A DNA stretch of 50,131 nt from Candidatus Woesebacteria bacterium (GTDB taxonomy: Bacteria; Patescibacteriota; Microgenomatia; UBA10105; UBA927): positions 1 to 50,131 of the forward strand of contig JBGALL010000004.1 in NCBI GenBank assembly GCA_044223895.1, read 5' to 3'. Numbering within the stretch: position 1 is the first letter of the stretch; each line of letters opens with the position of its first letter. The notes under the pieces were generated by a model. It saw only the letters and a list, made by a program, of their open reading frames with translations. It ran no database searches and had not been told where the DNA came from. The position numbers and the translations under genes are program-made. Below are positions 1 to 50,131 of the stretch, in pieces.

Positions 1-921
1 CTGAGTACTTTTTCCACTAAATTTCTGATGATTATTTAAATCGAAATTTGTACGGTAGGCCAGTCCATACAGTTCTTTCTGTCCAAATGGGAATTCAAAC
101 TCAAAATCGATAGTTCGTTTAGAATAATGAGCACGCTCTCCATCAGGAATATCGACTTCATGCACTTTGGATTCATCGATACCAGTTATTTGCATCCATT
201 TATGCATCTCTTGTCGCCATTCTTCAAATTTTTCTTGCCATTCTGTATCTTCTTTTGGTTCTTTGAAGAAGTATTCGATTTCCATTTGTTCAAATTCTCG
301 AGTACGGAATATAAAATTTCCCGGAGTGATTTCATTACGGAAAGCTTTTCCAATTTGGGCTATTCCAAACGGAGGAGCTTTGGCAGTAACTGTTTGTACG
401 TTAGGAAAATCGACAAACATTGCCTGAGCTGTTTCTGGTCGGAGATATACGGTATTACTTGAATCTTCTACTGGTCCGATAAATGTCCGGAACATAAGAT
501 TGAATTGTTTTGGACGATCCCAACTTTTCTTTTTACACTCAGGACAGGTAATATTTTGCTGCAAATATTCCTGACGATTAGCTTCATCTGTTCCGATTTC
601 TGTCAGTTGTTCAGCAGAGAGTAAGTGATCTACTCGAAAACGAGCATGACAATACTTACATTCAACCAGAGGATCTGTAAAATTAGCCACATGTCCTGAC
701 GCTTCCCAAACTTTGGGATTCATTATCAAAGCTGCATCGATACCAACCACATCTGTACGTCCATGAACAAAGGTTTTCCACCAGAGTTGTTTAATATTAT
801 TTTTTAACTCTACTCCAACTGGTCCATAGTCCCAAGAGTTAGCTAATCCTCCATAAATCTCTGATCCAGGGAAGATAAATCCTCGGCGTTTACATAATGC
901 AACGATAGTTTCGATAGTCAT
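1..921 (-). CDS. glyQS: Glycine--tRNA ligase, alpha2 type (3' end runs off the window)
   Basis: Not in the ORF track. Manual translation from ATG at 921 gives MTIETIVALCKRRGFIFPGSEIYGGLANSWDYGPVGVELKNNIKQLWW...VWEASGH...F TDPLV. An AGGAGG Shine-Dalgarno lies just upstream, and a Gly T-box precedes it. Confidence 0.96.
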   Translation of the reverse strand, partial: MTIETIVALCKRRGFIFPGSEIYGGLANSWDYGPVGVELKNNIKQLWWKTFVHGRTDVVGIDAALIMNPKVWEASGHVANFTDPLVECKYCHARFRVDHLLSAEQLTEIGTDEANRQEYLQQNITCPECKKKSWDRPKQFNLMFRTFIGPVEDSSNTVYLRPETAQAMFVDFPNVQTVTAKAPPFGIAQIGKAFRNEITPGNFIFRTREFEQMEIEYFFKEPKEDTEWQEKFEEWRQEMHKWMQITGIDESKVHEVDIPDGERAHYSKRTIDFEFEFPFGQKELYGLAYRTNFDLNNHQKFSGKSTQ

Positions 922-938
922 ATTTCCTCCTTTTTGCC

Positions 939-975
939 AAAAAAAAAGCCCTACCACAATATTTTTGTGATAGGG
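939..975 (-). terminator. Intrinsic terminator/attenuator of the T-box leader
   Basis: CCCUAUCACAA-AAAUA-UUGUGGUAGGG 11-bp stem followed by C and U9. It shares CCCU with the antiterminator. Confidence 0.9.
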
Positions 976-1080
976 ATCCCGACTAAGTCGAGACGGTTCC
1001 ACCCTACTTCCACATACCATTTGGTACATGGCCGCTTCGTTAAATGCACTCCCTCATGCCATTGAGATCAACGTGTAGTG
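939..1080 (-). ncRNA. T-box riboswitch leader (Gly, GGC specifier), transcriptional type, ultra-short Stem I
   Basis: Antiterminator AGGG-UGGAACC-GUCUCGA-CUUAG-UCGGGAU-CCCU (1005-972). K-turn Stem I CAC-GUU-GA-UCUCA-AUGGCA-UGAGG-GA-GUG (1075-1047). Stem III-like hairpin at 1033-1010. A competing terminator overlaps the antiterminator. Confidence 0.9.
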
Positions 1081-1085
1081 TACTA

Positions 1086-1114
1086 AGTGTAAAGAATATG
1101 GAAGGTTGTGTCAA
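1086..1114 (-). promoter_or_regulatory. sigma70-type promoter for the T-box/glyQS transcript
   Basis: TTGACA (1114-1109), 17-nt spacer, TACACT (1091-1086). Predicted TSS ~1080, just before Stem I. Confidence 0.8.
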
Positions 1115-1131
1115 GAAATATCCCGAACCAC

Positions 1132-1848
1132 CTACAATTTTTCAATTAATATAGCTCCTGGATTGAGAGGTAATATTTGATTTCCAACTGCATATTCATC
1201 ATGTAATTTCCATTCTGGTGATTTTCTCAACTTTAATTCTTGAACGTCTAATGCTCTTCTTCGTTCCAGAACAACTTCATTACTTGTTTCATTACCCATT
1301 ATACGTATTAATGATTGCCTTATAAAGGTGTTTTCTCTCTGTTCCAGAGATCTATCTCCCCTATAGATGCCTTGAGATGCAAGCAGACTCAATAATTTTG
1401 CTCTTTCTAATTCTGGAGTTATTGAGTGATATGTTGCAGCAGAATTTTCATAAATAAAATCAAATTTTTGTGTCACTTCTGGCATCGTGAGTAAATCATT
1501 AATCGAACCTACTAAAAAATTTATTGAAGAAGGTTCATTAGGTTTGAACTTCAAATTCAAACAATATAATTCAAGTTTTTTATCTTGTATCTCTTTTTGG
1601 AAAGCTTTTTCCAATTTATACCATGTAGAAGATTGCATACTTCCAACATCGATCATTCTTAGGGGAGATTTTCTGATTAACTTAGTGTGGTTTTTAATAT
1701 ATTCCGCTAAAATTATCTCATCTCCACGAAATTCAATACCATTAATAGTTTCTCCCATGTTTGATAACCCTTTTAAACTGCTAGTATATTCATATTTCCC
1801 CAAAGTGAACCCCCATGGTTCTACTGGTTGTTTTAGAACATCTTCCAT
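1132..1848 (-). CDS. Hypothetical protein, possibly a degenerate class I SAM methyltransferase fold
   Basis: 238-aa ORF. MIDVGS and KFDFIYEN loosely resemble SAM-MT motifs I and II. The start is uncertain because the frame is open to 1917. Confidence 0.5.
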   Translation of the reverse strand: MEDVLKQPVEPWGFTLGKYEYTSSLKGLSNMGETINGIEFRGDEIILAEYIKNHTKLIRKSPLRMIDVGSMQSSTWYKLEKAFQKEIQDKKLELYCLNLKFKPNEPSSINFLVGSINDLLTMPEVTQKFDFIYENSAATYHSITPELERAKLLSLLASQGIYRGDRSLEQRENTFIRQSLIRIMGNETSNEVVLERRRALDVQELKLRKSPEWKLHDEYAVGNQILPLNPGAILIEKL

Positions 1849-1906
1849 ATTGGTTTCCTGAAGCCGTTGACGGATAAGTTGATACGGTAAAGAAGAAATT
1901 TCTGAA

Positions 1907-2467
1907 TCAGGAGAGCTCTAACAGTTTCAAGGTTTTCAATCTTCGCTCGGTAATAGATTCGATATATTCATGAATAGAAGAGGCAGAGACACTTTGAGAT
2001 CTCGGTAAGAATCCTAAATGCCACAGAAGATCTAGGGCAAATTTGTAGACCTCCCCATGCCGTTCAGTTTCATCTTCGGCGTTACAAAGAGCCGACAAAC
2101 TTTCACAAATTCGTTCATAGATTTCAGGATGTTCTTGTTTTTCAGGTAGCAAGTAATCAGCTAACTCACAGACATAATAAGCAAAACTCGCCTTATTTAG
2201 GTTTGTACGAAATGGTTCATACTGATGGATAGCTGATGCCTCAGTAATGTAATCCAAACCTTTCCCCTCATAAAGAGTAAACCGTGCATTGGTGAATATT
2301 TCTAGATGCCCAGCGCGTTTACTAGAAATCTTACGAATTCCTTTGGCGATAGTTCGAACCTTTCCATATTCTTTGGTAAAGATAGTAATTAAACGATCGC
2401 TTTCACGATAGTTTTTCCGTTTTAAAATAATTCCTTGAGCTTTATAAACTTTTTGATGAGAACTCAT
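1907..2467 (-). CDS. recO: DNA repair protein RecO
   Basis: GIILKRKNYRESDRLITIFTKEYGKVRTIAKGIRKISSKRAGHLE is a RecO OB-fold. Start moved to MSSHQK (2467), 1 nt after the upstream stop. Confidence 0.93.
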   Translation of the reverse strand: MSSHQKVYKAQGIILKRKNYRESDRLITIFTKEYGKVRTIAKGIRKISSKRAGHLEIFTNARFTLYEGKGLDYITEASAIHQYEPFRTNLNKASFAYYVCELADYLLPEKQEHPEIYERICESLSALCNAEDETERHGEVYKFALDLLWHLGFLPRSQSVSASSIHEYIESITERRLKTLKLLELS

Positions 2468-2468
2468 A

Positions 2469-2909
2469 TTAAGAAAAATACATTTCAATACAATATGTTG
2501 CTATACCAGCAATTATACAGAAATATAACACATTAACTACCCAAGCCTTCATTACCGACAGCTGATTTTCTGGCGTATAAAAATTTCTCTCTTTCATCAT
2601 TTTCCATACCCAAGAGTTACTTCCCCATGCGTGACCTGCTATAAAAACGATTGTAATAAATAAATTGAATGGTTGTGGGAGTATAGACAAAATTTTATAC
2701 CAACAAACAAACCATAGTATTGAACCTAAGACAAATAACCAGGGAGAAGCTCTTAAAATATAAAATGCTGGACTCGCTTCATTGATCTTTTTATATCCTT
2801 TCGTCCAATAGTCTTTATGCTGTCCTACCAGAGTTACAACACCATCGATAACTGCAGGGAAAAAGAAAGCAAAAAAAAGAGGATTGTGAGAGATAATCGT
2901 AGTAATCAA
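2469..2909 (-). CDS. Hypothetical membrane protein (~4 TM)
   Basis: Hydrophobic ORF with a TTG start. It has a D..TL.G...NEASP pattern and abuts recO. Confidence 0.7.
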   Translation of the reverse strand: MITTIISHNPLFFAFFFPAVIDGVVTLVGQHKDYWTKGYKKINEASPAFYILRASPWLFVLGSILWFVCWYKILSILPQPFNLFITIVFIAGHAWGSNSWVWKMMKERNFYTPENQLSVMKAWVVNVLYFCIIAGIATYCIEMYFS

Positions 2910-2916
2910 TACACTT

Positions 2917-2978
2917 TGTCATCCTGAATGAAACGAAGCATCTGTAGTGTAGGATTCTTCACTTCGTTCAGAATGACA
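2917..2978. repeat. REP/RPE-like imperfect palindrome (TGTCAT.CTGA...TCAGAATGACA type)
   Basis: 62-nt intergenic inverted repeat. 21 of the first 26 positions match between the left arm and the reverse complement of the right arm. Confidence 0.75.
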
Positions 2979-3011
2979 TCATAAAAATTCAAAACATCAA
3001 AACAAAGAGTT

Positions 3012-5039
3012 TTACATTGATACTTCTATATCAGTCTGAAGTGGGAATTTCTTTTCTTTTCCATTAACTTTCAAGATAAAATCTTGTCCTTCGGTGCCAG
3101 GTTGTTTTTGGATTAAGACATTGTATGCACCACTTACTTTTACTGGTGAGGTATAGGTAAGTTCTAACTTAGCAATTCCCTGAGGATTTATGACATTAAA
3201 TCCTTCAAAAACTGTTTTGCCAAACGATTCATAAGTAATCATATCCTGAGGCTTACCATTACTTGGTGAAACAGTTCCCTTGGCTTCTTTCAAAGTACTT
3301 CCTTTGGGAACGTATATACGAACCCAGTTTCGTAATGGAGCATTCAGACATAAATTACCGTGTTCCAAATTACAATCCGATCCTGGGAAAGGATTCTTAT
3401 AATCTATGGTCAACTTTGTAGAGATCGTTCCATCAGTATTCGTCGTTACTTCTTTGGTATATTTAGCTTGAACGAACATATTAGATTTTTGTCCAGCCAT
3501 GTTTGCTTGGTTGATATGGAGATAATCCCAATCAGCCCCATCTTTATATTTTAAGACAGGTGCAGTATCTTCTCCTGTCATTATTCTTCCAGCCATATTA
3601 AAGGCTTCAACTGCTTTTTGAGATTCAGTGTCGGTAAAGTAAGCCAGAATATGCTTTTCGTTTATTTGGGCTAAGGCCATTTGGAATAACTGTCCCCAAT
3701 ATTTTGATGGTGATGTTCCCAAAGCCATTTGCATCATGGTTTGCATCAAGGTACCGATAATACCTTTTCGATCAGTACGGACATAATTAACTGGCTTTGA
3801 AGAATAATCTTCTAGTTCATAGACAGCTTTTGGACAATCACAACGTGGATCATTCACGGCACTAAATTCACGTCCAGAAACGTACATAGGACCTAATATT
3901 TTTAACACTTCTACCATTGCATGAGTATCCATGGCGATAATGCCATCAAGTTTTTCTGCACCAGAAACATTACCGTACATTTCCATGAATTGATCCATAG
4001 AAATTTTGAAATCAGGAGAAAGATTACTATCGCGGATATTCAACTGATTGACGTTTATGTGATAGGTCAAAATTTCTTTAGGAGCTGGATATTTTTTCTT
4101 TAATGCTGCATCGAGATTGTAGATATCATCTGATTTCTCTAAAATTGGTTTTCCATGAGCAAGACGAAATTGTCCATAAGCAGTAAGGAATCCGCCAGTA
4201 GGACGTAATTCTTTATCATTTTGGAAGAGAACCAAATATCTTTTTTCTGTAGGCTCACCAAGTATTTTGGGAAGATTCATTAACAGAGGTTGGGCATTTA
4301 CAAAAAGGTTAGCCGCATTTTCAACTGTTGCCTTTCCAGAGACTAACTGACTTCGAACTTTATATCCACGTAATTCTTCAGGATATCGATTCGGATCAAT
4401 AGCATCTATTTCCTTGCGTAAGGTATCGATATCTTTTGCCATAGCGTTTATTTGAGGAATAAGCGCCGTCATTGTTTTTACAGCGACTTGTAAACGATCG
4501 TCAGCAGAACCAGAAGTAAAGGTACTTTTACCTTTGAGCCCCAAAAGATCGGCATTGGGTTCTAAAGCGGCAATAGCTTTATCACCAGCATCTAAACCAG
4601 CAAAGGCTGCGTTTAAACCATGTTCTCCGTCAGACACATATAACCCTAGATAAGGAAGAGTTTTCAACCACAGGATATCTTGGTAGGTTGTTTTGAGATC
4701 TGTGAGACGAGATCGCATCTCACCAAGCTTTTTCTTACCTTCTTCAATATTTTGGGTTTTAATTGCCTGACTCAACTCTCTCCCCGTTTGAGCAGCTAGT
4801 TGTCCTTGCGCATATAATTTTTTCAGAGGAGTCCCAACTTTTATATATGCAAATGCGCCTAATCCTCCTACCAAGAGGACAAGAACAACAATGATTATTA
4901 ACAGACTTTTAATTATTTTTCCTGCTTTCGAGTGCTGTTTATGTGCCATAGGTAATTCTTCTCCTGTTTCTAAATTAATTTTTTTAAACTCCTGATCTAC
5001 GGATTCTGAAGGTAGTTTGTGATCTATTTTATGAACCAT
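3012..5039 (-). CDS. DUF4012-like membrane-anchored extracytoplasmic protein
   Basis: Single N-terminal TM and helical stalk. RYLVLFQNDKELRPTGGF, RDSNLSPDF, DGIIAMD and WVRIYVPKGS motifs. Confidence 0.85.
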   Translation of the reverse strand: MVHKIDHKLPSESVDQEFKKINLETGEELPMAHKQHSKAGKIIKSLLIIIVVLVLLVGGLGAFAYIKVGTPLKKLYAQGQLAAQTGRELSQAIKTQNIEEGKKKLGEMRSRLTDLKTTYQDILWLKTLPYLGLYVSDGEHGLNAAFAGLDAGDKAIAALEPNADLLGLKGKSTFTSGSADDRLQVAVKTMTALIPQINAMAKDIDTLRKEIDAIDPNRYPEELRGYKVRSQLVSGKATVENAANLFVNAQPLLMNLPKILGEPTEKRYLVLFQNDKELRPTGGFLTAYGQFRLAHGKPILEKSDDIYNLDAALKKKYPAPKEILTYHINVNQLNIRDSNLSPDFKISMDQFMEMYGNVSGAEKLDGIIAMDTHAMVEVLKILGPMYVSGREFSAVNDPRCDCPKAVYELEDYSSKPVNYVRTDRKGIIGTLMQTMMQMALGTSPSKYWGQLFQMALAQINEKHILAYFTDTESQKAVEAFNMAGRIMTGEDTAPVLKYKDGADWDYLHINQANMAGQKSNMFVQAKYTKEVTTNTDGTISTKLTIDYKNPFPGSDCNLEHGNLCLNAPLRNWVRIYVPKGSTLKEAKGTVSPSNGKPQDMITYESFGKTVFEGFNVINPQGIAKLELTYTSPVKVSGAYNVLIQKQPGTEGQDFILKVNGKEKKFPLQTDIEVSM

Positions 5040-5076
5040 AGTAGCTATTTTTTCATGAAAATGAGTTTGTTGTCAA

Positions 5077-5715
5077 TTAAACGGCTCCTTTTCCTGAAAT
5101 CATAGCCCATGGACTTTTGAATAATATAATGACATCTAGGATGATCGACTTTTTTCTCACATAATCTGCATCCATTTTAATACGCTTGTCAAAGTTGACC
5201 TCACTTCTCCCAGAAACTTGCCAATATCCCGTCATCCCTGGCTTGGCAGATAACACAATTTTGACTAATTCCTTCGTTTGGGGGAATTTTTTTTGTTGTT
5301 CTGTTAATTCGTCAGGATAGTAAGGTCGTGGACCTACTAAACTCATCTCTCCTCGTAAAACATTGATCAACTGAGGAATTTCATCAACTGAATGCTTTCG
5401 AATAAACCTTCCTACTTTGGTTACTCTGGGATCATTCATTAATTTGTAACTATTGTGCTTATATTCATGATATAGCTTGGCCATTTTGGGATCATTACGT
5501 AGCATTTCATGAGAGTTGGCCACCATTGATCGAAATTTAAACAATTTGAACAAGCGACCATACCTCCCTACGCGTTTGGGTGTATCAGCAAAAACTGGTC
5601 CTGGACTATCTGTCGCAATAGCAAAGGCAGTTACTAAACAAATAGGCAGAAAGAAGATAATTAATATAAGACTTCCCAGGACATCAATAATTCGTTTGAA
5701 AATGGCATAAACCAT
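5077..5715 (-). CDS. Priming sugar transferase (small monotopic phosphoglycosyltransferase, Bac_transf)
   Basis: KRIIDV, FKFRSM, DPRVT, SVDEIPQLINVLRGEMSLVGPRP and KPGMTGYWQV motifs. Confidence 0.95.
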   Translation of the reverse strand: MVYAIFKRIIDVLGSLILIIFFLPICLVTAFAIATDSPGPVFADTPKRVGRYGRLFKLFKFRSMVANSHEMLRNDPKMAKLYHEYKHNSYKLMNDPRVTKVGRFIRKHSVDEIPQLINVLRGEMSLVGPRPYYPDELTEQQKKFPQTKELVKIVLSAKPGMTGYWQVSGRSEVNFDKRIKMDADYVRKKSIILDVIILFKSPWAMISGKGAV

Positions 5716-5723
5716 AAATTTTG

Positions 5724-6806
5724 TTAAGTCAGACCGTCATGTTCTGTACCTGCCATATTTTCCACTAACTTTTTTATTTTGGAAACTGACGTTTTTTTAC
5801 ATACCATGAGTACATCTCCAGTATTAACTATGAGGAAATCCTCCACGTCAATACTCACTACAAGTTGATCAGTATAATTGTACACAAGTGAATCTTTCGT
5901 ATCTGTCAGTAAAACTTTTCCTTGAGTAACATTATGATCTTGAGACTCTTGGAGTGCCTCTTTTAAGGCTTCCCATGCTCCAATGTCACTCCATTCTATA
6001 TTTTCTGAAATTACCAAGCCGGAACTGTTATCTAATTTTTCTAAAATAGCATTGTCAAAATGAATTTTTTCTACTTGCGGATAGATCGATTTCAAGAGTT
6101 CTGGATATTTACCAGTTTGCCAACTATTGGCTATCTTGCCTAAATCAGCAAACAAGTTCGGAGCATACATTTCGTATAATTTCCACAAAAACCTTGGGGT
6201 GGTAACAAAATACCCTAAATTCCAGGCATGATGCCCACTCGCAAAGTATTGTTCAGCAGTTTGCCTATCAGGTCGGTACTGAAAATTTACTAATGAATGA
6301 AGAGAAATACCATTAACATTGAGCAATTCTTTACCGTATTCTATCCAGCCAAGATTTTCACTAGGAAAACGAGGTTTTTGAGATATAAAGACTATTTTTT
6401 CTGGATTTTTTTTCACAACATCGCCTGCTGTTTTTAGTAATTTTCTAAATAATTGATCATTTTTGACTAAATGATCACTCCACAATATAGCCATTGGTTC
6501 ATCTGGTGATTCTTGATTTAAGAGAGCAGAAACTAACCCGACTGCTGGACCGACATCTCTCATAGCAGGTTCACCAATGACATGATGCGGGTCTAATTCT
6601 TTCAGCTGATCAACAACCATCGGTACATATTGCTCACTAGTAGCAACATATATATCTGACCATTTAAATTCTGGAATGAGTCTATCTACTGCTAACTGTA
6701 AGGTAGATTTATCGCCGATAATTTTTTCAAATTGTTTAGGTGATTTTTTTCTCGACAATGGCCATAAACGTGTACCTTGTCCGCCTGCAAAGATTATGCA
6801 TTTCAT
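5724..6806 (-). CDS. manC: Mannose-1-phosphate guanylyltransferase
   Basis: AGGQGTRLWPLSRKKSPKQF, EPAMRD, SDH and WSDIGAW motifs. Confidence 0.88.
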   Translation of the reverse strand: MKCIIFAGGQGTRLWPLSRKKSPKQFEKIIGDKSTLQLAVDRLIPEFKWSDIYVATSEQYVPMVVDQLKELDPHHVIGEPAMRDVGPAVGLVSALLNQESPDEPMAILWSDHLVKNDQLFRKLLKTAGDVVKKNPEKIVFISQKPRFPSENLGWIEYGKELLNVNGISLHSLVNFQYRPDRQTAEQYFASGHHAWNLGYFVTTPRFLWKLYEMYAPNLFADLGKIANSWQTGKYPELLKSIYPQVEKIHFDNAILEKLDNSSGLVISENIEWSDIGAWEALKEALQESQDHNVTQGKVLLTDTKDSLVYNYTDQLVVSIDVEDFLIVNTGDVLMVCKKTSVSKIKKLVENMAGTEHDGLT

Positions 6807-7927
6807 AAAGAATAATTTTTTACTTTCTTTTCAACAAAGTTTTTAATCTTCTGTTGAAAGACAGTATAGGAAAATTGTAAAGCCTGGGAACGACATTGAG
6901 AAGCATCAAAACTTTTTGTCTCAAACCATCGTATTGCTTCCATTATAACTCTAACCGACTGATCTTCAAAAAGAACACCAGTTTTCTCTGTCACAATATC
7001 TTCAACACCGCTATTTTTATATGCAATAACAGGCTTCCCACAAGATTGAGCTTCAGCGGCTACAATTCCAAAATCTTCTTCTGCTGCATATAAAAAAGCA
7101 ATGCAATGTTGATAATACTCAGCTAATCTCTCATCTGTCAATTTTTCATTGACAAAATAGATAGTATTCCCAGCAATTGAACGAAGATATGATAATTCGT
7201 GCCCATTCCCAACCACAACTAGCGGTCTTTTGAGAGTATTGCAGGCTTTAATAAGCAAATCCAAACGTTTGTAACTAACAAATCGAGAAACGACTAAATA
7301 ATATTCTGAAGGGAGATAACTGGGGCGTTTCTCCTTTGCTGGAACGAATATTTCAGTATGTACTGGTGGATGAATAATATCCGAAACTTCCCGTTCGTAA
7401 TATTCTTCAATTCTTCTCTTTACCAAGTTAGAAATAGCAATATAAAAGTCTGGACGTGCTGAAGAAATTTTATCCCAATGTCTTAAGGTCGGCAAAAAGG
7501 TAGTTAAGACGCCAGAGGCAATACTACCGAAATTTCCTAAGCCAGGATGGTTTTTATATTGTTCATACCCGCTCCATAGATAACGAGTTGGGGTAAGACA
7601 ATAACAAATATGACAGGTATCTGGTTTGGTTATCACCGATTTCGCTTCAGCAGAAGTTACCGACAAGACGCAATCATACCCATCAAAAGAGAATGATTCA
7701 AATGCAGAAGGGGCAAGCCACGGATACAGCTCATGGTGTCTACTCGCAAATGGCAAGCTATTAGCAAATGATGCCTTTACTTCAAATCGATCTGCCCAAG
7801 AAGCATCTGTTTTACTATAAAAAGCTGTAAATAGTGGCGCAGACTTCCAAACTTCATGCATCCCCAGTAATACCTGCTCTGCACCCCCAAATTTATTTAC
7901 CCTATCGTATACCAGTGCTAGTTTCAT
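6803..7927 (-). CDS. GT4 glycosyltransferase (WbaZ-like mannosyltransferase family)
   Basis: GGAEQVL, CYCLTPTRYLW and EEDFGIVAAEAQSCGKPVI motifs. Confidence 0.92.
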   Translation of the reverse strand: MKLALVYDRVNKFGGAEQVLLGMHEVWKSAPLFTAFYSKTDASWADRFEVKASFANSLPFASRHHELYPWLAPSAFESFSFDGYDCVLSVTSAEAKSVITKPDTCHICYCLTPTRYLWSGYEQYKNHPGLGNFGSIASGVLTTFLPTLRHWDKISSARPDFYIAISNLVKRRIEEYYEREVSDIIHPPVHTEIFVPAKEKRPSYLPSEYYLVVSRFVSYKRLDLLIKACNTLKRPLVVVGNGHELSYLRSIAGNTIYFVNEKLTDERLAEYYQHCIAFLYAAEEDFGIVAAEAQSCGKPVIAYKNSGVEDIVTEKTGVLFEDQSVRVIMEAIRWFETKSFDASQCRSQALQFSYTVFQQKIKNFVEKKVKNYSL

Positions 7928-9023
7928 ATATTTCTTTTGTTCTGACAGCCAACTTTTTCCAGGAAAATTTCTTTAAGAACATGTCTATGTCATTTGACGA
8001 AATTTCTTTTATACCGTTAAGCCATGACTGCTCCATTGCTGTAGACCAATCATTCAGGTTGTGTTTAATATAATTAGCTTTGTTTTCTAGCAGTTCGTGA
8101 AATACCGGGATATCTGATACCAATAGTTGACAATGCTGTGAGAGCGCTTCTAAAGAAGGCAAGCCAAACCCCTCACTTAATGAGGGGAATACTAAGGCAA
8201 TTGCGTGTTGATATAACCCGCATAATTCAGCATCAGTTACACGATCCCGGAAGACTATATATTCGCTCAGGCTCCTTTCATCAACTAAATGATGTAATTT
8301 CTCATAGAAAAAGTCATTTTTGCCAACAAAAATTAATTTGGGAATATTCTTTATGCCTTTACTTCGTTGAATGTTTAGAAAATTCGCATAACTCTCAAGC
8401 AGAAACTCTGCTTGTTTATGAGGATATACATTTCCAACATATAAAAAGTAATCATAGGTCACTGGTGAAGGTATGGGAGTCATCTTTTCAAAAACAGGAT
8501 CAATACCTTCATAGGTAACTACAATCTTTTCTTCGGCTACCTTTAAATAATTCTGAATGTCTTGTTTGACACTTTCAGAAACAGTAATTATCGAAGAAGC
8601 TTTTTTTACTCCCAGAGTAAGAATAATTTGATAGGCAAGCCATTTCAAAAAGTAAAGAGGATATGGCAAGGTGGTAGATTTACCTGTTCGGAAATGCAAA
8701 ATAGTAATGTCATGAATAGTAACGATAACTTTACCAGGATATAAGAGAGGAATGGTAAAATACGGAACGTGAAGTAAATCTAGTTTTTCCCGTTTGAAAA
8801 TCAAAGGTAAAATAATCTGTTCACGTAATGTATGCCAGTGGACAGAAACTAATCGTTTTTGCCAGCGTTCGTTTGGCAGTGAAAAAGAATCATAGACTTT
8901 CGGGGGCAGGAAAATAAGGTATTCATTCTGGTCATCTATTTCCGAAAGATAACGTAGTAAATTACGAATATATCTCCCTACACCGGTCTCTTGGATGAGT
9001 CGAGCATCTATACCAATTTTCAT
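7902..9023 (-). CDS. GT4 glycosyltransferase
   Basis: MKIGIDAR, TIHD and VFPSLSEGFGLPSLEA motifs. Confidence 0.93.
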   Translation of the reverse strand: MKIGIDARLIQETGVGRYIRNLLRYLSEIDDQNEYLIFLPPKVYDSFSLPNERWQKRLVSVHWHTLREQIILPLIFKREKLDLLHVPYFTIPLLYPGKVIVTIHDITILHFRTGKSTTLPYPLYFLKWLAYQIILTLGVKKASSIITVSESVKQDIQNYLKVAEEKIVVTYEGIDPVFEKMTPIPSPVTYDYFLYVGNVYPHKQAEFLLESYANFLNIQRSKGIKNIPKLIFVGKNDFFYEKLHHLVDERSLSEYIVFRDRVTDAELCGLYQHAIALVFPSLSEGFGLPSLEALSQHCQLLVSDIPVFHELLENKANYIKHNLNDWSTAMEQSWLNGIKEISSNDIDMFLKKFSWKKLAVRTKEIYETSTGIR

Positions 9024-9024
9024 A

Positions 9025-9915
9025 TTAGGTTTTATTCTTTAATAACCACAATTTGAAATCCAATAGTAAAAAAATACTTTTAGTAATAATCGAGGGATAT
9101 TTGTTCAGATAGTGTTTTTTATAAAACAACTTCATCGTATCGTAGAAATAGTGGTCTGTTTTGCTTTTAATACTCTCATTCGTACTTGCTCTTCCACTTT
9201 GTTTTTTACGATGAAGCACTTCGCCAGTTGGAACAAAAACAATTCTGTAGTCGTGTTTTCTAATTCTGTAGGCTAAATCAATATCTTCTCCATACATGAA
9301 ATACTCTTCATCTAAGATTCCTACAGTATCCAGTGTATCTTTTCGTATTAAAAAAAATGCCCCACTGGGAACATCAATATCATGTATTTCAGAAAAATTC
9401 TTGTAGAGTTGATGGTATTCAGAAAATAGAGGTAGAAACGGAAAGATTTTCTCCAATCCCGAAAAATAAGTAAATGCTGCCCATGGACTAGGAAACCCTC
9501 GGTGACAGGCAGGATCTATCGTATCATCGGGAAGTATAAGTTTACAGGTAGCGGCACCGACTGTTGGTTCACTAAAAACCGCCATCGTAGATTGAATAGC
9601 ATCTCCTCGGATTTCTGTATCTGAGTTTAGTAGTAATATAAAATTGCCTCGTGCTTGGCGAATGCCTATGTTATTACCTCCTGAGAATCCATGATTCTCG
9701 TTTTCAAAAATAATTTTTAAAAATGGCTTAAATTGTTCTATGTTGAGCAATACTTTTAACTGTTTTTTTGATTCCTCGGTAGAATTATTATCAACAACTA
9801 TCACTTCCCACGAATCACTTTTTTTTCTTGCGGTATAGATTGAATTGAGACACGCTTTTAACAAGTCAGGAGTATTAAAATGAACAATAATTATTGTCAA
9901 ATCTACTTTTTCCAT
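9025..9915 (-). CDS. GT2 glycosyltransferase (WbbL/rhamnosyltransferase-like)
   Basis: VVDNNS, GFSGGNN, LLNSDT and FMYGEDIDL motifs. Start placed at MEKVDL. Confidence 0.92.
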   Translation of the reverse strand: MEKVDLTIIIVHFNTPDLLKACLNSIYTARKKSDSWEVIVVDNNSTEESKKQLKVLLNIEQFKPFLKIIFENENHGFSGGNNIGIRQARGNFILLLNSDTEIRGDAIQSTMAVFSEPTVGAATCKLILPDDTIDPACHRGFPSPWAAFTYFSGLEKIFPFLPLFSEYHQLYKNFSEIHDIDVPSGAFFLIRKDTLDTVGILDEEYFMYGEDIDLAYRIRKHDYRIVFVPTGEVLHRKKQSGRASTNESIKSKTDHYFYDTMKLFYKKHYLNKYPSIITKSIFLLLDFKLWLLKNKT

Positions 9916-11072
9916 ATAGTTGATAATTCTTTGGCGATAGATGTCCACGAATAATGTTTTTCTACTAAATCACGGGCATTGAGAACTACTTTTTTAGTAA
10001 TTTGTGAACTACGTATCATTGAGTCAATGATACCAACATAATCGTCTCCGGTTTCTCCAATATAACAATTTTCTTGATGAACAAGTGGCAGACCTTGCAC
10101 TCCTTTGGCATTGGTAATGACTGGTATTCCTGCAGCCATTGCCTCCAAAATTTTATATTTTGTTCCTCCACCTACCCGAATAGGCGCAACGACTATATCG
10201 GCCTTAGCAAACTGATCACGAATGTCATCAACCTGATGAATAAGTGTTACAGACGTAGATAATAACGATGAAAACTTTTTAGGAAAATCTTTCCCAACAA
10301 TATGCAATCGTGCTCCGGGGTATTTAGACGCAACAATAGGCCAAATATCTGAAAGTAAAAATTTTACTGCATCAATGTTTTGAATCCATCGGAAATTACC
10401 TACAAATAAACAAGTAAATTTCTCTGTAATCCGTTCCTTGGGACGAAATATAAAAAAATCTTGATCAATACCATTGGGAATAACTTCTACATTGTTTTTT
10501 TTAATTTTTCTCACTTCCGTTGCATCTTCATTAGACACAGTTATCACATAACTTGATTTATTCCAGATAATTTTTTCCCATTTTTTTAATTTCTGGACAT
10601 CTGCTTGCATCAACTGTTTTACAATAGGATATTGATATCTATCAACATATTCCTGATATACCGTGTGTTCGATATTATGTTCATTCACAATGATAGGAAT
10701 ATTCGTAGAAGGAAGACATGGCCACACATACCCAGGTTCAATATGTATACGATCGACATGATAATCTTCTAATCCCTTGGCGATCAGTTCACGCATAGCA
10801 GAGATATTGTATGAATTCATTAATAATGGATAGGAGTTAAATAGTGACTTGGAGACATAACGAGGTTGCCAAGCGTGCCCGCGCATAACAACTTGTATAT
10901 CCTTGCAGAAATTTAATTCTTTAAGATAGATTCGTTCTTCTTCGTTTCGGATAAAGGAATATAATAAAATTGTATGTTCTTTTGATAATCGTTTGAGAAG
11001 ATTATATACCCGAACCTGTCCTCCAGAAAATAAAGGATACGGGAGAATAGCCGAAACAAAAAGGATAGTCAT
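9903..11072 (-). CDS. GT4 glycosyltransferase
   Basis: PYPLFSGGQVR, EHNIE and GGTKYKILEAMAAGIPV motifs. Confidence 0.9.
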   Translation of the reverse strand: MTILFVSAILPYPLFSGGQVRVYNLLKRLSKEHTILLYSFIRNEEERIYLKELNFCKDIQVVMRGHAWQPRYVSKSLFNSYPLLMNSYNISAMRELIAKGLEDYHVDRIHIEPGYVWPCLPSTNIPIIVNEHNIEHTVYQEYVDRYQYPIVKQLMQADVQKLKKWEKIIWNKSSYVITVSNEDATEVRKIKKNNVEVIPNGIDQDFFIFRPKERITEKFTCLFVGNFRWIQNIDAVKFLLSDIWPIVASKYPGARLHIVGKDFPKKFSSLLSTSVTLIHQVDDIRDQFAKADIVVAPIRVGGGTKYKILEAMAAGIPVITNAKGVQGLPLVHQENCYIGETGDDYVGIIDSMIRSSQITKKVVLNARDLVEKHYSWTSIAKELSTIWKK

Positions 11073-11074
11073 GA

Positions 11075-12523
11075 TTATTCATTCTTTCTGGTGAGATCAA
11101 TAATGGCAAATCGTTCATTTCGCTCCAAAACTACATACCTACTAGCAAGATCTTTTGTTTCACCATCTGCATCTGTAGGAGAAACAGTGACGTAGTACTG
11201 TGCGCCTTGTTCAATTTTTTTCTCAATTTCAAATCCGATAGGCCAACCTTGTCTATTTGTTTGGTATAGGAAGGTAGTGTCACCATTATAGGGAGCAATA
11301 ACCTTAGCGTCTGGTGGCAAGATACGGTCTGCTTCTTTTCCAGCTTCTACAATTTCAGGATGGTTAATCCAGTAAAAGCCGCGTATTTCAAACCAAGAAA
11401 AAGCCAACATAAATCCAAGAATTACAATTCCGACAATTCTCGATGATACCTTTCCCCACTCTTTTGGCGGATGGATAAACCAATCTCCACCTAGTCCCAT
11501 ATAAAAAGCAATAATCGGTATTATGGGAATTTGGTAATAATCATGCTGAACATTTCCCCTCGCAACAATAACGAAATAGGCTAATCCACCAAGTAAGAAT
11601 AAAGAATAAAACAGACCTTCTCGGTGTTCTTTTTTCTTGAGTATCCCGAGAACTAGGACTACTACCCCCCAATATCCGAGGATTAGTTTACCAACTCGTT
11701 CAGCAAACAACCAGTGAAACCACGCACCTTTCAACCGGATATTTCCTTCATTCAACAACCACGTATAGACGGGAATACCTTCGGGATAGTGAGTGATCCA
11801 CTGACGCCAAAGTAATAGCGGGATTACTGCTATACAAGCAGATATCCCACTGATGACCATTCCCATCCAGGTAATTCCTAAGCTTGAAATGAATAGAAAT
11901 GGTAGAGGAAGCAACATAAAAACCGCAAATGGTTTAACGAGTAAGGCCAAAGATGCCCCTAAAGCAGATGCAAATAACAATAAAAACTTTTTTTGCCCCC
12001 TTAGATCCTGAGAAACTAAAGCTAAATATAGAGAAATCATCGACATACTCACCATGAAAGGTTCTGGAAGAATCGTTCTACCGTAATACACACTGTATGG
12101 AAGTATTGCTAGTACTAGTGCAGACCCCAGTCCTACAACGCTACTAGAAAGCTTTTTTGCAATCAGTCCAACTAACGCTATGGATAATACTGAAGCTGAG
12201 ATACTAACAAGTCGTAATGATTCCTCAATGGTGATTCCGGGAATTATTTTAAATACTGAATAAGATACTAATTGATATATTGGAAACTCAACCATCCTCC
12301 ACCCTTGGGGATTATCTTTTCCTGACTGAATATTTGACAGATCATCGTAACGAGGATGTAAAGGATCAACACCAAACTTGATAAAGTTTCTGGCAACGGC
12401 TGCTGTATCTACTTGTCTCCAGCTATGCCAATCACCGATTGGGTTATTTAGTTTATAGGTACGCAAGGCAAAGCCCAAAATACAAATGAACCCTAAAATT
12501 ATAGTAAAAGTTTTCTTTCTCAT
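11075..12523 (-). CDS. ArnT/PMT-like GT-C membrane glycosyltransferase
   Basis: About 11 TM segments. First loop WRQVDTAAVARNF; EFPIY, PEP, LVKP and HDYY motifs. Confidence 0.85.
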   Translation of the reverse strand: MRKKTFTIILGFICILGFALRTYKLNNPIGDWHSWRQVDTAAVARNFIKFGVDPLHPRYDDLSNIQSGKDNPQGWRMVEFPIYQLVSYSVFKIIPGITIEESLRLVSISASVLSIALVGLIAKKLSSSVVGLGSALVLAILPYSVYYGRTILPEPFMVSMSMISLYLALVSQDLRGQKKFLLLFASALGASLALLVKPFAVFMLLPLPFLFISSLGITWMGMVISGISACIAVIPLLLWRQWITHYPEGIPVYTWLLNEGNIRLKGAWFHWLFAERVGKLILGYWGVVVLVLGILKKKEHREGLFYSLFLLGGLAYFVIVARGNVQHDYYQIPIIPIIAFYMGLGGDWFIHPPKEWGKVSSRIVGIVILGFMLAFSWFEIRGFYWINHPEIVEAGKEADRILPPDAKVIAPYNGDTTFLYQTNRQGWPIGFEIEKKIEQGAQYYVTVSPTDADGETKDLASRYVVLERNERFAIIDLTRKNE

Positions 12524-12894
12524 TGATTAAAAAAATTCTGTTCAGCTTTTCTATCAATTAATTTATAGGCAGTTTTCATCTCTTCAGGAGTGTAAATATA
12601 CAAAATAGTAAATTTTCCTGAGGTAACCTTTTGAAGGGTATCATAGGTAATCTCTACGATATGAACTAATCCCCAATACAACCATTTTCCGTCTATATTT
12701 TCTACTAAGAAATTTCTTACAGGTGGTAATTTGTACATTCGTATATCTTTTTTATTTTTAAAGGAAAATATTTTTCCTGCAAATTGTTCAGCTGTAAATG
12801 GCTTCAAAAGATGGGTTTCATATACCAATTCTGCTGGAAATCCTTGTTCTTTAGTAATTTGCAAAGTATCGTTTATTTCTATAAAACTTCCCAT
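12520..12894 (-). CDS. Hypothetical soluble protein
   Basis: 124-aa ORF coupled to the next gene by an ATGA overlap. Function not recognised. Confidence 0.75.
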   Translation of the reverse strand: MGSFIEINDTLQITKEQGFPAELVYETHLLKPFTAEQFAGKIFSFKNKKDIRMYKLPPVRNFLVENIDGKWLYWGLVHIVEITYDTLQKVTSGKFTILYIYTPEEMKTAYKLIDRKAEQNFFNQ

Positions 12895-12905
12895 ATATCT
12901 TTATA

Positions 12906-15887
12906 TCAATTTTTTTGTTCTTCTTTTACCACCTGTTGCAAATTGTAATTCTGATCAAATTCAAAAATTATTTTGGCTGAATCCTTCTTTTGTGGATAGG
13001 CAAAAGCGGCATCGTCTGATGATAGTTGAACAACATCAAAGGGACTTTGCCGATACATGTGCCATAAGGCATCATTTAATCCCGTAGGGAAAATCCAGGC
13101 CCTTCCGTACCGAGTCGGTGTGTTTACATAAATAAACGTTTTGTGCTCTGTTAGTGGAAAGAAATTTTTCTTCATGATTTGTAAGGTTGTTTCCGTAACA
13201 TGAGATGCAAACTTCCATTCTTTTCCTAAGCGCTTCAATTCCGAATAATTCCATAGACTCAACAGTACAATAATCACCACAATACTGGACTTGATAATCA
13301 CTGAAGAGAATTTTTTCCATACTTGATCTAGTAATATTCCAGTAAACAGGATAAAAAATCCTGATGCATATAATGAATAGCGTTCAGCTATTCCACCGAG
13401 ACCTAGATACATAATAAGAGACAAAATGTAGCAACAGAATAATACAACTAATAATTGTTGTCTGAATAATTTTTTTCTATTACTGTAGATAAACCCAATT
13501 ACACCAAGAGACGCCAGTCCGCCAAAAATAGTAAATAAGCCGATTTGTGATCTGAATTGTTCTCTAAGTACAGTCAGAACTTCTATAGCTTTCGGTCCCA
13601 CGATAATGGAAAGTGTATACCCAAGACTATTTGCAACCACATTAGGAATTAGATGAGCAAGATTATAACCATAATCTCCTGATGGAGGGACCGCACCTGA
13701 AAAAGATCGTAATAATAGATAGACTGGGATTAATAACAGAAAGGGTAATGACTCATTCCATTTTTTATAAATAACTCCACCAAACAGGATCAACATAAAT
13801 GGCGCCACCACCATAATGTCATAAGAGAACAAGGAGATTACTAGTAACAACGCACCTATAAGATACCAAAATCGACGCGTTAACTTCCCACTCCAATAGG
13901 ATATAAAAATATATATCGAACCCAGAAGGCTGGTATAACCCAAAAGGTGACTATGATTTGATATCCAATATAAAGACTCATGATGAATTGACATGGTTAA
14001 ATAGAAACAGATGAGTAAGAAAATAATCATTTTATTTACTCTAAAATGACCGAGGATCGATATCAGTAACAAAGCAGATAATCCAAACAACCCAATTGAA
14101 GCGACATGATAGGCCTGAGGAATTAACCAAAAGACAGTAAATAATGCAAAATACCACAATTTTGGAATCGGTCTATAAAAGAATCCTGCGGCCGACGTAA
14201 AAAATCCTGGAATACTAGAAATTTTACTCTCTGCTGCCCACCGCAACCAAGTAAAATCATCACCGATAAAATAATGTGAGATGGAATCTCCATAAATCAT
14301 GAAAACGGCGATAAATAGGTAAATGACAAAGGCTTTTTTATTAACAAAAAATCTACGTAATACATCTGCATAAGATTCCCCCAACGGGTAGTTGCTAAGA
14401 ATAGCCATGGCAAATCCTATCAACAACCATAAGGTAAAAGCTACTTTGGAAGCTTGGAAAACATCGATAAGGATAGCATTAAAAAGCAAACCTACTACTC
14501 CAGCAAATACGCCAATAATGAATGCCTTTTCTAATCCCTTCATCTCATGTTTCTTTTTAAAGAACCAATAAAAACAAAAGATAAAAATTCCCAAAAAGCT
14601 TACCGCCCCTAATAATCCCGTCTCACCAAGTAGTCGATGATAATTCCCATCAGTAGCTAACGATATCGATGAAAATCCACTTCCCAACAAAACATTTCGC
14701 TTAAATGCCTCGATGGCATGCGGCCACTCTCCCTGAAACCGAGTAGTAATTGAAATGTCTAATACAAAGGCCTTCTGAACCAGAAAACTTCCTGATACAG
14801 TCGCCACATCTCCTGATCCTGAAGCCAAATTCTTTTTCTTTACCAATTCAACAGTTTTTATAGTTCCTGAGGTTGTACCAGATATTGGAGCATTTATATA
14901 GCCACTTCCTTTGGGAAGATTTTCTTGATCTGGGGAAGCTATTGGCTGAAGTACAGCATTGCCACCTTCTAACTTTTCCAACGTACCTATCGGCTTCCCT
15001 GTTGATAAATCTACAATAACATCGTCGTATCTAAAGGTTTTAAGAAAACGTTCAGATGCTCCACTTACAAAATTAACAGCAATAATACTGACAATAACTA
15101 CGGGGATTATCAGCCATCTTTTTTTCTGCCACCACAACATAGCACTCATGGTAATCAGATACACGCCAAATGAAATACGGGAAGCAGTAAATAACAATAA
15201 TACAAATGCGCAGACTGTAGTAGCTAATAGTAGCAACTGATAGAACTTGTTCTTCACCACAAAAATCATGCTTCCTAAAATAGGGATAACTAATACCAAA
15301 TAGGCTGCCAAATCATAGTGACCAGCAAAGGTAGACATAACACGAGCTGTCGGAGGTAATTTCAAAGGTATTCCTTTTGCAAACTCTTCATTCATGGTTG
15401 AAAAAGCCGGCCATCCTTTATATTTTTGACCGACGCCATAGATAAATACAGAAAAGACAGTTAGGGCCAAAAAAGTTATCAAGATAGGAAGTTGTTTGTC
15501 TGTTTTACGAAGAGCCCAAAATCCTAGGAAAAACATTCCCATGTATTCTATTCCCCTCAAATAATACAATGTGGCAACTTTTGGGAAAAACCCAGGAAGG
15601 TATGGACCGATAAAAATTAATGAATTAATGAGCGCTAATAGTCCAACAATCCAATAGAGGGTTATTGGTAACGTTAGTGGAGTCTTAAAGATATTCCTTT
15701 TGCGCAAGAATTGAAAACCTAAGATTGCATAGGTTATCGATACCAAAAAATCTTCAAGTCGAACATCCACCCAGGTCCCTACAACGTCAAGCAACGGACG
15801 CTTGGGAAACAGTGGAATAAATACGACAAAGAAAACTCCAAGGAGAAATAAAAAGTTTTCACGACAAAACTGCCAGAGCTTTTGCAT
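12906..15887 (-). CDS. O-antigen-ligase-like (Wzy_C) domain fused to a GT-C glycosyltransferase domain
   Basis: N-half: RVMSTFAG, FTASRISF, GSGF, LGETGLLG. C-half: FIGDDFTWL and FFYRPI, followed by about 10 TM segments. Confidence 0.78.
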   Translation of the reverse strand: MQKLWQFCRENFLFLLGVFFVVFIPLFPKRPLLDVVGTWVDVRLEDFLVSITYAILGFQFLRKRNIFKTPLTLPITLYWIVGLLALINSLIFIGPYLPGFFPKVATLYYLRGIEYMGMFFLGFWALRKTDKQLPILITFLALTVFSVFIYGVGQKYKGWPAFSTMNEEFAKGIPLKLPPTARVMSTFAGHYDLAAYLVLVIPILGSMIFVVKNKFYQLLLLATTVCAFVLLLFTASRISFGVYLITMSAMLWWQKKRWLIIPVVIVSIIAVNFVSGASERFLKTFRYDDVIVDLSTGKPIGTLEKLEGGNAVLQPIASPDQENLPKGSGYINAPISGTTSGTIKTVELVKKKNLASGSGDVATVSGSFLVQKAFVLDISITTRFQGEWPHAIEAFKRNVLLGSGFSSISLATDGNYHRLLGETGLLGAVSFLGIFIFCFYWFFKKKHEMKGLEKAFIIGVFAGVVGLLFNAILIDVFQASKVAFTLWLLIGFAMAILSNYPLGESYADVLRRFFVNKKAFVIYLFIAVFMIYGDSISHYFIGDDFTWLRWAAESKISSIPGFFTSAAGFFYRPIPKLWYFALFTVFWLIPQAYHVASIGLFGLSALLLISILGHFRVNKMIIFLLICFYLTMSIHHESLYWISNHSHLLGYTSLLGSIYIFISYWSGKLTRRFWYLIGALLLVISLFSYDIMVVAPFMLILFGGVIYKKWNESLPFLLLIPVYLLLRSFSGAVPPSGDYGYNLAHLIPNVVANSLGYTLSIIVGPKAIEVLTVLREQFRSQIGLFTIFGGLASLGVIGFIYSNRKKLFRQQLLVVLFCCYILSLIMYLGLGGIAERYSLYASGFFILFTGILLDQVWKKFSSVIIKSSIVVIIVLLSLWNYSELKRLGKEWKFASHVTETTLQIMKKNFFPLTEHKTFIYVNTPTRYGRAWIFPTGLNDALWHMYRQSPFDVVQLSSDDAAFAYPQKKDSAKIIFEFDQNYNLQQVVKEEQKN

Positions 15888-16728
15888 ACAAATCTTTTAT
15901 GTCACTCTTCCCTATTATCCCACAAATCCCTATAACAAACCAAGCTTTTACCCGTAAAAGCATTCGTAAGATTGATCTTTTTGAGGCTGAATAGTGATGT
16001 GCATAGAAATAATCTAGACCTCGATATATTTGTACTACAGGTTCACGTTTATTTCCAGAACTTGCCGCACCAGTGTGAATAAATTCCGCATGAGGACAAA
16101 ACCAAACACTGTAGCCTTTTTGCTTGGCTCGAAACAAAAGATCAATCTCTTCCATATACATAAAGATAGACTCATCGAATAATCCTATATCAAGGAATGC
16201 ACTTTTTGCCCCCATGAGACAGGCACCTGAAACCCAATCAACTTCTCGCTCCTGATCGGGCGAATAGCGGGTAATATGTAACTGATCACCTTTAAAAAAC
16301 AGCATGAATAGTATGACAGACAAGTCATAAAACGGCCCCGCTGACTGCTGAGGAGATCCATCTTCGTTAAACAATTTACCACCTATAAAGGATACCTTCC
16401 CATGACTTTTAGAACATTCCCATAAATGTTCAATCCCTTTCTCTTTTACAACACAATCAGAGTTTAACAAGAGAATGTGTTCTCCTTTAGCTCTTTTTAT
16501 CGCCATATTATTAGCTTTACCATACCCCACATTTTGCTTATTTTTTATGATTATTACTTCGGGATATTTTTTTTCTACCATGATTAGAGACCCATCTGTC
16601 GAATTATTATCGACAACAATAACCTCAATCTGTAACGACTTATTCTTGATTGGGGAAGATAATGAGGCCAGACATCTATCAAGAAGCTCCTTGGTATTGT
16701 AACTCGGGATAATAATAGAAAGATCCAT
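15859..16728 (-). CDS. GT2 glycosyltransferase (WbbL-like)
   Basis: SIIIPSYN, VVDNNSTDG, LLNSD, VDWVSGAC and FMYMEEID motifs. Confidence 0.93.
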   Translation of the reverse strand: MDLSIIIPSYNTKELLDRCLASLSSPIKNKSLQIEVIVVDNNSTDGSLIMVEKKYPEVIIIKNKQNVGYGKANNMAIKRAKGEHILLLNSDCVVKEKGIEHLWECSKSHGKVSFIGGKLFNEDGSPQQSAGPFYDLSVILFMLFFKGDQLHITRYSPDQEREVDWVSGACLMGAKSAFLDIGLFDESIFMYMEEIDLLFRAKQKGYSVWFCPHAEFIHTGAASSGNKREPVVQIYRGLDYFYAHHYSASKRSILRMLLRVKAWFVIGICGIIGKSDIKDLYAKALAVLS

Positions 16729-16738
16729 AGATTCAGAA

Positions 16739-17155
16739 TTACGGTAAAGGAATATCAGAAATTAATAATGGTGATTTATCTTCTGGGTTACCAAAATTGT
16801 AATTTACTAATATTTCTTCATCTTTATGTATAGTTTGTAAAGCTGTGTATTCGATACTTTTTTCTGGGATATTTTTCACATACGTAGCATTCGCCTTGTC
16901 ATAGGAATGATTATACAATGATGAATACCCTAAACCTATAGCTAAGAGCTCTCGATTCTTCCCCCAAGTAAAATAATAGTTTCGTAAGAGAGTCTTTTGT
17001 ATAGAGGGGATATCTATTGATGGGAGTTCAATAACCGGAGCTATTTCAAAAATTTCTCCCTTTGCTAGCTCTTTGTTTGCAAAGACACCTCGACCAGCTT
17101 TAGGAATATTTGATTGAGCAAGATAAATTTTTTCTGAAGGAAATTGAAAACGCAT
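16739..17155 (-). CDS. SET-domain protein-lysine methyltransferase family protein
   Basis: AGRGVFA, LYNHS and EEILVNY SET motifs. Start placed at MRFQFP. Confidence 0.9.
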   Translation of the reverse strand: MRFQFPSEKIYLAQSNIPKAGRGVFANKELAKGEIFEIAPVIELPSIDIPSIQKTLLRNYYFTWGKNRELLAIGLGYSSLYNHSYDKANATYVKNIPEKSIEYTALQTIHKDEEILVNYNFGNPEDKSPLLISDIPLP

Positions 17156-17156
17156 G

Positions 17157-17756
17157 TTATTGAAACAACCTTGCAAATTTAAGGGTGTATCGAAGATCCT
17201 GAGAACGCTTTTTTATCTCTTTGGCAGGGACACCACCCACGACCGAGTAGGGCTCAACATCTTTGGTAACGACTGCACCAGAAGCAATTACTGCTCCTTT
17301 ACCTATATGTACTCCTGGAAGGATTGTTACCCGTGTACCAATGACCACATAGTCATCTATGACAACAGGTGCTCCCACTTCTTCAAAATTTGGACTATCA
17401 ATATCGTGTTCCATGGTATATATACGAACTTCTCCCGCTATAGAAACATTATTGCCTATTCGTAGTGGTTTATTTTTTGGATTCAGAAAATCATTGATAT
17501 ATCGTGAAATTTTTCCTTCTCCATTATTCCATTTTCTTTTAAATCTTCCGTCCAGAAATGCGTCATTACCAATGATGGTGTTACTACCTATTTCTATACC
17601 ACTCGGCAGATTAAATTCAGCACGCCAATGAATAGAAGAATCGTTTCCGATTTTCATTCTAAAGAAGTACCGATATAAAAATAAGCGGATTGTGTGACTA
17701 GGAATATAGCCAGCTATAGTTGCCAAATATACCCAGAAATCGATAAAAATTCTCAT
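17157..17756 (-). CDS. Hexapeptide-repeat (LbH) sugar O-acetyltransferase
   Basis: [16 protein letters not shown] and [23 protein letters not shown]...GVPAK motifs. Start placed at MRIFID. Confidence 0.92.
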
Positions 17757-17757
17757 A

Positions 17758-18879
17758 TTATAATTCTCCACTGCCAACTTTTTCTAAAATATCTAGTGTT
17801 TGTTCAGCTGCTTTTTCCCAAGAGAATAGTTTTATTCTATCTTTCCCAATGGCAATTCTCTTGTTAGCACTCGTATCCTTTTTTTCTTGTAATGCTTGGG
17901 TTAGTCCTTTTACTATACTATCTAGCTTTTCAGGATCAACATAAATACCTGCATCCCCTGCTATTTCAGGTAAACTAGACACATTACTCGTTACTACCAA
18001 ACATTGATTTGCCATAGCTTCCAATACTGGCAGACCAAAGCCTTCATATAAACTAACTAAGGCAAAACATTCGGCATTCGAATATAACCCAGGCAAATCT
18101 TCATCCGGTACAAAGTCCAAGAATTTAACATAGTCATTTACTCCATACTTTTGTGGTGCTTCGATAATTGATTCATACAGCCAGCCTTTCTTTCCCACAA
18201 TTACTAACTCAAGATCTTTATACTGATTTGTCTTTTTTAATTCTGAAAATGCTTGTATCAATTTTTCATAATTTTTGCGAGGTTGAATAGTTCCTACAGA
18301 CAAGATGTACGGATTTGGTAGATTTAAAGATGTCTTAGTAGTCTGATCTTGTTTCTTCATAATCAATCCTGGATAGGTAACGATTACCCTCTTAGGGTCA
18401 ATCTGATACTGTTTTATTATAGCATTCCGACTAAATTCACTAATTGTAAAAATTGCTCGAGAATGTCTCACAGAATATTCAGTCCATTGTACCAATTGAT
18501 ACAAATCTTTTTTACGAAATAAATCAGGATAGGTTAGAAATGATAAATCCATAATCGACATAACTCGTGGAATGGGCACAAAACGTGGAATATAATGCGT
18601 CGGTGAAAAGATAACATCTGGACGGGGAATCTGCGTCATTATTCCAAACGGTAGAGCACCAAAGGTCCATAATTTTTTTGGTTTTCGTAGGGCATATCGC
18701 CAATGAGGCGATTGCGGTGGCATATCCACTAACGGGTTTTCTGGAAGATACAGGGTAGCAGACAGATTTTTTGATTTTAGAAGCAGTAGATGAAGATGTC
18801 GGACTATCTGATAGGCATATTCACCTATGCCCACTCTGTGCAATTGATTCGCTTCATATCCATCTATAGCTATATTCAT
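17758..18879 (-). CDS. GT4 glycosyltransferase
   Basis: [14 protein letters not shown] and [15 protein letters not shown] motifs. Confidence 0.94.
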
Positions 18880-18884
18880 AAGTA

Positions 18885-19439
18885 TTAAATTATTTTATAT
18901 CCCGGATAAATGACCATCATCTTTTCTAAGGGTATCTGAAGAAGTGCGTGCACATCATTTTTAGTGGTTTGTGAATCACATAAAAAATATGAACACTCTT
19001 TTTTTGATTGAACTAATTTCCTTTTATGGACAGTAACAATTTTTTCTGGAAAGCTTTCTGGAAATTTAAAAATAGTTAGGTCATGAATAGTGGTAATACC
19101 TTTAGCCTTATTTAACGGAGGCTGAGTCCAATCGCTACTCCAAAATACATCAACTGGTCCAATAAACCATTCAATCGGGGCTATATGCAACCTATTCCAC
19201 AATAGATCCAATATGGAAGGTGGAAATGGAAAGACTTTTAAGGTGATTTTATGTTTCACTGAAGATGAAAGGTTGTTATAAAAGTCTACAAAGACGTTTC
19301 GTTGTCTGAGTGAAGAGCCAAAGAGGATATAAGAGTTATTATCGTTCTGACTTATTATTTTGCTAACTATTTCCTCAACATATCTCCCTACGCCGGTCCC
19401 TTTATACACTATCTGACTGATATCAATGCCAATGATCAT
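18885..19439 (-). CDS. Stand-alone GT4 N-terminal (acceptor-binding) domain
   Basis: IGIDIS, TGVGRY, TIHDL and DSQTTKND motifs. It ends at VIYPG, the interdomain linker, and has no EX7E donor domain. Confidence 0.8.
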   Translation of the reverse strand: MIIGIDISQIVYKGTGVGRYVEEIVSKIISQNDNNSYILFGSSLRQRNVFVDFYNNLSSSVKHKITLKVFPFPPSILDLLWNRLHIAPIEWFIGPVDVFWSSDWTQPPLNKAKGITTIHDLTIFKFPESFPEKIVTVHKRKLVQSKKECSYFLCDSQTTKNDVHALLQIPLEKMMVIYPGYKII

Positions 19440-19459
19440 AAAGACATTCTACCTGGAAT

Positions 19460-20449
19460 TCACGAAGAATATCCATTTGGATGACTCTCATGCCATTTCC
19501 ATGCGGAAGAGATGATAGATTCTATTTCGGAATGCTGAGGCTGCCAACCTAATTCATTGATTATCTTTCCTGGATCCGCAACCAAAATATTCGGATCACC
19601 AGCTCGACGTGGCTTTTCTAATACTGGAAAATCTTTTCCGGTAATTTTTTTAACAATATTTACCACTTCTTTATTGGTTGCCCCTTTTCCGGTAGCGACA
19701 TTATATACACTTGTTTGATGCCCATTCATTAATGCATCCAATGCAGCAAGATGAGCACTAGCCAAATCTTCGACATGAATATAATCACGCTCGCACGTCC
19801 CGTCTCTGGTCTCGTAGTCAGTTCCATATAAATAGAACTCATTTCTTTTCCCTAAAGCCGTATTAATAGCTAGCGGAATAATATGCGTTTCAGGATCATG
19901 ACTTTCACCATATTTACCATCAAATGAAGCACCACAAGCATTGAAGTAGCGCAGGCTGATTGATTCAATAGTATTCTTTCGACTATAGACATGTAAAAGA
20001 TGTTCGAAAGTCAATTTGGACAACCCATAAGGGCTAGATGGATTTTTAGGATGATCCTCAGGGATAGGAACGATACTTGGGAAGCCATACACCGCAGCAC
20101 TCGAGGAAAAGATAAAATATTTCACTTTAGCCTGCTCCATAGCATCCAAGATAGATACAGGACGTATCACATTATTGGTCATATATTTGACAGGGTCTTT
20201 TACGGATTCTTCAACTGATAAATAGGCAGCAAAATGAATGACAGCATCGTAAGATTGTTCAGCAAAAATCTTATCAAGAAGTTCCCGATCACCAATATTT
20301 CCAGTTATTAAGCGCACAGAATCTGGAATAGCCTCTTTATGACCGTGTTCTAAACTATCAAGAACAACAGTTTCGATGTTTTTTTGGTGCAACATCCGTA
20401 CCATGTGACTTCCAATATATCCTGCACCTCCGGTTACGAGTATTCTCAT
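19460..20449 (-). CDS. galE: UDP-glucose 4-epimerase family (GalE; substrate not certain)
   Basis: GGAGYIGSH, HFAAYLSVEES, PYGLSK, LRYFN and DGTCERDYIHV motifs. Confidence 0.9.
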   Translation of the reverse strand: MRILVTGGAGYIGSHMVRMLHQKNIETVVLDSLEHGHKEAIPDSVRLITGNIGDRELLDKIFAEQSYDAVIHFAAYLSVEESVKDPVKYMTNNVIRPVSILDAMEQAKVKYFIFSSSAAVYGFPSIVPIPEDHPKNPSSPYGLSKLTFEHLLHVYSRKNTIESISLRYFNACGASFDGKYGESHDPETHIIPLAINTALGKRNEFYLYGTDYETRDGTCERDYIHVEDLASAHLAALDALMNGHQTSVYNVATGKGATNKEVVNIVKKITGKDFPVLEKPRRAGDPNILVADPGKIINELGWQPQHSEIESIISSAWKWHESHPNGYSS

Positions 20450-20455
20450 ATTATG

Positions 20456-20677
20456 TTATTTTATCGCATTCTTTAGCGATTTGGGAATAAGAAATGATAG
20501 AAGAAGTAATAATGAACCATAAATAACCAGTCTTTCTGCACTAAAGAAAACCCAACGAATATATAATGGTATCGCAACAAGGTAACACAGCAGACCAACA
20601 GAAACAGCTATTCGCCTTTTATAAAAAATTAACAGGATAATTACTAAAGATCCAAAGACAACATCCTGTATTTTCAT
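20456..20677 (-). CDS. Small membrane protein (73 aa)
   Basis: Start MKIQDV overlaps the upstream stop (ATGA). Three hydrophobic segments. Confidence 0.65.
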   Translation of the reverse strand: MKIQDVVFGSLVIILLIFYKRRIAVSVGLLCYLVAIPLYIRWVFFSAERLVIYGSLLLLLSFLIPKSLKNAIK

Positions 20678-21618
20678 AATGAAGAATAATAGGCTATGGT
20701 TTGTTTTAAACCTTCCTCTAACTGCACATGAGGTTCCCATCCAGTCGCTGACTTTACCTTGGAAATATCTGGTCGTCTCACTAATGGATCATCTTGAGGT
20801 AATGGTTGGTGAACAATTTCACTACTACTCCCAGTCATTTTTTTAATTTGTGTGGCTAGTTCTGCCATCGTATATTCTTCCGGATTTCCCAGATTAACTA
20901 CTTCCCCGTTTAATGTTTGAGTCTCTATTACCCGCCAAATACCATTAACTAAATCTGTTACAAAACAAAATGATCTGGTTTGAGTTCCGTCTCCATAAAC
21001 CGTTAGTGGCGTTGATTGTAATGCCTGGTTTACAAAATTTGAAATAACTCTTCCATCGGTTGGACGCATTCGTGGTCCATAGGTATTAAAAATTCGAATA
21101 ATTCTCGTATTTACCGCGAATTTTCTATGATATAGCTGAACGATCATTTCACCATAACGTTTTGACTCGTCATAACATGATCTGATCCCATTTGGATTAA
21201 CATTTCCCCAATAGCTTTCTTTTTGGGGATGTTCTTTCGGATCACCATATACTTCAGAAGTTGAAGCAAATAATATCGTCGCTTGTTTCTCTTTGGCTAA
21301 CTGGAGCATATTTCTGGTTCCCACAGAATTAACCAGTGCTGTTTCTTCTGCAAATTTTTGATAATCTATGACTGATGCAGGTGAAGCAAAATGAAAGATA
21401 TAGTTAACTGGTTCATCAAGATGGATCTCTTCGCTAACATCGTGTTGAATAAATCTGAATAAAGAATTTTTTTGGGCGGAAGTAAGATTATTTAATGATC
21501 CGGTTATTAAATTATCTATAGCAATTACTTTGAATCCCTTTTGTAATAAAAAATCAACTAAGTTCGATCCAATAAAGCCTGCACCACCGGTTACAATACA
21601 TGTCTGTTGATTCGTCAT
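20674..21618 (-). CDS. uxs: UDP-glucuronate decarboxylase (UDP-xylose synthase)
   Basis: GGAGFIGS, HFASPAS, ASTSEVYGDP, YWGNVNPNGIRSCYDESKR and RIFNTYGPRM..DGRVISNF motifs. Confidence 0.9.
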   Translation of the reverse strand: MTNQQTCIVTGGAGFIGSNLVDFLLQKGFKVIAIDNLITGSLNNLTSAQKNSLFRFIQHDVSEEIHLDEPVNYIFHFASPASVIDYQKFAEETALVNSVGTRNMLQLAKEKQATILFASTSEVYGDPKEHPQKESYWGNVNPNGIRSCYDESKRYGEMIVQLYHRKFAVNTRIIRIFNTYGPRMRPTDGRVISNFVNQALQSTPLTVYGDGTQTRSFCFVTDLVNGIWRVIETQTLNGEVVNLGNPEEYTMAELATQIKKMTGSSSEIVHQPLPQDDPLVRRPDISKVKSATGWEPHVQLEEGLKQTIAYYSSL

Positions 21619-21625
21619 AGACTAG

Positions 21626-21634
21626 ATTGTATCA
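21626..21634 (-). promoter_or_regulatory. Extended -10 promoter (TGnTACAAT), leaderless-type, for uxs
   Basis: TGATACAAT ends 7 nt before the uxs ATG. A 12-bp perfect palindrome TCTGTTAACAGA (21635-21646) is adjacent. Confidence 0.55.
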
Positions 21635-21648
21635 TCTGTTAACAGAAT

Positions 21649-22674
21649 ATGAAAAAGAAAACTACAGTAGGAGTAGCAATTGTCGGAGCCGGCTACTGGG
21701 GTCCCAATTTTATTCGCAATTTTTCCACGATACCCGAATCAACAATTCAATATGTCTGTGATCTCGATAAAAAGCGTTTAAAGAAGATCAATCAACTGTA
21801 CCCTAATATAAAGACCACAACTAAATTTCAGGATGTATTAAATAGTAAAAAAGTTCAGGGGGTTATTATTGCAACTCCGGTAAAAACCCATTTTCCCCTA
21901 GCCAAAATGGCTCTCGAAGCTGGAAAACATGTTTTAGTAGAAAAGCCTATGACTGCAAAAGTTGAAGATGCAAAAGTATTGGTGAGTATTGCAGAAAAAA
22001 AGAAAACTGTGTTGATGGTTGATCATACCTTCGTATATCATCCCGCTGTCCAAAAAATGAAACAACTTATATTAAAAAAAGAGATAGGTGAATTGTTTTA
22101 TTTTGATTCAGTTCGTACTAATTTGGGTTTATTTCAAAACGACACCAATGTATTGTGGGATTTAGCAACCCATGATTTATCAATCATGGACTATCTGTTG
22201 AATCAAAATCCTACTGAAATTATTGCTATCGGTGCTTCTCATATTAGAAAAGATATTGAAAATGTGGTGTATGTGACAGTCCGTTACCCAGGAAGTTTGC
22301 TCGGACATATTCATGTAAACTGGTTAGCTCCAGTAAAACTTAGGACAATTTTATTATCTGGGTATCAGAAAATGATTGCTTACAACGACATGGAACCAAT
22401 TGAAAAAATAAAAATCTATGACCGAAGTATTCGTTACAAACAAAATCAGGAAAATATTAGTTGGAGCAAATATCGCTATCGAGTAGGTAATATCGAATCA
22501 CCGCATATTGGCGATGAAGAAGCCTTACATGTATTGTGTGAACACTTCGTTGAGTGTATCTTAGGAAATGCAAAACCAATTACTGGGGGTGAAGCGGGTT
22601 TACGGATTGTTACAATGCTTGAAGCTGCTCAACAATCTTTAACCAAAAATGGCCAGCCTGTACCGATGTTATGA
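21649..22674 (+). CDS. Gfo/Idh/MocA family oxidoreductase (sugar-nucleotide 3-dehydrogenase-like)
   Basis: VGAGYWG, GKHVLVEKP and WDLATHD motifs. Confidence 0.92.
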   Translation: MKKKTTVGVAIVGAGYWGPNFIRNFSTIPESTIQYVCDLDKKRLKKINQLYPNIKTTTKFQDVLNSKKVQGVIIATPVKTHFPLAKMALEAGKHVLVEKPMTAKVEDAKVLVSIAEKKKTVLMVDHTFVYHPAVQKMKQLILKKEIGELFYFDSVRTNLGLFQNDTNVLWDLATHDLSIMDYLLNQNPTEIIAIGASHIRKDIENVVYVTVRYPGSLLGHIHVNWLAPVKLRTILLSGYQKMIAYNDMEPIEKIKIYDRSIRYKQNQENISWSKYRYRVGNIESPHIGDEEALHVLCEHFVECILGNAKPITGGEAGLRIVTMLEAAQQSLTKNGQPVPML

Positions 22675-23783
22675 AAGTTCCCTTTGTAGATTTATCACGT
22701 ATTCACAAACCCCTAACAACAGAGATACTCAAGGCAATTGAGAATGTTATCGACTCCAATGGATTTATTTTAGGAAAAGAAGAGGAACAGTTTGAAAAAG
22801 AATTTACTAAGTATGAAGGAGCTAAGTTCGGAATTGGAGTCGCAAATGGTACTGATGGTATCCTCCTGGCTCTCAAAGCTTGTGGGATTAAACCAGGTGA
22901 CGAAGTTATTACCCAAGCCCATACCTTTATTGCCAGTGCTCTTGCAATAACTTATGCAGATGCTATTCCCGTATTTGCAGATATAGACCCTTTATCATTA
23001 ACACTCGACCCTCAATCGGCAGAAAAAATGATCACCAAAAAGACAAAAGCTCTTCTCCCGGTATGCCTCTATGGACAACCTGCAAATCTCAAAAAGTTAC
23101 AGAAATTAGCTTCAAAATATAAGCTCAAACTTATTTTGGATAACGCTCAAGCACACGGTGCAACCTATCAAAATAAAACCTTAGGAACCTATGGAGACGC
23201 TTGTTCTTATTCTTTTTATCCAGGTAAAAATTTGGGAGCTTTTGGTGATGGTGGATTTGTAACAACTAATTCAACTCTGGTAGAAAAAAATGTTCGACTA
23301 CTGCGAAATATCGGAAGGAACGGATGGTATCGTCATCCAGTAAAGGGTTATAACAGTAGACTTGATACGATACAAGCAGCAATCCTTTCAATTAAACTTA
23401 AACATCTTAATACCTGGACAGAAGAACGACGATCTCTGGCAAAGAGATATACTGAACTACTGAGTGATCTTCCTATTACCCTTCCACAAGAATTTCCTGA
23501 TAGAAAACATGTCTATCATCTCTATGTAATTCAAACCAAACAACGTGAAAAACTTATAAATTTTTTAGAAGAGCAAGGCATCCATAGTTCAATCCATTAT
23601 CCTGTTCCGGTACATAAACAACCAGCTTACAAAGAACTTCCTAAGAAAAAATTGCCGGTCTCAGAACGAGTTGCCAAAGAAGTTGTCTCTTTACCTTTCT
23701 TCGTCGGGATGACTCATACAGAGCAAGATTACGTAATCGAAAAACTAACATTATTTTATTCTCGCACATCCAAGACAAGATGA
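22671..23783 (+). CDS. DegT/DnrJ/EryC1/StrS aminotransferase
   Basis: NGTD, DNAQAHG, SFYPGKNLGAFGDGG and NSRLDTIQAA motifs. Confidence 0.95.
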   Translation: MKVPFVDLSRIHKPLTTEILKAIENVIDSNGFILGKEEEQFEKEFTKYEGAKFGIGVANGTDGILLALKACGIKPGDEVITQAHTFIASALAITYADAIPVFADIDPLSLTLDPQSAEKMITKKTKALLPVCLYGQPANLKKLQKLASKYKLKLILDNAQAHGATYQNKTLGTYGDACSYSFYPGKNLGAFGDGGFVTTNSTLVEKNVRLLRNIGRNGWYRHPVKGYNSRLDTIQAAILSIKLKHLNTWTEERRSLAKRYTELLSDLPITLPQEFPDRKHVYHLYVIQTKQREKLINFLEEQGIHSSIHYPVPVHKQPAYKELPKKKLPVSERVAKEVVSLPFFVGMTHTEQDYVIEKLTLFYSRTSKTR

Positions 23784-25633
23784 TTGAAATCATCTAGAAC
23801 CACTGGAAACGTTTTTTCGAGTAATGGCCTGTTAATAGTGTAAGGGAAATCTTTTTTATCTTGGGGAGGTAAAATAATATAATCAACCTCAGTATCAGCA
23901 ACAGCATAACGAAGACTCTCACTATCTTCCACCTCAAAAACATTTCTAATTCTATCAGCCCTGGCGTTATCAGCTTCTGTAAGGAGACTCGCAGGTATTT
24001 TAAAAAACCCGTAATAGTTTTTTCTTCCTGCTAAGGTTACTGGATCAAAAATATCTTCGTAGGAAAGGAAAACTGCATTTTTGGGAGTATTCTGATTTAT
24101 AAATGAAACAATTGATCCATAGGTCGTCAGATCAACAGGAAACATGTAATCATTTTTGATAACCATAAAATCTATTATTCCTGACAGAAACAATAGGGGC
24201 AGTCCTAGGTAGAGTATACGGGTAATTTTTTTATGTAATTCCCCAAGATATACAATACCTGCTGCAGCAAAAAAACTGGTTACCACCAGAAACACATTCA
24301 GGAACTTTTGGTCGATTACACCGAGTGGAATATTAATAACCATAAATATCGCCACCAGCAAAAACATCGGTAAAAAAACCCCTCTCGGTTTCTTATGTTT
24401 GAACAAACCTACTAGTATAAAAATTAGTGAAATTCCATAATTGGCCAGAAAAAATTCCACCAGCCAAAAAGGATGACTCTGTCCTTCACTACTAACGACA
24501 GATCCTTTTGGACCTGTAAAAAAATGAATTACTCCTCTAGAGATGTAAGGCAGCCAGGGACGAATAAATAGGAGAGTTATAAAAGTAGCATTAGAAAATA
24601 ATATAAACCCGTCTCGCCACCTTCTTTTGAGAATTAAGGTAAGTAGTAAAGATACTAATAGACCTGCAGTCAAAACAATGTGCCATAAGGTAAGCATGCC
24701 GACTAGTAGAGAGAACACAAAGATCATTGGGGTATGTAACTTTTTTTCTTCTAAATACTGATGGAACAGTATATATATAAGAAAGAAAAACGCCAAAGAA
24801 ATACCCAAGTGTCGTTGATTTACAAACACATTTAAGGTAAAAAACAGCGAATAGATTGATCCGTCGAATGGTCCTGCAAAAAGATAATTTGGATTGTGAA
24901 GAATAGAAGTAAGGTTTATTCCAAACTTTTGAAAAAATGGAATGAACATTAATCCTCCATGGAAAATGCAACCAATCAGCGCAACTAGACCAATGCTCGC
25001 CTTTCCGAATACTCTCTTCCCAAGCGAATAGACTACTAATAAAAACAAACTAAATCCAATAATACTAGGAAGATTTACTGCATAATTTAGTGGAAGACCA
25101 AAATGCTCAAATAACGCCGACCAGAATTGAAAAAGAAAATGATACGGATGTTCAGTCCCTGCAATAAATGGTGATGTATAGGGAATGTTTTGTCCCCAAG
25201 ACATTGAACGCAAGATTGAAAGTGCATGACCAAAATCAAATACGGCATTTCTGGCAATTTGAAGCGTTCCATTACTACTAACTTTAAAGGTCTTAAACAT
25301 AATATAAGTAGCCACAGATAAGGAAATTATCACGGCAAAAACATCAGGAAGTGAGAGACCTTGTAAAGAAATATTTTTGAATATTTTTTTTCTTTTCATC
25401 CAGGTTAATGCGAAGCTGATAATTGTAAAAAGTGACACCGCCAAAAACAAGGGATCATTCATTGAAGATAATAGACAGGCTATTGCATAGGTTAGCGGAA
25501 GTGAGACTAATAACCCTAGGGTGATAATGATAGTCACCGAAAATAATAGGTCTTTTATTCCAGAAAAGAAAGTTTTGTAGAGCCAGAGTCCTACAAAAAA
25601 TATAGATAGATGATAAAACACTACAATTAACAT
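23756..25633 (-). CDS. GT-C-type multipass membrane protein
   Basis: About 13 TM segments. Loop DFGH..ILRS..WGQN.P and YHFLF motifs. C-terminal soluble domain with TPKNAVFL, LAGRK and VDYI. Confidence 0.75.
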   Translation of the reverse strand: MLIVVFYHLSIFFVGLWLYKTFFSGIKDLLFSVTIIITLGLLVSLPLTYAIACLLSSMNDPLFLAVSLFTIISFALTWMKRKKIFKNISLQGLSLPDVFAVIISLSVATYIMFKTFKVSSNGTLQIARNAVFDFGHALSILRSMSWGQNIPYTSPFIAGTEHPYHFLFQFWSALFEHFGLPLNYAVNLPSIIGFSLFLLVVYSLGKRVFGKASIGLVALIGCIFHGGLMFIPFFQKFGINLTSILHNPNYLFAGPFDGSIYSLFFTLNVFVNQRHLGISLAFFFLIYILFHQYLEEKKLHTPMIFVFSLLVGMLTLWHIVLTAGLLVSLLLTLILKRRWRDGFILFSNATFITLLFIRPWLPYISRGVIHFFTGPKGSVVSSEGQSHPFWLVEFFLANYGISLIFILVGLFKHKKPRGVFLPMFLLVAIFMVINIPLGVIDQKFLNVFLVVTSFFAAAGIVYLGELHKKITRILYLGLPLLFLSGIIDFMVIKNDYMFPVDLTTYGSIVSFINQNTPKNAVFLSYEDIFDPVTLAGRKNYYGFFKIPASLLTEADNARADRIRNVFEVEDSESLRYAVADTEVDYIILPPQDKKDFPYTINRPLLEKTFPVVLDDFNHLVLDVRE

Positions 25634-25634
25634 T

Positions 25635-27491
25635 TTATTTTCTCCAAAAAACTATCAATGAGAGACAACAGATAATGAAACCTGTCCCAGATATAATAGC
25701 TCCCCAAGCGGCAACCCGATTAGGAAGATAATAGAGTGTACCTGTCTGTGATTCACCAGAGGTAATCATAAAATTCATAAGATGTTGCCCAGTTTCAACT
25801 GGTTCGAATGATTTATTATCGACGATTAATCGCCAATTTGGATCAAAGGCAATTAAAGTTGTCAAAATACTAGTATCTTCCCTATTAGGTAGAGGAATAG
25901 TCCAGCTGTTATGGCCGTATTTAACGTTTCCGATAATGACTGTGTTTAGGCTAAAAAGGCTATCATGCTCAATCACTTTATAGACTGCTAATCTAGAAAA
26001 ACTAGAAAGTTTTTGGAGATCAGTATGTCTGTCTAGTTCCGAAATAATCATTTCCCGTAGAGATTCCTTATAAGTATAATCATCTATGAAGATTTTATGT
26101 TCTGTATCCTCTGGGACGATAATATATGATACGCCAGCACTTTTGATTTTTGTAAGATTGTTATTTAGTTGTAATTCCCTAATTATTCCTGCTGGCGAGC
26201 TTTCAGAAAAAACAGATGCTGAGCTTAAACTCGGATGGAGAGCGCTTGAATATCCAAAGCGTTCAACTGTAGGAAACCATAGCGTTCTACCAAAATCATT
26301 ATCAGCTATTAAGACATTTTTAAGTGTCTCATAATCGTGGGTTATAACCGGAGGAGTTACATTGCCAGTAACTTTACCCAAGAAAACTAGTCGTAAAGAG
26401 AATATCCAAAATAGAAGAATAACAATAATAATTCCTTTAAATAATTTTTTTGATACATAGTCTGTAAATTGAGGCAGTAGGAGTGAATATCCTAAGGCAG
26501 TTAAGACATACCACTTGGTAGGATCACGAAACAAAAAAAATCCCGGCACATGCGCATACAACCATTCATATACCGTTCCTAACGGTTCCTGTACTCCCTT
26601 CCCCAAAAAAGCACCAAGTAAGATAATTACACCGAAAAATATGGAAATTGGTGCTGGTGACTCTTGTAAGAAAATACTAAAAGCTAGAATCGGAATTATT
26701 AAAAATTCAGGTTTAAAAAAGTAAACTCTCCCAAATAAATTTTCAGGATAATTTGGATGTAGCATTGATAGTGAGTGACTAAAATCAGCGACACTGAAAA
26801 AAGATAAACCTGATATACCAGTTTTTTGAACAAAACTCACAGCTAAACTATCTTTAAATACGATTGTGGGTAATATCCAAAAAGCATTTAGCACGATCAA
26901 AATACACGGTATTAAAAGACTATACTGAGTTATTTTCAACTGTTTTCTGAATACTAGAAAAGAAGTTAACAAGACCAGGAGAAGTAAGGTTATGAATGCC
27001 AGACGAATATCCAATAAGACCAAAAATGATACCAGCATTCCAGTCGCAACAGAATGAAAAAGTAATTTTTTAGGTTTTCGGAAGTAAATAAGTGCTGAAT
27101 ATAAAACCCATGGAACAAGCGAATAAGCGAGTGAGACTCCTAATTGTCCACCATCAAACAACAATAAAATATATGTATTAGTTGTATAGATCAGGGAACC
27201 GAATAAAGAAGCATAGTGAGATATTTTTAGGTGTTTACAAAGTGTATACATTCCCAAAATAGCAATACTAAACACAACAAACCACCATATTTTGTCAATC
27301 AAAAACCATGATAGTCCCAATCGATAGAGTAAATAAGTAATAACTCTAAAGGGATAATCTATCCATAAAGATGGCAAAGCACTTATTCCAAATTCTTCAT
27401 TACTCCTCCAAACCTCGGGTAAAAACGATAACCCTTGTAATTGTTCAAGGAAGAAAAAAGGAGCATCACCGGCCGCAAAAAAGAAATTCAT
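25635..27491 (-). CDS. AftD/DUF3367-like GT-C membrane protein
   Basis: AGD loop, LGKG..EPLG, GFFLFRDPTKW and GRTLWFP motifs. C-terminal AFDPNW plus a TM. Confidence 0.72.
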   Translation of the reverse strand: MNFFFAAGDAPFFFLEQLQGLSFLPEVWRSNEEFGISALPSLWIDYPFRVITYLLYRLGLSWFLIDKIWWFVVFSIAILGMYTLCKHLKISHYASLFGSLIYTTNTYILLLFDGGQLGVSLAYSLVPWVLYSALIYFRKPKKLLFHSVATGMLVSFLVLLDIRLAFITLLLLVLLTSFLVFRKQLKITQYSLLIPCILIVLNAFWILPTIVFKDSLAVSFVQKTGISGLSFFSVADFSHSLSMLHPNYPENLFGRVYFFKPEFLIIPILAFSIFLQESPAPISIFFGVIILLGAFLGKGVQEPLGTVYEWLYAHVPGFFLFRDPTKWYVLTALGYSLLLPQFTDYVSKKLFKGIIIVILLFWIFSLRLVFLGKVTGNVTPPVITHDYETLKNVLIADNDFGRTLWFPTVERFGYSSALHPSLSSASVFSESSPAGIIRELQLNNNLTKIKSAGVSYIIVPEDTEHKIFIDDYTYKESLREMIISELDRHTDLQKLSSFSRLAVYKVIEHDSLFSLNTVIIGNVKYGHNSWTIPLPNREDTSILTTLIAFDPNWRLIVDNKSFEPVETGQHLMNFMITSGESQTGTLYYLPNRVAAWGAIISGTGFIICCLSLIVFWRK

Positions 27492-27495
27492 AGAA

Positions 27496-30306
27496 TTACA
27501 TTAAAACTAGATAAATAAGACTACTTACCAAACTTAATCCACTTATAAATAATCCTTTGTAAAAGGCAACTTGTGGTGCATATTCAATTTTTGGAAGTTC
27601 AGTTGTTTCAGAAGGTGCAATCCATCCGTTTGCATAGCCATTTACTGGTACATGAAGGGCAGTTTTATAGCCAGATGAAGTTAATTTCCATCGAGTATCA
27701 AACGTATAAGGAAATATGAATATATTACGAGGTTTATTAGTGAGAACAGAACTATCTGAATTAATAAAACTGAAAAATATTTTTGGGGGCATATCAGAAT
27801 GACGTGGAACTACGATCCGATAATATCCAGATTCATACGTATTGAGAACACCATTTTGTATCACTTTGTCATTTACTGATAAAGAAGTGACAGAACTTGC
27901 CGTCTGAATACGATAGGTTCCCTTCATGGGAACGGTTATTCCGTAACGATAATATTTTTGATCGGAAACCCAAAGTTTGTTTTCTAGTTCAGATATAATT
28001 GTGCGAGTAAATGTTTGTACTTCATCTGTACCAGATTCCGCTTGTTTTCGTAAAAATCCTAGTACACGTGATGTATAAATATCTTCGTCTCTGCCATCTA
28101 ATTGACCCAAAGTTTTCATTATTTTTTCAAGGTAACTATTATATTCTGCCAAACTTTTATCTTGAGCAGCTTGTGACTTGCCTAAGCGCTTTAACTTCAA
28201 GTATTCACTTTCTTTTAACAATGCAGTTGATAAGAAACTGTCGATTTGCTGAGTGTTAGTTGCAGTAGAAGGTATTGTCAATTTCCGCGACACTAGAAAT
28301 GGATACAGCCAAGATTCAGGAAGAATTTTAGCATCTGGAAGAGATATTGATTGCGTAAATTTGGAATATTCATTTTCTGAACAGAAATAACACTCGGCTT
28401 GCAAACCAATCATCTTTGGATGCAGATTGTCAGCAGTCTTCCAATCCGTGGTAATTGCCGCCGACTCCGAGGAAACAAACTCGCTCACCGTAGGTACATT
28501 TACTAATGGAAGAATTACTTCCTGAATATAGGGATCAACTGTCTGCGTAGAGAAATTATAGATACTCCATGCTCCTTCAGATTTAGTAGCTTCTCCAGCA
28601 ATTTCTTGAAGAAATTTTTCATCGAATGCTCTTGAGGAAGATGATAATGATGATTGGACATCCCCACGATACAGTATCGTACTTATTCGCAGTATGTTTG
28701 CTAATCGCAAAAAAGTTGTTTTGTCTTTAAGATAAAGAGCATCATAAAGCGCCTGAACTATTTCATCAGATGAATCATTGGCTACAATTATTCTGTTAGA
28801 AATGATTCTTGGTAGGGCATCCAAACTATAGTATCCCCAGTTGTAGGTATCTATTGGCTTGTTTATAAATCCTTTATCTAGTTCAGGGACAAGCAACACC
28901 CTACCAGAATCTATTTTCTGATCTAATTCTCTAGCAATAGATTGTACATACAATGGGAGATGTACTCTGGTTGTAAAATCTGAGGAAAACTGAAAGAAAT
29001 TTGGGAAGAAGAATGGAAAATGATAAATGAGAAGTCCAACAAGTATCATCACTCCGATAGTTTTAATTTTATTCATATGATCGATACCAAGCTGTAGAAA
29101 ATATCCACTCAAAACAATAATTGATAACCACAGTACAGGAGCGAATTTATACAAACTTGATCGAAATATTATGAACCCAGGAATTTTTCTCATCAAAAGC
29201 AAATATATAAATCCTGTTGGAGCATGCGATCCAGCGCTGAAAAACAGCCCAACTACAAGTAAAATAAATACTAGCCATAAAAAATATTTATGTCTGTGAG
29301 AAGTTTTCTTTCGAAAAAACAAAATTCCTAAACAGATACTCATCACAGGAATATAACTAAAAAATATTAGTAATGGATTGTGAAGAAATTGTTGTGAAAA
29401 TGGATGTGAGGCGTTATTGTACCAATCAGGGATTCCTTGCAGTCGTAATAAATTTGGAATCGATGCAAATTTACTAATTTCTCGCTCCCAGGCAATGATG
29501 CCTTCAACTCCGCCCTCAGATGAAACAGCGCCACTATATGTACCACGAATTAAATCTATTTGGGGCAAGATCCAATATGAATTTAATAGGAAAAACATTC
29601 CCAAAAAAGAAAAAATTATTGATATTGATCTTATTAGGGATGGTATACCTTTAGCTTTTAACTCTAGTAGCGAGAAGAAACTCCAGGTAAGAAACCAAAC
29701 AATAACTGAGGCTCCAAATAACGGCGGTGATCCTCCCCCATTACAAAAAAAATAAAGCAATCCAAAGAGAATAGCTCCACGAATCACTGAAATCCGTTTT
29801 TCAAAGACTGCGATGAATAAAACGATCGATACTGGTAAGGCTGCATAAAGAGAAAATTTAGCTCTTTCTGCAATAAACCATGCTTGTAATATATAAAAAT
29901 TAAATATCCAAAAAATACTGGTATAAAGTCGAAGAAACCATTTATTTTTTTCTGGAAACAAAAAAAGCATCGCCCCATACATTGAAATACCCATAAGAAA
30001 AAACCAAAAGATAAACACCAACGGTTGAGCAACTTCTAGCGATCCAAATATGTTTTGTAGAATTAATTCCGGAAGTTGAATTATCAGAAATCCTTTATAC
30101 AGAGACCAGTCCACCCCAGTATTTACTGAAGGGTTAAAAGTATTCCATAGCATTTCCATGTGATGAGTGATATTGAACCTAAATCCACTGTCATGACCAA
30201 TTATCACTGATCCGTTTCCAAACCATAACAGAGGTGTCAGAGAGAGAATGAATAGTATGAGGAGTTCGAAGAGAATATATTTCCGTACATGTCGTAAGAA
30301 TTTCAT
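27496..30306 (-). CDS. AftD/DUF3367-like GT-C membrane protein with a large extracellular region
   Basis: IGHDSG, NSYWILP, GFIIFRSSLYKF, RVLLVP and VNGYANGW motifs plus a C-terminal TM. Start placed at MKFLRH. Confidence 0.75.
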   Translation of the reverse strand: MKFLRHVRKYILFELLILFILSLTPLLWFGNGSVIIGHDSGFRFNITHHMEMLWNTFNPSVNTGVDWSLYKGFLIIQLPELILQNIFGSLEVAQPLVFIFWFFLMGISMYGAMLFLFPEKNKWFLRLYTSIFWIFNFYILQAWFIAERAKFSLYAALPVSIVLFIAVFEKRISVIRGAILFGLLYFFCNGGGSPPLFGASVIVWFLTWSFFSLLELKAKGIPSLIRSISIIFSFLGMFFLLNSYWILPQIDLIRGTYSGAVSSEGGVEGIIAWEREISKFASIPNLLRLQGIPDWYNNASHPFSQQFLHNPLLIFFSYIPVMSICLGILFFRKKTSHRHKYFLWLVFILLVVGLFFSAGSHAPTGFIYLLLMRKIPGFIIFRSSLYKFAPVLWLSIIVLSGYFLQLGIDHMNKIKTIGVMILVGLLIYHFPFFFPNFFQFSSDFTTRVHLPLYVQSIARELDQKIDSGRVLLVPELDKGFINKPIDTYNWGYYSLDALPRIISNRIIVANDSSDEIVQALYDALYLKDKTTFLRLANILRISTILYRGDVQSSLSSSSRAFDEKFLQEIAGEATKSEGAWSIYNFSTQTVDPYIQEVILPLVNVPTVSEFVSSESAAITTDWKTADNLHPKMIGLQAECYFCSENEYSKFTQSISLPDAKILPESWLYPFLVSRKLTIPSTATNTQQIDSFLSTALLKESEYLKLKRLGKSQAAQDKSLAEYNSYLEKIMKTLGQLDGRDEDIYTSRVLGFLRKQAESGTDEVQTFTRTIISELENKLWVSDQKYYRYGITVPMKGTYRIQTASSVTSLSVNDKVIQNGVLNTYESGYYRIVVPRHSDMPPKIFFSFINSDSSVLTNKPRNIFIFPYTFDTRWKLTSSGYKTALHVPVNGYANGWIAPSETTELPKIEYAPQVAFYKGLFISGLSLVSSLIYLVLM

Positions 30307-30310
30307 GTCA

Positions 30311-30979
30311 TTATTTTTTAGCAACAATTAAAGTAGTTGAAACAAAACCCTTTAAAGGAATATATCTATGAATTATAGGATTAATAAATGGTGGTATACG
30401 CCAAATAAGTGGCGGAAATGAGAGTGGTAAACAGGTAACTTTACTAAAGCCATATGATTCTATGGTTGTCTGCCAAAATTCAGGCAAATGAACGTTTACG
30501 TGTGTGGGATCAATCATGTTTTTTTTATAGGGATATGGTGTACTAGCGATAAAATATCCATTCTTATCCAAAAGGTTATAAATATTTGATAAAGCCAGAT
30601 CTAATTGGGGAATATGTTCAAGCACTTCAAAGGCAAATATAAAATTAAAGGTATCGTTAGTGGGAAAAGATCTAGTGACATCATACACTCTAAAAGGGAT
30701 CGTTGGTGAAAGACGTTGTGCATGTTCGACCATTATCTCAGCTATATCAGTGCCTGTAGCCTGGGCTCCTTCATCATGTAATAAAGTACTTAAAGCCCCA
30801 ATTCCACATCCAAGCTCTAAGGTCTTCTTATCGTTAAAATGTAGATGAAATCTACTTTTAATTAAATGTAACCAAGAAGAATACCAAAGGCGATATTTTT
30901 CTAAATCTTTAATCCCCCATTCATTACCTTCTGGTCTATAATGACTATAGAAATAATTATTCCATTTTTGCTGTTTCAT
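30311..30979 (-). CDS. Class I SAM-dependent methyltransferase
   Basis: LELGCGIG, FEVLEHI and DPTH motifs. Confidence 0.92.
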   Translation of the reverse strand: MKQQKWNNYFYSHYRPEGNEWGIKDLEKYRLWYSSWLHLIKSRFHLHFNDKKTLELGCGIGALSTLLHDEGAQATGTDIAEIMVEHAQRLSPTIPFRVYDVTRSFPTNDTFNFIFAFEVLEHIPQLDLALSNIYNLLDKNGYFIASTPYPYKKNMIDPTHVNVHLPEFWQTTIESYGFSKVTCLPLSFPPLIWRIPPFINPIIHRYIPLKGFVSTTLIVAKK

Positions 30980-30991
30980 AGATGTTATTGA

Positions 30992-31000
30992 ATTATATCA
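30992..31000 (-). promoter_or_regulatory. Extended -10 element (TGATATAAT), internal promoter
   Basis: Perfect TGnTATAAT 12 nt upstream of the ATG at 30979. Confidence 0.5.
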
Positions 31001-31017
31001 ATTTTTGAGGTCTTCGA

Positions 31018-31338
31018 TTATTCTTTTGCAAAACAATAGTGAATCAACCCCAATACAAATAAAAGAAAAAACCATTCTCCCAATCTTTCAGTCAACCGAA
31101 GGGAACCAAAAAAAACAAAAGCCATTCCCATACAACTTACGATTGCTAAGGCTAAACCGAAAACATATTTATAGGAAGCTTTTCGTATATATAACACGAG
31201 AACAGTACTTATAAGACTGATTATAAAAGGGGTATCGTGGTTACCAAACTTATACATCAAATCTAGTACAAATGCAGCAACTGCCACCACAGTAAAGATT
31301 ATCGGAATAATAGTAGTTAGTTTATTTTTTTTCTCCAT
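31018..31338 (-). CDS. Small membrane protein (4 TM)
   Basis: Hydrophobic 106-aa ORF. Its C-terminal TERL motif resembles AERL in 20456-20677. Confidence 0.7.
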   Translation of the reverse strand: MEKKNKLTTIIPIIFTVVAVAAFVLDLMYKFGNHDTPFIISLISTVLVLYIRKASYKYVFGLALAIVSCMGMAFVFFGSLRLTERLGEWFFLLFVLGLIHYCFAKE

Positions 31339-33533
31339 AATTGTGTGCCAATATAAATAACCAATAAGATTCCACCGATGATTGATGTATAGAACCCATA
31401 GGTAAAATATTTTTGAAATTCATAGTCAACCGTACCCACTAGATGCTTATTCGAAATTTTGGAGGGATCTATCAACCATCCATTAGCAAAGCCATTTACT
31501 AGCATAGGACTGGTTCCAGGCATTTGATCCAGTATTAGTTTCCAATGTTTGTCATAGTCCTCCGATAAGATCACTAAAAATGGCCTTGAACTATTCTCCG
31601 CATTAATACTAACTGAATATTCAACTGAAGATTTTTTTTCAAAATAGACGGATGGAACTTCTATAGGATCTTGATTACAGATATTGTTTCTCTGACAATC
31701 TACTTGAGATATGTACGCTGATCGAAAGGAAGAACCTTGGATAACACCAGATTCAGAAGCATAAATAGTATCCGCCACATAAAGTGTCGGCCTCACAATA
31801 TTCTCAGGTAACTCCTTAACTTCAAAAAATCCATTTGAAAAAAGATCTTTAAGCTGAAGTTGATTGAATATATGATCATAGCCTGCCTGCGTATTTAGAC
31901 TCGAAATATCCTCATTCATATCGTATTTATAATTTGGGAATTTAGGAAAGTTTTTCAAAACCATTTCATCATTATTTCTGAATATGTAGCGCACGTTCAG
32001 TAAGGACAGCACTTGTTTGATTGTTTGCAGATCATTTTTTTTAAAAGCCTCGAGCATAGTATTCCTATAGAGGCCAAAAGTTCCAAATCCCGGATAGTCT
32101 TTTTTATTCCCCAGAAGTCTCACCATAGACAACCCTACATAGGCTCCTCCTTCTTTGCCCGAGACTATTTGGAAGTAGGGCAAGGTGAGTGGCAAGGTAA
32201 GAACATTACCATTGTTGGGAAGTTGATAGATATATTTTATAGCTTTATCGATATCAGTATCGGGTTTATAAATAGTTGAAACATTTTTAGACTGATATAA
32301 AAAGCTTTTTTCGTATGGATTAATCAAGAATGGATAAATTCTAAATATAGTTACCAGGATACATATCCCACTAAGAAAAAGGGCTGTCTGAGATTTGCGC
32401 TTTTCTAATAGAAAATATAATGAGGTACCAAATAATAGTGCGTAAAAAAATATAAAAACAAAGTACCATTTCTCATCAAATGATCGAAACATTATAAATC
32501 CGGGTAAGCGAAATAATTGCCGGTAGAGTCGTACACCTATCAAGGTAATATTTGCGCTTACAAGAAAGAAACACGCACTCCAAAAAATGCCGAGAAGAGC
32601 TAACAACCTTGAACGTTTTACTAGAAAGCCACTAAAGGCTATTAGCGGAATTATTAAGATGCCTATACTGCCTAAATGCCAATTTGTCGGCTGAAATAAC
32701 TCCACACTCAATTTCCCAAGTGTTTGGCGATTTTCATCAAAATAGTGAAGTCCCAAGTTCTCTTGAATTTGCTTAGAAAAAATATATGAGTTGATACTGT
32801 TACCTTTATCGATAACCGATGCAATTGTTGGAATAATATGAAAGCCATGAATTAATACCGATACCAGAAGTAACATAGATAACGTTTTCCAAGGAATCGG
32901 CTTTTTAAGTACATAGATAAGATAAGTACAGATAAATACCATGGTTGCTGGGAAAAATGATACTAACTGGGGCATACTAGAAAAACCAAAATTACCAGAA
33001 AATATTAATGACACTGTTACGATAGACAAAAAGTAGCCTACTTTTTTAGACAAACATAACTGCAATATGAGGTAACTCATCAGTGGATTAAGAAAAATTT
33101 GATTTTGAGTATCCAATGAAGTAATCCAGCCTAATTTTGTAGCCATTCCAAGATACATTATTCCTGTACAGATAGCCACGCACTCTCTAAGCAATGTCCC
33201 CTTCTTCAGAGGCTGTGATAGTAATAATTTAACCAACAAATACATTGCAAAATAGGCTACTGAAAGTTGAATCCCATGGGAAATATTAATGAGATTTGTT
33301 GGACTAGAAATTATCTGTTTAAGAAGTGATAAAAAATAATAGTTCGGAATAAACGCATACATAGAAGCTCCCAACATATTTTTTTGCTCCAGATAATATT
33401 TGGCAATTTGTAATGGATTTATAAAATACAGACGAGAAGCATCTCCACCTAAGTCTACAAACCCAGGTTTAAGCCAGAAGAAGGGGACAAAAAATAAGAC
33501 TATACCAACCAAAAGGGCGAAATATCGTTTCAT
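31317..33533 (-). CDS. AftD/DUF3367-like GT-C membrane protein
   Basis: LGGD, GFIMFRSFDEKW, VLTLP, SEDYDKHW and VNGFANGW motifs plus a C-terminal TM. Confidence 0.75.
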   Translation of the reverse strand: MKRYFALLVGIVLFFVPFFWLKPGFVDLGGDASRLYFINPLQIAKYYLEQKNMLGASMYAFIPNYYFLSLLKQIISSPTNLINISHGIQLSVAYFAMYLLVKLLLSQPLKKGTLLRECVAICTGIMYLGMATKLGWITSLDTQNQIFLNPLMSYLILQLCLSKKVGYFLSIVTVSLIFSGNFGFSSMPQLVSFFPATMVFICTYLIYVLKKPIPWKTLSMLLLVSVLIHGFHIIPTIASVIDKGNSINSYIFSKQIQENLGLHYFDENRQTLGKLSVELFQPTNWHLGSIGILIIPLIAFSGFLVKRSRLLALLGIFWSACFFLVSANITLIGVRLYRQLFRLPGFIMFRSFDEKWYFVFIFFYALLFGTSLYFLLEKRKSQTALFLSGICILVTIFRIYPFLINPYEKSFLYQSKNVSTIYKPDTDIDKAIKYIYQLPNNGNVLTLPLTLPYFQIVSGKEGGAYVGLSMVRLLGNKKDYPGFGTFGLYRNTMLEAFKKNDLQTIKQVLSLLNVRYIFRNNDEMVLKNFPKFPNYKYDMNEDISSLNTQAGYDHIFNQLQLKDLFSNGFFEVKELPENIVRPTLYVADTIYASESGVIQGSSFRSAYISQVDCQRNNICNQDPIEVPSVYFEKKSSVEYSVSINAENSSRPFLVILSEDYDKHWKLILDQMPGTSPMLVNGFANGWLIDPSKISNKHLVGTVDYEFQKYFTYGFYTSIIGGILLVIYIGTQLWRKKIN

Positions 33534-34605
33534 GGAGAAACAGCAGTATCTATTGATTTAACGATATAGGAAACTTCTTGATCGGTTAATTTAGGATATA
33601 AAGGAATTGTAATTGTTGAGTTCCCAATTTTTTCAGCTATTGGATAACTCTGAAGTTTACGGCTACCCCAATATCTGCATCTTGGAGTGCGTGCAAGATC
33701 TGATCACGTTTGGATTCTGACACCCAAATGGTATACAGATGTCTTGCATGCTTAGAGTTTTTAAGTACTGCAGGAGTTTGTATTTTATGATTATGTTTTA
33801 ATCCTTTATCATAGGCTTTACTTATCTGTTCTTTCCGAGCTAGAAAATTTTCAATATGCTCCAGTTGATGGATAAGTAAAGCAGCTTGAATATTTGTCAT
33901 GTTTGATTTGTAGCCAAGAAATTCCATGTCATAATGTTCGTATTTTTTGGAATATCTATCTGCTGCGTTCTTACTCATTCCATGTAATCTTGCTTTCTTT
34001 AACCACTCATAGGTTTTCGCATCATGACAGGTCAATGCACCTCCCTCACCGGAAGTAATATTTTTGGTTGCATAAAAACTAAAACAACCTATATCTCCTA
34101 ATTGACCAGGTCGAATGCCATCCCTGATTCCTTCTATGCAATGGGCACAATCTTCAATTATTTTAAGATTGTGTTTATCTGCAATTTTGCGAATTTTTTT
34201 CATGTCACACATTTGACCATAAAGATGTACTAATAGTATAGCTTTGGTATTGGGGGTAATTTTTTCTTCTATATGATTAGCGTCTATATTTCCGGTATCA
34301 GGTTCTACATCTACAAACACAGGAGTTGCTCCACAATATTCAATTGAATTTGCTGTAGCTATAAATGACATTGGTGTAGTTATGATTTCATCACCGGGTT
34401 TAATATCATAGTATTTTAAGGCGATGAACAAAGCGTCAGTACAAGAATTTACACCAACGGCATATTCATTCCCAGTATATGTAGCAAATTTTTCTTCAAA
34501 TTCATTTACACGAGAACCGGTAGTAATAAATAATGAATTTAGAACAGCTAAACATTCTTGTTTATCTTCTTCTGAAAGATTATGTTTATAGAAATCTATA
34601 TGCAT
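33530..34605 (-). pseudogene. DegT/DnrJ aminotransferase with an internal deletion and frameshift near the 3' end
   Basis: The ORF (EDCAH, SFYATKNITSGEGG) stops at 33637 after VNFRVIQ. The family C-terminus SYPIAEKIGNSTITIPLYPKLTDQEVSYIV continues in another frame (33649-33530). Confidence 0.8.
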
Positions 34606-34606
34606 A

Positions 34607-35563
34607 TTAGTTATATGAATAGAACTTATATTCTTCTGTTAGTTGTACTATTTTTTCTATCCCTTTTTCAATCGAATATTGAGGTTGAAACCCTATTAAG
34701 GTTTTAGCTTTTTCAATATCCTGAGGACCACGATACACTTGTTGAGACTGTGGTTCTCGAACTTCATAGGTGAATGTAGGAAAATATTTTTTTATTACTT
34801 CTGCAAATTCAGTAGCTCCCCTTGCCTCGCCTTTTGATAAATTTAAGGTTTGATGATTAGCATTTTTATTAAACATACTTAGGATAAACCCTTCAGCTAC
34901 ATCATCAACATAGGAAAAATCGAGTGTTTCACCTTTGACTACCCAAGCTTGTTTTTTTAAATAGGCAGCATCTAACAGAAGTTGAGAAACGCGATTGGCA
35001 CAATCGGTAAAACCATAGACAGACGTTGGACGGATAATAAGCCAATCTTTTTTACTTAGCTTAACAAAATATTCTCCTGCAGCCTTGCAGGCACCATAGG
35101 TATTTACAGGTTCCAAAATAAAATTTTCACTCTGAGGCGTTTGTTTAAAATGTCCATAGGCCATACTCGATGACGTATAAACTAGTTTTTCCACTTCACT
35201 CTTTTCAAATATCTCGAGAACGTTAAACGTGCCATTCATGTTAATAGGAATCATCTGATTTGCAAATTGTGGCAAAGGACGAGCCATAGATAACCCTGCT
35301 AAATGAACGAGTATTGTTGGTTTGAAATCTTTTATGGATTTGGCTAAGGTTTCCTTATCCCTAATATCTCCTTGATAGATTTTGGACGGCTGCCGATAAT
35401 ATTTTTTCCTAATTGATAAACACTGTTTATAATAGGCTTCGTTATCAATAAAATTAACGAGTTGATCGAATGAAGCTGTTTCATAGCCCATGTTCACTAA
35501 CTTGTCGATAATACATGCACCAATAAAACCAGCTCCTCCAGTCAGAAAAATTTTTTGTTTCAT
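34607..35563 (-). CDS. NAD-dependent epimerase/dehydratase
   Basis: TGGAGFIG, TSSSMAYG and YGACK (YxxxK) motifs. Confidence 0.92.
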   Translation of the reverse strand: MKQKIFLTGGAGFIGACIIDKLVNMGYETASFDQLVNFIDNEAYYKQCLSIRKKYYRQPSKIYQGDIRDKETLAKSIKDFKPTILVHLAGLSMARPLPQFANQMIPINMNGTFNVLEIFEKSEVEKLVYTSSSMAYGHFKQTPQSENFILEPVNTYGACKAAGEYFVKLSKKDWLIIRPTSVYGFTDCANRVSQLLLDAAYLKKQAWVVKGETLDFSYVDDVAEGFILSMFNKNANHQTLNLSKGEARGATEFAEVIKKYFPTFTYEVREPQSQQVYRGPQDIEKAKTLIGFQPQYSIEKGIEKIVQLTEEYKFYSYN

Positions 35564-36288
35564 ATATCTGTGTGTTTATGATATACCAATTCAACTTTAT
35601 CGATTACAAATCCTGTTTTTTGAAAAAATATATTTGCTGGGATATTCTCACCAGCGGTAACCACTAAAGGATTATAGAATTTATTTTCGCGTAAATACAT
35701 CAATGCTTGTTCAATGAGATATTTTCCTAATTTTTTATTTTGATGCTCCGTAAGAATCCCAACTAAATCGATCTCTCCATGTGTTTGTTTTATTTTGGTT
35801 GTACAAATACCTACGATCTGTTTATTATAGCGAATTACAAAGCTTCGAGAAGCGAATCCCTGAAACAAACTGTTTTTTATCCATTGGATGTATATTTGTT
35901 TACTTTTATCCTGGGGGATTTGACTGTCTTTATAATATCTATTCACTTTGCCGATAATCACTGCTAAATGCTCAATTTCTGTATCAGTTATCGTCTCAGT
36001 AGGAGAAAAAGAAGTTATTTCAAAACCTTTCGCTTCTAGGTTAGGTAAGATTCCCTGATCGCTCTGTGAATATTTATACGTATTTCTTATACTGATGAAA
36101 TGAAATCCTAAGTTTTCTAAGGAGGTTGAATAGTCTGTTAGAGCTGGAATAAATGAACAAACGATCGAGTCTTTTATTGACACCAATAAAGACTTGATTT
36201 CGGTAGGACTATCTCCCTCTTCTAGAGTTAGCTTATAGACATTTTTACCAAGAATAGCCGTATCAAATTCATCTTTAACAAATTTCAT
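35560..36288 (-). CDS. GNAT acetyltransferase, WecD-like (aminosugar N-acetyltransferase)
   Basis: EFDTAILG, RYYKD, IYIQWIKNS, HQNKKLG and NIPANIFFQKTGF motifs. Confidence 0.8.
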   Translation of the reverse strand: MKFVKDEFDTAILGKNVYKLTLEEGDSPTEIKSLLVSIKDSIVCSFIPALTDYSTSLENLGFHFISIRNTYKYSQSDQGILPNLEAKGFEITSFSPTETITDTEIEHLAVIIGKVNRYYKDSQIPQDKSKQIYIQWIKNSLFQGFASRSFVIRYNKQIVGICTTKIKQTHGEIDLVGILTEHQNKKLGKYLIEQALMYLRENKFYNPLVVTAGENIPANIFFQKTGFVIDKVELVYHKHTDI

Positions 36289-37343
36289 AATCCGGAAATT
36301 TTTTTGTCACCACCATAACTTTTTAATTCAGGAACGATACCTATTACGTTTAATCCCATGTAGTACATAATAAGCCAGGCTGTGTATAGGCACAAGGGTA
36401 GATGAATGAGATAGCCTAGATTTTTTCTCGTAATAGATAACCATAGAGCATCACACAACGGAATTATGATTGAATACGCATAGGGAATAAACAAATATTG
36501 CTTAAATTTGTCACTACCTTGTGAAAAACTATTTCTTCCTTTAAATCCTTCATCAGCTTTAGTGTAAATATTATTAACAATTCTTGAGGAAATTTTCCCT
36601 AGATACCGTTTCAAGGTTTGAGACGAATAATGAACCAAAACATCGTTTTTAGTGATGCCAATATGCATTTTTTTGGAAAGTAATAGATTGAAAAAATGTG
36701 GTATTAATCCTGGGTTTTTCTCAATTTCAGGAAAATTTTTTTTCAAAAAATCTAAATTCACAATACTTCCCATTGCAACTAATTCAAAAATAGGTAAATG
36801 ATTAGTAGTTGAAAAATCAAATAGGAGATACTCCTTCGTTTCTTTCACAACTGTGTAGTTTTTTTTCATATCAGGTATAAAAAATCGGAAATCTTTTGAA
36901 AGTTTGTATATAAAAAAAGAAAAAGGATCTCCATATTCATTTATGTAGTTATTCACAACTCCATAGTTACGGGGACTTTTATATCCACTTCCTGTTACAG
37001 CACCAACCGAGGGATTTTTTGTTAATAGATCTATTTTTTTCTTAATACTTTGAATATTTTCAATCACTTCATCACTGTCAAGAAACATGGCATATTTTCC
37101 CTGCGCTTGAAGATACCCTAAATACTTTGCCCAGGCAGGGACCATTTTCGGATTAAAGATAATCTTACAATTGTACTTTTTGGCAATTTCAAGAGTAGTA
37201 TCGGTAGATCCACCATCAATAACCAGTATTTCAACTGTGGACAATGGATAATCCTGTTGAGATACGGATTCCAACACTTTGGGAAGTAATTCACCTGAAT
37301 TTAACGTAGCAATAATGATGGTGAGTACTGGTTTATCTTTCAT
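36285..37343 (-). CDS. GT2 glycosyltransferase with a C-terminal hydrophobic segment
   Basis: IDGGSTD and FLDSDE motifs. Confidence 0.9.
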   Translation of the reverse strand: MKDKPVLTIIIATLNSGELLPKVLESVSQQDYPLSTVEILVIDGGSTDTTLEIAKKYNCKIIFNPKMVPAWAKYLGYLQAQGKYAMFLDSDEVIENIQSIKKKIDLLTKNPSVGAVTGSGYKSPRNYGVVNNYINEYGDPFSFFIYKLSKDFRFFIPDMKKNYTVVKETKEYLLFDFSTTNHLPIFELVAMGSIVNLDFLKKNFPEIEKNPGLIPHFFNLLLSKKMHIGITKNDVLVHYSSQTLKRYLGKISSRIVNNIYTKADEGFKGRNSFSQGSDKFKQYLFIPYAYSIIIPLCDALWLSITRKNLGYLIHLPLCLYTAWLIMYYMGLNVIGIVPELKSYGGDKKISGL

Positions 37344-38451
37344 GGGGAAAGAGGTAATCGGTAATAATAGTAGATGGAGTTTTACTTATTTTCACAGTAG
37401 AGCGTTTATAGTCTTGATAGTGTTTTAGGAATTTTGAAATAACTTCTGGATTATTTTTACTTAAAATAACATTTTCACCAAGTCCCTCAACACGCTCAGT
37501 ATAATTTCGTAACAATAAACAAGGTTTACCCATATAATACATTTCTTCCTGATTACTTCCTCCATCGGTAATCATAAACTCTGAGTGTTCTAGTAAATGC
37601 ATAAAATCACCATATGGTAATCGCGAAATACGCTTAATATTACCAGTTATTTTCTGAGGAACTACTGCAGACATAACTTTTATAAAATTTGCTGATAGAT
37701 CATGAACCATAAAGACACATTCCAAATCCTGACTTACAGCCTGTAAGACACGTTGTAAAATTTCGGCGGTTTCCTTCTTTTTAAAAAGTACGTGTTCCTG
37801 TCGATGGATTACTAATACAAAATATTTTTTGTTTTGTCTGGTTAATTCCCTTAATAACGAATGAGTACTTTTTACTTTCATAGCAGACCAGAATGTTTCT
37901 ATGAGTGTGTTTTGAAAGGTATTTACTTTCTCTCCATGTTTAGAGGTTAAATTATTAACAGCCCATTCGTTTGGACAGAAATGGATATCAGCCATACGAG
38001 AGATAAGATACCTACTAATTTCTTCTGGAAATGGTTCGAAAAAATGAAATGAACGCAAACCTGATTCTATATGCACCAGCTTTAAGCCGTACACTCTAGC
38101 AACTAAAGAACCCATAAGTGAAGATATCGTATCTCCGTGGACAATAAATAATGAATTGGATTTATTTAATTTTTTAAAGATAGTTTTCATCCCTATGAGC
38201 AAAGAAAAAAATGTTCGGATCGACCACACTATGAAGGAAAACATTGATGATTCTTTACTTTTGGGCGTTATCGCATAGAGAATTTCTGCATCCCCTATTT
38301 CCTGAGCAAATTCTTCAAATCGTATATCATTTTGACCGGAAGCAATAATAGTAAATTTTATATTTCTTTTTCGAAATTCATTAATTACTGGGGTAAGTTT
38401 TATTAATTCTGCTGTGGTACCGATAAAAAAATAAATTAGTTGTTTTGTCAT
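37333..38451 (-). CDS. UDP-GlcNAc 2-epimerase-like (WecB family, atypical motifs)
   Basis: VHGDT, HIESGLRS, PFPEE, IHRQE and NQEE...LLRNYTER.EG motifs. Confidence 0.85.
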   Translation of the reverse strand: MTKQLIYFFIGTTAELIKLTPVINEFRKRNIKFTIIASGQNDIRFEEFAQEIGDAEILYAITPKSKESSMFSFIVWSIRTFFSLLIGMKTIFKKLNKSNSLFIVHGDTISSLMGSLVARVYGLKLVHIESGLRSFHFFEPFPEEISRYLISRMADIHFCPNEWAVNNLTSKHGEKVNTFQNTLIETFWSAMKVKSTHSLLRELTRQNKKYFVLVIHRQEHVLFKKKETAEILQRVLQAVSQDLECVFMVHDLSANFIKVMSAVVPQKITGNIKRISRLPYGDFMHLLEHSEFMITDGGSNQEEMYYMGKPCLLLRNYTERVEGLGENVILSKNNPEVISKFLKHYQDYKRSTVKISKTPSTIITDYLFPHER

Positions 38452-38547
38452 ACAAACTTTTGAATAATTTCCAACCTACTATATCAAAAATTTTATGAAT
38501 TCGTTAACAATTCAAAATGAATGACTTTATAATTTATGCCAGGTAAA

Positions 38548-39390
38548 TTACTGATCTGATTGAGCAATAATTGCTTGTCGATCAGAGGAAGGATATATAT
38601 ACGTATTATACTGTTTGTGTTTAAAATTATGCATTACATAGATCATATCCGACCAAGTCGATTTAATTGCTCGTTTATGGAACATTCCGTGTATCTTAGC
38701 AATTTTTTTATTTGGATGTGTTTTGTTAAATTCGCTAATTGCTAATAACTCACCAACATATTCACAAAGAATTTCTTCATCAGTTCCTATAATATCGTCT
38801 AAATAACAAAAAATTCTTGGTAACATGTTTGCATCTTTCGTATCGAACAATTTCAATACTGATTTTGCTGAAGAATAATAATCAGTATCAATAGCTACAA
38901 ATCCAATTGGTGCAACTGATGTTTTGATAAATGATGGAACCGTTTTCTTAACATCACCTATTACTAAGGTTGTCGTATGCAATAATCTTTTTTTTAGAGC
39001 TTCAACATCCATTGAAAAAAATCCTTTTTGCCATATATAAGGCAGATCCCTATAATCTGCTGGTTCAGGTAAACCTATAGCTATATCAAAACCGTATATA
39101 TCTATCATCACACCAGTCAGCTTCGTAATTTCTATAGATAATTGTTCTAATATTATTAACCCTATACCTCCAGCCACACCAAATTCGTATGCTGAAATCC
39201 TTGATATTCCTAACGCTTTCGCCTCTAAAGCTGCTTGATATAACCCGTAGGCATAATACGGTCTTTCTATACCATCGACATCCATCCTAAATGAAAATAG
39301 CCATGATAATGGCAATTTTCGAAGAAGAAGAACCCCCAATAAAATTGGATTTAAAAGTACGCGGAGTACGAGTGTTTTATGATATTTCAT
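38548..39390 (-). CDS. Hypothetical protein, TylF/class I methyltransferase-like
   Basis: EFGVAGG, YGFD..GLP, IDTDYYSS and LDD motifs. Confidence 0.65.
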   Translation of the reverse strand: MKYHKTLVLRVLLNPILLGVLLLRKLPLSWLFSFRMDVDGIERPYYAYGLYQAALEAKALGISRISAYEFGVAGGIGLIILEQLSIEITKLTGVMIDIYGFDIAIGLPEPADYRDLPYIWQKGFFSMDVEALKKRLLHTTTLVIGDVKKTVPSFIKTSVAPIGFVAIDTDYYSSAKSVLKLFDTKDANMLPRIFCYLDDIIGTDEEILCEYVGELLAISEFNKTHPNKKIAKIHGMFHKRAIKSTWSDMIYVMHNFKHKQYNTYIYPSSDRQAIIAQSDQ

Positions 39391-39881
39391 ATCGATAATT
39401 TCTTAATTACTTTGGCAGGATTTCCTGCTATAACGACATTTTTAGGAAATGATTTAGTGACAACACTTCCAGCTCCAACTACACAATTATCACCGAGTGT
39501 TACTCCTGGCAGAATGATTGTTCGAGAGGCGATCCATACATTTTTTCCGATACTTACGGGTTTGGCAATAATTGTATTTCTGTTCAACAGATCGTGCTGG
39601 GCGGTAATAATCATACAATCTTTTGAAAAGCCACTGCCTTCTCCAATAGAAATTTTTTCGTAATCTAATAGGAAAACGTTACTAAAAGAAACATCTTTTG
39701 CCAAGATATTTGTACCATAAAAAAAACGAAATCCCGGTTCTATTGAACAGTTTATACACTTTTTTAAACTAAAGTGAAATAAGAAGAATTTGATTGGAGG
39801 GATAATACAAATCACCGGAAAAAGTAATAAAAGATATGACCAAATACTTTTTGAAGGTATCCCCTGGCTATATTCGATCAT
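39387..39881 (-). CDS. Hexapeptide-repeat acetyltransferase
   Basis: IGKNVWIASRTIILPGVTLGDNCVVGAGSVVTK...GNPAK. Confidence 0.92.
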   Translation of the reverse strand: MIEYSQGIPSKSIWSYLLLLFPVICIIPPIKFFLFHFSLKKCINCSIEPGFRFFYGTNILAKDVSFSNVFLLDYEKISIGEGSGFSKDCMIITAQHDLLNRNTIIAKPVSIGKNVWIASRTIILPGVTLGDNCVVGAGSVVTKSFPKNVVIAGNPAKVIKKLSI

Positions 39882-40807
39882 ATCTTAAAACTCTTCCGAT
39901 ACAGATCGTAAAATCTTTTTGTTCTATCAGGGAGAACATCTTCGAAAGAATCTAAATTATTAATAAGTCGAAAGGTGTCTCTGTATCCAATAATTTCATG
40001 TTCAAGATTAGTTATTAAATCTTGCTTATTCCTGTCTTGATAGACTGTTGCAGGACTATAAATTACACTGTCTGGGAAATATTTTTGAAGGATATACGCG
40101 GCCCATATATCGTCTAACCTTCCAATAAATGGCAACATTGCATAATAAGGCAATACTTTTCGAGATAGGAAGGTATTTTGAGAATTAAAAGGTGAAATAT
40201 TTATAGAACAATACGGTTCAGTTATATCCTGATAGCGAACAATAGGTTTATGGGTTAACCGAGCAATAGCATCAATATCTGGATCTCCATCCCAAAGATC
40301 AGATTGTACCAAAACTTTTCTTTGTATTTTTCCTTTATAAACTACATCCCTCCGTGATTGCAATAATTCTATTGGATATCCTCTATGCCACAAATAATTG
40401 TCTTTGGTAACTGACAATGGATCAAAGACTCCATTTATAGATTCGTAAGCGTGGATATTAACAGTTTTATCTATATACACATTTTCACCCCAGGTTTGGT
40501 AAGGAACATTATCATCATCGACGGTTGCCATAATATCTGCACCCTGGTCATAGGAATATATAAAGCCAATATTTCTGCGTTCGATAGTTTTCCAGCCAAT
40601 CTCATCACTCAGCTTTTTATATTGTTTTTCTTGATCCTCTGGAGCAAGATAGATAACGTTTTTATACTTTTTTTCTAGAGCTTTATATTCATCATGAGGA
40701 GTTTTAAGATCACCCACAATCACAAATTTCCAATCCTTTTTCTCACAGAATAATAAGGTTGCCCTAGTAGGAGAATTTATTGTAGTGGTGACAATATATT
40801 TATTCAT
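39878..40807 (-). CDS. STELLO/DUF288 or RGP (GT75, UDP-arabinopyranose mutase)-like protein
   Basis: TTTINSPT, VGDLKTP, RRNIGF, TVDDDN, WHRGYP, LWDGDPDIDA, FNSQNT and GRLDDIW motifs. Confidence 0.8.
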   Translation of the reverse strand: MNKYIVTTTINSPTRATLLFCEKKDWKFVIVGDLKTPHDEYKALEKKYKNVIYLAPEDQEKQYKKLSDEIGWKTIERRNIGFIYSYDQGADIMATVDDDNVPYQTWGENVYIDKTVNIHAYESINGVFDPLSVTKDNYLWHRGYPIELLQSRRDVVYKGKIQRKVLVQSDLWDGDPDIDAIARLTHKPIVRYQDITEPYCSINISPFNSQNTFLSRKVLPYYAMLPFIGRLDDIWAAYILQKYFPDSVIYSPATVYQDRNKQDLITNLEHEIIGYRDTFRLINNLDSFEDVLPDRTKRFYDLYRKSFKI

Positions 40808-40808
40808 G

Positions 40809-41768
40809 CTATATTCTTTTCAAATATTTATTTACAAAAGCTTTAACTGTATATTCTTTGATAGCTCGGTTATACGCTCGTTCAGCAATTCTCTCATATT
40901 TTGAATAATTAGCCAAAATATGTTGAATTGATTCTTGTAATTTTCCTGGTTCATAGTATACAAACTCTTTATCGGGAACAAAATAATTTTCAATGACGTT
41001 GAAATCATCTCGCCGACATAGGATAAGTGATTTTGTCATTGCAGCTTCAAAAACCCGAGATTTTAGTTGGGGTATATAAATTTGCTTTGTAAACACCTCC
41101 CAAAACCTCCAGGGTGGAGGGATTTGTTTAAAAGCTTGATTTTCTCTAAACGAAGGACTTAACCAAACGTTTACAATTCTATGAAAGTACGGCTTGTACA
41201 TTATATTGTGTACAAGCGTTATCTTACTCTTCGCATACAGTTTCATTTTTTCTTCATAGGAAACTGATCGATAATTTACGATAGGATGGTCTGAATTTGA
41301 AATAACTGCATAATTGAATTTTTGAAGTTGTAAGAGTTCTCCTAATAATTCTTTCGAGATTATATGCCCAGAATAGATTACATCAATAGTTTTTGTCGTT
41401 TTTTTGGGTATATATTTTTCGTGCACGGGGAAGAAGATTGGTACTCGTTTACTAGTTTGATATTTTTTGTTTAAAGCATCTGCTGTGTAGGGGCAAATTG
41501 TAAATATTTTAAAGAATTGTTTGTCATATAACTCTGGATAATCACCAACAAAGTATTTATTTGGTTCTTCAAATTCCAAATGAATAATTTTTTTAGTTTT
41601 AATTCTTTTTAATTCTTCATCAGATAAACCATATTCATCCCACTGTGTATGTTTAACGAACCCTCCTTGAATGAGATAAAAATCTCCACATTCTGCTGCA
41701 TAATCGTCAAAATGAAGATAGCGGGTAGGACATTGAGCATATCCATTTACTCGGTGAATTATTTTCAT
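40809..41768 (-). CDS. GT-B glycosyltransferase with a CgeB/Glyco_trans_1_2-like C-domain
   Basis: KSRVFEAA, YFVPDKEFVYY and RIAERAYNR motifs. Start placed at MKIIHR. Confidence 0.75.
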   Translation of the reverse strand: MKIIHRVNGYAQCPTRYLHFDDYAAECGDFYLIQGGFVKHTQWDEYGLSDEELKRIKTKKIIHLEFEEPNKYFVGDYPELYDKQFFKIFTICPYTADALNKKYQTSKRVPIFFPVHEKYIPKKTTKTIDVIYSGHIISKELLGELLQLQKFNYAVISNSDHPIVNYRSVSYEEKMKLYAKSKITLVHNIMYKPYFHRIVNVWLSPSFRENQAFKQIPPPWRFWEVFTKQIYIPQLKSRVFEAAMTKSLILCRRDDFNVIENYFVPDKEFVYYEPGKLQESIQHILANYSKYERIAERAYNRAIKEYTVKAFVNKYLKRI

Positions 41769-41784
41769 AAAATAGTACTGTAGT

Positions 41785-42567
41785 TTATTTTCTAGGTTTT
41801 TGAAACATGTACATTCCACAACTATAAGTTGCAGCAGCATATCTTTCCGGTTTAGTATCTTCGATAAACTCTCCTGAATCGGTAACAACTGAGAAAGTTT
41901 TAAGTTGTAGGTCACTACAATACTCTGTGATATCTAGCGGATTATGAATTCGATGTGCGTTAAAGCATATCCTAGGCTTGCCAATAGGTAATGAGAGATA
42001 TAATGTTCCTCCTGGTTTCAATACCCTAGATAATTCTTTACAGGCAAGTATCGTCCCATCAGGATTGATACTGTCTCCATACCTCCCCAATCCAATATGT
42101 TCAACAACGTGAAGTGAAGAAACTGACAGTAAAGAATTATTTAAATATGGCAGGTGTAAGATATCACCACGTACAACACTCAAATTTTTTAGATGAGTAT
42201 TAATAGGTCTGATATCGACAAATTCAGATTTAGTTATTAACGATATATAACCACTTAGTTCATATTTAGAGCCTACGTCTATGTGTTTAGTGGGTTTGTT
42301 TTTTAATAAATGTTTCAATAACCAAATACCTTGGAAAAAATAATGCGCATCAAACGGTGTTATAGACAACCTATCTGAGAATATTGGGTATAAATTTTGT
42401 ATTTTTATCGATGATTCTGGCTGTTTACGTTTATAGCTGAGTATATCTTTAAGAAATCGAGGATACCCCACAACTCCAGAATATGTGTGAATAGGATCAA
42501 TGATCGGTGAGACTAATCGATAGAACAGGTAGGCTGAATCTTTTATTTTGGAGTTAAAAGATTTCAT
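41785..42567 (-). CDS. DUF268-like SAM-dependent methyltransferase
   Basis: HYFFQ, HIDVGS, VDIRP, LHVVEHIGLGRYGD and FNAHR motifs. Confidence 0.85.
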   Translation of the reverse strand: MKSFNSKIKDSAYLFYRLVSPIIDPIHTYSGVVGYPRFLKDILSYKRKQPESSIKIQNLYPIFSDRLSITPFDAHYFFQGIWLLKHLLKNKPTKHIDVGSKYELSGYISLITKSEFVDIRPINTHLKNLSVVRGDILHLPYLNNSLLSVSSLHVVEHIGLGRYGDSINPDGTILACKELSRVLKPGGTLYLSLPIGKPRICFNAHRIHNPLDITEYCSDLQLKTFSVVTDSGEFIEDTKPERYAAATYSCGMYMFQKPRK

Positions 42568-43502
42568 AGTCCCTGATAATTATTCATAAACCAATGATAT
42601 TGTTTTTTAATCCCTTCTTCTAAGGTTATCTGAGGTCTCCATCCCAAGCTAAATAATTTAGACACGTTCAGTTTTTTTCTTGGCATACCGTTAGGTTTAG
42701 AACTGTCCCAGCGGATAGAGCCTTTAAAACCAATGATCTTTTTAACTTTATTTGCTAATGATTTTATCGTCAGATCGGTACCACAGCCTATGTTTATTAT
42801 GTCTGATGAATTGTATTCACGCATTAAAAAAATACACGCTTCAGCCAAATCATCTACATAAAGAAATTCTCTTTTTGCACTACCGTCACCCCAAAGAATA
42901 ACTTCTTTTGATTTACTGTTTTTAGCTTCATGAAACTTCCTGATGAGTGCAGGTAAAACATGCGAGGTATTTAAATCAAAATTATCGTTAGGACCATAGA
43001 GATTTGTTGGCATCGCTGATATGAAATTTGTCTTGTATTGTTCATTAAATGATTGACACATCTTTATACCGGCTATTTTTGCCACTGCATAGGCATCATT
43101 TGTTGGTTCGAGGGGGCCTGTCATAAAATAATCTTCTTTAATGGGTTGTTTAGATAATCGTGGATAGATACAAGAGCTTCCTAAAAATAATAATTTTTTA
43201 GTTTTATATTTCCAGGCATTATAAATAACATTTGTCTGGATCTGGAGGTTATCGTAGATAAAATCTGCTTTATAAGAATTGTTCGCAACAATTCCCCCTA
43301 CTTTTGCAGCTGCTAAAAATACATATTCGGGTTTGTATTTTTCAAAGAAAGCTTGAACTGATTGTTTATTTAACAAGTCAACTTCTGCTCGGGTTTTTAC
43401 AATCAAATTGGTAAATTTATTTTGTTGCAATTGTCTAACTATAGCTGTACCTACGAGACCACTTTGTCCTCCAGCTATATAAATTGATGAATTTTTTTTC
43501 AT
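42564..43502 (-). CDS. fcl: GDP-L-fucose synthase
   Basis: LAAAKVGGI, FLGSSCIYP, LEPTNDAYAVAKIAG, MPTNLYGPNDNF and SHVLPA motifs. Confidence 0.95.
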   Translation of the reverse strand: MKKNSSIYIAGGQSGLVGTAIVRQLQQNKFTNLIVKTRAEVDLLNKQSVQAFFEKYKPEYVFLAAAKVGGIVANNSYKADFIYDNLQIQTNVIYNAWKYKTKKLLFLGSSCIYPRLSKQPIKEDYFMTGPLEPTNDAYAVAKIAGIKMCQSFNEQYKTNFISAMPTNLYGPNDNFDLNTSHVLPALIRKFHEAKNSKSKEVILWGDGSAKREFLYVDDLAEACIFLMREYNSSDIINIGCGTDLTIKSLANKVKKIIGFKGSIRWDSSKPNGMPRKKLNVSKLFSLGWRPQITLEEGIKKQYHWFMNNYQGL

Positions 43503-43504
43503 AG

Positions 43505-44290
43505 TTAATACGTTACTAATAATCTTCTAATCACATTAGTTATATTCAATCTTACGTGCCAAGGAATAGAAATCATAAACTTAAAGATAGTTCCTTGTAT
43601 ATCACTCAATAGTTTGTCATACAACCCGAATACTTTACGATTAGTCAAATCGAGTTGAATGCCATGATTGAGACAGTAATTGTAGGCGTCTCTTCTGATC
43701 TTACCTTTATCCACTACTCGAATAAACGAAAAAACTGGTGATAAATGGGTATAAAATCCTTCAAAATAGCTTGATCTATACGAACCCATTATCTCAAAAT
43801 TCCAAGGATTTTCCCCCGGAATTAATAATTTTTCTAAATATTTTTTATTCCAAAATCCTGGAGCAGTTACTCTATATGGTGAATTTTTATCATATATACC
43901 AAATGACCCGCCATCAGTAATTTTGTCAGGTTTAATTGCAGGCATCAGATGTATATGGGCTGCATTGTGTTGCTGCATAAATGTAAAACATTCGATAAAG
44001 GATTTTGTATCGACTGGCTCTATTAAAAAAAGGTCTTCAAGCCAAACACATACATGTTGTTGCTTAATTTTTGACAGTATACGAAGTAAATCTGTAGACC
44101 AGTCAAGACTTGGACCGGAAAGAATCGTTTGTACCCGGGAATCAGAATATTTCTTTGTATTACTTCCCAAATAAACAGGATATGGACAATCTGACCAATA
44201 GGTAAAAAACTGTAGAAAAAATGGCTTCCATAAATCTGAATACTTGTCGCATGACAATACCACAATCGCATAAGAATTATTTTTCCTCAT
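43505..44290 (-). CDS. Hypothetical GT-A-like protein of glycan clusters
   Basis: SCDKYSDLW, WLEDLF and ENPWNFE motifs. Confidence 0.65.
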   Translation of the reverse strand: MRKNNSYAIVVLSCDKYSDLWKPFFLQFFTYWSDCPYPVYLGSNTKKYSDSRVQTILSGPSLDWSTDLLRILSKIKQQHVCVWLEDLFLIEPVDTKSFIECFTFMQQHNAAHIHLMPAIKPDKITDGGSFGIYDKNSPYRVTAPGFWNKKYLEKLLIPGENPWNFEIMGSYRSSYFEGFYTHLSPVFSFIRVVDKGKIRRDAYNYCLNHGIQLDLTNRKVFGLYDKLLSDIQGTIFKFMISIPWHVRLNITNVIRRLLVTY

Positions 44291-45311
44291 AAGGCCTTCC
44301 CAAAAACCAGGAGATATAATATCTAAATGGGGGATTTTTTAACAATATAGGTAATAAGTCCTTATCATTTTTCTGTTTCATATGTAAAAAGATTACCTTT
44401 CTTTTTTCTAGGATTGTACTGAAGTGGATGATGTTCCAGAGAATAGCTTTTTGTATACTTGCCCACAATTTTAGGTTACCTCTGATTAAGGTAATTGTGG
44501 CGAAAAGTTCACACACCAGGAGGTGTGAGGGCAACAACCAGCCAATAGTAATCCATTCGAAATTCTTCAGATAGGTGGCGATTCTATTTTTGAATGAATG
44601 AAATTGAACATAGGTATTGTCCATGCTTGAACTTGTAGCACCCATATGATGCCAAACCACGGCTGATGGAGCATAGCGCAACTTATAACCAAGAAGCCAT
44701 ATTCGATGACATAAATCGGTTTCTTCAAAATAGGCAAAATAATCGATATCAAAGACATTGCCAGATAGTAATACTTGATCGAGCACATTCTTTCTGAAAA
44801 ACATACTTGCACCTTTTAAGGTATATAATTCTGTGTTGAGATTATAATCAGCTTTATCCAGATGATTGAAAGCATTGTGATAAAGAAAACCTGTCGGAGT
44901 TAAAAACGCACCGATTGTATCCAGTCGATCTCTTTTTTCCATCAGCAATAATTTACTCTGGACACCTGCTGTTTTAGGATCTTCTTCCAAGGACTGGACT
45001 AAACATTCCAATACTGTAGGAGCTAATTCGGTATCATTGTTTAGAAAATAAATGTATTTGCCTTTCGCGTACTTATATGCTCTATTGTTACCTTCCGCGA
45101 ATCCGTAGTTTTTTCCTAAAGGTACTATTATTATGTCTGGATATTTTTTATGAATCCAAGTAACTGTTCCATCAGTTGAACCATTATCCGCAACAATTAT
45201 TTCAAAATTTTTATATGTCTGTTTTTGAATTGTAGGAAGGCATTTTTCTAACCAATGTTTTCCATTCCAGGAAACAATTATTATGGATACTAGATGCTGA
45301 TTTGATTTCAT
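44277..45311 (-). CDS. GT2 glycosyltransferase
   Basis: ADNGSTDG, GFAEGNN, FLNNDT and FAYFEETDLC motifs. Confidence 0.93.
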   Translation of the reverse strand: MKSNQHLVSIIIVSWNGKHWLEKCLPTIQKQTYKNFEIIVADNGSTDGTVTWIHKKYPDIIIVPLGKNYGFAEGNNRAYKYAKGKYIYFLNNDTELAPTVLECLVQSLEEDPKTAGVQSKLLLMEKRDRLDTIGAFLTPTGFLYHNAFNHLDKADYNLNTELYTLKGASMFFRKNVLDQVLLSGNVFDIDYFAYFEETDLCHRIWLLGYKLRYAPSAVVWHHMGATSSSMDNTYVQFHSFKNRIATYLKNFEWITIGWLLPSHLLVCELFATITLIRGNLKLWASIQKAILWNIIHFSTILEKRKVIFLHMKQKNDKDLLPILLKNPPFRYYISWFLGRPYEEK

Positions 45312-45326
45312 AGGTATACTATGGGG

Positions 45327-45812
45327 ATGAATCCTTTGCGTATTATATTCAATTTAATGGCGATTAGTGTATTGTCTATTTTTTTTGTCACTCCCATATA
45401 CGCTTCCTGTACACTGTTGAAACCAACAGTGATTACAAGATTAGAACGACTACTTAAAAGGGCAATAATTTACTCGGAATTTACTCCTACCAATAGAATA
45501 CTGTCCTATTTTCAGTCAACAGCAACTGTACCTAAAACCTATGAAGAAGGTATTCAAGAAACACACGCACTGACATTAAGCGTAGCTGAGCTCAATAAAA
45601 TGAATCGTATTTCAAGTTCAATGTATGATAGATTTCTTGATGTCTTTTCTCAACATGAATCACATCTTCAAGAGTTTGAATCCCAACATCCTGAATGTCA
45701 GAGTGAAGTGAATCAGCTGCTAGAAATTACTGAGAAAAATAGCCAGGTTGCCCAAGAATTGTTAATGAATCGCCTCCCCCACTACCAAATACCGAGAGCT
45801 GATAATCAATAG
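45327..45812 (+). CDS. Secreted/anchored helical hypothetical protein (possibly DUF5667-like)
   Basis: Signal-peptide-like N-terminus (…TPIYA) followed by amphipathic helices. It fills the gap between minus-strand genes. Alternative start at 45321. Confidence 0.6.
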   Translation: MNPLRIIFNLMAISVLSIFFVTPIYASCTLLKPTVITRLERLLKRAIIYSEFTPTNRILSYFQSTATVPKTYEEGIQETHALTLSVAELNKMNRISSSMYDRFLDVFSQHESHLQEFESQHPECQSEVNQLLEITEKNSQVAQELLMNRLPHYQIPRADNQ

Positions 45813-47886
45813 TTGAGAGGTCACACAAATTTGGGACCACGACAATTCGCAAAGTACTAACTGTATCTGCAGCAAAGACAAACTTTCGTTGTTTGGATAA
45901 ATTTGCAACAAAAGGATTAAAAAAAGCTATACCTTCAGAGAATCTAGTCCACTCGCTATTAATACTTGATTTTGCGAGTACTGTTCCTGTAGTTAACGCA
46001 TATAAACATTGTTCATTATTTGTATTCATAGTTAGTTCTTCCAGTAAATATTGCGAAGGGAGAACGAGATCAATACTTGTAGAAGTTAGGTGGGTTTTCA
46101 ACACATTTATATATTGGCTAGATTTCGCCCAGTCGTATAAAGATGTTGGAAGATTGCGCCAAATAGTTCCCAAAGAGACATCATCGTATTTCAGTTCATA
46201 GACAGGCTTTAGTAGCTTGGATGCATAACGATAACGAAATCTATCTTCGATGTTCATTCCTGGAGTAGTAATTTCTAATAAATATTCACCACTATGTTTT
46301 GTAATATCATTACTATCGGCAAGATATTTTATATCTGGACGTATATACAATGCTGGAAAAGAGGAACCAATACTAACCAAAGTTGCAAAACTAGAACTGT
46401 CGGGTGCATTTCCATTTAACCACCTTAATAAACTTCGATAGGCACTTCCATAAGTGTTTCCGACTAACGGCAACCCCAGCTGTTTTGCACCTCTCACACC
46501 GCCAACAAACTCATTAAAATAAATGTTTTCATATGGGTGCATTTTCACAAGAGTTTGTATTGTTAAAAAGAACGATATTATCAAAAATACAGAAATAACT
46601 TTATAGAATCTTTTTGATAAATTATGCAGTACAAAAGAACCTCCGACACCAACCAGCAAGGCAAAAAATGGATAAAACTCCATAATCTGTCGTAAGCTGC
46701 CCCCGTAGAGTGACATTATAGGTAAGGTAGCTCGTATTAGTGGAGCGTAGCACAACGATAACCATAATAAATAAACTCCACTTTTATAGGTAAATTTTTT
46801 AAATACGAGTACACTGCCCGTGAGACCCAACAGTAATATTGAGGATGGTATGGTTGTAAAAAATAGCAGAAATGGTTGGTATGATGAGCATAAAAACCAC
46901 TTTCCAGTGCCTATAATATAAGGACAGGGCTCACCTCCCACCTTACTTATTGATTGGTAATACTGAATAACGGAAAGCAACCCTTCTATTGGTTTGCCCC
47001 ATATAGAAGGAAATGACAAATAAAATACTAGATAACTAAATGCTAATATAATTCCAAGACTAATTATCCACGACTTCCATTGTTTTTTTATTGAAGGATG
47101 AAATTTTGTTGTGGCTACAATTAACCAGGGGATAAGGTTGATCGGTAGAAAGATAATATTAAACTTCGTACCCAAAGCTAGAGCAAACGGTAATGATCCC
47201 ATGTATAAAAAACCTTTTTTTCCTGTGGTTACTGCTTTATAGATACAATAGGCAGTAATTGTTATTAGTGATGTAATTATAGGATCTTTGATATTGAAGT
47301 GTTGTTCAGCAATTAGTAGTGGGTAAACAATAATTGCCAGAGAACTTAGGAACGCAGTCAATACCCCACCAACCTCGAATGCCCACCAAACAACAACAAT
47401 AGTCAGGAGAAAAGTGAAAAAAACGGGAACTACATTATACGAAGCAACATCTTCAAAAATTCCTAAAGATTTATATAGTATTCTATTAGAAATTGCCATC
47501 ACAATATCCATCAAGGGTGGATGACCGATCGTTAATTTGTCAGCCCAGCCCATATCAAGTGAAGATTTTTCAAAAAAACTAATCCTTGGAGTTTGGATAA
47601 TTGGACATTCTCTCCCATCACCCGATCCAGAGATGCTGTCAGGGGATTTTGTGCATACTGCTGGAATATCCTGGCTATTTCTCTGACCTGTTAAGATATA
47701 CCGCAAGTAAATATTACCTCTAACTAGGTGCTGATATGTATCCCAATTAACGCCGTAATCAGAGATAGTGAATAAGGCCAGAAAAAAACTGACAAGTGGA
47801 AGTATAAAAATAAGAAGTTTAGATTTTATAGAATGTAGTACCATATTTGTCATCTTGAGCGATTTAACTAACGCCAAGATTCTCAT
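45727..47886 (-). CDS. ArnT/PMT-like GT-C membrane glycosyltransferase with a C-terminal soluble domain
   Basis: DYGVNWD, GHPP, HFNIKD, GTKFN and HPYENIYFN motifs. Start could be 47886, 47853 or 47844. Confidence 0.82.
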   Translation of the reverse strand: MRILALVKSLKMTNMVLHSIKSKLLIFILPLVSFFLALFTISDYGVNWDTYQHLVRGNIYLRYILTGQRNSQDIPAVCTKSPDSISGSGDGRECPIIQTPRISFFEKSSLDMGWADKLTIGHPPLMDIVMAISNRILYKSLGIFEDVASYNVVPVFFTFLLTIVVVWWAFEVGGVLTAFLSSLAIIVYPLLIAEQHFNIKDPIITSLITITAYCIYKAVTTGKKGFLYMGSLPFALALGTKFNIIFLPINLIPWLIVATTKFHPSIKKQWKSWIISLGIILAFSYLVFYLSFPSIWGKPIEGLLSVIQYYQSISKVGGEPCPYIIGTGKWFLCSSYQPFLLFFTTIPSSILLLGLTGSVLVFKKFTYKSGVYLLWLSLCYAPLIRATLPIMSLYGGSLRQIMEFYPFFALLVGVGGSFVLHNLSKRFYKVISVFLIISFFLTIQTLVKMHPYENIYFNEFVGGVRGAKQLGLPLVGNTYGSAYRSLLRWLNGNAPDSSSFATLVSIGSSFPALYIRPDIKYLADSNDITKHSGEYLLEITTPGMNIEDRFRYRYASKLLKPVYELKYDDVSLGTIWRNLPTSLYDWAKSSQYINVLKTHLTSTSIDLVLPSQYLLEELTMNTNNEQCLYALTTGTVLAKSSINSEWTRFSEGIAFFNPFVANLSKQRKFVFAADTVSTLRIVVVPNLCDLSTIDYQLSVFGSGGGDSLTILGQPGYFSQ

Positions 47887-47889
47887 AAT

Positions 47890-47970
47890 ATGGGATCCTT
47901 GCGTCACCGCTAAAGCTTTTGCGACACGCGGTCACTCCATGCAGGATGAGTGTCATGTCTAAAGGCCCAT
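47890..47970 (-). ncRNA. Candidate structured cis-regulatory element (unidentified)
   Basis: ~56% GC island. AUGGG-CCUU/AAGG-AU-CCCAU closing helix, GACAC/GUGUC stem and GCG-GUGA-CGC GNRA hairpin. Two TATAAT boxes lie upstream. Confidence 0.6.
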
Positions 47971-47995
47971 TATATAATTCGCGTAAATTATACGG

Positions 47996-48688
47996 TTATT
48001 TTTTTACAAATTTAATAAAAATATTGGTAAAACCTTCAGAAGAAATATATTCGTTAGTTAATTTTTTGTTAAACCAGTCTTCAGCAACCGGTTTATGATG
48101 AAATACCCATTTAGAAATATATAAATTTAATAACCATAGTACTTCAAATAAGCCACCTCGTATTGTTGATTCTTCTACAACGAAACCAACCTTATGTGCC
48201 AACTCAATTAACTGTTTTTGCTGATAATGACGATGTGATATCAGCCACCAAGCTGGATCAAGTATCGTACTTAGTAATGATCTATTTGGGGTAGATAAAT
48301 AAAAAACACCACCTGGTTTCAAAACACGAAAGACTTCTGAAAACATTATTTTTTCAGTTGCTGGTGGTATATGTTCGATGACTTCCCAAGATACAGCCGT
48401 ATCAAACTGCGATTTTTTAAAGGGCAAATCGATAGCACTCCCCACCTCAAAATTAGCCTTTTTATGAATCAGATATTTTTTTGCAGTCGATAAATCCAAT
48501 TCTGATAATTCGGTTCCGGTTATTTTTTTTACGCCCCATTGGAGTGATAAATTTTCAAACCAACCATATCCGCAACCTATATCTAATACAGTTTTATCTT
48601 TAATATTTTTTTTATTTACAAATTGTGACACCCAATAGGTTCTTCCTGACAAAGGATGGGTTGGTTTTTGTTCGGTAATATTTTTCAT
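47996..48688 (-). CDS. Class I SAM-dependent methyltransferase
   Basis: VLDIGCGYG, LPF, WEVIEH and RVLKPGG..YLSTPN motifs. Confidence 0.93.
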   Translation of the reverse strand: MKNITEQKPTHPLSGRTYWVSQFVNKKNIKDKTVLDIGCGYGWFENLSLQWGVKKITGTELSELDLSTAKKYLIHKKANFEVGSAIDLPFKKSQFDTAVSWEVIEHIPPATEKIMFSEVFRVLKPGGVFYLSTPNRSLLSTILDPAWWLISHRHYQQKQLIELAHKVGFVVEESTIRGGLFEVLWLLNLYISKWVFHHKPVAEDWFNKKLTNEYISSEGFTNIFIKFVKK

Positions 48689-48690
48689 AG

Positions 48691-49521
48691 CTATTTCCTC
48701 CCCATAAGAGTTCCAACACCTAACGCAGCAAACTCACTTGTTTTTAATAGTATCATGCCGAGACTTACCAACGGATCCTTCAACAGTAATTGTGGGTTTT
48801 TTAAAAACAAATAATACCGCTGCAAGATATTCCCTTGTTGAATTGCACTCCCTTGATTGGAAGATTTAGTGAAATATTGTCGCATAGAACGACCATAATA
48901 ATATTTTCGTTTTATTAACTCAGAGAACACTAATTTACCTTCATCGTGAATTATGTATTCAGAAATTCTAGCTACAGAATTTTTGCCGTAAGTAGATTTT
49001 ACTTTTTGGGGAAGATCAAAATCTTCGGGTCCGGACATTGTTTCATCATACTCTCCGACCTTATAAAAAACCTCTTTTCGAAAACAACGAGCGCTTTCAA
49101 TCCAGTCGATCCCTAAATAGAATTTTCGTTCCAATATTTTGCACTGTGACCAATATCCTTCTCCTACGGATTGTTCTGGTATAACTACTCCAACCATTGT
49201 TTTTTTATCGAGAGTATCTACACATTTTTCGACAACTCGAGGTGACAAAACCATATCTGCATCGAGGAACAGATAAATACTTCCTCTAGATTTTTTAGCA
49301 CCATAGTTACGTTGTGCTGAACGCTCTGGACCCTTTGTATATATATGAGAAGTAAATCTTTTGGCGATTGCAAGAGTTTTGTCTGTTGAGTTGTTATCAA
49401 CAATAATAATTTCTATCTGTTTATAGGTTTGTTTTTTTATGCTTACCAATAATGCTTCGATGGCGCTTTCCTCATTTTTGGTGGTTATGATTATTGATAC
49501 TAAAGGTAAATTTTCTCTCAT
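48691..49521 (-). CDS. GT2 glycosyltransferase
   Basis: VDNNSTD, GPERSAQRN, FLDADM and GPEDFD motifs. Confidence 0.93.
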   Translation of the reverse strand: MRENLPLVSIIITTKNEESAIEALLVSIKKQTYKQIEIIIVDNNSTDKTLAIAKRFTSHIYTKGPERSAQRNYGAKKSRGSIYLFLDADMVLSPRVVEKCVDTLDKKTMVGVVIPEQSVGEGYWSQCKILERKFYLGIDWIESARCFRKEVFYKVGEYDETMSGPEDFDLPQKVKSTYGKNSVARISEYIIHDEGKLVFSELIKRKYYYGRSMRQYFTKSSNQGSAIQQGNILQRYYLFLKNPQLLLKDPLVSLGMILLKTSEFAALGVGTLMGRK

Positions 49522-49524
49522 ATA

Positions 49525-50130
49525 CTATTGTTCGTTATACCTCAAACCACTCCAGATTAGGAGACCAAAGACCAAGACAATCATCGAGATATTTATAACT
49601 TTACTCAGACGCAAAAGCCACTGCTGAGGAAATATAAGGGTTAATAGACTAAAAGAACAAGCAATAAGAAAAATCCTATATATTCCATAAGAGAACCCAA
49701 AAGTTTGTTGCCAGGTATTCGAAAGTGATGCTAAACCAGGAATGAGCAGTATCGCCCAACTGATAATCATATTTTTATTAAAAAATTCCCTTATCAAGAA
49801 CGCTATCGCAATCATTAAAAATGGATATAGTGGATACCGGTACCACCCATGACCAGCCTCATTTGGTATAGCGAAAAGAAATAAACTAAAATACGCAAGA
49901 AACCCTAAAATAACGGGTAAGTATTCTTTTTTTTTCACTGAGGCAATAATGAAAAATGCTATATAGCCCAAATAGGTTAGTCCATCAAGAAAAAACCTAT
50001 CAGTAACTAATGGATTTAAAAATATTGAAAACATACTATCAAAAGCCATATCATATCTTGCTAGCTGCAAAGACCAGAGATTAATAAATAATTGTGAATC
50101 AAGTCTATAGCCATATAATAGAAAACACGA
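49525..50130 (-). CDS. C-terminal part of a GT-C/ArnT-like membrane protein (5' end outside the window)
   Basis: The frame stays open from 50070 to the window edge (SCFLLYGYRLDSQLFINLWSLQLARY). Multiple TM segments and a GWYRYPLYP motif. Confidence 0.7.
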   Translation of the reverse strand, partial: SCFLLYGYRLDSQLFINLWSLQLARYDMAFDSMFSIFLNPLVTDRFFLDGLTYLGYIAFFIIASVKKKEYLPVILGFLAYFSLFLFAIPNEAGHGWYRYPLYPFLMIAIAFLIREFFNKNMIISWAILLIPGLASLSNTWQQTFGFSYGIYRIFLIACSFSLLTLIFPQQWLLRLSKVINISMIVLVFGLLIWSGLRYNEQ

Positions 50131-50131
50131 A

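Follow-up and report, generated by a model that had tools for sequence, protein, structure and literature searches.

A candidate minimal glycyl T-box leader upstream of glyS in Candidatus Woesebacteria, with a short apical-specifier Stem I and no Stem II

The leader upstream of glyS

The window analysed here is the whole 50,131-nt stretch of contig JBGALL010000004.1 (assembly GCA_044223895.1), which comes from Candidatus Woesebacteria. At its beginning lies glyS, on the minus strand like every feature described below. Counted with its Shine-Dalgarno (SD) sequence (GGAGG, 930-926) the gene occupies 1..930; the ATG is at 921-919, and 307 aa are encoded before the contig end truncates the reading frame. 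The product is a dimeric-type glycine--tRNA ligase (NCBIfam NF003211, 420.8 bits against a cut-off of 312; TIGR00389 glyS_dimeric; Pfam tRNA-synt_2b). The same genome encodes tRNA-Gly(GCC) with discriminator base U73, and its CCC and UCC isoacceptors of tRNA-Gly carry U73 too.

The leader of interest spans approximately 1080 to 939. It is preceded by a sigma-70-type promoter (1086..1114) made up of TTGACA (1114-1109), a 17-nt spacer and TACACT (1091-1086), with 10/12 consensus matches; from the position of this promoter, a transcript start is predicted near 1080, about 5 nt ahead of a kink-turn (K-turn). Stem I occupies only 29 nt (1047..1075). Its base is the K-turn, the GA motif found generally at the base of T-box Stem I, with a CAC/GUG C-stem (1075-1073 with 1049-1047), a GUU bulge (1072-1070) and tandem G.A pairs (1069-1068 with 1051-1050). 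Above the K-turn stands a 5-bp stem (UCUCA/UGAGG, 1067-1063 with 1056-1052), capped by the apical hexaloop AUGGCA (1062-1057). This loop holds the glycine codon GGC (1058..1060) followed by a purine, A1057, so that Stem I offers a specifier for the amino acid of the gene downstream, as T-boxes do; the codon is complementary to the GCC anticodon of the genome's own tRNA-Gly. Folded alone, Stem I has an energy of -4.7 kcal/mol.

In place of Stem II and the IIA/B pseudoknot there is a single-stranded linker of 15 nt (1032..1046, CAUUUAACGAAGCGG), which ends at its 3' side in the purine string AAGCG. Stem III follows directly (1010..1031; 9 bp, loop AAAU, -11.9 kcal/mol) and is itself followed by AA. 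The antiterminator (971..1006) consists of helix A1 (UAGGG/CCCUA, 1006-1002 with 975-971), the 7-nt bulge UGGAACC (1001-995) and helix A2 (994-976), an arrangement that matches the UGGNACC bulge between A1 and A2 of T-boxes in general. The variable base of UGGN, here A, is complementary to the discriminator U73. Stem III flanked by 5'-RRRxG and AA-3', together with a G.U wobble at the base of A2, is given as a hallmark of the discriminator domain in the excerpted text of PMC7583486; the leader has both, as AAGCG-Stem III-AA and as the G994.U976 pair.

The 3' strand of A1 is shared with an intrinsic terminator (939..975), an 11-bp hairpin (975-949) with a U9 tract behind it (947-939), and the two structures are thus mutually exclusive. 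A terminator search returns this one element where 0.1 is expected from shuffled sequences, and the hairpin is present in the minimum free energy fold. The terminator form is calculated at -42.1 kcal/mol and the antiterminator form at -31.7 kcal/mol; such a bias of about 10 kcal/mol to the terminator is what would be expected of a default-off design. A sequence-only reading of the window had already proposed this layout, and every structural point of it holds: the promoter, the 29-nt Stem I with K-turn, 5-bp stem and GGC at 1060-1058 in an AUGGCA loop (exact or within one base), the Stem III-like hairpin, the UGGAACC antiterminator with its competing U9 terminator, and the fit between the A of UGGA and U73. 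It was also right about a linker, although not about its length, given as 14 nt instead of the 15 nt of 1046-1032.

Parts of the stretch are present as contigs in four metatranscriptome runs of one study. One of these, a 237-nt contig (789-1025), runs from Stem III through the terminator into glyS and hints, as an assembled contig that could stem from DNA carry-over, at read-through transcripts; positions 1026-1700 are uncovered, and so the contigs are uninformative on the start site.

Related leaders and their conservation

Standard annotation passes over this leader. The Rfam T-box model RF00230 gives it 18.2 bits (E 0.055 over 401 nt) where the gathering score is 93, and at the gathering threshold Rfam has no match in the window. 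The alignment has high posterior probability only for Stem III, which falls on Stem III of the model, and for the antiterminator with its T-box sequence, while 86 Stem I model positions are replaced by 17 nt. This is close to the anticipated outcome of an alignment to the antiterminator only. Because leaders of this kind fall so far below the threshold, T-box regulation will be under-counted in CPR and in some gut Bacillota.

A set of 33 leader rows, 32 of them distinct, was collected from several searches that differ in what they demand of the sequence. Twelve of the 33 rows come from a pattern that requires UGGC. Applied across the collection, this pattern (TGGC..GAG..AGGGTGGAACCG) gives at least 120 matches, most of them chance or long-Stem-I leaders, and is biased to UGGC; 12 usable minimal leaders were found among the matches listed. 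The 12-mer AGGGTGGAACCG on its own occurs at 36 places in 401 genomes of the phylum, about as often as its reversed control (a rough count); the matches are mostly chance, and around 10 look T-box-like by eye. Other searches did not demand GGC and recovered it nonetheless: it is found at 3/3 T-box-bearing glyS loci among 80 GlyRS loci, in four minimal leaders that a search for just the T-box core gave in the 401 phylum genomes, and in 14 rows from a class-level model search. Leader L109 (genome G083), which has a CUUGGCAA hairpin, no clear K-turn and a score of 32 bits, was left out of the counts, and the borderline class matches L252, L253 and L258 were left out of the final alignment (A5).

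When the window leader and its nearest relative (L007) are set aside and a covariance model (R2) is built from the 31 others, the window leader scores 66.8 bits (E 1.6e-14); the model has no other real match in the 50-kb window, nor in the whole 1.9-Mb genome. In 30 of the 33 rows, the longest ORF behind the leader matched the GlyRS of the window; a further leader, L193, precedes an ORF read by eye as glyQ.

The predicted pairing is well kept across the set. In the 33 leaders, 91.2% of the paired cells can pair; in shuffles the figure is 63.8%, and when the partners are slid it is 37-51%. The covariation score of 0.703 (0.196 in shuffles) is reached in 0/500 shuffles; these counts come from the model-fitted alignment A5, which leans toward structure, and related sequences are not independent. 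A MAFFT alignment (A1), in which the 3' strand of Stem I is misaligned, was not counted, and another (alignment A2) misplaced several Stem III registers. All helices covary among the 32 distinct leaders, including Stem I, Stem III and helix A2. Changes on both sides of a pair are seen at 5/5 positions of the Stem I stem, at 2/3 of the C-stem and at 7/7 modelled pairs of Stem III. In alignment A2, the UGA and GA of the K-turn vary little or not at all, and the C-stem position adjoining the G.A pairs is often non-Watson-Crick (15/32), as in K-turns.

GGC stands in the apical loop of 33/33 aligned leaders, and UGGAACC is likewise present in 33/33; the G.U pair at the base of helix A2 is retained in 27/32. 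The conservation of the GGC loop and covariation in relatives, which had been put forward as a check on the window leader, are thus both found. The commonest loop has 6 nt, usually of the form N-U-GGC-R. By hand count, the base after GGC is A in 28 rows, G in 4 and U in 1. The base before it is U in 27/33 rows and otherwise G, A or C (U in 15 of the 21 rows found without the UGGC pattern). An extra pair between this U and A37 of tRNA-Gly was considered as a general compensation for missing contacts and rejected, since the base before GGC is variable.

Further along the leader, linkers measure 14-28 nt in the 33 rows. A Stem II domain typically takes about 70 nt, according to the excerpt of PMC7583486; linkers of this length are too short to hold one. 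The model consensus shows no conserved extra motif in the linker, and neither a distal Stem I nor a Stem II is found in any of the 32 leaders. A run of at least 5 T lies within 90 nt downstream in 28/33 rows. The idea of a reduced, termination-type glycyl T-box that dispenses with both elements, first raised from the window alone, is now backed by 32 covarying leaders and their short linkers.

The promoter is also part of the conserved pattern. Of 32 related leaders, 24 have one that ends no more than 25 nt from the K-turn; shifted control windows give 0-2 of 28-32. A promoter directly 5' of the K-turn argues against a longer Stem I, and these predicted promoters thus count against a start far upstream, the circumstance under which the short Stem I would have been an artefact.

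Of 151 genomes in the class to which the window belongs, 14 carry the minimal form. Members of Bacillota have it as well, namely Acidaminococcus intestini and its order, Oscillospiraceae/Clostridiales MAGs and uncultured Bacilli/Tenericutes. In the cultured A. intestini it precedes a putative glyQ. Within that order (Negativicutes), minimal and usual long-Stem-I glycine leaders both occur, and the two can be told apart with the minimal model, which gives the long leaders 50-61 bits and minimal leaders at least 66.7. The distinct reduced class in a CPR-like genome that the sequence-only reading had envisaged thus stands as regards the reduced class and the host, CPR-like in that its best GlyRS relatives are annotated as Patescibacteria, but it is not a CPR peculiarity.

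Comparison with published T-box classes

In current models, tRNA capture needs one of two supports: T-loops of Stem I that form a platform for the tRNA elbow, as in Classes I and II, or a clamp by the Stem II S-turn, as in Classes III and IV. The one exemption accepted for glycine T-boxes concerns Stem II. The window leader fits none of these four published classes. Its Stem I follows Class III and its linker Class II, joined to a terminator, and it has the smallest set of T-box parts among those seen in this work. We found no description of this minimal form in the T-box literature searched; key older papers and the TBDB supplements on 'truncated Stem I' lay outside that search, and may hold an earlier mention.

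With Class II, exemplified by glyQS of B. subtilis and glyQ of Oceanobacillus and Geobacillus (PMC10482949, in excerpt), the leader shares a glycine specifier GGC with a purine behind it, a K-turn at the foot of Stem I, a single-stranded linker in place of Stem II, as is typical of glycine T-boxes, and also Stem III, the UGGAACC bulge, a terminator and control of a glycyl-tRNA synthetase gene. What it lacks is the upper Stem I of that class, including the AG bulge and the distal loop, whose interdigitated T-loops dock on the tRNA elbow: its Stem I measures 29 nt, compared with roughly 85-90 model positions in RF00230. The specifier also sits differently, in a hairpin loop here and in an internal loop with an S-turn in Class II.

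Class III, known from ileS of N. farcinica and M. tuberculosis, offers the closer likeness in Stem I. According to the portion of PMC10482949 at hand, it too has a short Stem I without T-loop platform, a K-turn directly below and the specifier in a 5-6-nt apical loop, to which the hexaloop AUGGCA corresponds. However, Class III requires a Stem II S-turn and IIA/B pseudoknot that clamp the codon-anticodon helix, and the minimal leader has just its 15 nt at this place. Class III leaders are specific for isoleucine and mostly translational, whereas the minimal leader is specific for glycine and, judged by its structure, ends in a terminator with U9 that leaves the SD sequence free.

Other leaders of the same lineage provide a third comparison. 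The valS, ileS and proS leaders of the window's genome (G000), and the Ile and Asp leaders L251 and L256 from its class, share the K-turn, the short apical-specifier hairpin and the intrinsic terminator with the glycine leader. Yet in the leaders for Ile, Val, Pro and Asp a Stem II with an AGUAGA-type S-turn is retained, in most of them together with IIA/B; only the glycine leaders drop Stem II.

Proposed mechanism and alternatives

Anatomy, conservation, covariation, the matches of specifier and discriminator, promoter position and energy bias are all shown above, and together they make it very probable that the window leader works as a glycyl T-box riboswitch, controlling glyS by transcription termination. 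Its dependence on tRNA we infer from these features, and the steps would be as follows. Transcription would start about 5 nt before the K-turn, and Stem I would offer the GGC of its hexaloop to the GCC anticodon of tRNA-Gly. The K-turn and the linker may then aim Stem III and the antiterminator at the tRNA 3' end. The UCCA end of an uncharged tRNA would pair with the UGGA bulge and hold A1, allowing readthrough into glyS; with a charged tRNA, A1 would not be held, and its 3' strand would join the terminator, with a stop at U9.

Since the leader has neither T-loops to dock the tRNA elbow nor an S-turn clamp from Stem II, the tRNA would be held by two base-paired contacts only. In Class II glyQS, first-step affinity falls about 50-fold when the T-loop/elbow contact carries a point mutation (PMC6197855, excerpt), and Stem II is described as essential in naturally short-Stem-I T-boxes (PMC7583486, excerpt). 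A leader with neither support would be expected to bind tRNA weakly. The all-G/C codon-anticodon helix may make the two contacts sufficient; it would be presented by a hairpin resembling an anticodon arm (5-bp stem and, in most leaders, an N-U-GGC-R loop) and stacked on the 3' purine.

The expected weakness of two contacts is also the starting point for another explanation, in which the leader does sense tRNA, though only with the help of a third partner that stands in for the lost contacts. This could be a protein that binds the K-turn or the tRNA, or else transcription that is slow or pauses in these particular hosts. The strictly kept K-turn is consistent with this, as is a gene for a putative tRNA-binding-domain protein (assigned by eye) that precedes proS behind another T-box in the same genome. 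A search of this genome gave no L7Ae-family protein (PF01248), a result that does not establish absence since the genome is only 82% complete. Hosts as different as CPR and Negativicutes make one shared special factor less likely, and the linker consensus shows no added motif. We regard a third partner as unlikely.

A second alternative is that tRNA sensing has been lost, so that the leader would be the remains of a T-box in decay, or no more than a constitutive attenuator, with the GGC loop and UGGA as leftovers. Both accessory tRNA contacts that are important in the studied systems are missing, and any T-box at all is found at only 3/80 CPR glyS loci, which suggests that the regulation is dispensable in the phylum. 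A remnant would hardly keep GGC and UGGAACC in every row, however, along with compensatory changes in every helix and an intact choice between terminator and antiterminator across Patescibacteria and Bacillota; this alternative is very unlikely.

We give next to no credence to an ordinary Class II glyQS-type T-box that starts further upstream and has a long Stem I with a double T-loop platform, of which the short hairpin would be only the base. The global Rfam alignment does stretch the 5' end of the model to 1208, and the RNA contig that stops at 1025 is silent on the start. Yet the same alignment leaves 17 nt for the model's Stem I, and hence no distal Stem I; the K-turn strands pair across a hairpin of only 16 nt, with no room for an insertion; an ORF at 1135-1848 ends 57 nt before the K-turn; the promoters lie close by; and the true long leaders of the A. 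intestini order look different and score lower. Translational control by sequestration of the ribosome-binding site, as in the actinobacterial short-Stem-I T-boxes, is scarcely credible: short-Stem-I classes do mostly act on translation (PMC10482949, excerpt), and one relative (L232) has no U tract and an alternative helix that covers its SD sequence, but the window's alternative helix is a G+C-containing 11-bp hairpin with U9 that ends 8 nt before a free SD sequence, and most relatives have the downstream T run.

Beyond the reading as a glycyl T-box, we propose tentatively, at somewhat less than even confidence, that the leader represents a fifth natural T-box architecture, defined by a short Stem I with an apical specifier, by the lack of Stem II and by a terminator. 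Measuring about 100 nt between the K-turn and the end of A1, it would be the smallest natural T-box seen here. Its Stem I would act as a mimic of an anticodon arm, kissing the anticodon loop of tRNA-Gly, and the charge would be sensed via the two base-paired contacts. On this reading, the minimal form probably arose more than once, by deletion of the upper Stem I of Class II; it coexists with Class II glycyl leaders in one Negativicutes order and is present in Patescibacteria, Clostridia and uncultured Bacilli.

A conserved family without either accessory support would set a lower limit for a tRNA-sensing riboswitch, and can be used to examine the idea that the strength of GGC:GCC pairing makes accessory contacts dispensable. 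A scaffold of about 100 nt may also serve for engineered tRNA-responsive switches. Since A. intestini is cultured, the minimal leader ahead of its putative glyQ is accessible to bench tests, with the long-Stem-I relatives from the same order as comparators.

The leader and its locus

The window carries a real glycyl T-box leader whose reduced architecture is conserved and widespread. All the parts named in the sequence-only reading, which had proposed a minimal transcriptional element, were found on the minus strand; they lie upstream of the ORF that starts with ATG at 921-919. A sigma-70-type promoter (TTGACA 1114-1109 and TACACT 1091-1086, spaced by 17 nt; 10/12 matches) precedes Stem I at 1075-1047, which reads CAC, bulge GUU, GA, UCUCA, loop AUGGCA, UGAGG, GA and GUG, with the specifier GGC (1060-1058) inside the loop. 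Then come a 15-nt linker (1046-1032), a 9-bp Stem III (1031-1010) and the antiterminator, made up of helix A1 (1006-1002 with 975-971), the T-box bulge UGGAACC (1001-995) and helix A2 (994-976). The 11-bp terminator (975-949) is followed by U9 at 947-939 and the SD at 930-926. The ORF runs through to the contig end and is glyS, encoding a dimeric-type glycine--tRNA ligase (GlyRS; NF003211, 420.8 bits, cut-off 312).

A 238-aa ORF (1135-1848, minus strand), for which Pfam and NCBIfam searches returned no family match, lies between the leader and recO, itself identified by family search. In L007, L027 and L148, DNA stretches from relatives, a recO-like coding end (judged by eye) abuts the leader directly. 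These three share the window's leader; they and others, such as L017, belong to contigs titled 'uncultured Gammaproteobacteria' or 'Bdellovibrionales', with GlyRS 60-73% identical to the window's CPR-like enzyme. The best GlyRS relatives bear Patescibacteria record titles, and the labels of the oddly titled contigs look like binning or naming errors. The genome to which the window belongs, as one entire contig, comprises 1.9 Mb in 135 contigs (82% complete, 2.7% contamination); it is large for its phylum, most sampled relatives having 0.6-1.4 Mb.

Identity and extent of the element

At its own gathering threshold, Rfam gives no match in the window. In a permissive scan of the leader, RF00230 scores 18.2 bits (gathering score 93), with a good alignment over Stem III, the T-box sequence and the antiterminator; for upper Stem I, 17 nt stand in for 86 positions of the model. 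A covariance model trained on 31 related leaders, with both the window and L007, its closest relative, excluded, scores the window leader at 66.8 bits (E 1.6e-14), the sole real match within the window and the whole genome. Because the genome's tRNA-Gly(GCC) carries discriminator U73, both GGC and the A of UGGA match the tRNA. The terminator form is lower in energy than the antiterminator form (-42.1 versus -31.7 kcal/mol, ViennaRNA), and the default state is therefore off. Judged from sequence, the leader is very likely functional, with a predicted dependence on tRNA.

In 33 aligned leaders (32 distinct), where the alignment is fitted to the model and the relatives are not independent, standard pairs occupy 91.2% of cells, versus 63.8% for column shuffles and 37-51% for slid partners, and the covariation score is 0.703 versus 0.196, a level reached by none of 500 shuffles. 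Changes on both sides occur in 5/5 pairs of the Stem I hairpin, 2/3 of the C-stem, 7/7 of Stem III and 4/5 of A2. GGC lies within the loop in all 33 leaders, and in the loop tally it is followed by A in 28 rows, by G in 4 and by U in 1. Linker lengths across the rows are just 14-28 nt, so these minimal leaders have no room for a Stem II domain. In 30 of the 33 rows the longest downstream ORF matches the window's GlyRS; L193 has its minimal leader ahead of an ORF read by eye as glyQ, and the remaining two rows, L243 and the upstream copy in L240, each come first in a tandem pair of leaders.

Several results bear on whether Stem I could be longer. Of 32 leaders, 24 have a sigma-70-type promoter that ends at most 25 nt from the K-turn; in equal-size windows displaced by 100-400 nt, the count is 0-2 of 28-32. 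The window's own K-turn lies 57 nt downstream of the end of an ORF, and its two strands enclose just 16 nt. One metatranscriptome contig spans 789-1025, joining Stem III, terminator and glyS and stopping short of the predicted start; it hints weakly at readthrough RNA.

Distribution of the minimal form

When the best 80 GlyRS loci were checked for a T-box core upstream of glyS, it was present in only three (L007, L027 and L083); L053 also matched the core but was rejected as a T-box. The three leaders keep the window's Stem I plan but not its stem sequence (UCUCA/UGAGG), having UCUUAG/CUAAGG, UCCUA/UAGGG and AGGUG/CGCCU instead, with loops GUGGCG or AUGGCA. A scan of 401 phylum genomes for the 12-base core matched 36 places, most of them by chance; a reversed control was about equally common by rough count. 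The scan added four minimal leaders (L088, L098, L099 and L100) and a glyS leader with a clearly long Stem I, L093 (1437-1538), which has a GGUGCAA-type distal region. L095:1453-1533 and L097:1438-1529, from the same phylum, are also glyS-linked and not minimal; their 5' halves differ. A model search of the window's class found minimal glycine leaders in 14 of 151 genomes, the window's own included, and three additional borderline leaders.

The reduced form is not confined to CPR bacteria: a biased pattern scan of the whole collection yielded Bacillota leaders, including one in Acidaminococcus intestini DSM 21505 that precedes an ORF read as glyQ. Others came from Oscillospiraceae/Clostridiales MAGs, uncultured Bacilli and 'Tenericutes'. 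In the order of A. intestini, the model search gave matches at E 1e-8 or better in 66 of 101 genomes. Sixteen matches score at least 66.7 bits, and all 15 fetched have the minimal form; the eight inspected at 50-61 bits are all ordinary long-Stem-I glycine leaders. Thus, both forms occur within one order.

Known classes, mechanism and other unusual leaders

A 2023 paper (PMC10482949) recognizes no fewer than four T-box classes existing today: Class I, with a long Stem I and Stem II; the glycine-specific Class II, with a long Stem I and a linker replacing Stem II; the mostly translational Class III, with a short Stem I, a 5-6-nt apical specifier loop and a required Stem II; and Class IV, with an intermediate Stem I. 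The minimal form resembles Class III in its Stem I and Class II in its linker, but has a terminator where Class III is mostly translational; with this combination it lies outside all four published classes. It is a reduced T-box architecture, not a new kind of system. A 2024 survey of glycyl T-boxes (PMC11404447) covers long-Stem-I variants only, and our full-text literature searches, whose scope stops short of key older papers, found the minimal form nowhere described.

The leader probably follows the general T-box mechanism: the specifier GGC would pair with the tRNA anticodon and UGGA with the UCCA end of uncharged tRNA; A1 would thereby be stabilised and the terminator prevented. Stem III is flanked by a purine string and AA, and A2 has a G.U pair at its base; these are discriminator hallmarks described in PMC7583486. 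The minimal form has neither the tRNA elbow platform nor the Stem II clamp. A platform point mutant of the studied glyQS T-box has ~50-fold lower first-step affinity (PMC6197855), and the strength of GGC:GCC pairing is thought to let glycine T-boxes dispense with Stem II (PMC7583486). Stem II with the S-turn sequence is retained by those Ile, Val, Pro and Asp leaders of the window's lineage that have a short Stem I, in keeping with a model in which loss of both supports is possible only for the all-G/C glycine pairing. By analogy with complexes between tRNAs of complementary anticodon, the 5-bp stem and mostly N-U-GGC-R hexaloop would mimic an anticodon arm and form a stable loop-loop complex. 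An extra U:A37 pair, considered as compensation, is not general among the aligned leaders. A search for an L7Ae-type K-turn protein found none in the 82% complete assembly.

Three other leaders in the same genome, L002:1501-1652 (contig C32), L005:1501-1691 (C1) and L003:1501-1679 (C12), have a short Stem I with an apical specifier, the loops containing GUC, AUC and CCC. They also have Stem II and IIA/B elements, and precede (by eye) valS, ileS, and a tRNA-binding-domain gene plus proS. Each ends with an intrinsic terminator and its U tract. According to the literature, Class III T-boxes, with their short Stem I, are mostly translational. In the alaS leader (L001), Stem I is long.

Three genomes of the window's class each carry a tandem pair of minimal glycine-type T-boxes (L240:1326-1611, L243:1336-1614 and L252:787-1079). 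An 80-aa ORF lies ahead of glyS in L240, and in L252 the loop of the second copy is UGGAA (possibly GGA). Instead of ending in a U tract, the second copies appear to pair with the SD. In L232 (2699-2810 plus ~60 nt downstream), a minimal glycine leader from Patescibacteria without a U tract, the helix competing with A1 overlaps AGGAG just ahead of a GUG start; on this sequence evidence the leader may act on translation. Finally, the 81-nt leader L265:1501-1581 has a K-turn, UUGUCAA as its apical loop (with GUC, valine), UGGU and a terminator. Just ~20 nt, including the string GAGUAGAA, lead from Stem I to A1, with no apparent Stem II helix or Stem III; if L265 is real, further reduction is possible even for non-glycine T-boxes.

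Follow-up and report, generated by a model that had tools for sequence, protein, structure and literature searches.

A tightly packed gene run in a Candidatus Woesebacteria genome encodes a predicted NDP-sugar pyranose/furanose mutase of the MtdL/GT75 kind, and we consider interconversion of GDP-L-fucopyranose and GDP-L-fucofuranose for a surface glycan to be, on balance, its probable function. The gene (39878..40807, minus strand) lies in a 50,131-nucleotide stretch of contig JBGALL010000004.1, hereafter the window, and encodes a cytosolic protein of 309 amino acids (P0001) with no predicted transmembrane segment. The genes that share its operon favour GDP-L-fucose over UDP-arabinose as the likely sugar, and GDP-L-galactopyranose is probably a second substrate.

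Homology, fold and active site of P0001

The translation of P0001 carries, in order, TVDDDN (95–100), FDP (128–130), HRGYP (141–145), LWDGDPDIDA (171–180) and IGRLDDIW (228–235). A sequence-only reading of this DNA had likened these motifs to those of plant RGP/UAM proteins, and the resemblance is not due to chance, as the key residues are conserved among 79 diverse relatives: R142, G143, D177 and D233 are invariant, and D97–D99, N100, Q210 and R230 reach 90% conservation or more. P0001 matched MtdL chains by phmmer (E = 7.7e-15), and a profile of the 79 relatives aligned with MtdL over almost the full length (3–294 to 8–325, E = 2.6e-52), its sole PDB sequence match at E ≤ 0.01. In a Foldseek search with the AF2 model of P0001 (pLDDT 98, pTM 0.94), six MtdL entries ranked first (TMq 0.83–0.85, E about 1e-23), followed by rice UAM2 (8cid; E = 1.3e-10, TMq 0.63) and then generic GT-A enzymes.

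The Pfam check proposed earlier gave a divided result. P0001 itself fell below detection for both RGP and STELLO, while RGP matched 15 and STELLO (DUF288, PF03385) 21 of the 79 relatives (best STELLO E = 4.9e-21), which connects the STELLO and P0001 families. STELLO proteins are Golgi membrane proteins with, to our knowledge, no known enzymatic activity; P0001 differs from them in being soluble. The homology to flavin-independent RGP/UAM-type (GT75) mutases and to STELLO-like proteins is thus genuine, with the catalytic arginine kept. P0001 is a divergent bacterial GT75 member of the MtdL–Hyg20–UAM type, by analogy a divalent-cation-dependent, flavin-independent enzyme for which we infer mutase activity; a search of the literature returned no enzyme assay for any member of its clade.

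Residues of MtdL, numbered as in PMC9937993, were mapped to P0001 through the profile match and the 79-relative alignment. DDD109–111 correspond to D97–99, S228/Q229 to S209/Q210, R289 to R259 and R257 to R230 (78/79 relatives), and R159, D195 and D260 correspond to R142, D177 and D233 (79/79 each). The Mn ligand His287 is replaced by Gln257 (column Q in 64/79 and H in 9/79), and Asp87, at which D87N and D87S substitutions abolish MtdL activity (PMC9937993), is replaced by Ile75 (I in 54/79), so the sugar pocket and metal site of P0001 differ from those of MtdL. In the base pocket, T13 is retained as T8 (78/79) and Asn42 is replaced by Lys; S86 is T74, in a column with C, T or S in 65/79; the six commonest residues of that column account for 77/79 and do not include Asp. 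PMC9937993 reports weakened or abolished GDP binding on introduction of the plant-type residues (T13P, S86D), and P/D/D at the three base-pocket positions of active plant UDP enzymes; by that account, P0001, with T/K/T, has none of the three plant UDP-type residues and agrees with the GDP type at two of the positions.

The closest known systems are MtdL, from the A201A pathway of Marinactinospora thermotolerans, and Hyg20, from the hygromycin A pathway of Streptomyces hygroscopicus, each of which interconverts the pyranose and furanose forms of GDP-L-fucose and GDP-L-galactose (PMC9937993; PDB 7xpr, 7xps, 7xpt, 7xpu, 7yua and 8hl8). P0001 shares with these GT75 mutases the fold (TMq 0.84), the full-length profile homology, the DDD motif, the nucleophilic Arg, the Asp195/Asp260 pair, Ser-Gln and Arg257, the GDP-type Thr13 with a small residue at position 86, and a paired enzyme that makes GDP-L-fucose (window) or GDP-L-galactose (relatives). 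It differs in its low identity (~20%), its length (309 versus 376–395 amino acids, with a shorter C-terminal helical region), the Gln, Ile and Lys substitutions above and its escape from the Pfam RGP model, and its family is found in surface-glycan operons of uncultured bacteria and in cyanophages rather than in antibiotic clusters. The plant UAM/RGP enzymes (OsUAM, AtRGP1–3) belong to the same superfamily, have the DDD, RG[FY]P arginine, DPD.DA and R..DD motifs and are likewise flavin-independent and divalent-cation dependent, but they are more distant in fold, act on UDP-sugars and belong to a UDP-Xyl 4-epimerase context that is absent from the P0001 operon. Flavin-dependent Glf/UGM mutases, which include the CDP-D-fucopyranose mutase HS41.17 of Campylobacter jejuni (PMC12369002), resemble P0001 in reaction class and in providing bacterial surface polysaccharides with furanose donors, but have an unrelated fold and use FADH2.

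The mutase gene run and its counterparts in relatives

The mutase is the fourth gene of a one-strand run (minus strand) joined by 4-nt overlaps or 1-nt gaps. The run opens with GDP-L-fucose synthase (Fcl, 42564..43502), for which E. coli GDP-fucose synthetase gives E = 1.6e-103 and NCBIfam NF047922 a score of 471.4 bits (cut-off 500), and whose stop shares 4 nt with the following ORF. A short-chain dehydrogenase/reductase (SDR) had thus been correctly placed two genes from the mutase, but its assignment to the GalE family gives way to Fcl, presumed here to supply the mutase substrate. Next come a DUF268-type SAM methyltransferase, a candidate sugar O-methyltransferase (41785..42567; Pfam DUF268, 2.8e-14), and a Glyco_trans_1_2 glycosyltransferase, a candidate furanosyltransferase (40809..41915; PF13524, 5.1e-12), whose GTG start is uncertain because of a 131-nt overlap with the methyltransferase ORF. 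Downstream, a hexapeptide-repeat O-acetyltransferase of the maltose/galactoside acetyltransferase type (39387..39881; Pfam Hexapep, and NCBIfam maltose O-acetyltransferase at 1.7e-31, under cut-off) overlaps the mutase stop by 4 nt, and the run ends with a 280-amino acid protein (38548..39390) that has one N-terminal hydrophobic TM-like segment and no Pfam or NCBIfam match. A ManC-like nucleotidyltransferase (5724..6806, minus strand; Pfam NTP_transferase and ManC_GMP_beta-helix) is a possible source of GDP-mannose for the GDP-sugar branch. The assembly (82% complete) yielded no canonical Gmd; its best TIGR01472 match (180 bits, cut-off 415) is an Rmd/Gmd-family SDR on another contig.

ORFs were called around the mutase at 67 homologue loci, within 8-kb flanks where the contig allowed. 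P0001 and 11 relatives form one clade (SH-aLRT 95), in which the recurrent partner of the mutase is GDP-mannose 3,5-epimerase (GME), the enzyme that makes GDP-L-galactose. GME orthologues occur at eight of the 67 loci and near the mutase in five of the 11 clade relatives; the other six have no informative sugar-nucleotide neighbour. At locus L003, whose mutase is 65% identical to P0001, the order is a glycosyltransferase (52% identical to that of the window), GME (E = 3.4e-98 to the Arabidopsis enzyme), mutase and DUF268 methyltransferase, that is, the gene set of the window with GME replacing Fcl. The simplest reading of this exchange is that two routes lead to the two known substrates. DUF268 methyltransferase homologues adjoin the mutase in L001 (42%) and L003 (38%), and the glycosyltransferase has an orthologue two genes upstream of the mutase in L003 and a Glyco_trans_1_2 family counterpart directly upstream in L004. 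Fcl orthologues were found at 0/67 homologue loci, so the link between mutase and Fcl is seen only in the operon of the window. In a sister clade, the mutases pair with an SDR and are always adjoined by a polyprenyl-phosphate GT2, a pairing seen only there.

The UDP-arabinofuranose route and the membrane proteins

The sequence-only reading had placed the mutase in a plant-like route from UDP-Xyl through UDP-Arap to UDP-Araf, and several of its components are real. The UDP-glucuronate decarboxylase Uxs (20674..21618, minus strand) matches human UXS1 at E = 5.7e-94, with 318 bits for that family against 143 bits for the next, and the ORF at 19460..20449 (minus strand) is a UDP-glucose 4-epimerase, GalE (TIGR01179, 411.5 bits, cut-off 262.3). 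As had been stated, the window contains no glf; one lies on another contig (C48:48242-49198, 317.6 bits, over cut-off). Four polytopic membrane ORFs of 625, 618, 943 and 738 amino acids lie within 23756–33533 (minus strand), three of which would have been AftD/DUF3367-like GT-Cs. The claim holds by fold for the 618-residue protein (25635..27491), a predicted GT-C membrane glycosyltransferase: it alone of the four matches Pfam GT-C_AftD (17.5 bits, below the threshold of 26), the best PDB match of its AlphaFold (AF2) model (pLDDT 90.5) is AftD (6w98; E = 8e-8, TMq 0.54), ahead of OST, PglB, DPY19 and AftA, and its N-terminal Asp9 is invariant in 57/57 aligned homologues. Like the mycobacterial GT-C arabinofuranosyltransferase AftD, it combines a polytopic GT-C part with a periplasmic beta-rich domain, but it is 618 rather than about 1,300–1,400 amino acids long and 11% identical. 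At least one neighbouring membrane protein is therefore, on modelled structure, AftD-like. The 943-residue ORF (27496..30327; 12 hydrophobic segments, no Pfam match) is a weak paralogue of it (blastp 21% over 359 aa, E = 8e-6), and Pfam and NCBIfam gave no GT-C family match for either the 625-residue ORF (23756..25633; 13 segments, no Pfam match at E ≤ 0.01) or the 738-residue ORF (31317..33533; nine segments, no Pfam or NCBIfam match).

Read together, these genes would make P0001 a mutase for UDP-L-arabinopyranose supplied by Ugd, Uxs and GalE (as UDP-xylose 4-epimerase), its UDP-L-Araf passing by way of a GT2-made polyprenyl-P-Araf to AftD-like GT-Cs. We judge this very unlikely, although Uxs and GalE share the same large glycan region, two NDP-sugar dehydrogenases are encoded elsewhere in the genome and P0001 is homologous to plant UAM. 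Uxs is unlinked to the mutase: Uxs and GalE lie about 18–20 kb from it (~18 and ~19 kb, respectively; about 17 genes), with two plus-strand genes (21649–23783) in between, and the SDR of the operon is Fcl, not a 4-epimerase. The predicted co-occurrence also failed, as orthologues (≥38% identity, ≥70% query coverage) were found at 1/67 mutase-homologue loci for Uxs and 0/67 for GalE, and matches to the GT-C-like proteins at 0/67. The single Uxs case, a 48%-identical orthologue two genes upstream of the mutase in Rubritalea marina (L004), is accompanied by GME. P0001 is much nearer in fold to the GDP-sugar enzyme MtdL than to UAM2, and its base pocket departs from the plant UDP type. The suggested transfer from a GT2-made lipid-P-sugar to a GT-C does recur in the sister clade, but no cassette-type polyprenyl-P GT2 was found in the window or genome, and the GT2 at 44277–45311 gave no such match in a PDB search.

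Substrate, chemistry and proposed role

It is unlikely, too, that P0001 acts as such a mutase on another NDP-sugar (a GDP-heptose derivative, GDP-D-arabinose or UDP-galactose), with Fcl serving an ordinary fucosyltransferase. The replacement of the sugar-contacting Asp87 of MtdL by Ile in the P0001 family and the SDR partner of the sister clade are consistent with this, and a cyanophage homologue 58% identical to P0001 lies within a heptose-nucleotide cluster, so the clade may take other sugars. GT11-family fucosyltransferase-like genes in L001 and L003 imply that GDP-fucose may be consumed as the pyranose. Against these observations, Pfam and NCBIfam showed no heptose-pathway genes in the window, the genome's own flavin-type glf serves UDP-Galf, and the Fcl/GME exchange within an otherwise matching gene set is explained most simply by the two known substrates. 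We find it quite improbable that P0001 is instead a non-mutase GT-A glycosyltransferase, STELLO-like or self-glycosylating only at Arg142, that moves L-fucose or L-galactose from a GDP-sugar to an acceptor. GT75 enzymes combine a GT-A fold with two functions, and inactivity of AtRGP5 has been linked to loss of the Mn-binding His and Arg257 (PMC9937993); the His-to-Gln and Asp87-to-Ile changes could likewise abolish mutase chemistry, and STELLO matches outnumber RGP matches among the relatives. However, the residues linked in that source to arginine-mediated ring contraction (R159, D195, D260, R257 and Q229) are all kept and nearly invariant. Immediately upstream of the mutase the window has a glycosyltransferase gene in its own right, as do L004 and L003 at one or two genes' distance, and the GT2 that always adjoins the sister-clade mutase makes a second transferase role redundant.

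For the favoured GDP-L-fucose mutase, a mechanism patterned on that of MtdL can be proposed. A metal ion would be held by the DDD motif together with the diphosphate, and nucleophilic attack by Arg142 on the sugar C1 would expel the NDP; with Asp233 and Asp177 shuttling protons, the ring would open and reclose through O4, and renewed attack by the NDP would release the NDP-furanose. In the organism, which looks like a Patescibacteria-type bacterium with a small genome, the co-operonic Fcl would make the substrate GDP-beta-L-fucopyranose, with GDP-L-galactose a likely second, and the adjacent Glyco_trans_1_2 glycosyltransferase would use the resulting GDP-L-fucofuranose. The transferred residue may then be O-methylated by the DUF268 methyltransferase or O-acetylated by the hexapeptide acetyltransferase, and the end product would be a decoration of the cell-surface glycan.

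Homology, active site and base pocket of P0001

The sequence-only reading had tentatively assigned P0001, the 309-aa product of the minus-strand ORF 39878–40807, to plant-like UDP-arabinofuranose mutases on the basis of four motifs (TVDDDN, FDP...HRGYP, LWDGDPDIDA and IGRLDDIW), and translation of the ORF confirmed all four in that order. No membrane segment was predicted. P0001 itself is invisible to Pfam: scans against Pfam and NCBIfam returned zero matches, even at E ≤ 10, with none to the STELLO model PF03385, and the Pfam RGP model (PF03214), run against six-frame translations of the entire assembly, likewise found nothing, P0001 included. Because these scans were empty, homology was established from PDB sequence searches, a profile of the family and fold comparison. 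Searched alone against PDB sequences, P0001 returned as the sole meaningful set the chains of MtdL (E = 7.7e-15), reported in PMC9937993 as the first GT75 NDP-pyranose mutase with a solved structure. For a profile built from A1, an alignment of 79 diverse relatives, MtdL was the sole PDB match at E ≤ 0.01 (E = 2.6e-52; residues 3–294 against 8–325). When the members of A1 were scanned singly, Pfam STELLO matched 21 of 79 and RGP 15 of 79 (best RGP E = 3.1e-14), and these relatives bridge P0001 to both families named by the sequence-only reading. The AlphaFold2 model of P0001 (pLDDT 98.0, pTM 0.94) retrieved six MtdL entries in Foldseek at TMq 0.83–0.85, followed by rice UAM2 (8cid; TMq 0.63, E = 1.3e-10) and then generic GT-A enzymes at TMq ≤ 0.5. 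The predicted fold has the GT75 layout of a GT-A Rossmann-like N-terminal region, a family-specific core and a C-terminal helical region. Homology of P0001 to RGP/UAM-type mutases is firm on single-sequence, family, profile and fold evidence.

Active-site residues were mapped by profile alignment (7yua numbering, equal to that of PMC9937993) and by column counts over A1. The DXD motif of MtdL (D109–D111) corresponds to P0001 D97–D99, with Asp in 78, 76 and 77 of the 79 sequences, and P0001 D97-D98-D99-N100 aligns to MtdL D109–N112. The nucleophilic, self-glycosylated Arg (MtdL R159) is R142 of P0001, within HRGYP, and is invariant (79/79). Equally invariant are the two acid/base aspartates of the GT75 type, the general base D233 (MtdL D260) and D177, the counterpart of MtdL D195, which according to PMC9937993 interacts with Arg159 and is proposed to orient the Arg–sugar adduct. 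S209/Q210, which contact sugar and phosphate (MtdL S228/Q229; Gln in 76/79), the β-phosphate Arg R230 (MtdL R257; 78/79) and the phosphate Arg R259 (MtdL R289; 77/79) are likewise conserved. Two positions differ. The Mn2+ ligand H287 of MtdL is replaced by Q257 (column Gln 64, His 9, Ser 4 of 79); as described in PMC9937993, this Mn2+-binding His is kept in the active AtRGP1–3, and the inactive AtRGP5 lacks both His287 and Arg257. MtdL D87, which contacts sugar O4 and whose mutants D87N and D87S were inactive, is I75 in P0001 (Ile 54, Val 11, Tyr 5 of 79); Asp87 is not universal, since Ser occupies the position in plant enzymes (PMC9937993).

Three base-pocket residues (Thr13, Asn42 and Ser86) are given in PMC9937993 as setting the GDP-using MtdL apart from the UDP-using plant enzymes, which have Pro, Asp and Asp; T13P weakened GDP binding by ~28-fold and S86D abolished it. 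The corresponding residues in P0001 are T8, K35 and T74. Across A1, Thr occupies position 8 in 78 of 79 sequences; at position 74, Cys, Thr or Ser is found in 65 of 79, with no Asp among the six commonest residues of that column (covering 77 of 79). From these residues and counts, two of the three pocket positions look like the GDP type and none like the plant type, as judged by the plant residues listed in that paper.

Genomic context of the predicted mutase gene

The window (~35% G+C, with almost every gene on the minus strand) is a single long envelope-glycan region. Besides glycosyltransferases from several families and SDR sugar-nucleotide enzymes, it encodes a Wzy-like protein, a sugar-phosphate transferase, amino-, acetyl- and methyltransferases, and a number of large polytopic membrane proteins. 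Six minus-strand ORFs spanning 38548–43502, joined by 4-nt overlaps or 1-nt gaps, suggest one operon: Fcl (GDP-L-fucose synthase; 42564–43502), a DUF268 methyltransferase (41785–42567), a Glyco_trans_1_2 glycosyltransferase (40809–41915), P0001 in fourth place, a hexapeptide acetyltransferase (39387–39881) and a 280-aa ORF (38548–39390). The first of these is what had been taken for a GalE-family epimerase two genes from the mutase. It matched E. coli GDP-fucose synthetase at E = 1.6e-103, scored 471 bits against the NCBIfam Fcl equivalog, just below the cut-off of 500, and contains 'GSSCIYP' and 'YAVAK', S-x-C and YxxxK being epimerase-reductase motifs. The Uxs (UDP-glucuronate decarboxylase) and GalE (UDP-glucose 4-epimerase) of the window are genuine, with matches to human UXS1 (E = 5.7e-94) and TIGR01179 (411 bits), respectively. 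Their supposed linkage to the mutase did not hold: they lie at 19.5–21.6 kb, ~18–20 kb and ~17 genes away, and two plus-strand genes (21649–23783) intervene.

The mutase had also been proposed to supply AftD-like GT-C enzymes. The 618-aa ORF 25635–27491 scored 17.5 bits against Pfam GT-C_AftD (PF11847), for which the cut-off is 26. Its homologues come from the Patescibacteria group and are named 'hypothetical'; among the 120 listed, PF11847 was found in one and YfhO in one, and its neighbours in the Atlas belong to different families (AftD, YfhO and PTPS_related). The AlphaFold2 model (pLDDT 90.5) shows a predicted GT-C fold, with a polytopic TM core and an extracytoplasmic domain, and the best PDB fold was mycobacterial AftD (Foldseek E = 8e-8, TMq 0.54), followed by OST/STT3, PglB, AglB, DPY19 and AftA. 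On this model, the 618-aa protein is a GT-C enzyme whose closest relative of solved structure is AftD, and the neighbouring 943-aa protein is its weak paralogue. We found no link between the GT-C enzymes of the window and the mutase, and no donor-synthesis gene for polyprenyl-phosphate arabinofuranose that could be linked to the 618-aa GT-C. In the PDB, all matches of the GT2 at 44277–45311 were to generic enzymes of its class (GalT1, chondroitin synthase, TagF and TarP), and none was to a polyprenyl-phosphate glycosyltransferase.

Several other minus-strand genes of the region were recorded in passing. A 145-aa SET-domain protein (16739–17176; Pfam SET 1.5e-11) is encoded midway through the glycan genes, where its neighbours are a GT2 and an acetyltransferase. 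The 184-aa ORF 18885–19439 comprises only the N-terminal half of a GT4 and lies upstream of a full GT4/GT1 gene. A DegT-type aminotransferase of 322 aa (33637–34605) covers profile positions 3–307 of 360 and may be C-terminally truncated. A 106-aa protein (31018–31338), encoded with a methyltransferase on one side and a 738-aa polytopic membrane protein on the other, has three hydrophobic segments and had no family match; in size and position it may resemble the small GtrA-like flippase subunits. A 675-aa DUF4012 protein with one TM segment (3012–5039) adjoins the initiating sugar transferase (Bac_transf). This protein and the names of Atlas entries and homologues (Levyibacteriota, Woeseibacteriota and 'Patescibacteria group') suggest that the organism is Patescibacteria-like.

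Further sugar-nucleotide genes were sought in the assembly, which is 82% complete and comprises 1.9 Mb in 135 contigs. Outside the window it encodes a flavin-type UDP-galactopyranose mutase, glf, at a contig end (C48:48242–49198; 317.6 bits) and two NDP-sugar dehydrogenases. No GDP-mannose 3,5-epimerase (GME) was found, and Gmd had no match above the cut-off in this 82%-complete assembly. Contig C70 holds the best Gmd candidate, an SDR of the Rmd/Gmd family with an S-x-E...YxxxK motif, which directly follows an NDP-sugar dehydrogenase and has GDP-6-deoxy-D-lyxo-4-hexulose reductase as its best PDB match (1.1e-81); the two genes lie at C70:15300–17558.

Gene neighbours, phylogeny and distribution of the family

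A scan of one genome per species yielded 67 loci with P0001 homologues (31–69% identity), spanning Paceibacterota, Daviesbacteria, Rubritalea, Planctomycetota, Acidobacteriota, Pelagibacter, Prochlorococcus, Actinomycetota and archaea. Orthologues of the window proteins were defined by at least 38% identity over at least 70% of the query among called ORFs. By this measure the expected co-occurrence with Uxs and GalE was missing, Uxs being found at one of the 67 loci (L004, Rubritalea marina) and GalE at none. The five GT-C-like proteins of the window had no match at any of the 67 loci. Fcl orthologues were also found near the mutase at 0/67 loci among called ORFs. The recurrent partners were instead an SDR and a short GT2. 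Motifs do not support a single SDR family ('c1'), but split a type A ('SSACIYP ... GGREKAPAA') from a type B ('FSSSAAYP ... YGWAKLT'). Type A is GME: the protein from L003, a Daviesbacteria locus, matched Arabidopsis GME at E = 3.4e-98, the next family following at 1.4e-27. An Atlas look-up of type B gave only generic 'epimerase/dehydratase' names. Because the ORF caller failed to find the mutase at 18 of the 67 loci, mostly GC-rich, partners were counted by tblastn on all 67: GME orthologues occur at 8, type-B SDRs at 24, the short GT2 at 33, and the last two together at 20.

In a quick maximum-likelihood tree (IQ-TREE) of 62 sequences, from which five loci with mutase matches below 90% of the query were omitted, P0001 falls into a 12-member clade (SH-aLRT 95) made up of five loci with GME, six with neither partner and the window. 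Pfam scans of the neighbours of these six relatives without GME returned no informative sugar-nucleotide gene, and several of the six lie outside glycan clusters. L003 is the most telling locus: it carries, in order, a flippase, a Glyco_trans_1_2 glycosyltransferase (52% identical to that of the window), GME, a mutase 65% identical to P0001 and a DUF268 methyltransferase; this is the gene set of the window with GME replacing Fcl.

The loci that pair the mutase with GT2 and SDR form a separate 41-member clade (support 99), with mutases 40–47% identical to P0001. The cassette runs short GT2, mutase, type-B SDR ('FSSSAAYP..YGWAKLT') and was seen at L019 (2392–4998), L021, L028, L030–L039, L042, L043, L047, L054, L056 and L058; hosts include Pelagibacter, Prochlorococcus, Planctomycetota, Verrucomicrobiota and Actinomycetota. 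The GT2 (~240 aa) has AglJ, dolichyl-phosphate hexose transferase and ArnC as its best NCBIfam matches, all below cut-off. GT-C-type proteins lie near sampled cassettes, namely PMT_2 in L020 (two copies), L054, L028 and L064, a TMEM260-like protein in L021 and DUF2142 in L042. With a GT2 flanking the mutase and GT-Cs nearby, the route imagined for the window, from mutase through a lipid-phosphate-furanose to a GT-C enzyme, is plausible in this sister clade, judging from gene content. It was not seen at the window locus, where we do not place it because a search for orthologues of the cassette GT2 and SDR found none in the window or the assembly.

The family is widespread and lacks functional annotation in the records searched. 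In a 90%-identity collection, 5,480 proteins matched at E ≤ 1e-3; among the 120 close homologues listed of these, none carried a Pfam domain, and those that were named were called 'hypothetical'. Representatives of 50%-identity clusters numbered 2,488 at E ≤ 1e-3, including 1,549 at ≤ 1e-10. Among the hosts are Patescibacteria, Pelagibacter, Prochlorococcus, Planctomycetota, Verrucomicrobiota, archaea and Synechococcus phages. The gene is accessory: a P0001-type gene was detected at E ≤ 1e-3 in 11 of 61 genomes searched (own genome counted), strong matches beyond the own genome came from only four relatives (27–46% identity), and a genome of the same genus had none.

Synechococcus phage S-T4 (NC_048049.1) encodes a 58%-identical homologue at 7001–7909 (locus L099), annotated 'hypothetical protein', and phages Sf-CH5 and Sf-CH8 likewise encode a homologue; these phages are T4-like. 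The cyanophage gene sits within heptose-nucleotide genes (phosphoheptose isomerase, a heptose kinase/adenylyltransferase fragment and a cytidylyltransferase-related protein), in a cluster that also has an annotated methyltransferase, nucleotide-sugar epimerase and glycosyltransferases. Longer ORFs with the mutase domain, possibly fusions, were seen at L035 and L058 (414 aa) and at L029 and L042 (528–533 aa), all with starts left uncertain by the simple ORF caller; the longer database proteins P0128 (615 aa) and P0257 (1162 aa) may also be fusions.

Predicted function and implications

GME forms GDP-L-galactose and Fcl forms GDP-L-fucose. As reported in PMC9937993, MtdL and Hyg20 each interconvert the pyranose and furanose forms of GDP-L-fucose and of GDP-L-galactose; the products of GME in the relatives and of Fcl in the window are exactly these two substrates. 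GME activity also belongs to the pathway of A201A, which contains L-galactofuranose, in the account of PMC6678494. P0001 is most likely a metal-dependent GDP-L-fucopyranose/furanose mutase, an activity and substrate that we infer, and GDP-L-galactose is probably accepted as a second substrate. The neighbouring soluble glycosyltransferase would use the furanose product for a surface glycan, in which the sugar may carry methyl or acetyl groups.

Several observations weigh against the GDP-L-fucose assignment, namely the two active-site substitutions (H287 to Gln and D87 to Ile), the failure to find Gmd in an incomplete assembly, the lack of Fcl beside the other family members at the 67 loci and the six clade relatives with uninformative neighbours. 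The cyanophage homologue among heptose-nucleotide genes is a further warning that the sugar range of the clade may be wider than GDP-L-fucose and GDP-L-galactose. The competing proposal, a UDP-arabinofuranose mutase of the plant kind fed by Uxs and GalE, can draw on the firm homology to RGP/UAM enzymes and on the presence of both genes in the window; it fares poorly on the base pocket, where none of the three plant UDP-type residues occurs, and on linkage across the 67 loci (Uxs 1, GalE 0). We regard the UDP-arabinofuranose proposal as unsupported and prefer to read P0001 as a GDP-L-fucose mutase.

To our knowledge, bacterial envelope furanoses have so far been traced to Glf-type flavin mutases or to the mycobacterial decaprenyl-phosphate-arabinose route, and L-galactofuranose and L-fucofuranose are known only from the antibiotics A201A and hygromycin A. 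Flavin-dependent mutases are documented for furanoses of bacterial surface glycans, for example in C. jejuni HS:41 (PMC12369002). PMC9937993 confines characterized metal-dependent GT75 mutases to plants and two actinomycete antibiotic pathways, MtdL and Hyg20 being the only two bacterial members. The P0001 family shares the fold of MtdL and presumably its chemistry, but carries prevalently Gln at the metal-ligand position and Ile at that of Asp87; whereas MtdL and Hyg20 belong to antibiotic clusters, its members were found in phages and in the glycan operons of uncultured bacteria. Full-text searches of open-access papers and bioRxiv found no description of the P0001 clade and none of L-fucofuranose or L-galactofuranose in bacterial surface glycans.

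We tentatively propose, with the odds somewhat against the whole, a large flavin-free family of NDP-furanose mutases in which the GME/Fcl clade serves L-galactofuranose and L-fucofuranose surface glycans and the sister clade serves a lipid-linked furanose. If true, the sister clade would hold a lipid-linked furanose donor route independent of Glf and of the mycobacterial DPA pathway. With Gln for His and Ile for Asp, members of the family are natural active-site variants relative to MtdL and offer probes for a still unsettled mechanism; the family is also a possible enzyme source for making scarce NDP-furanoses. If the family is active, flavin-free ring contraction would be common in environmental bacteria, including the most abundant marine lineages and their phages, and unusual L-fucofuranose and L-galactofuranose epitopes would be predicted on uncultured small-genome bacteria.
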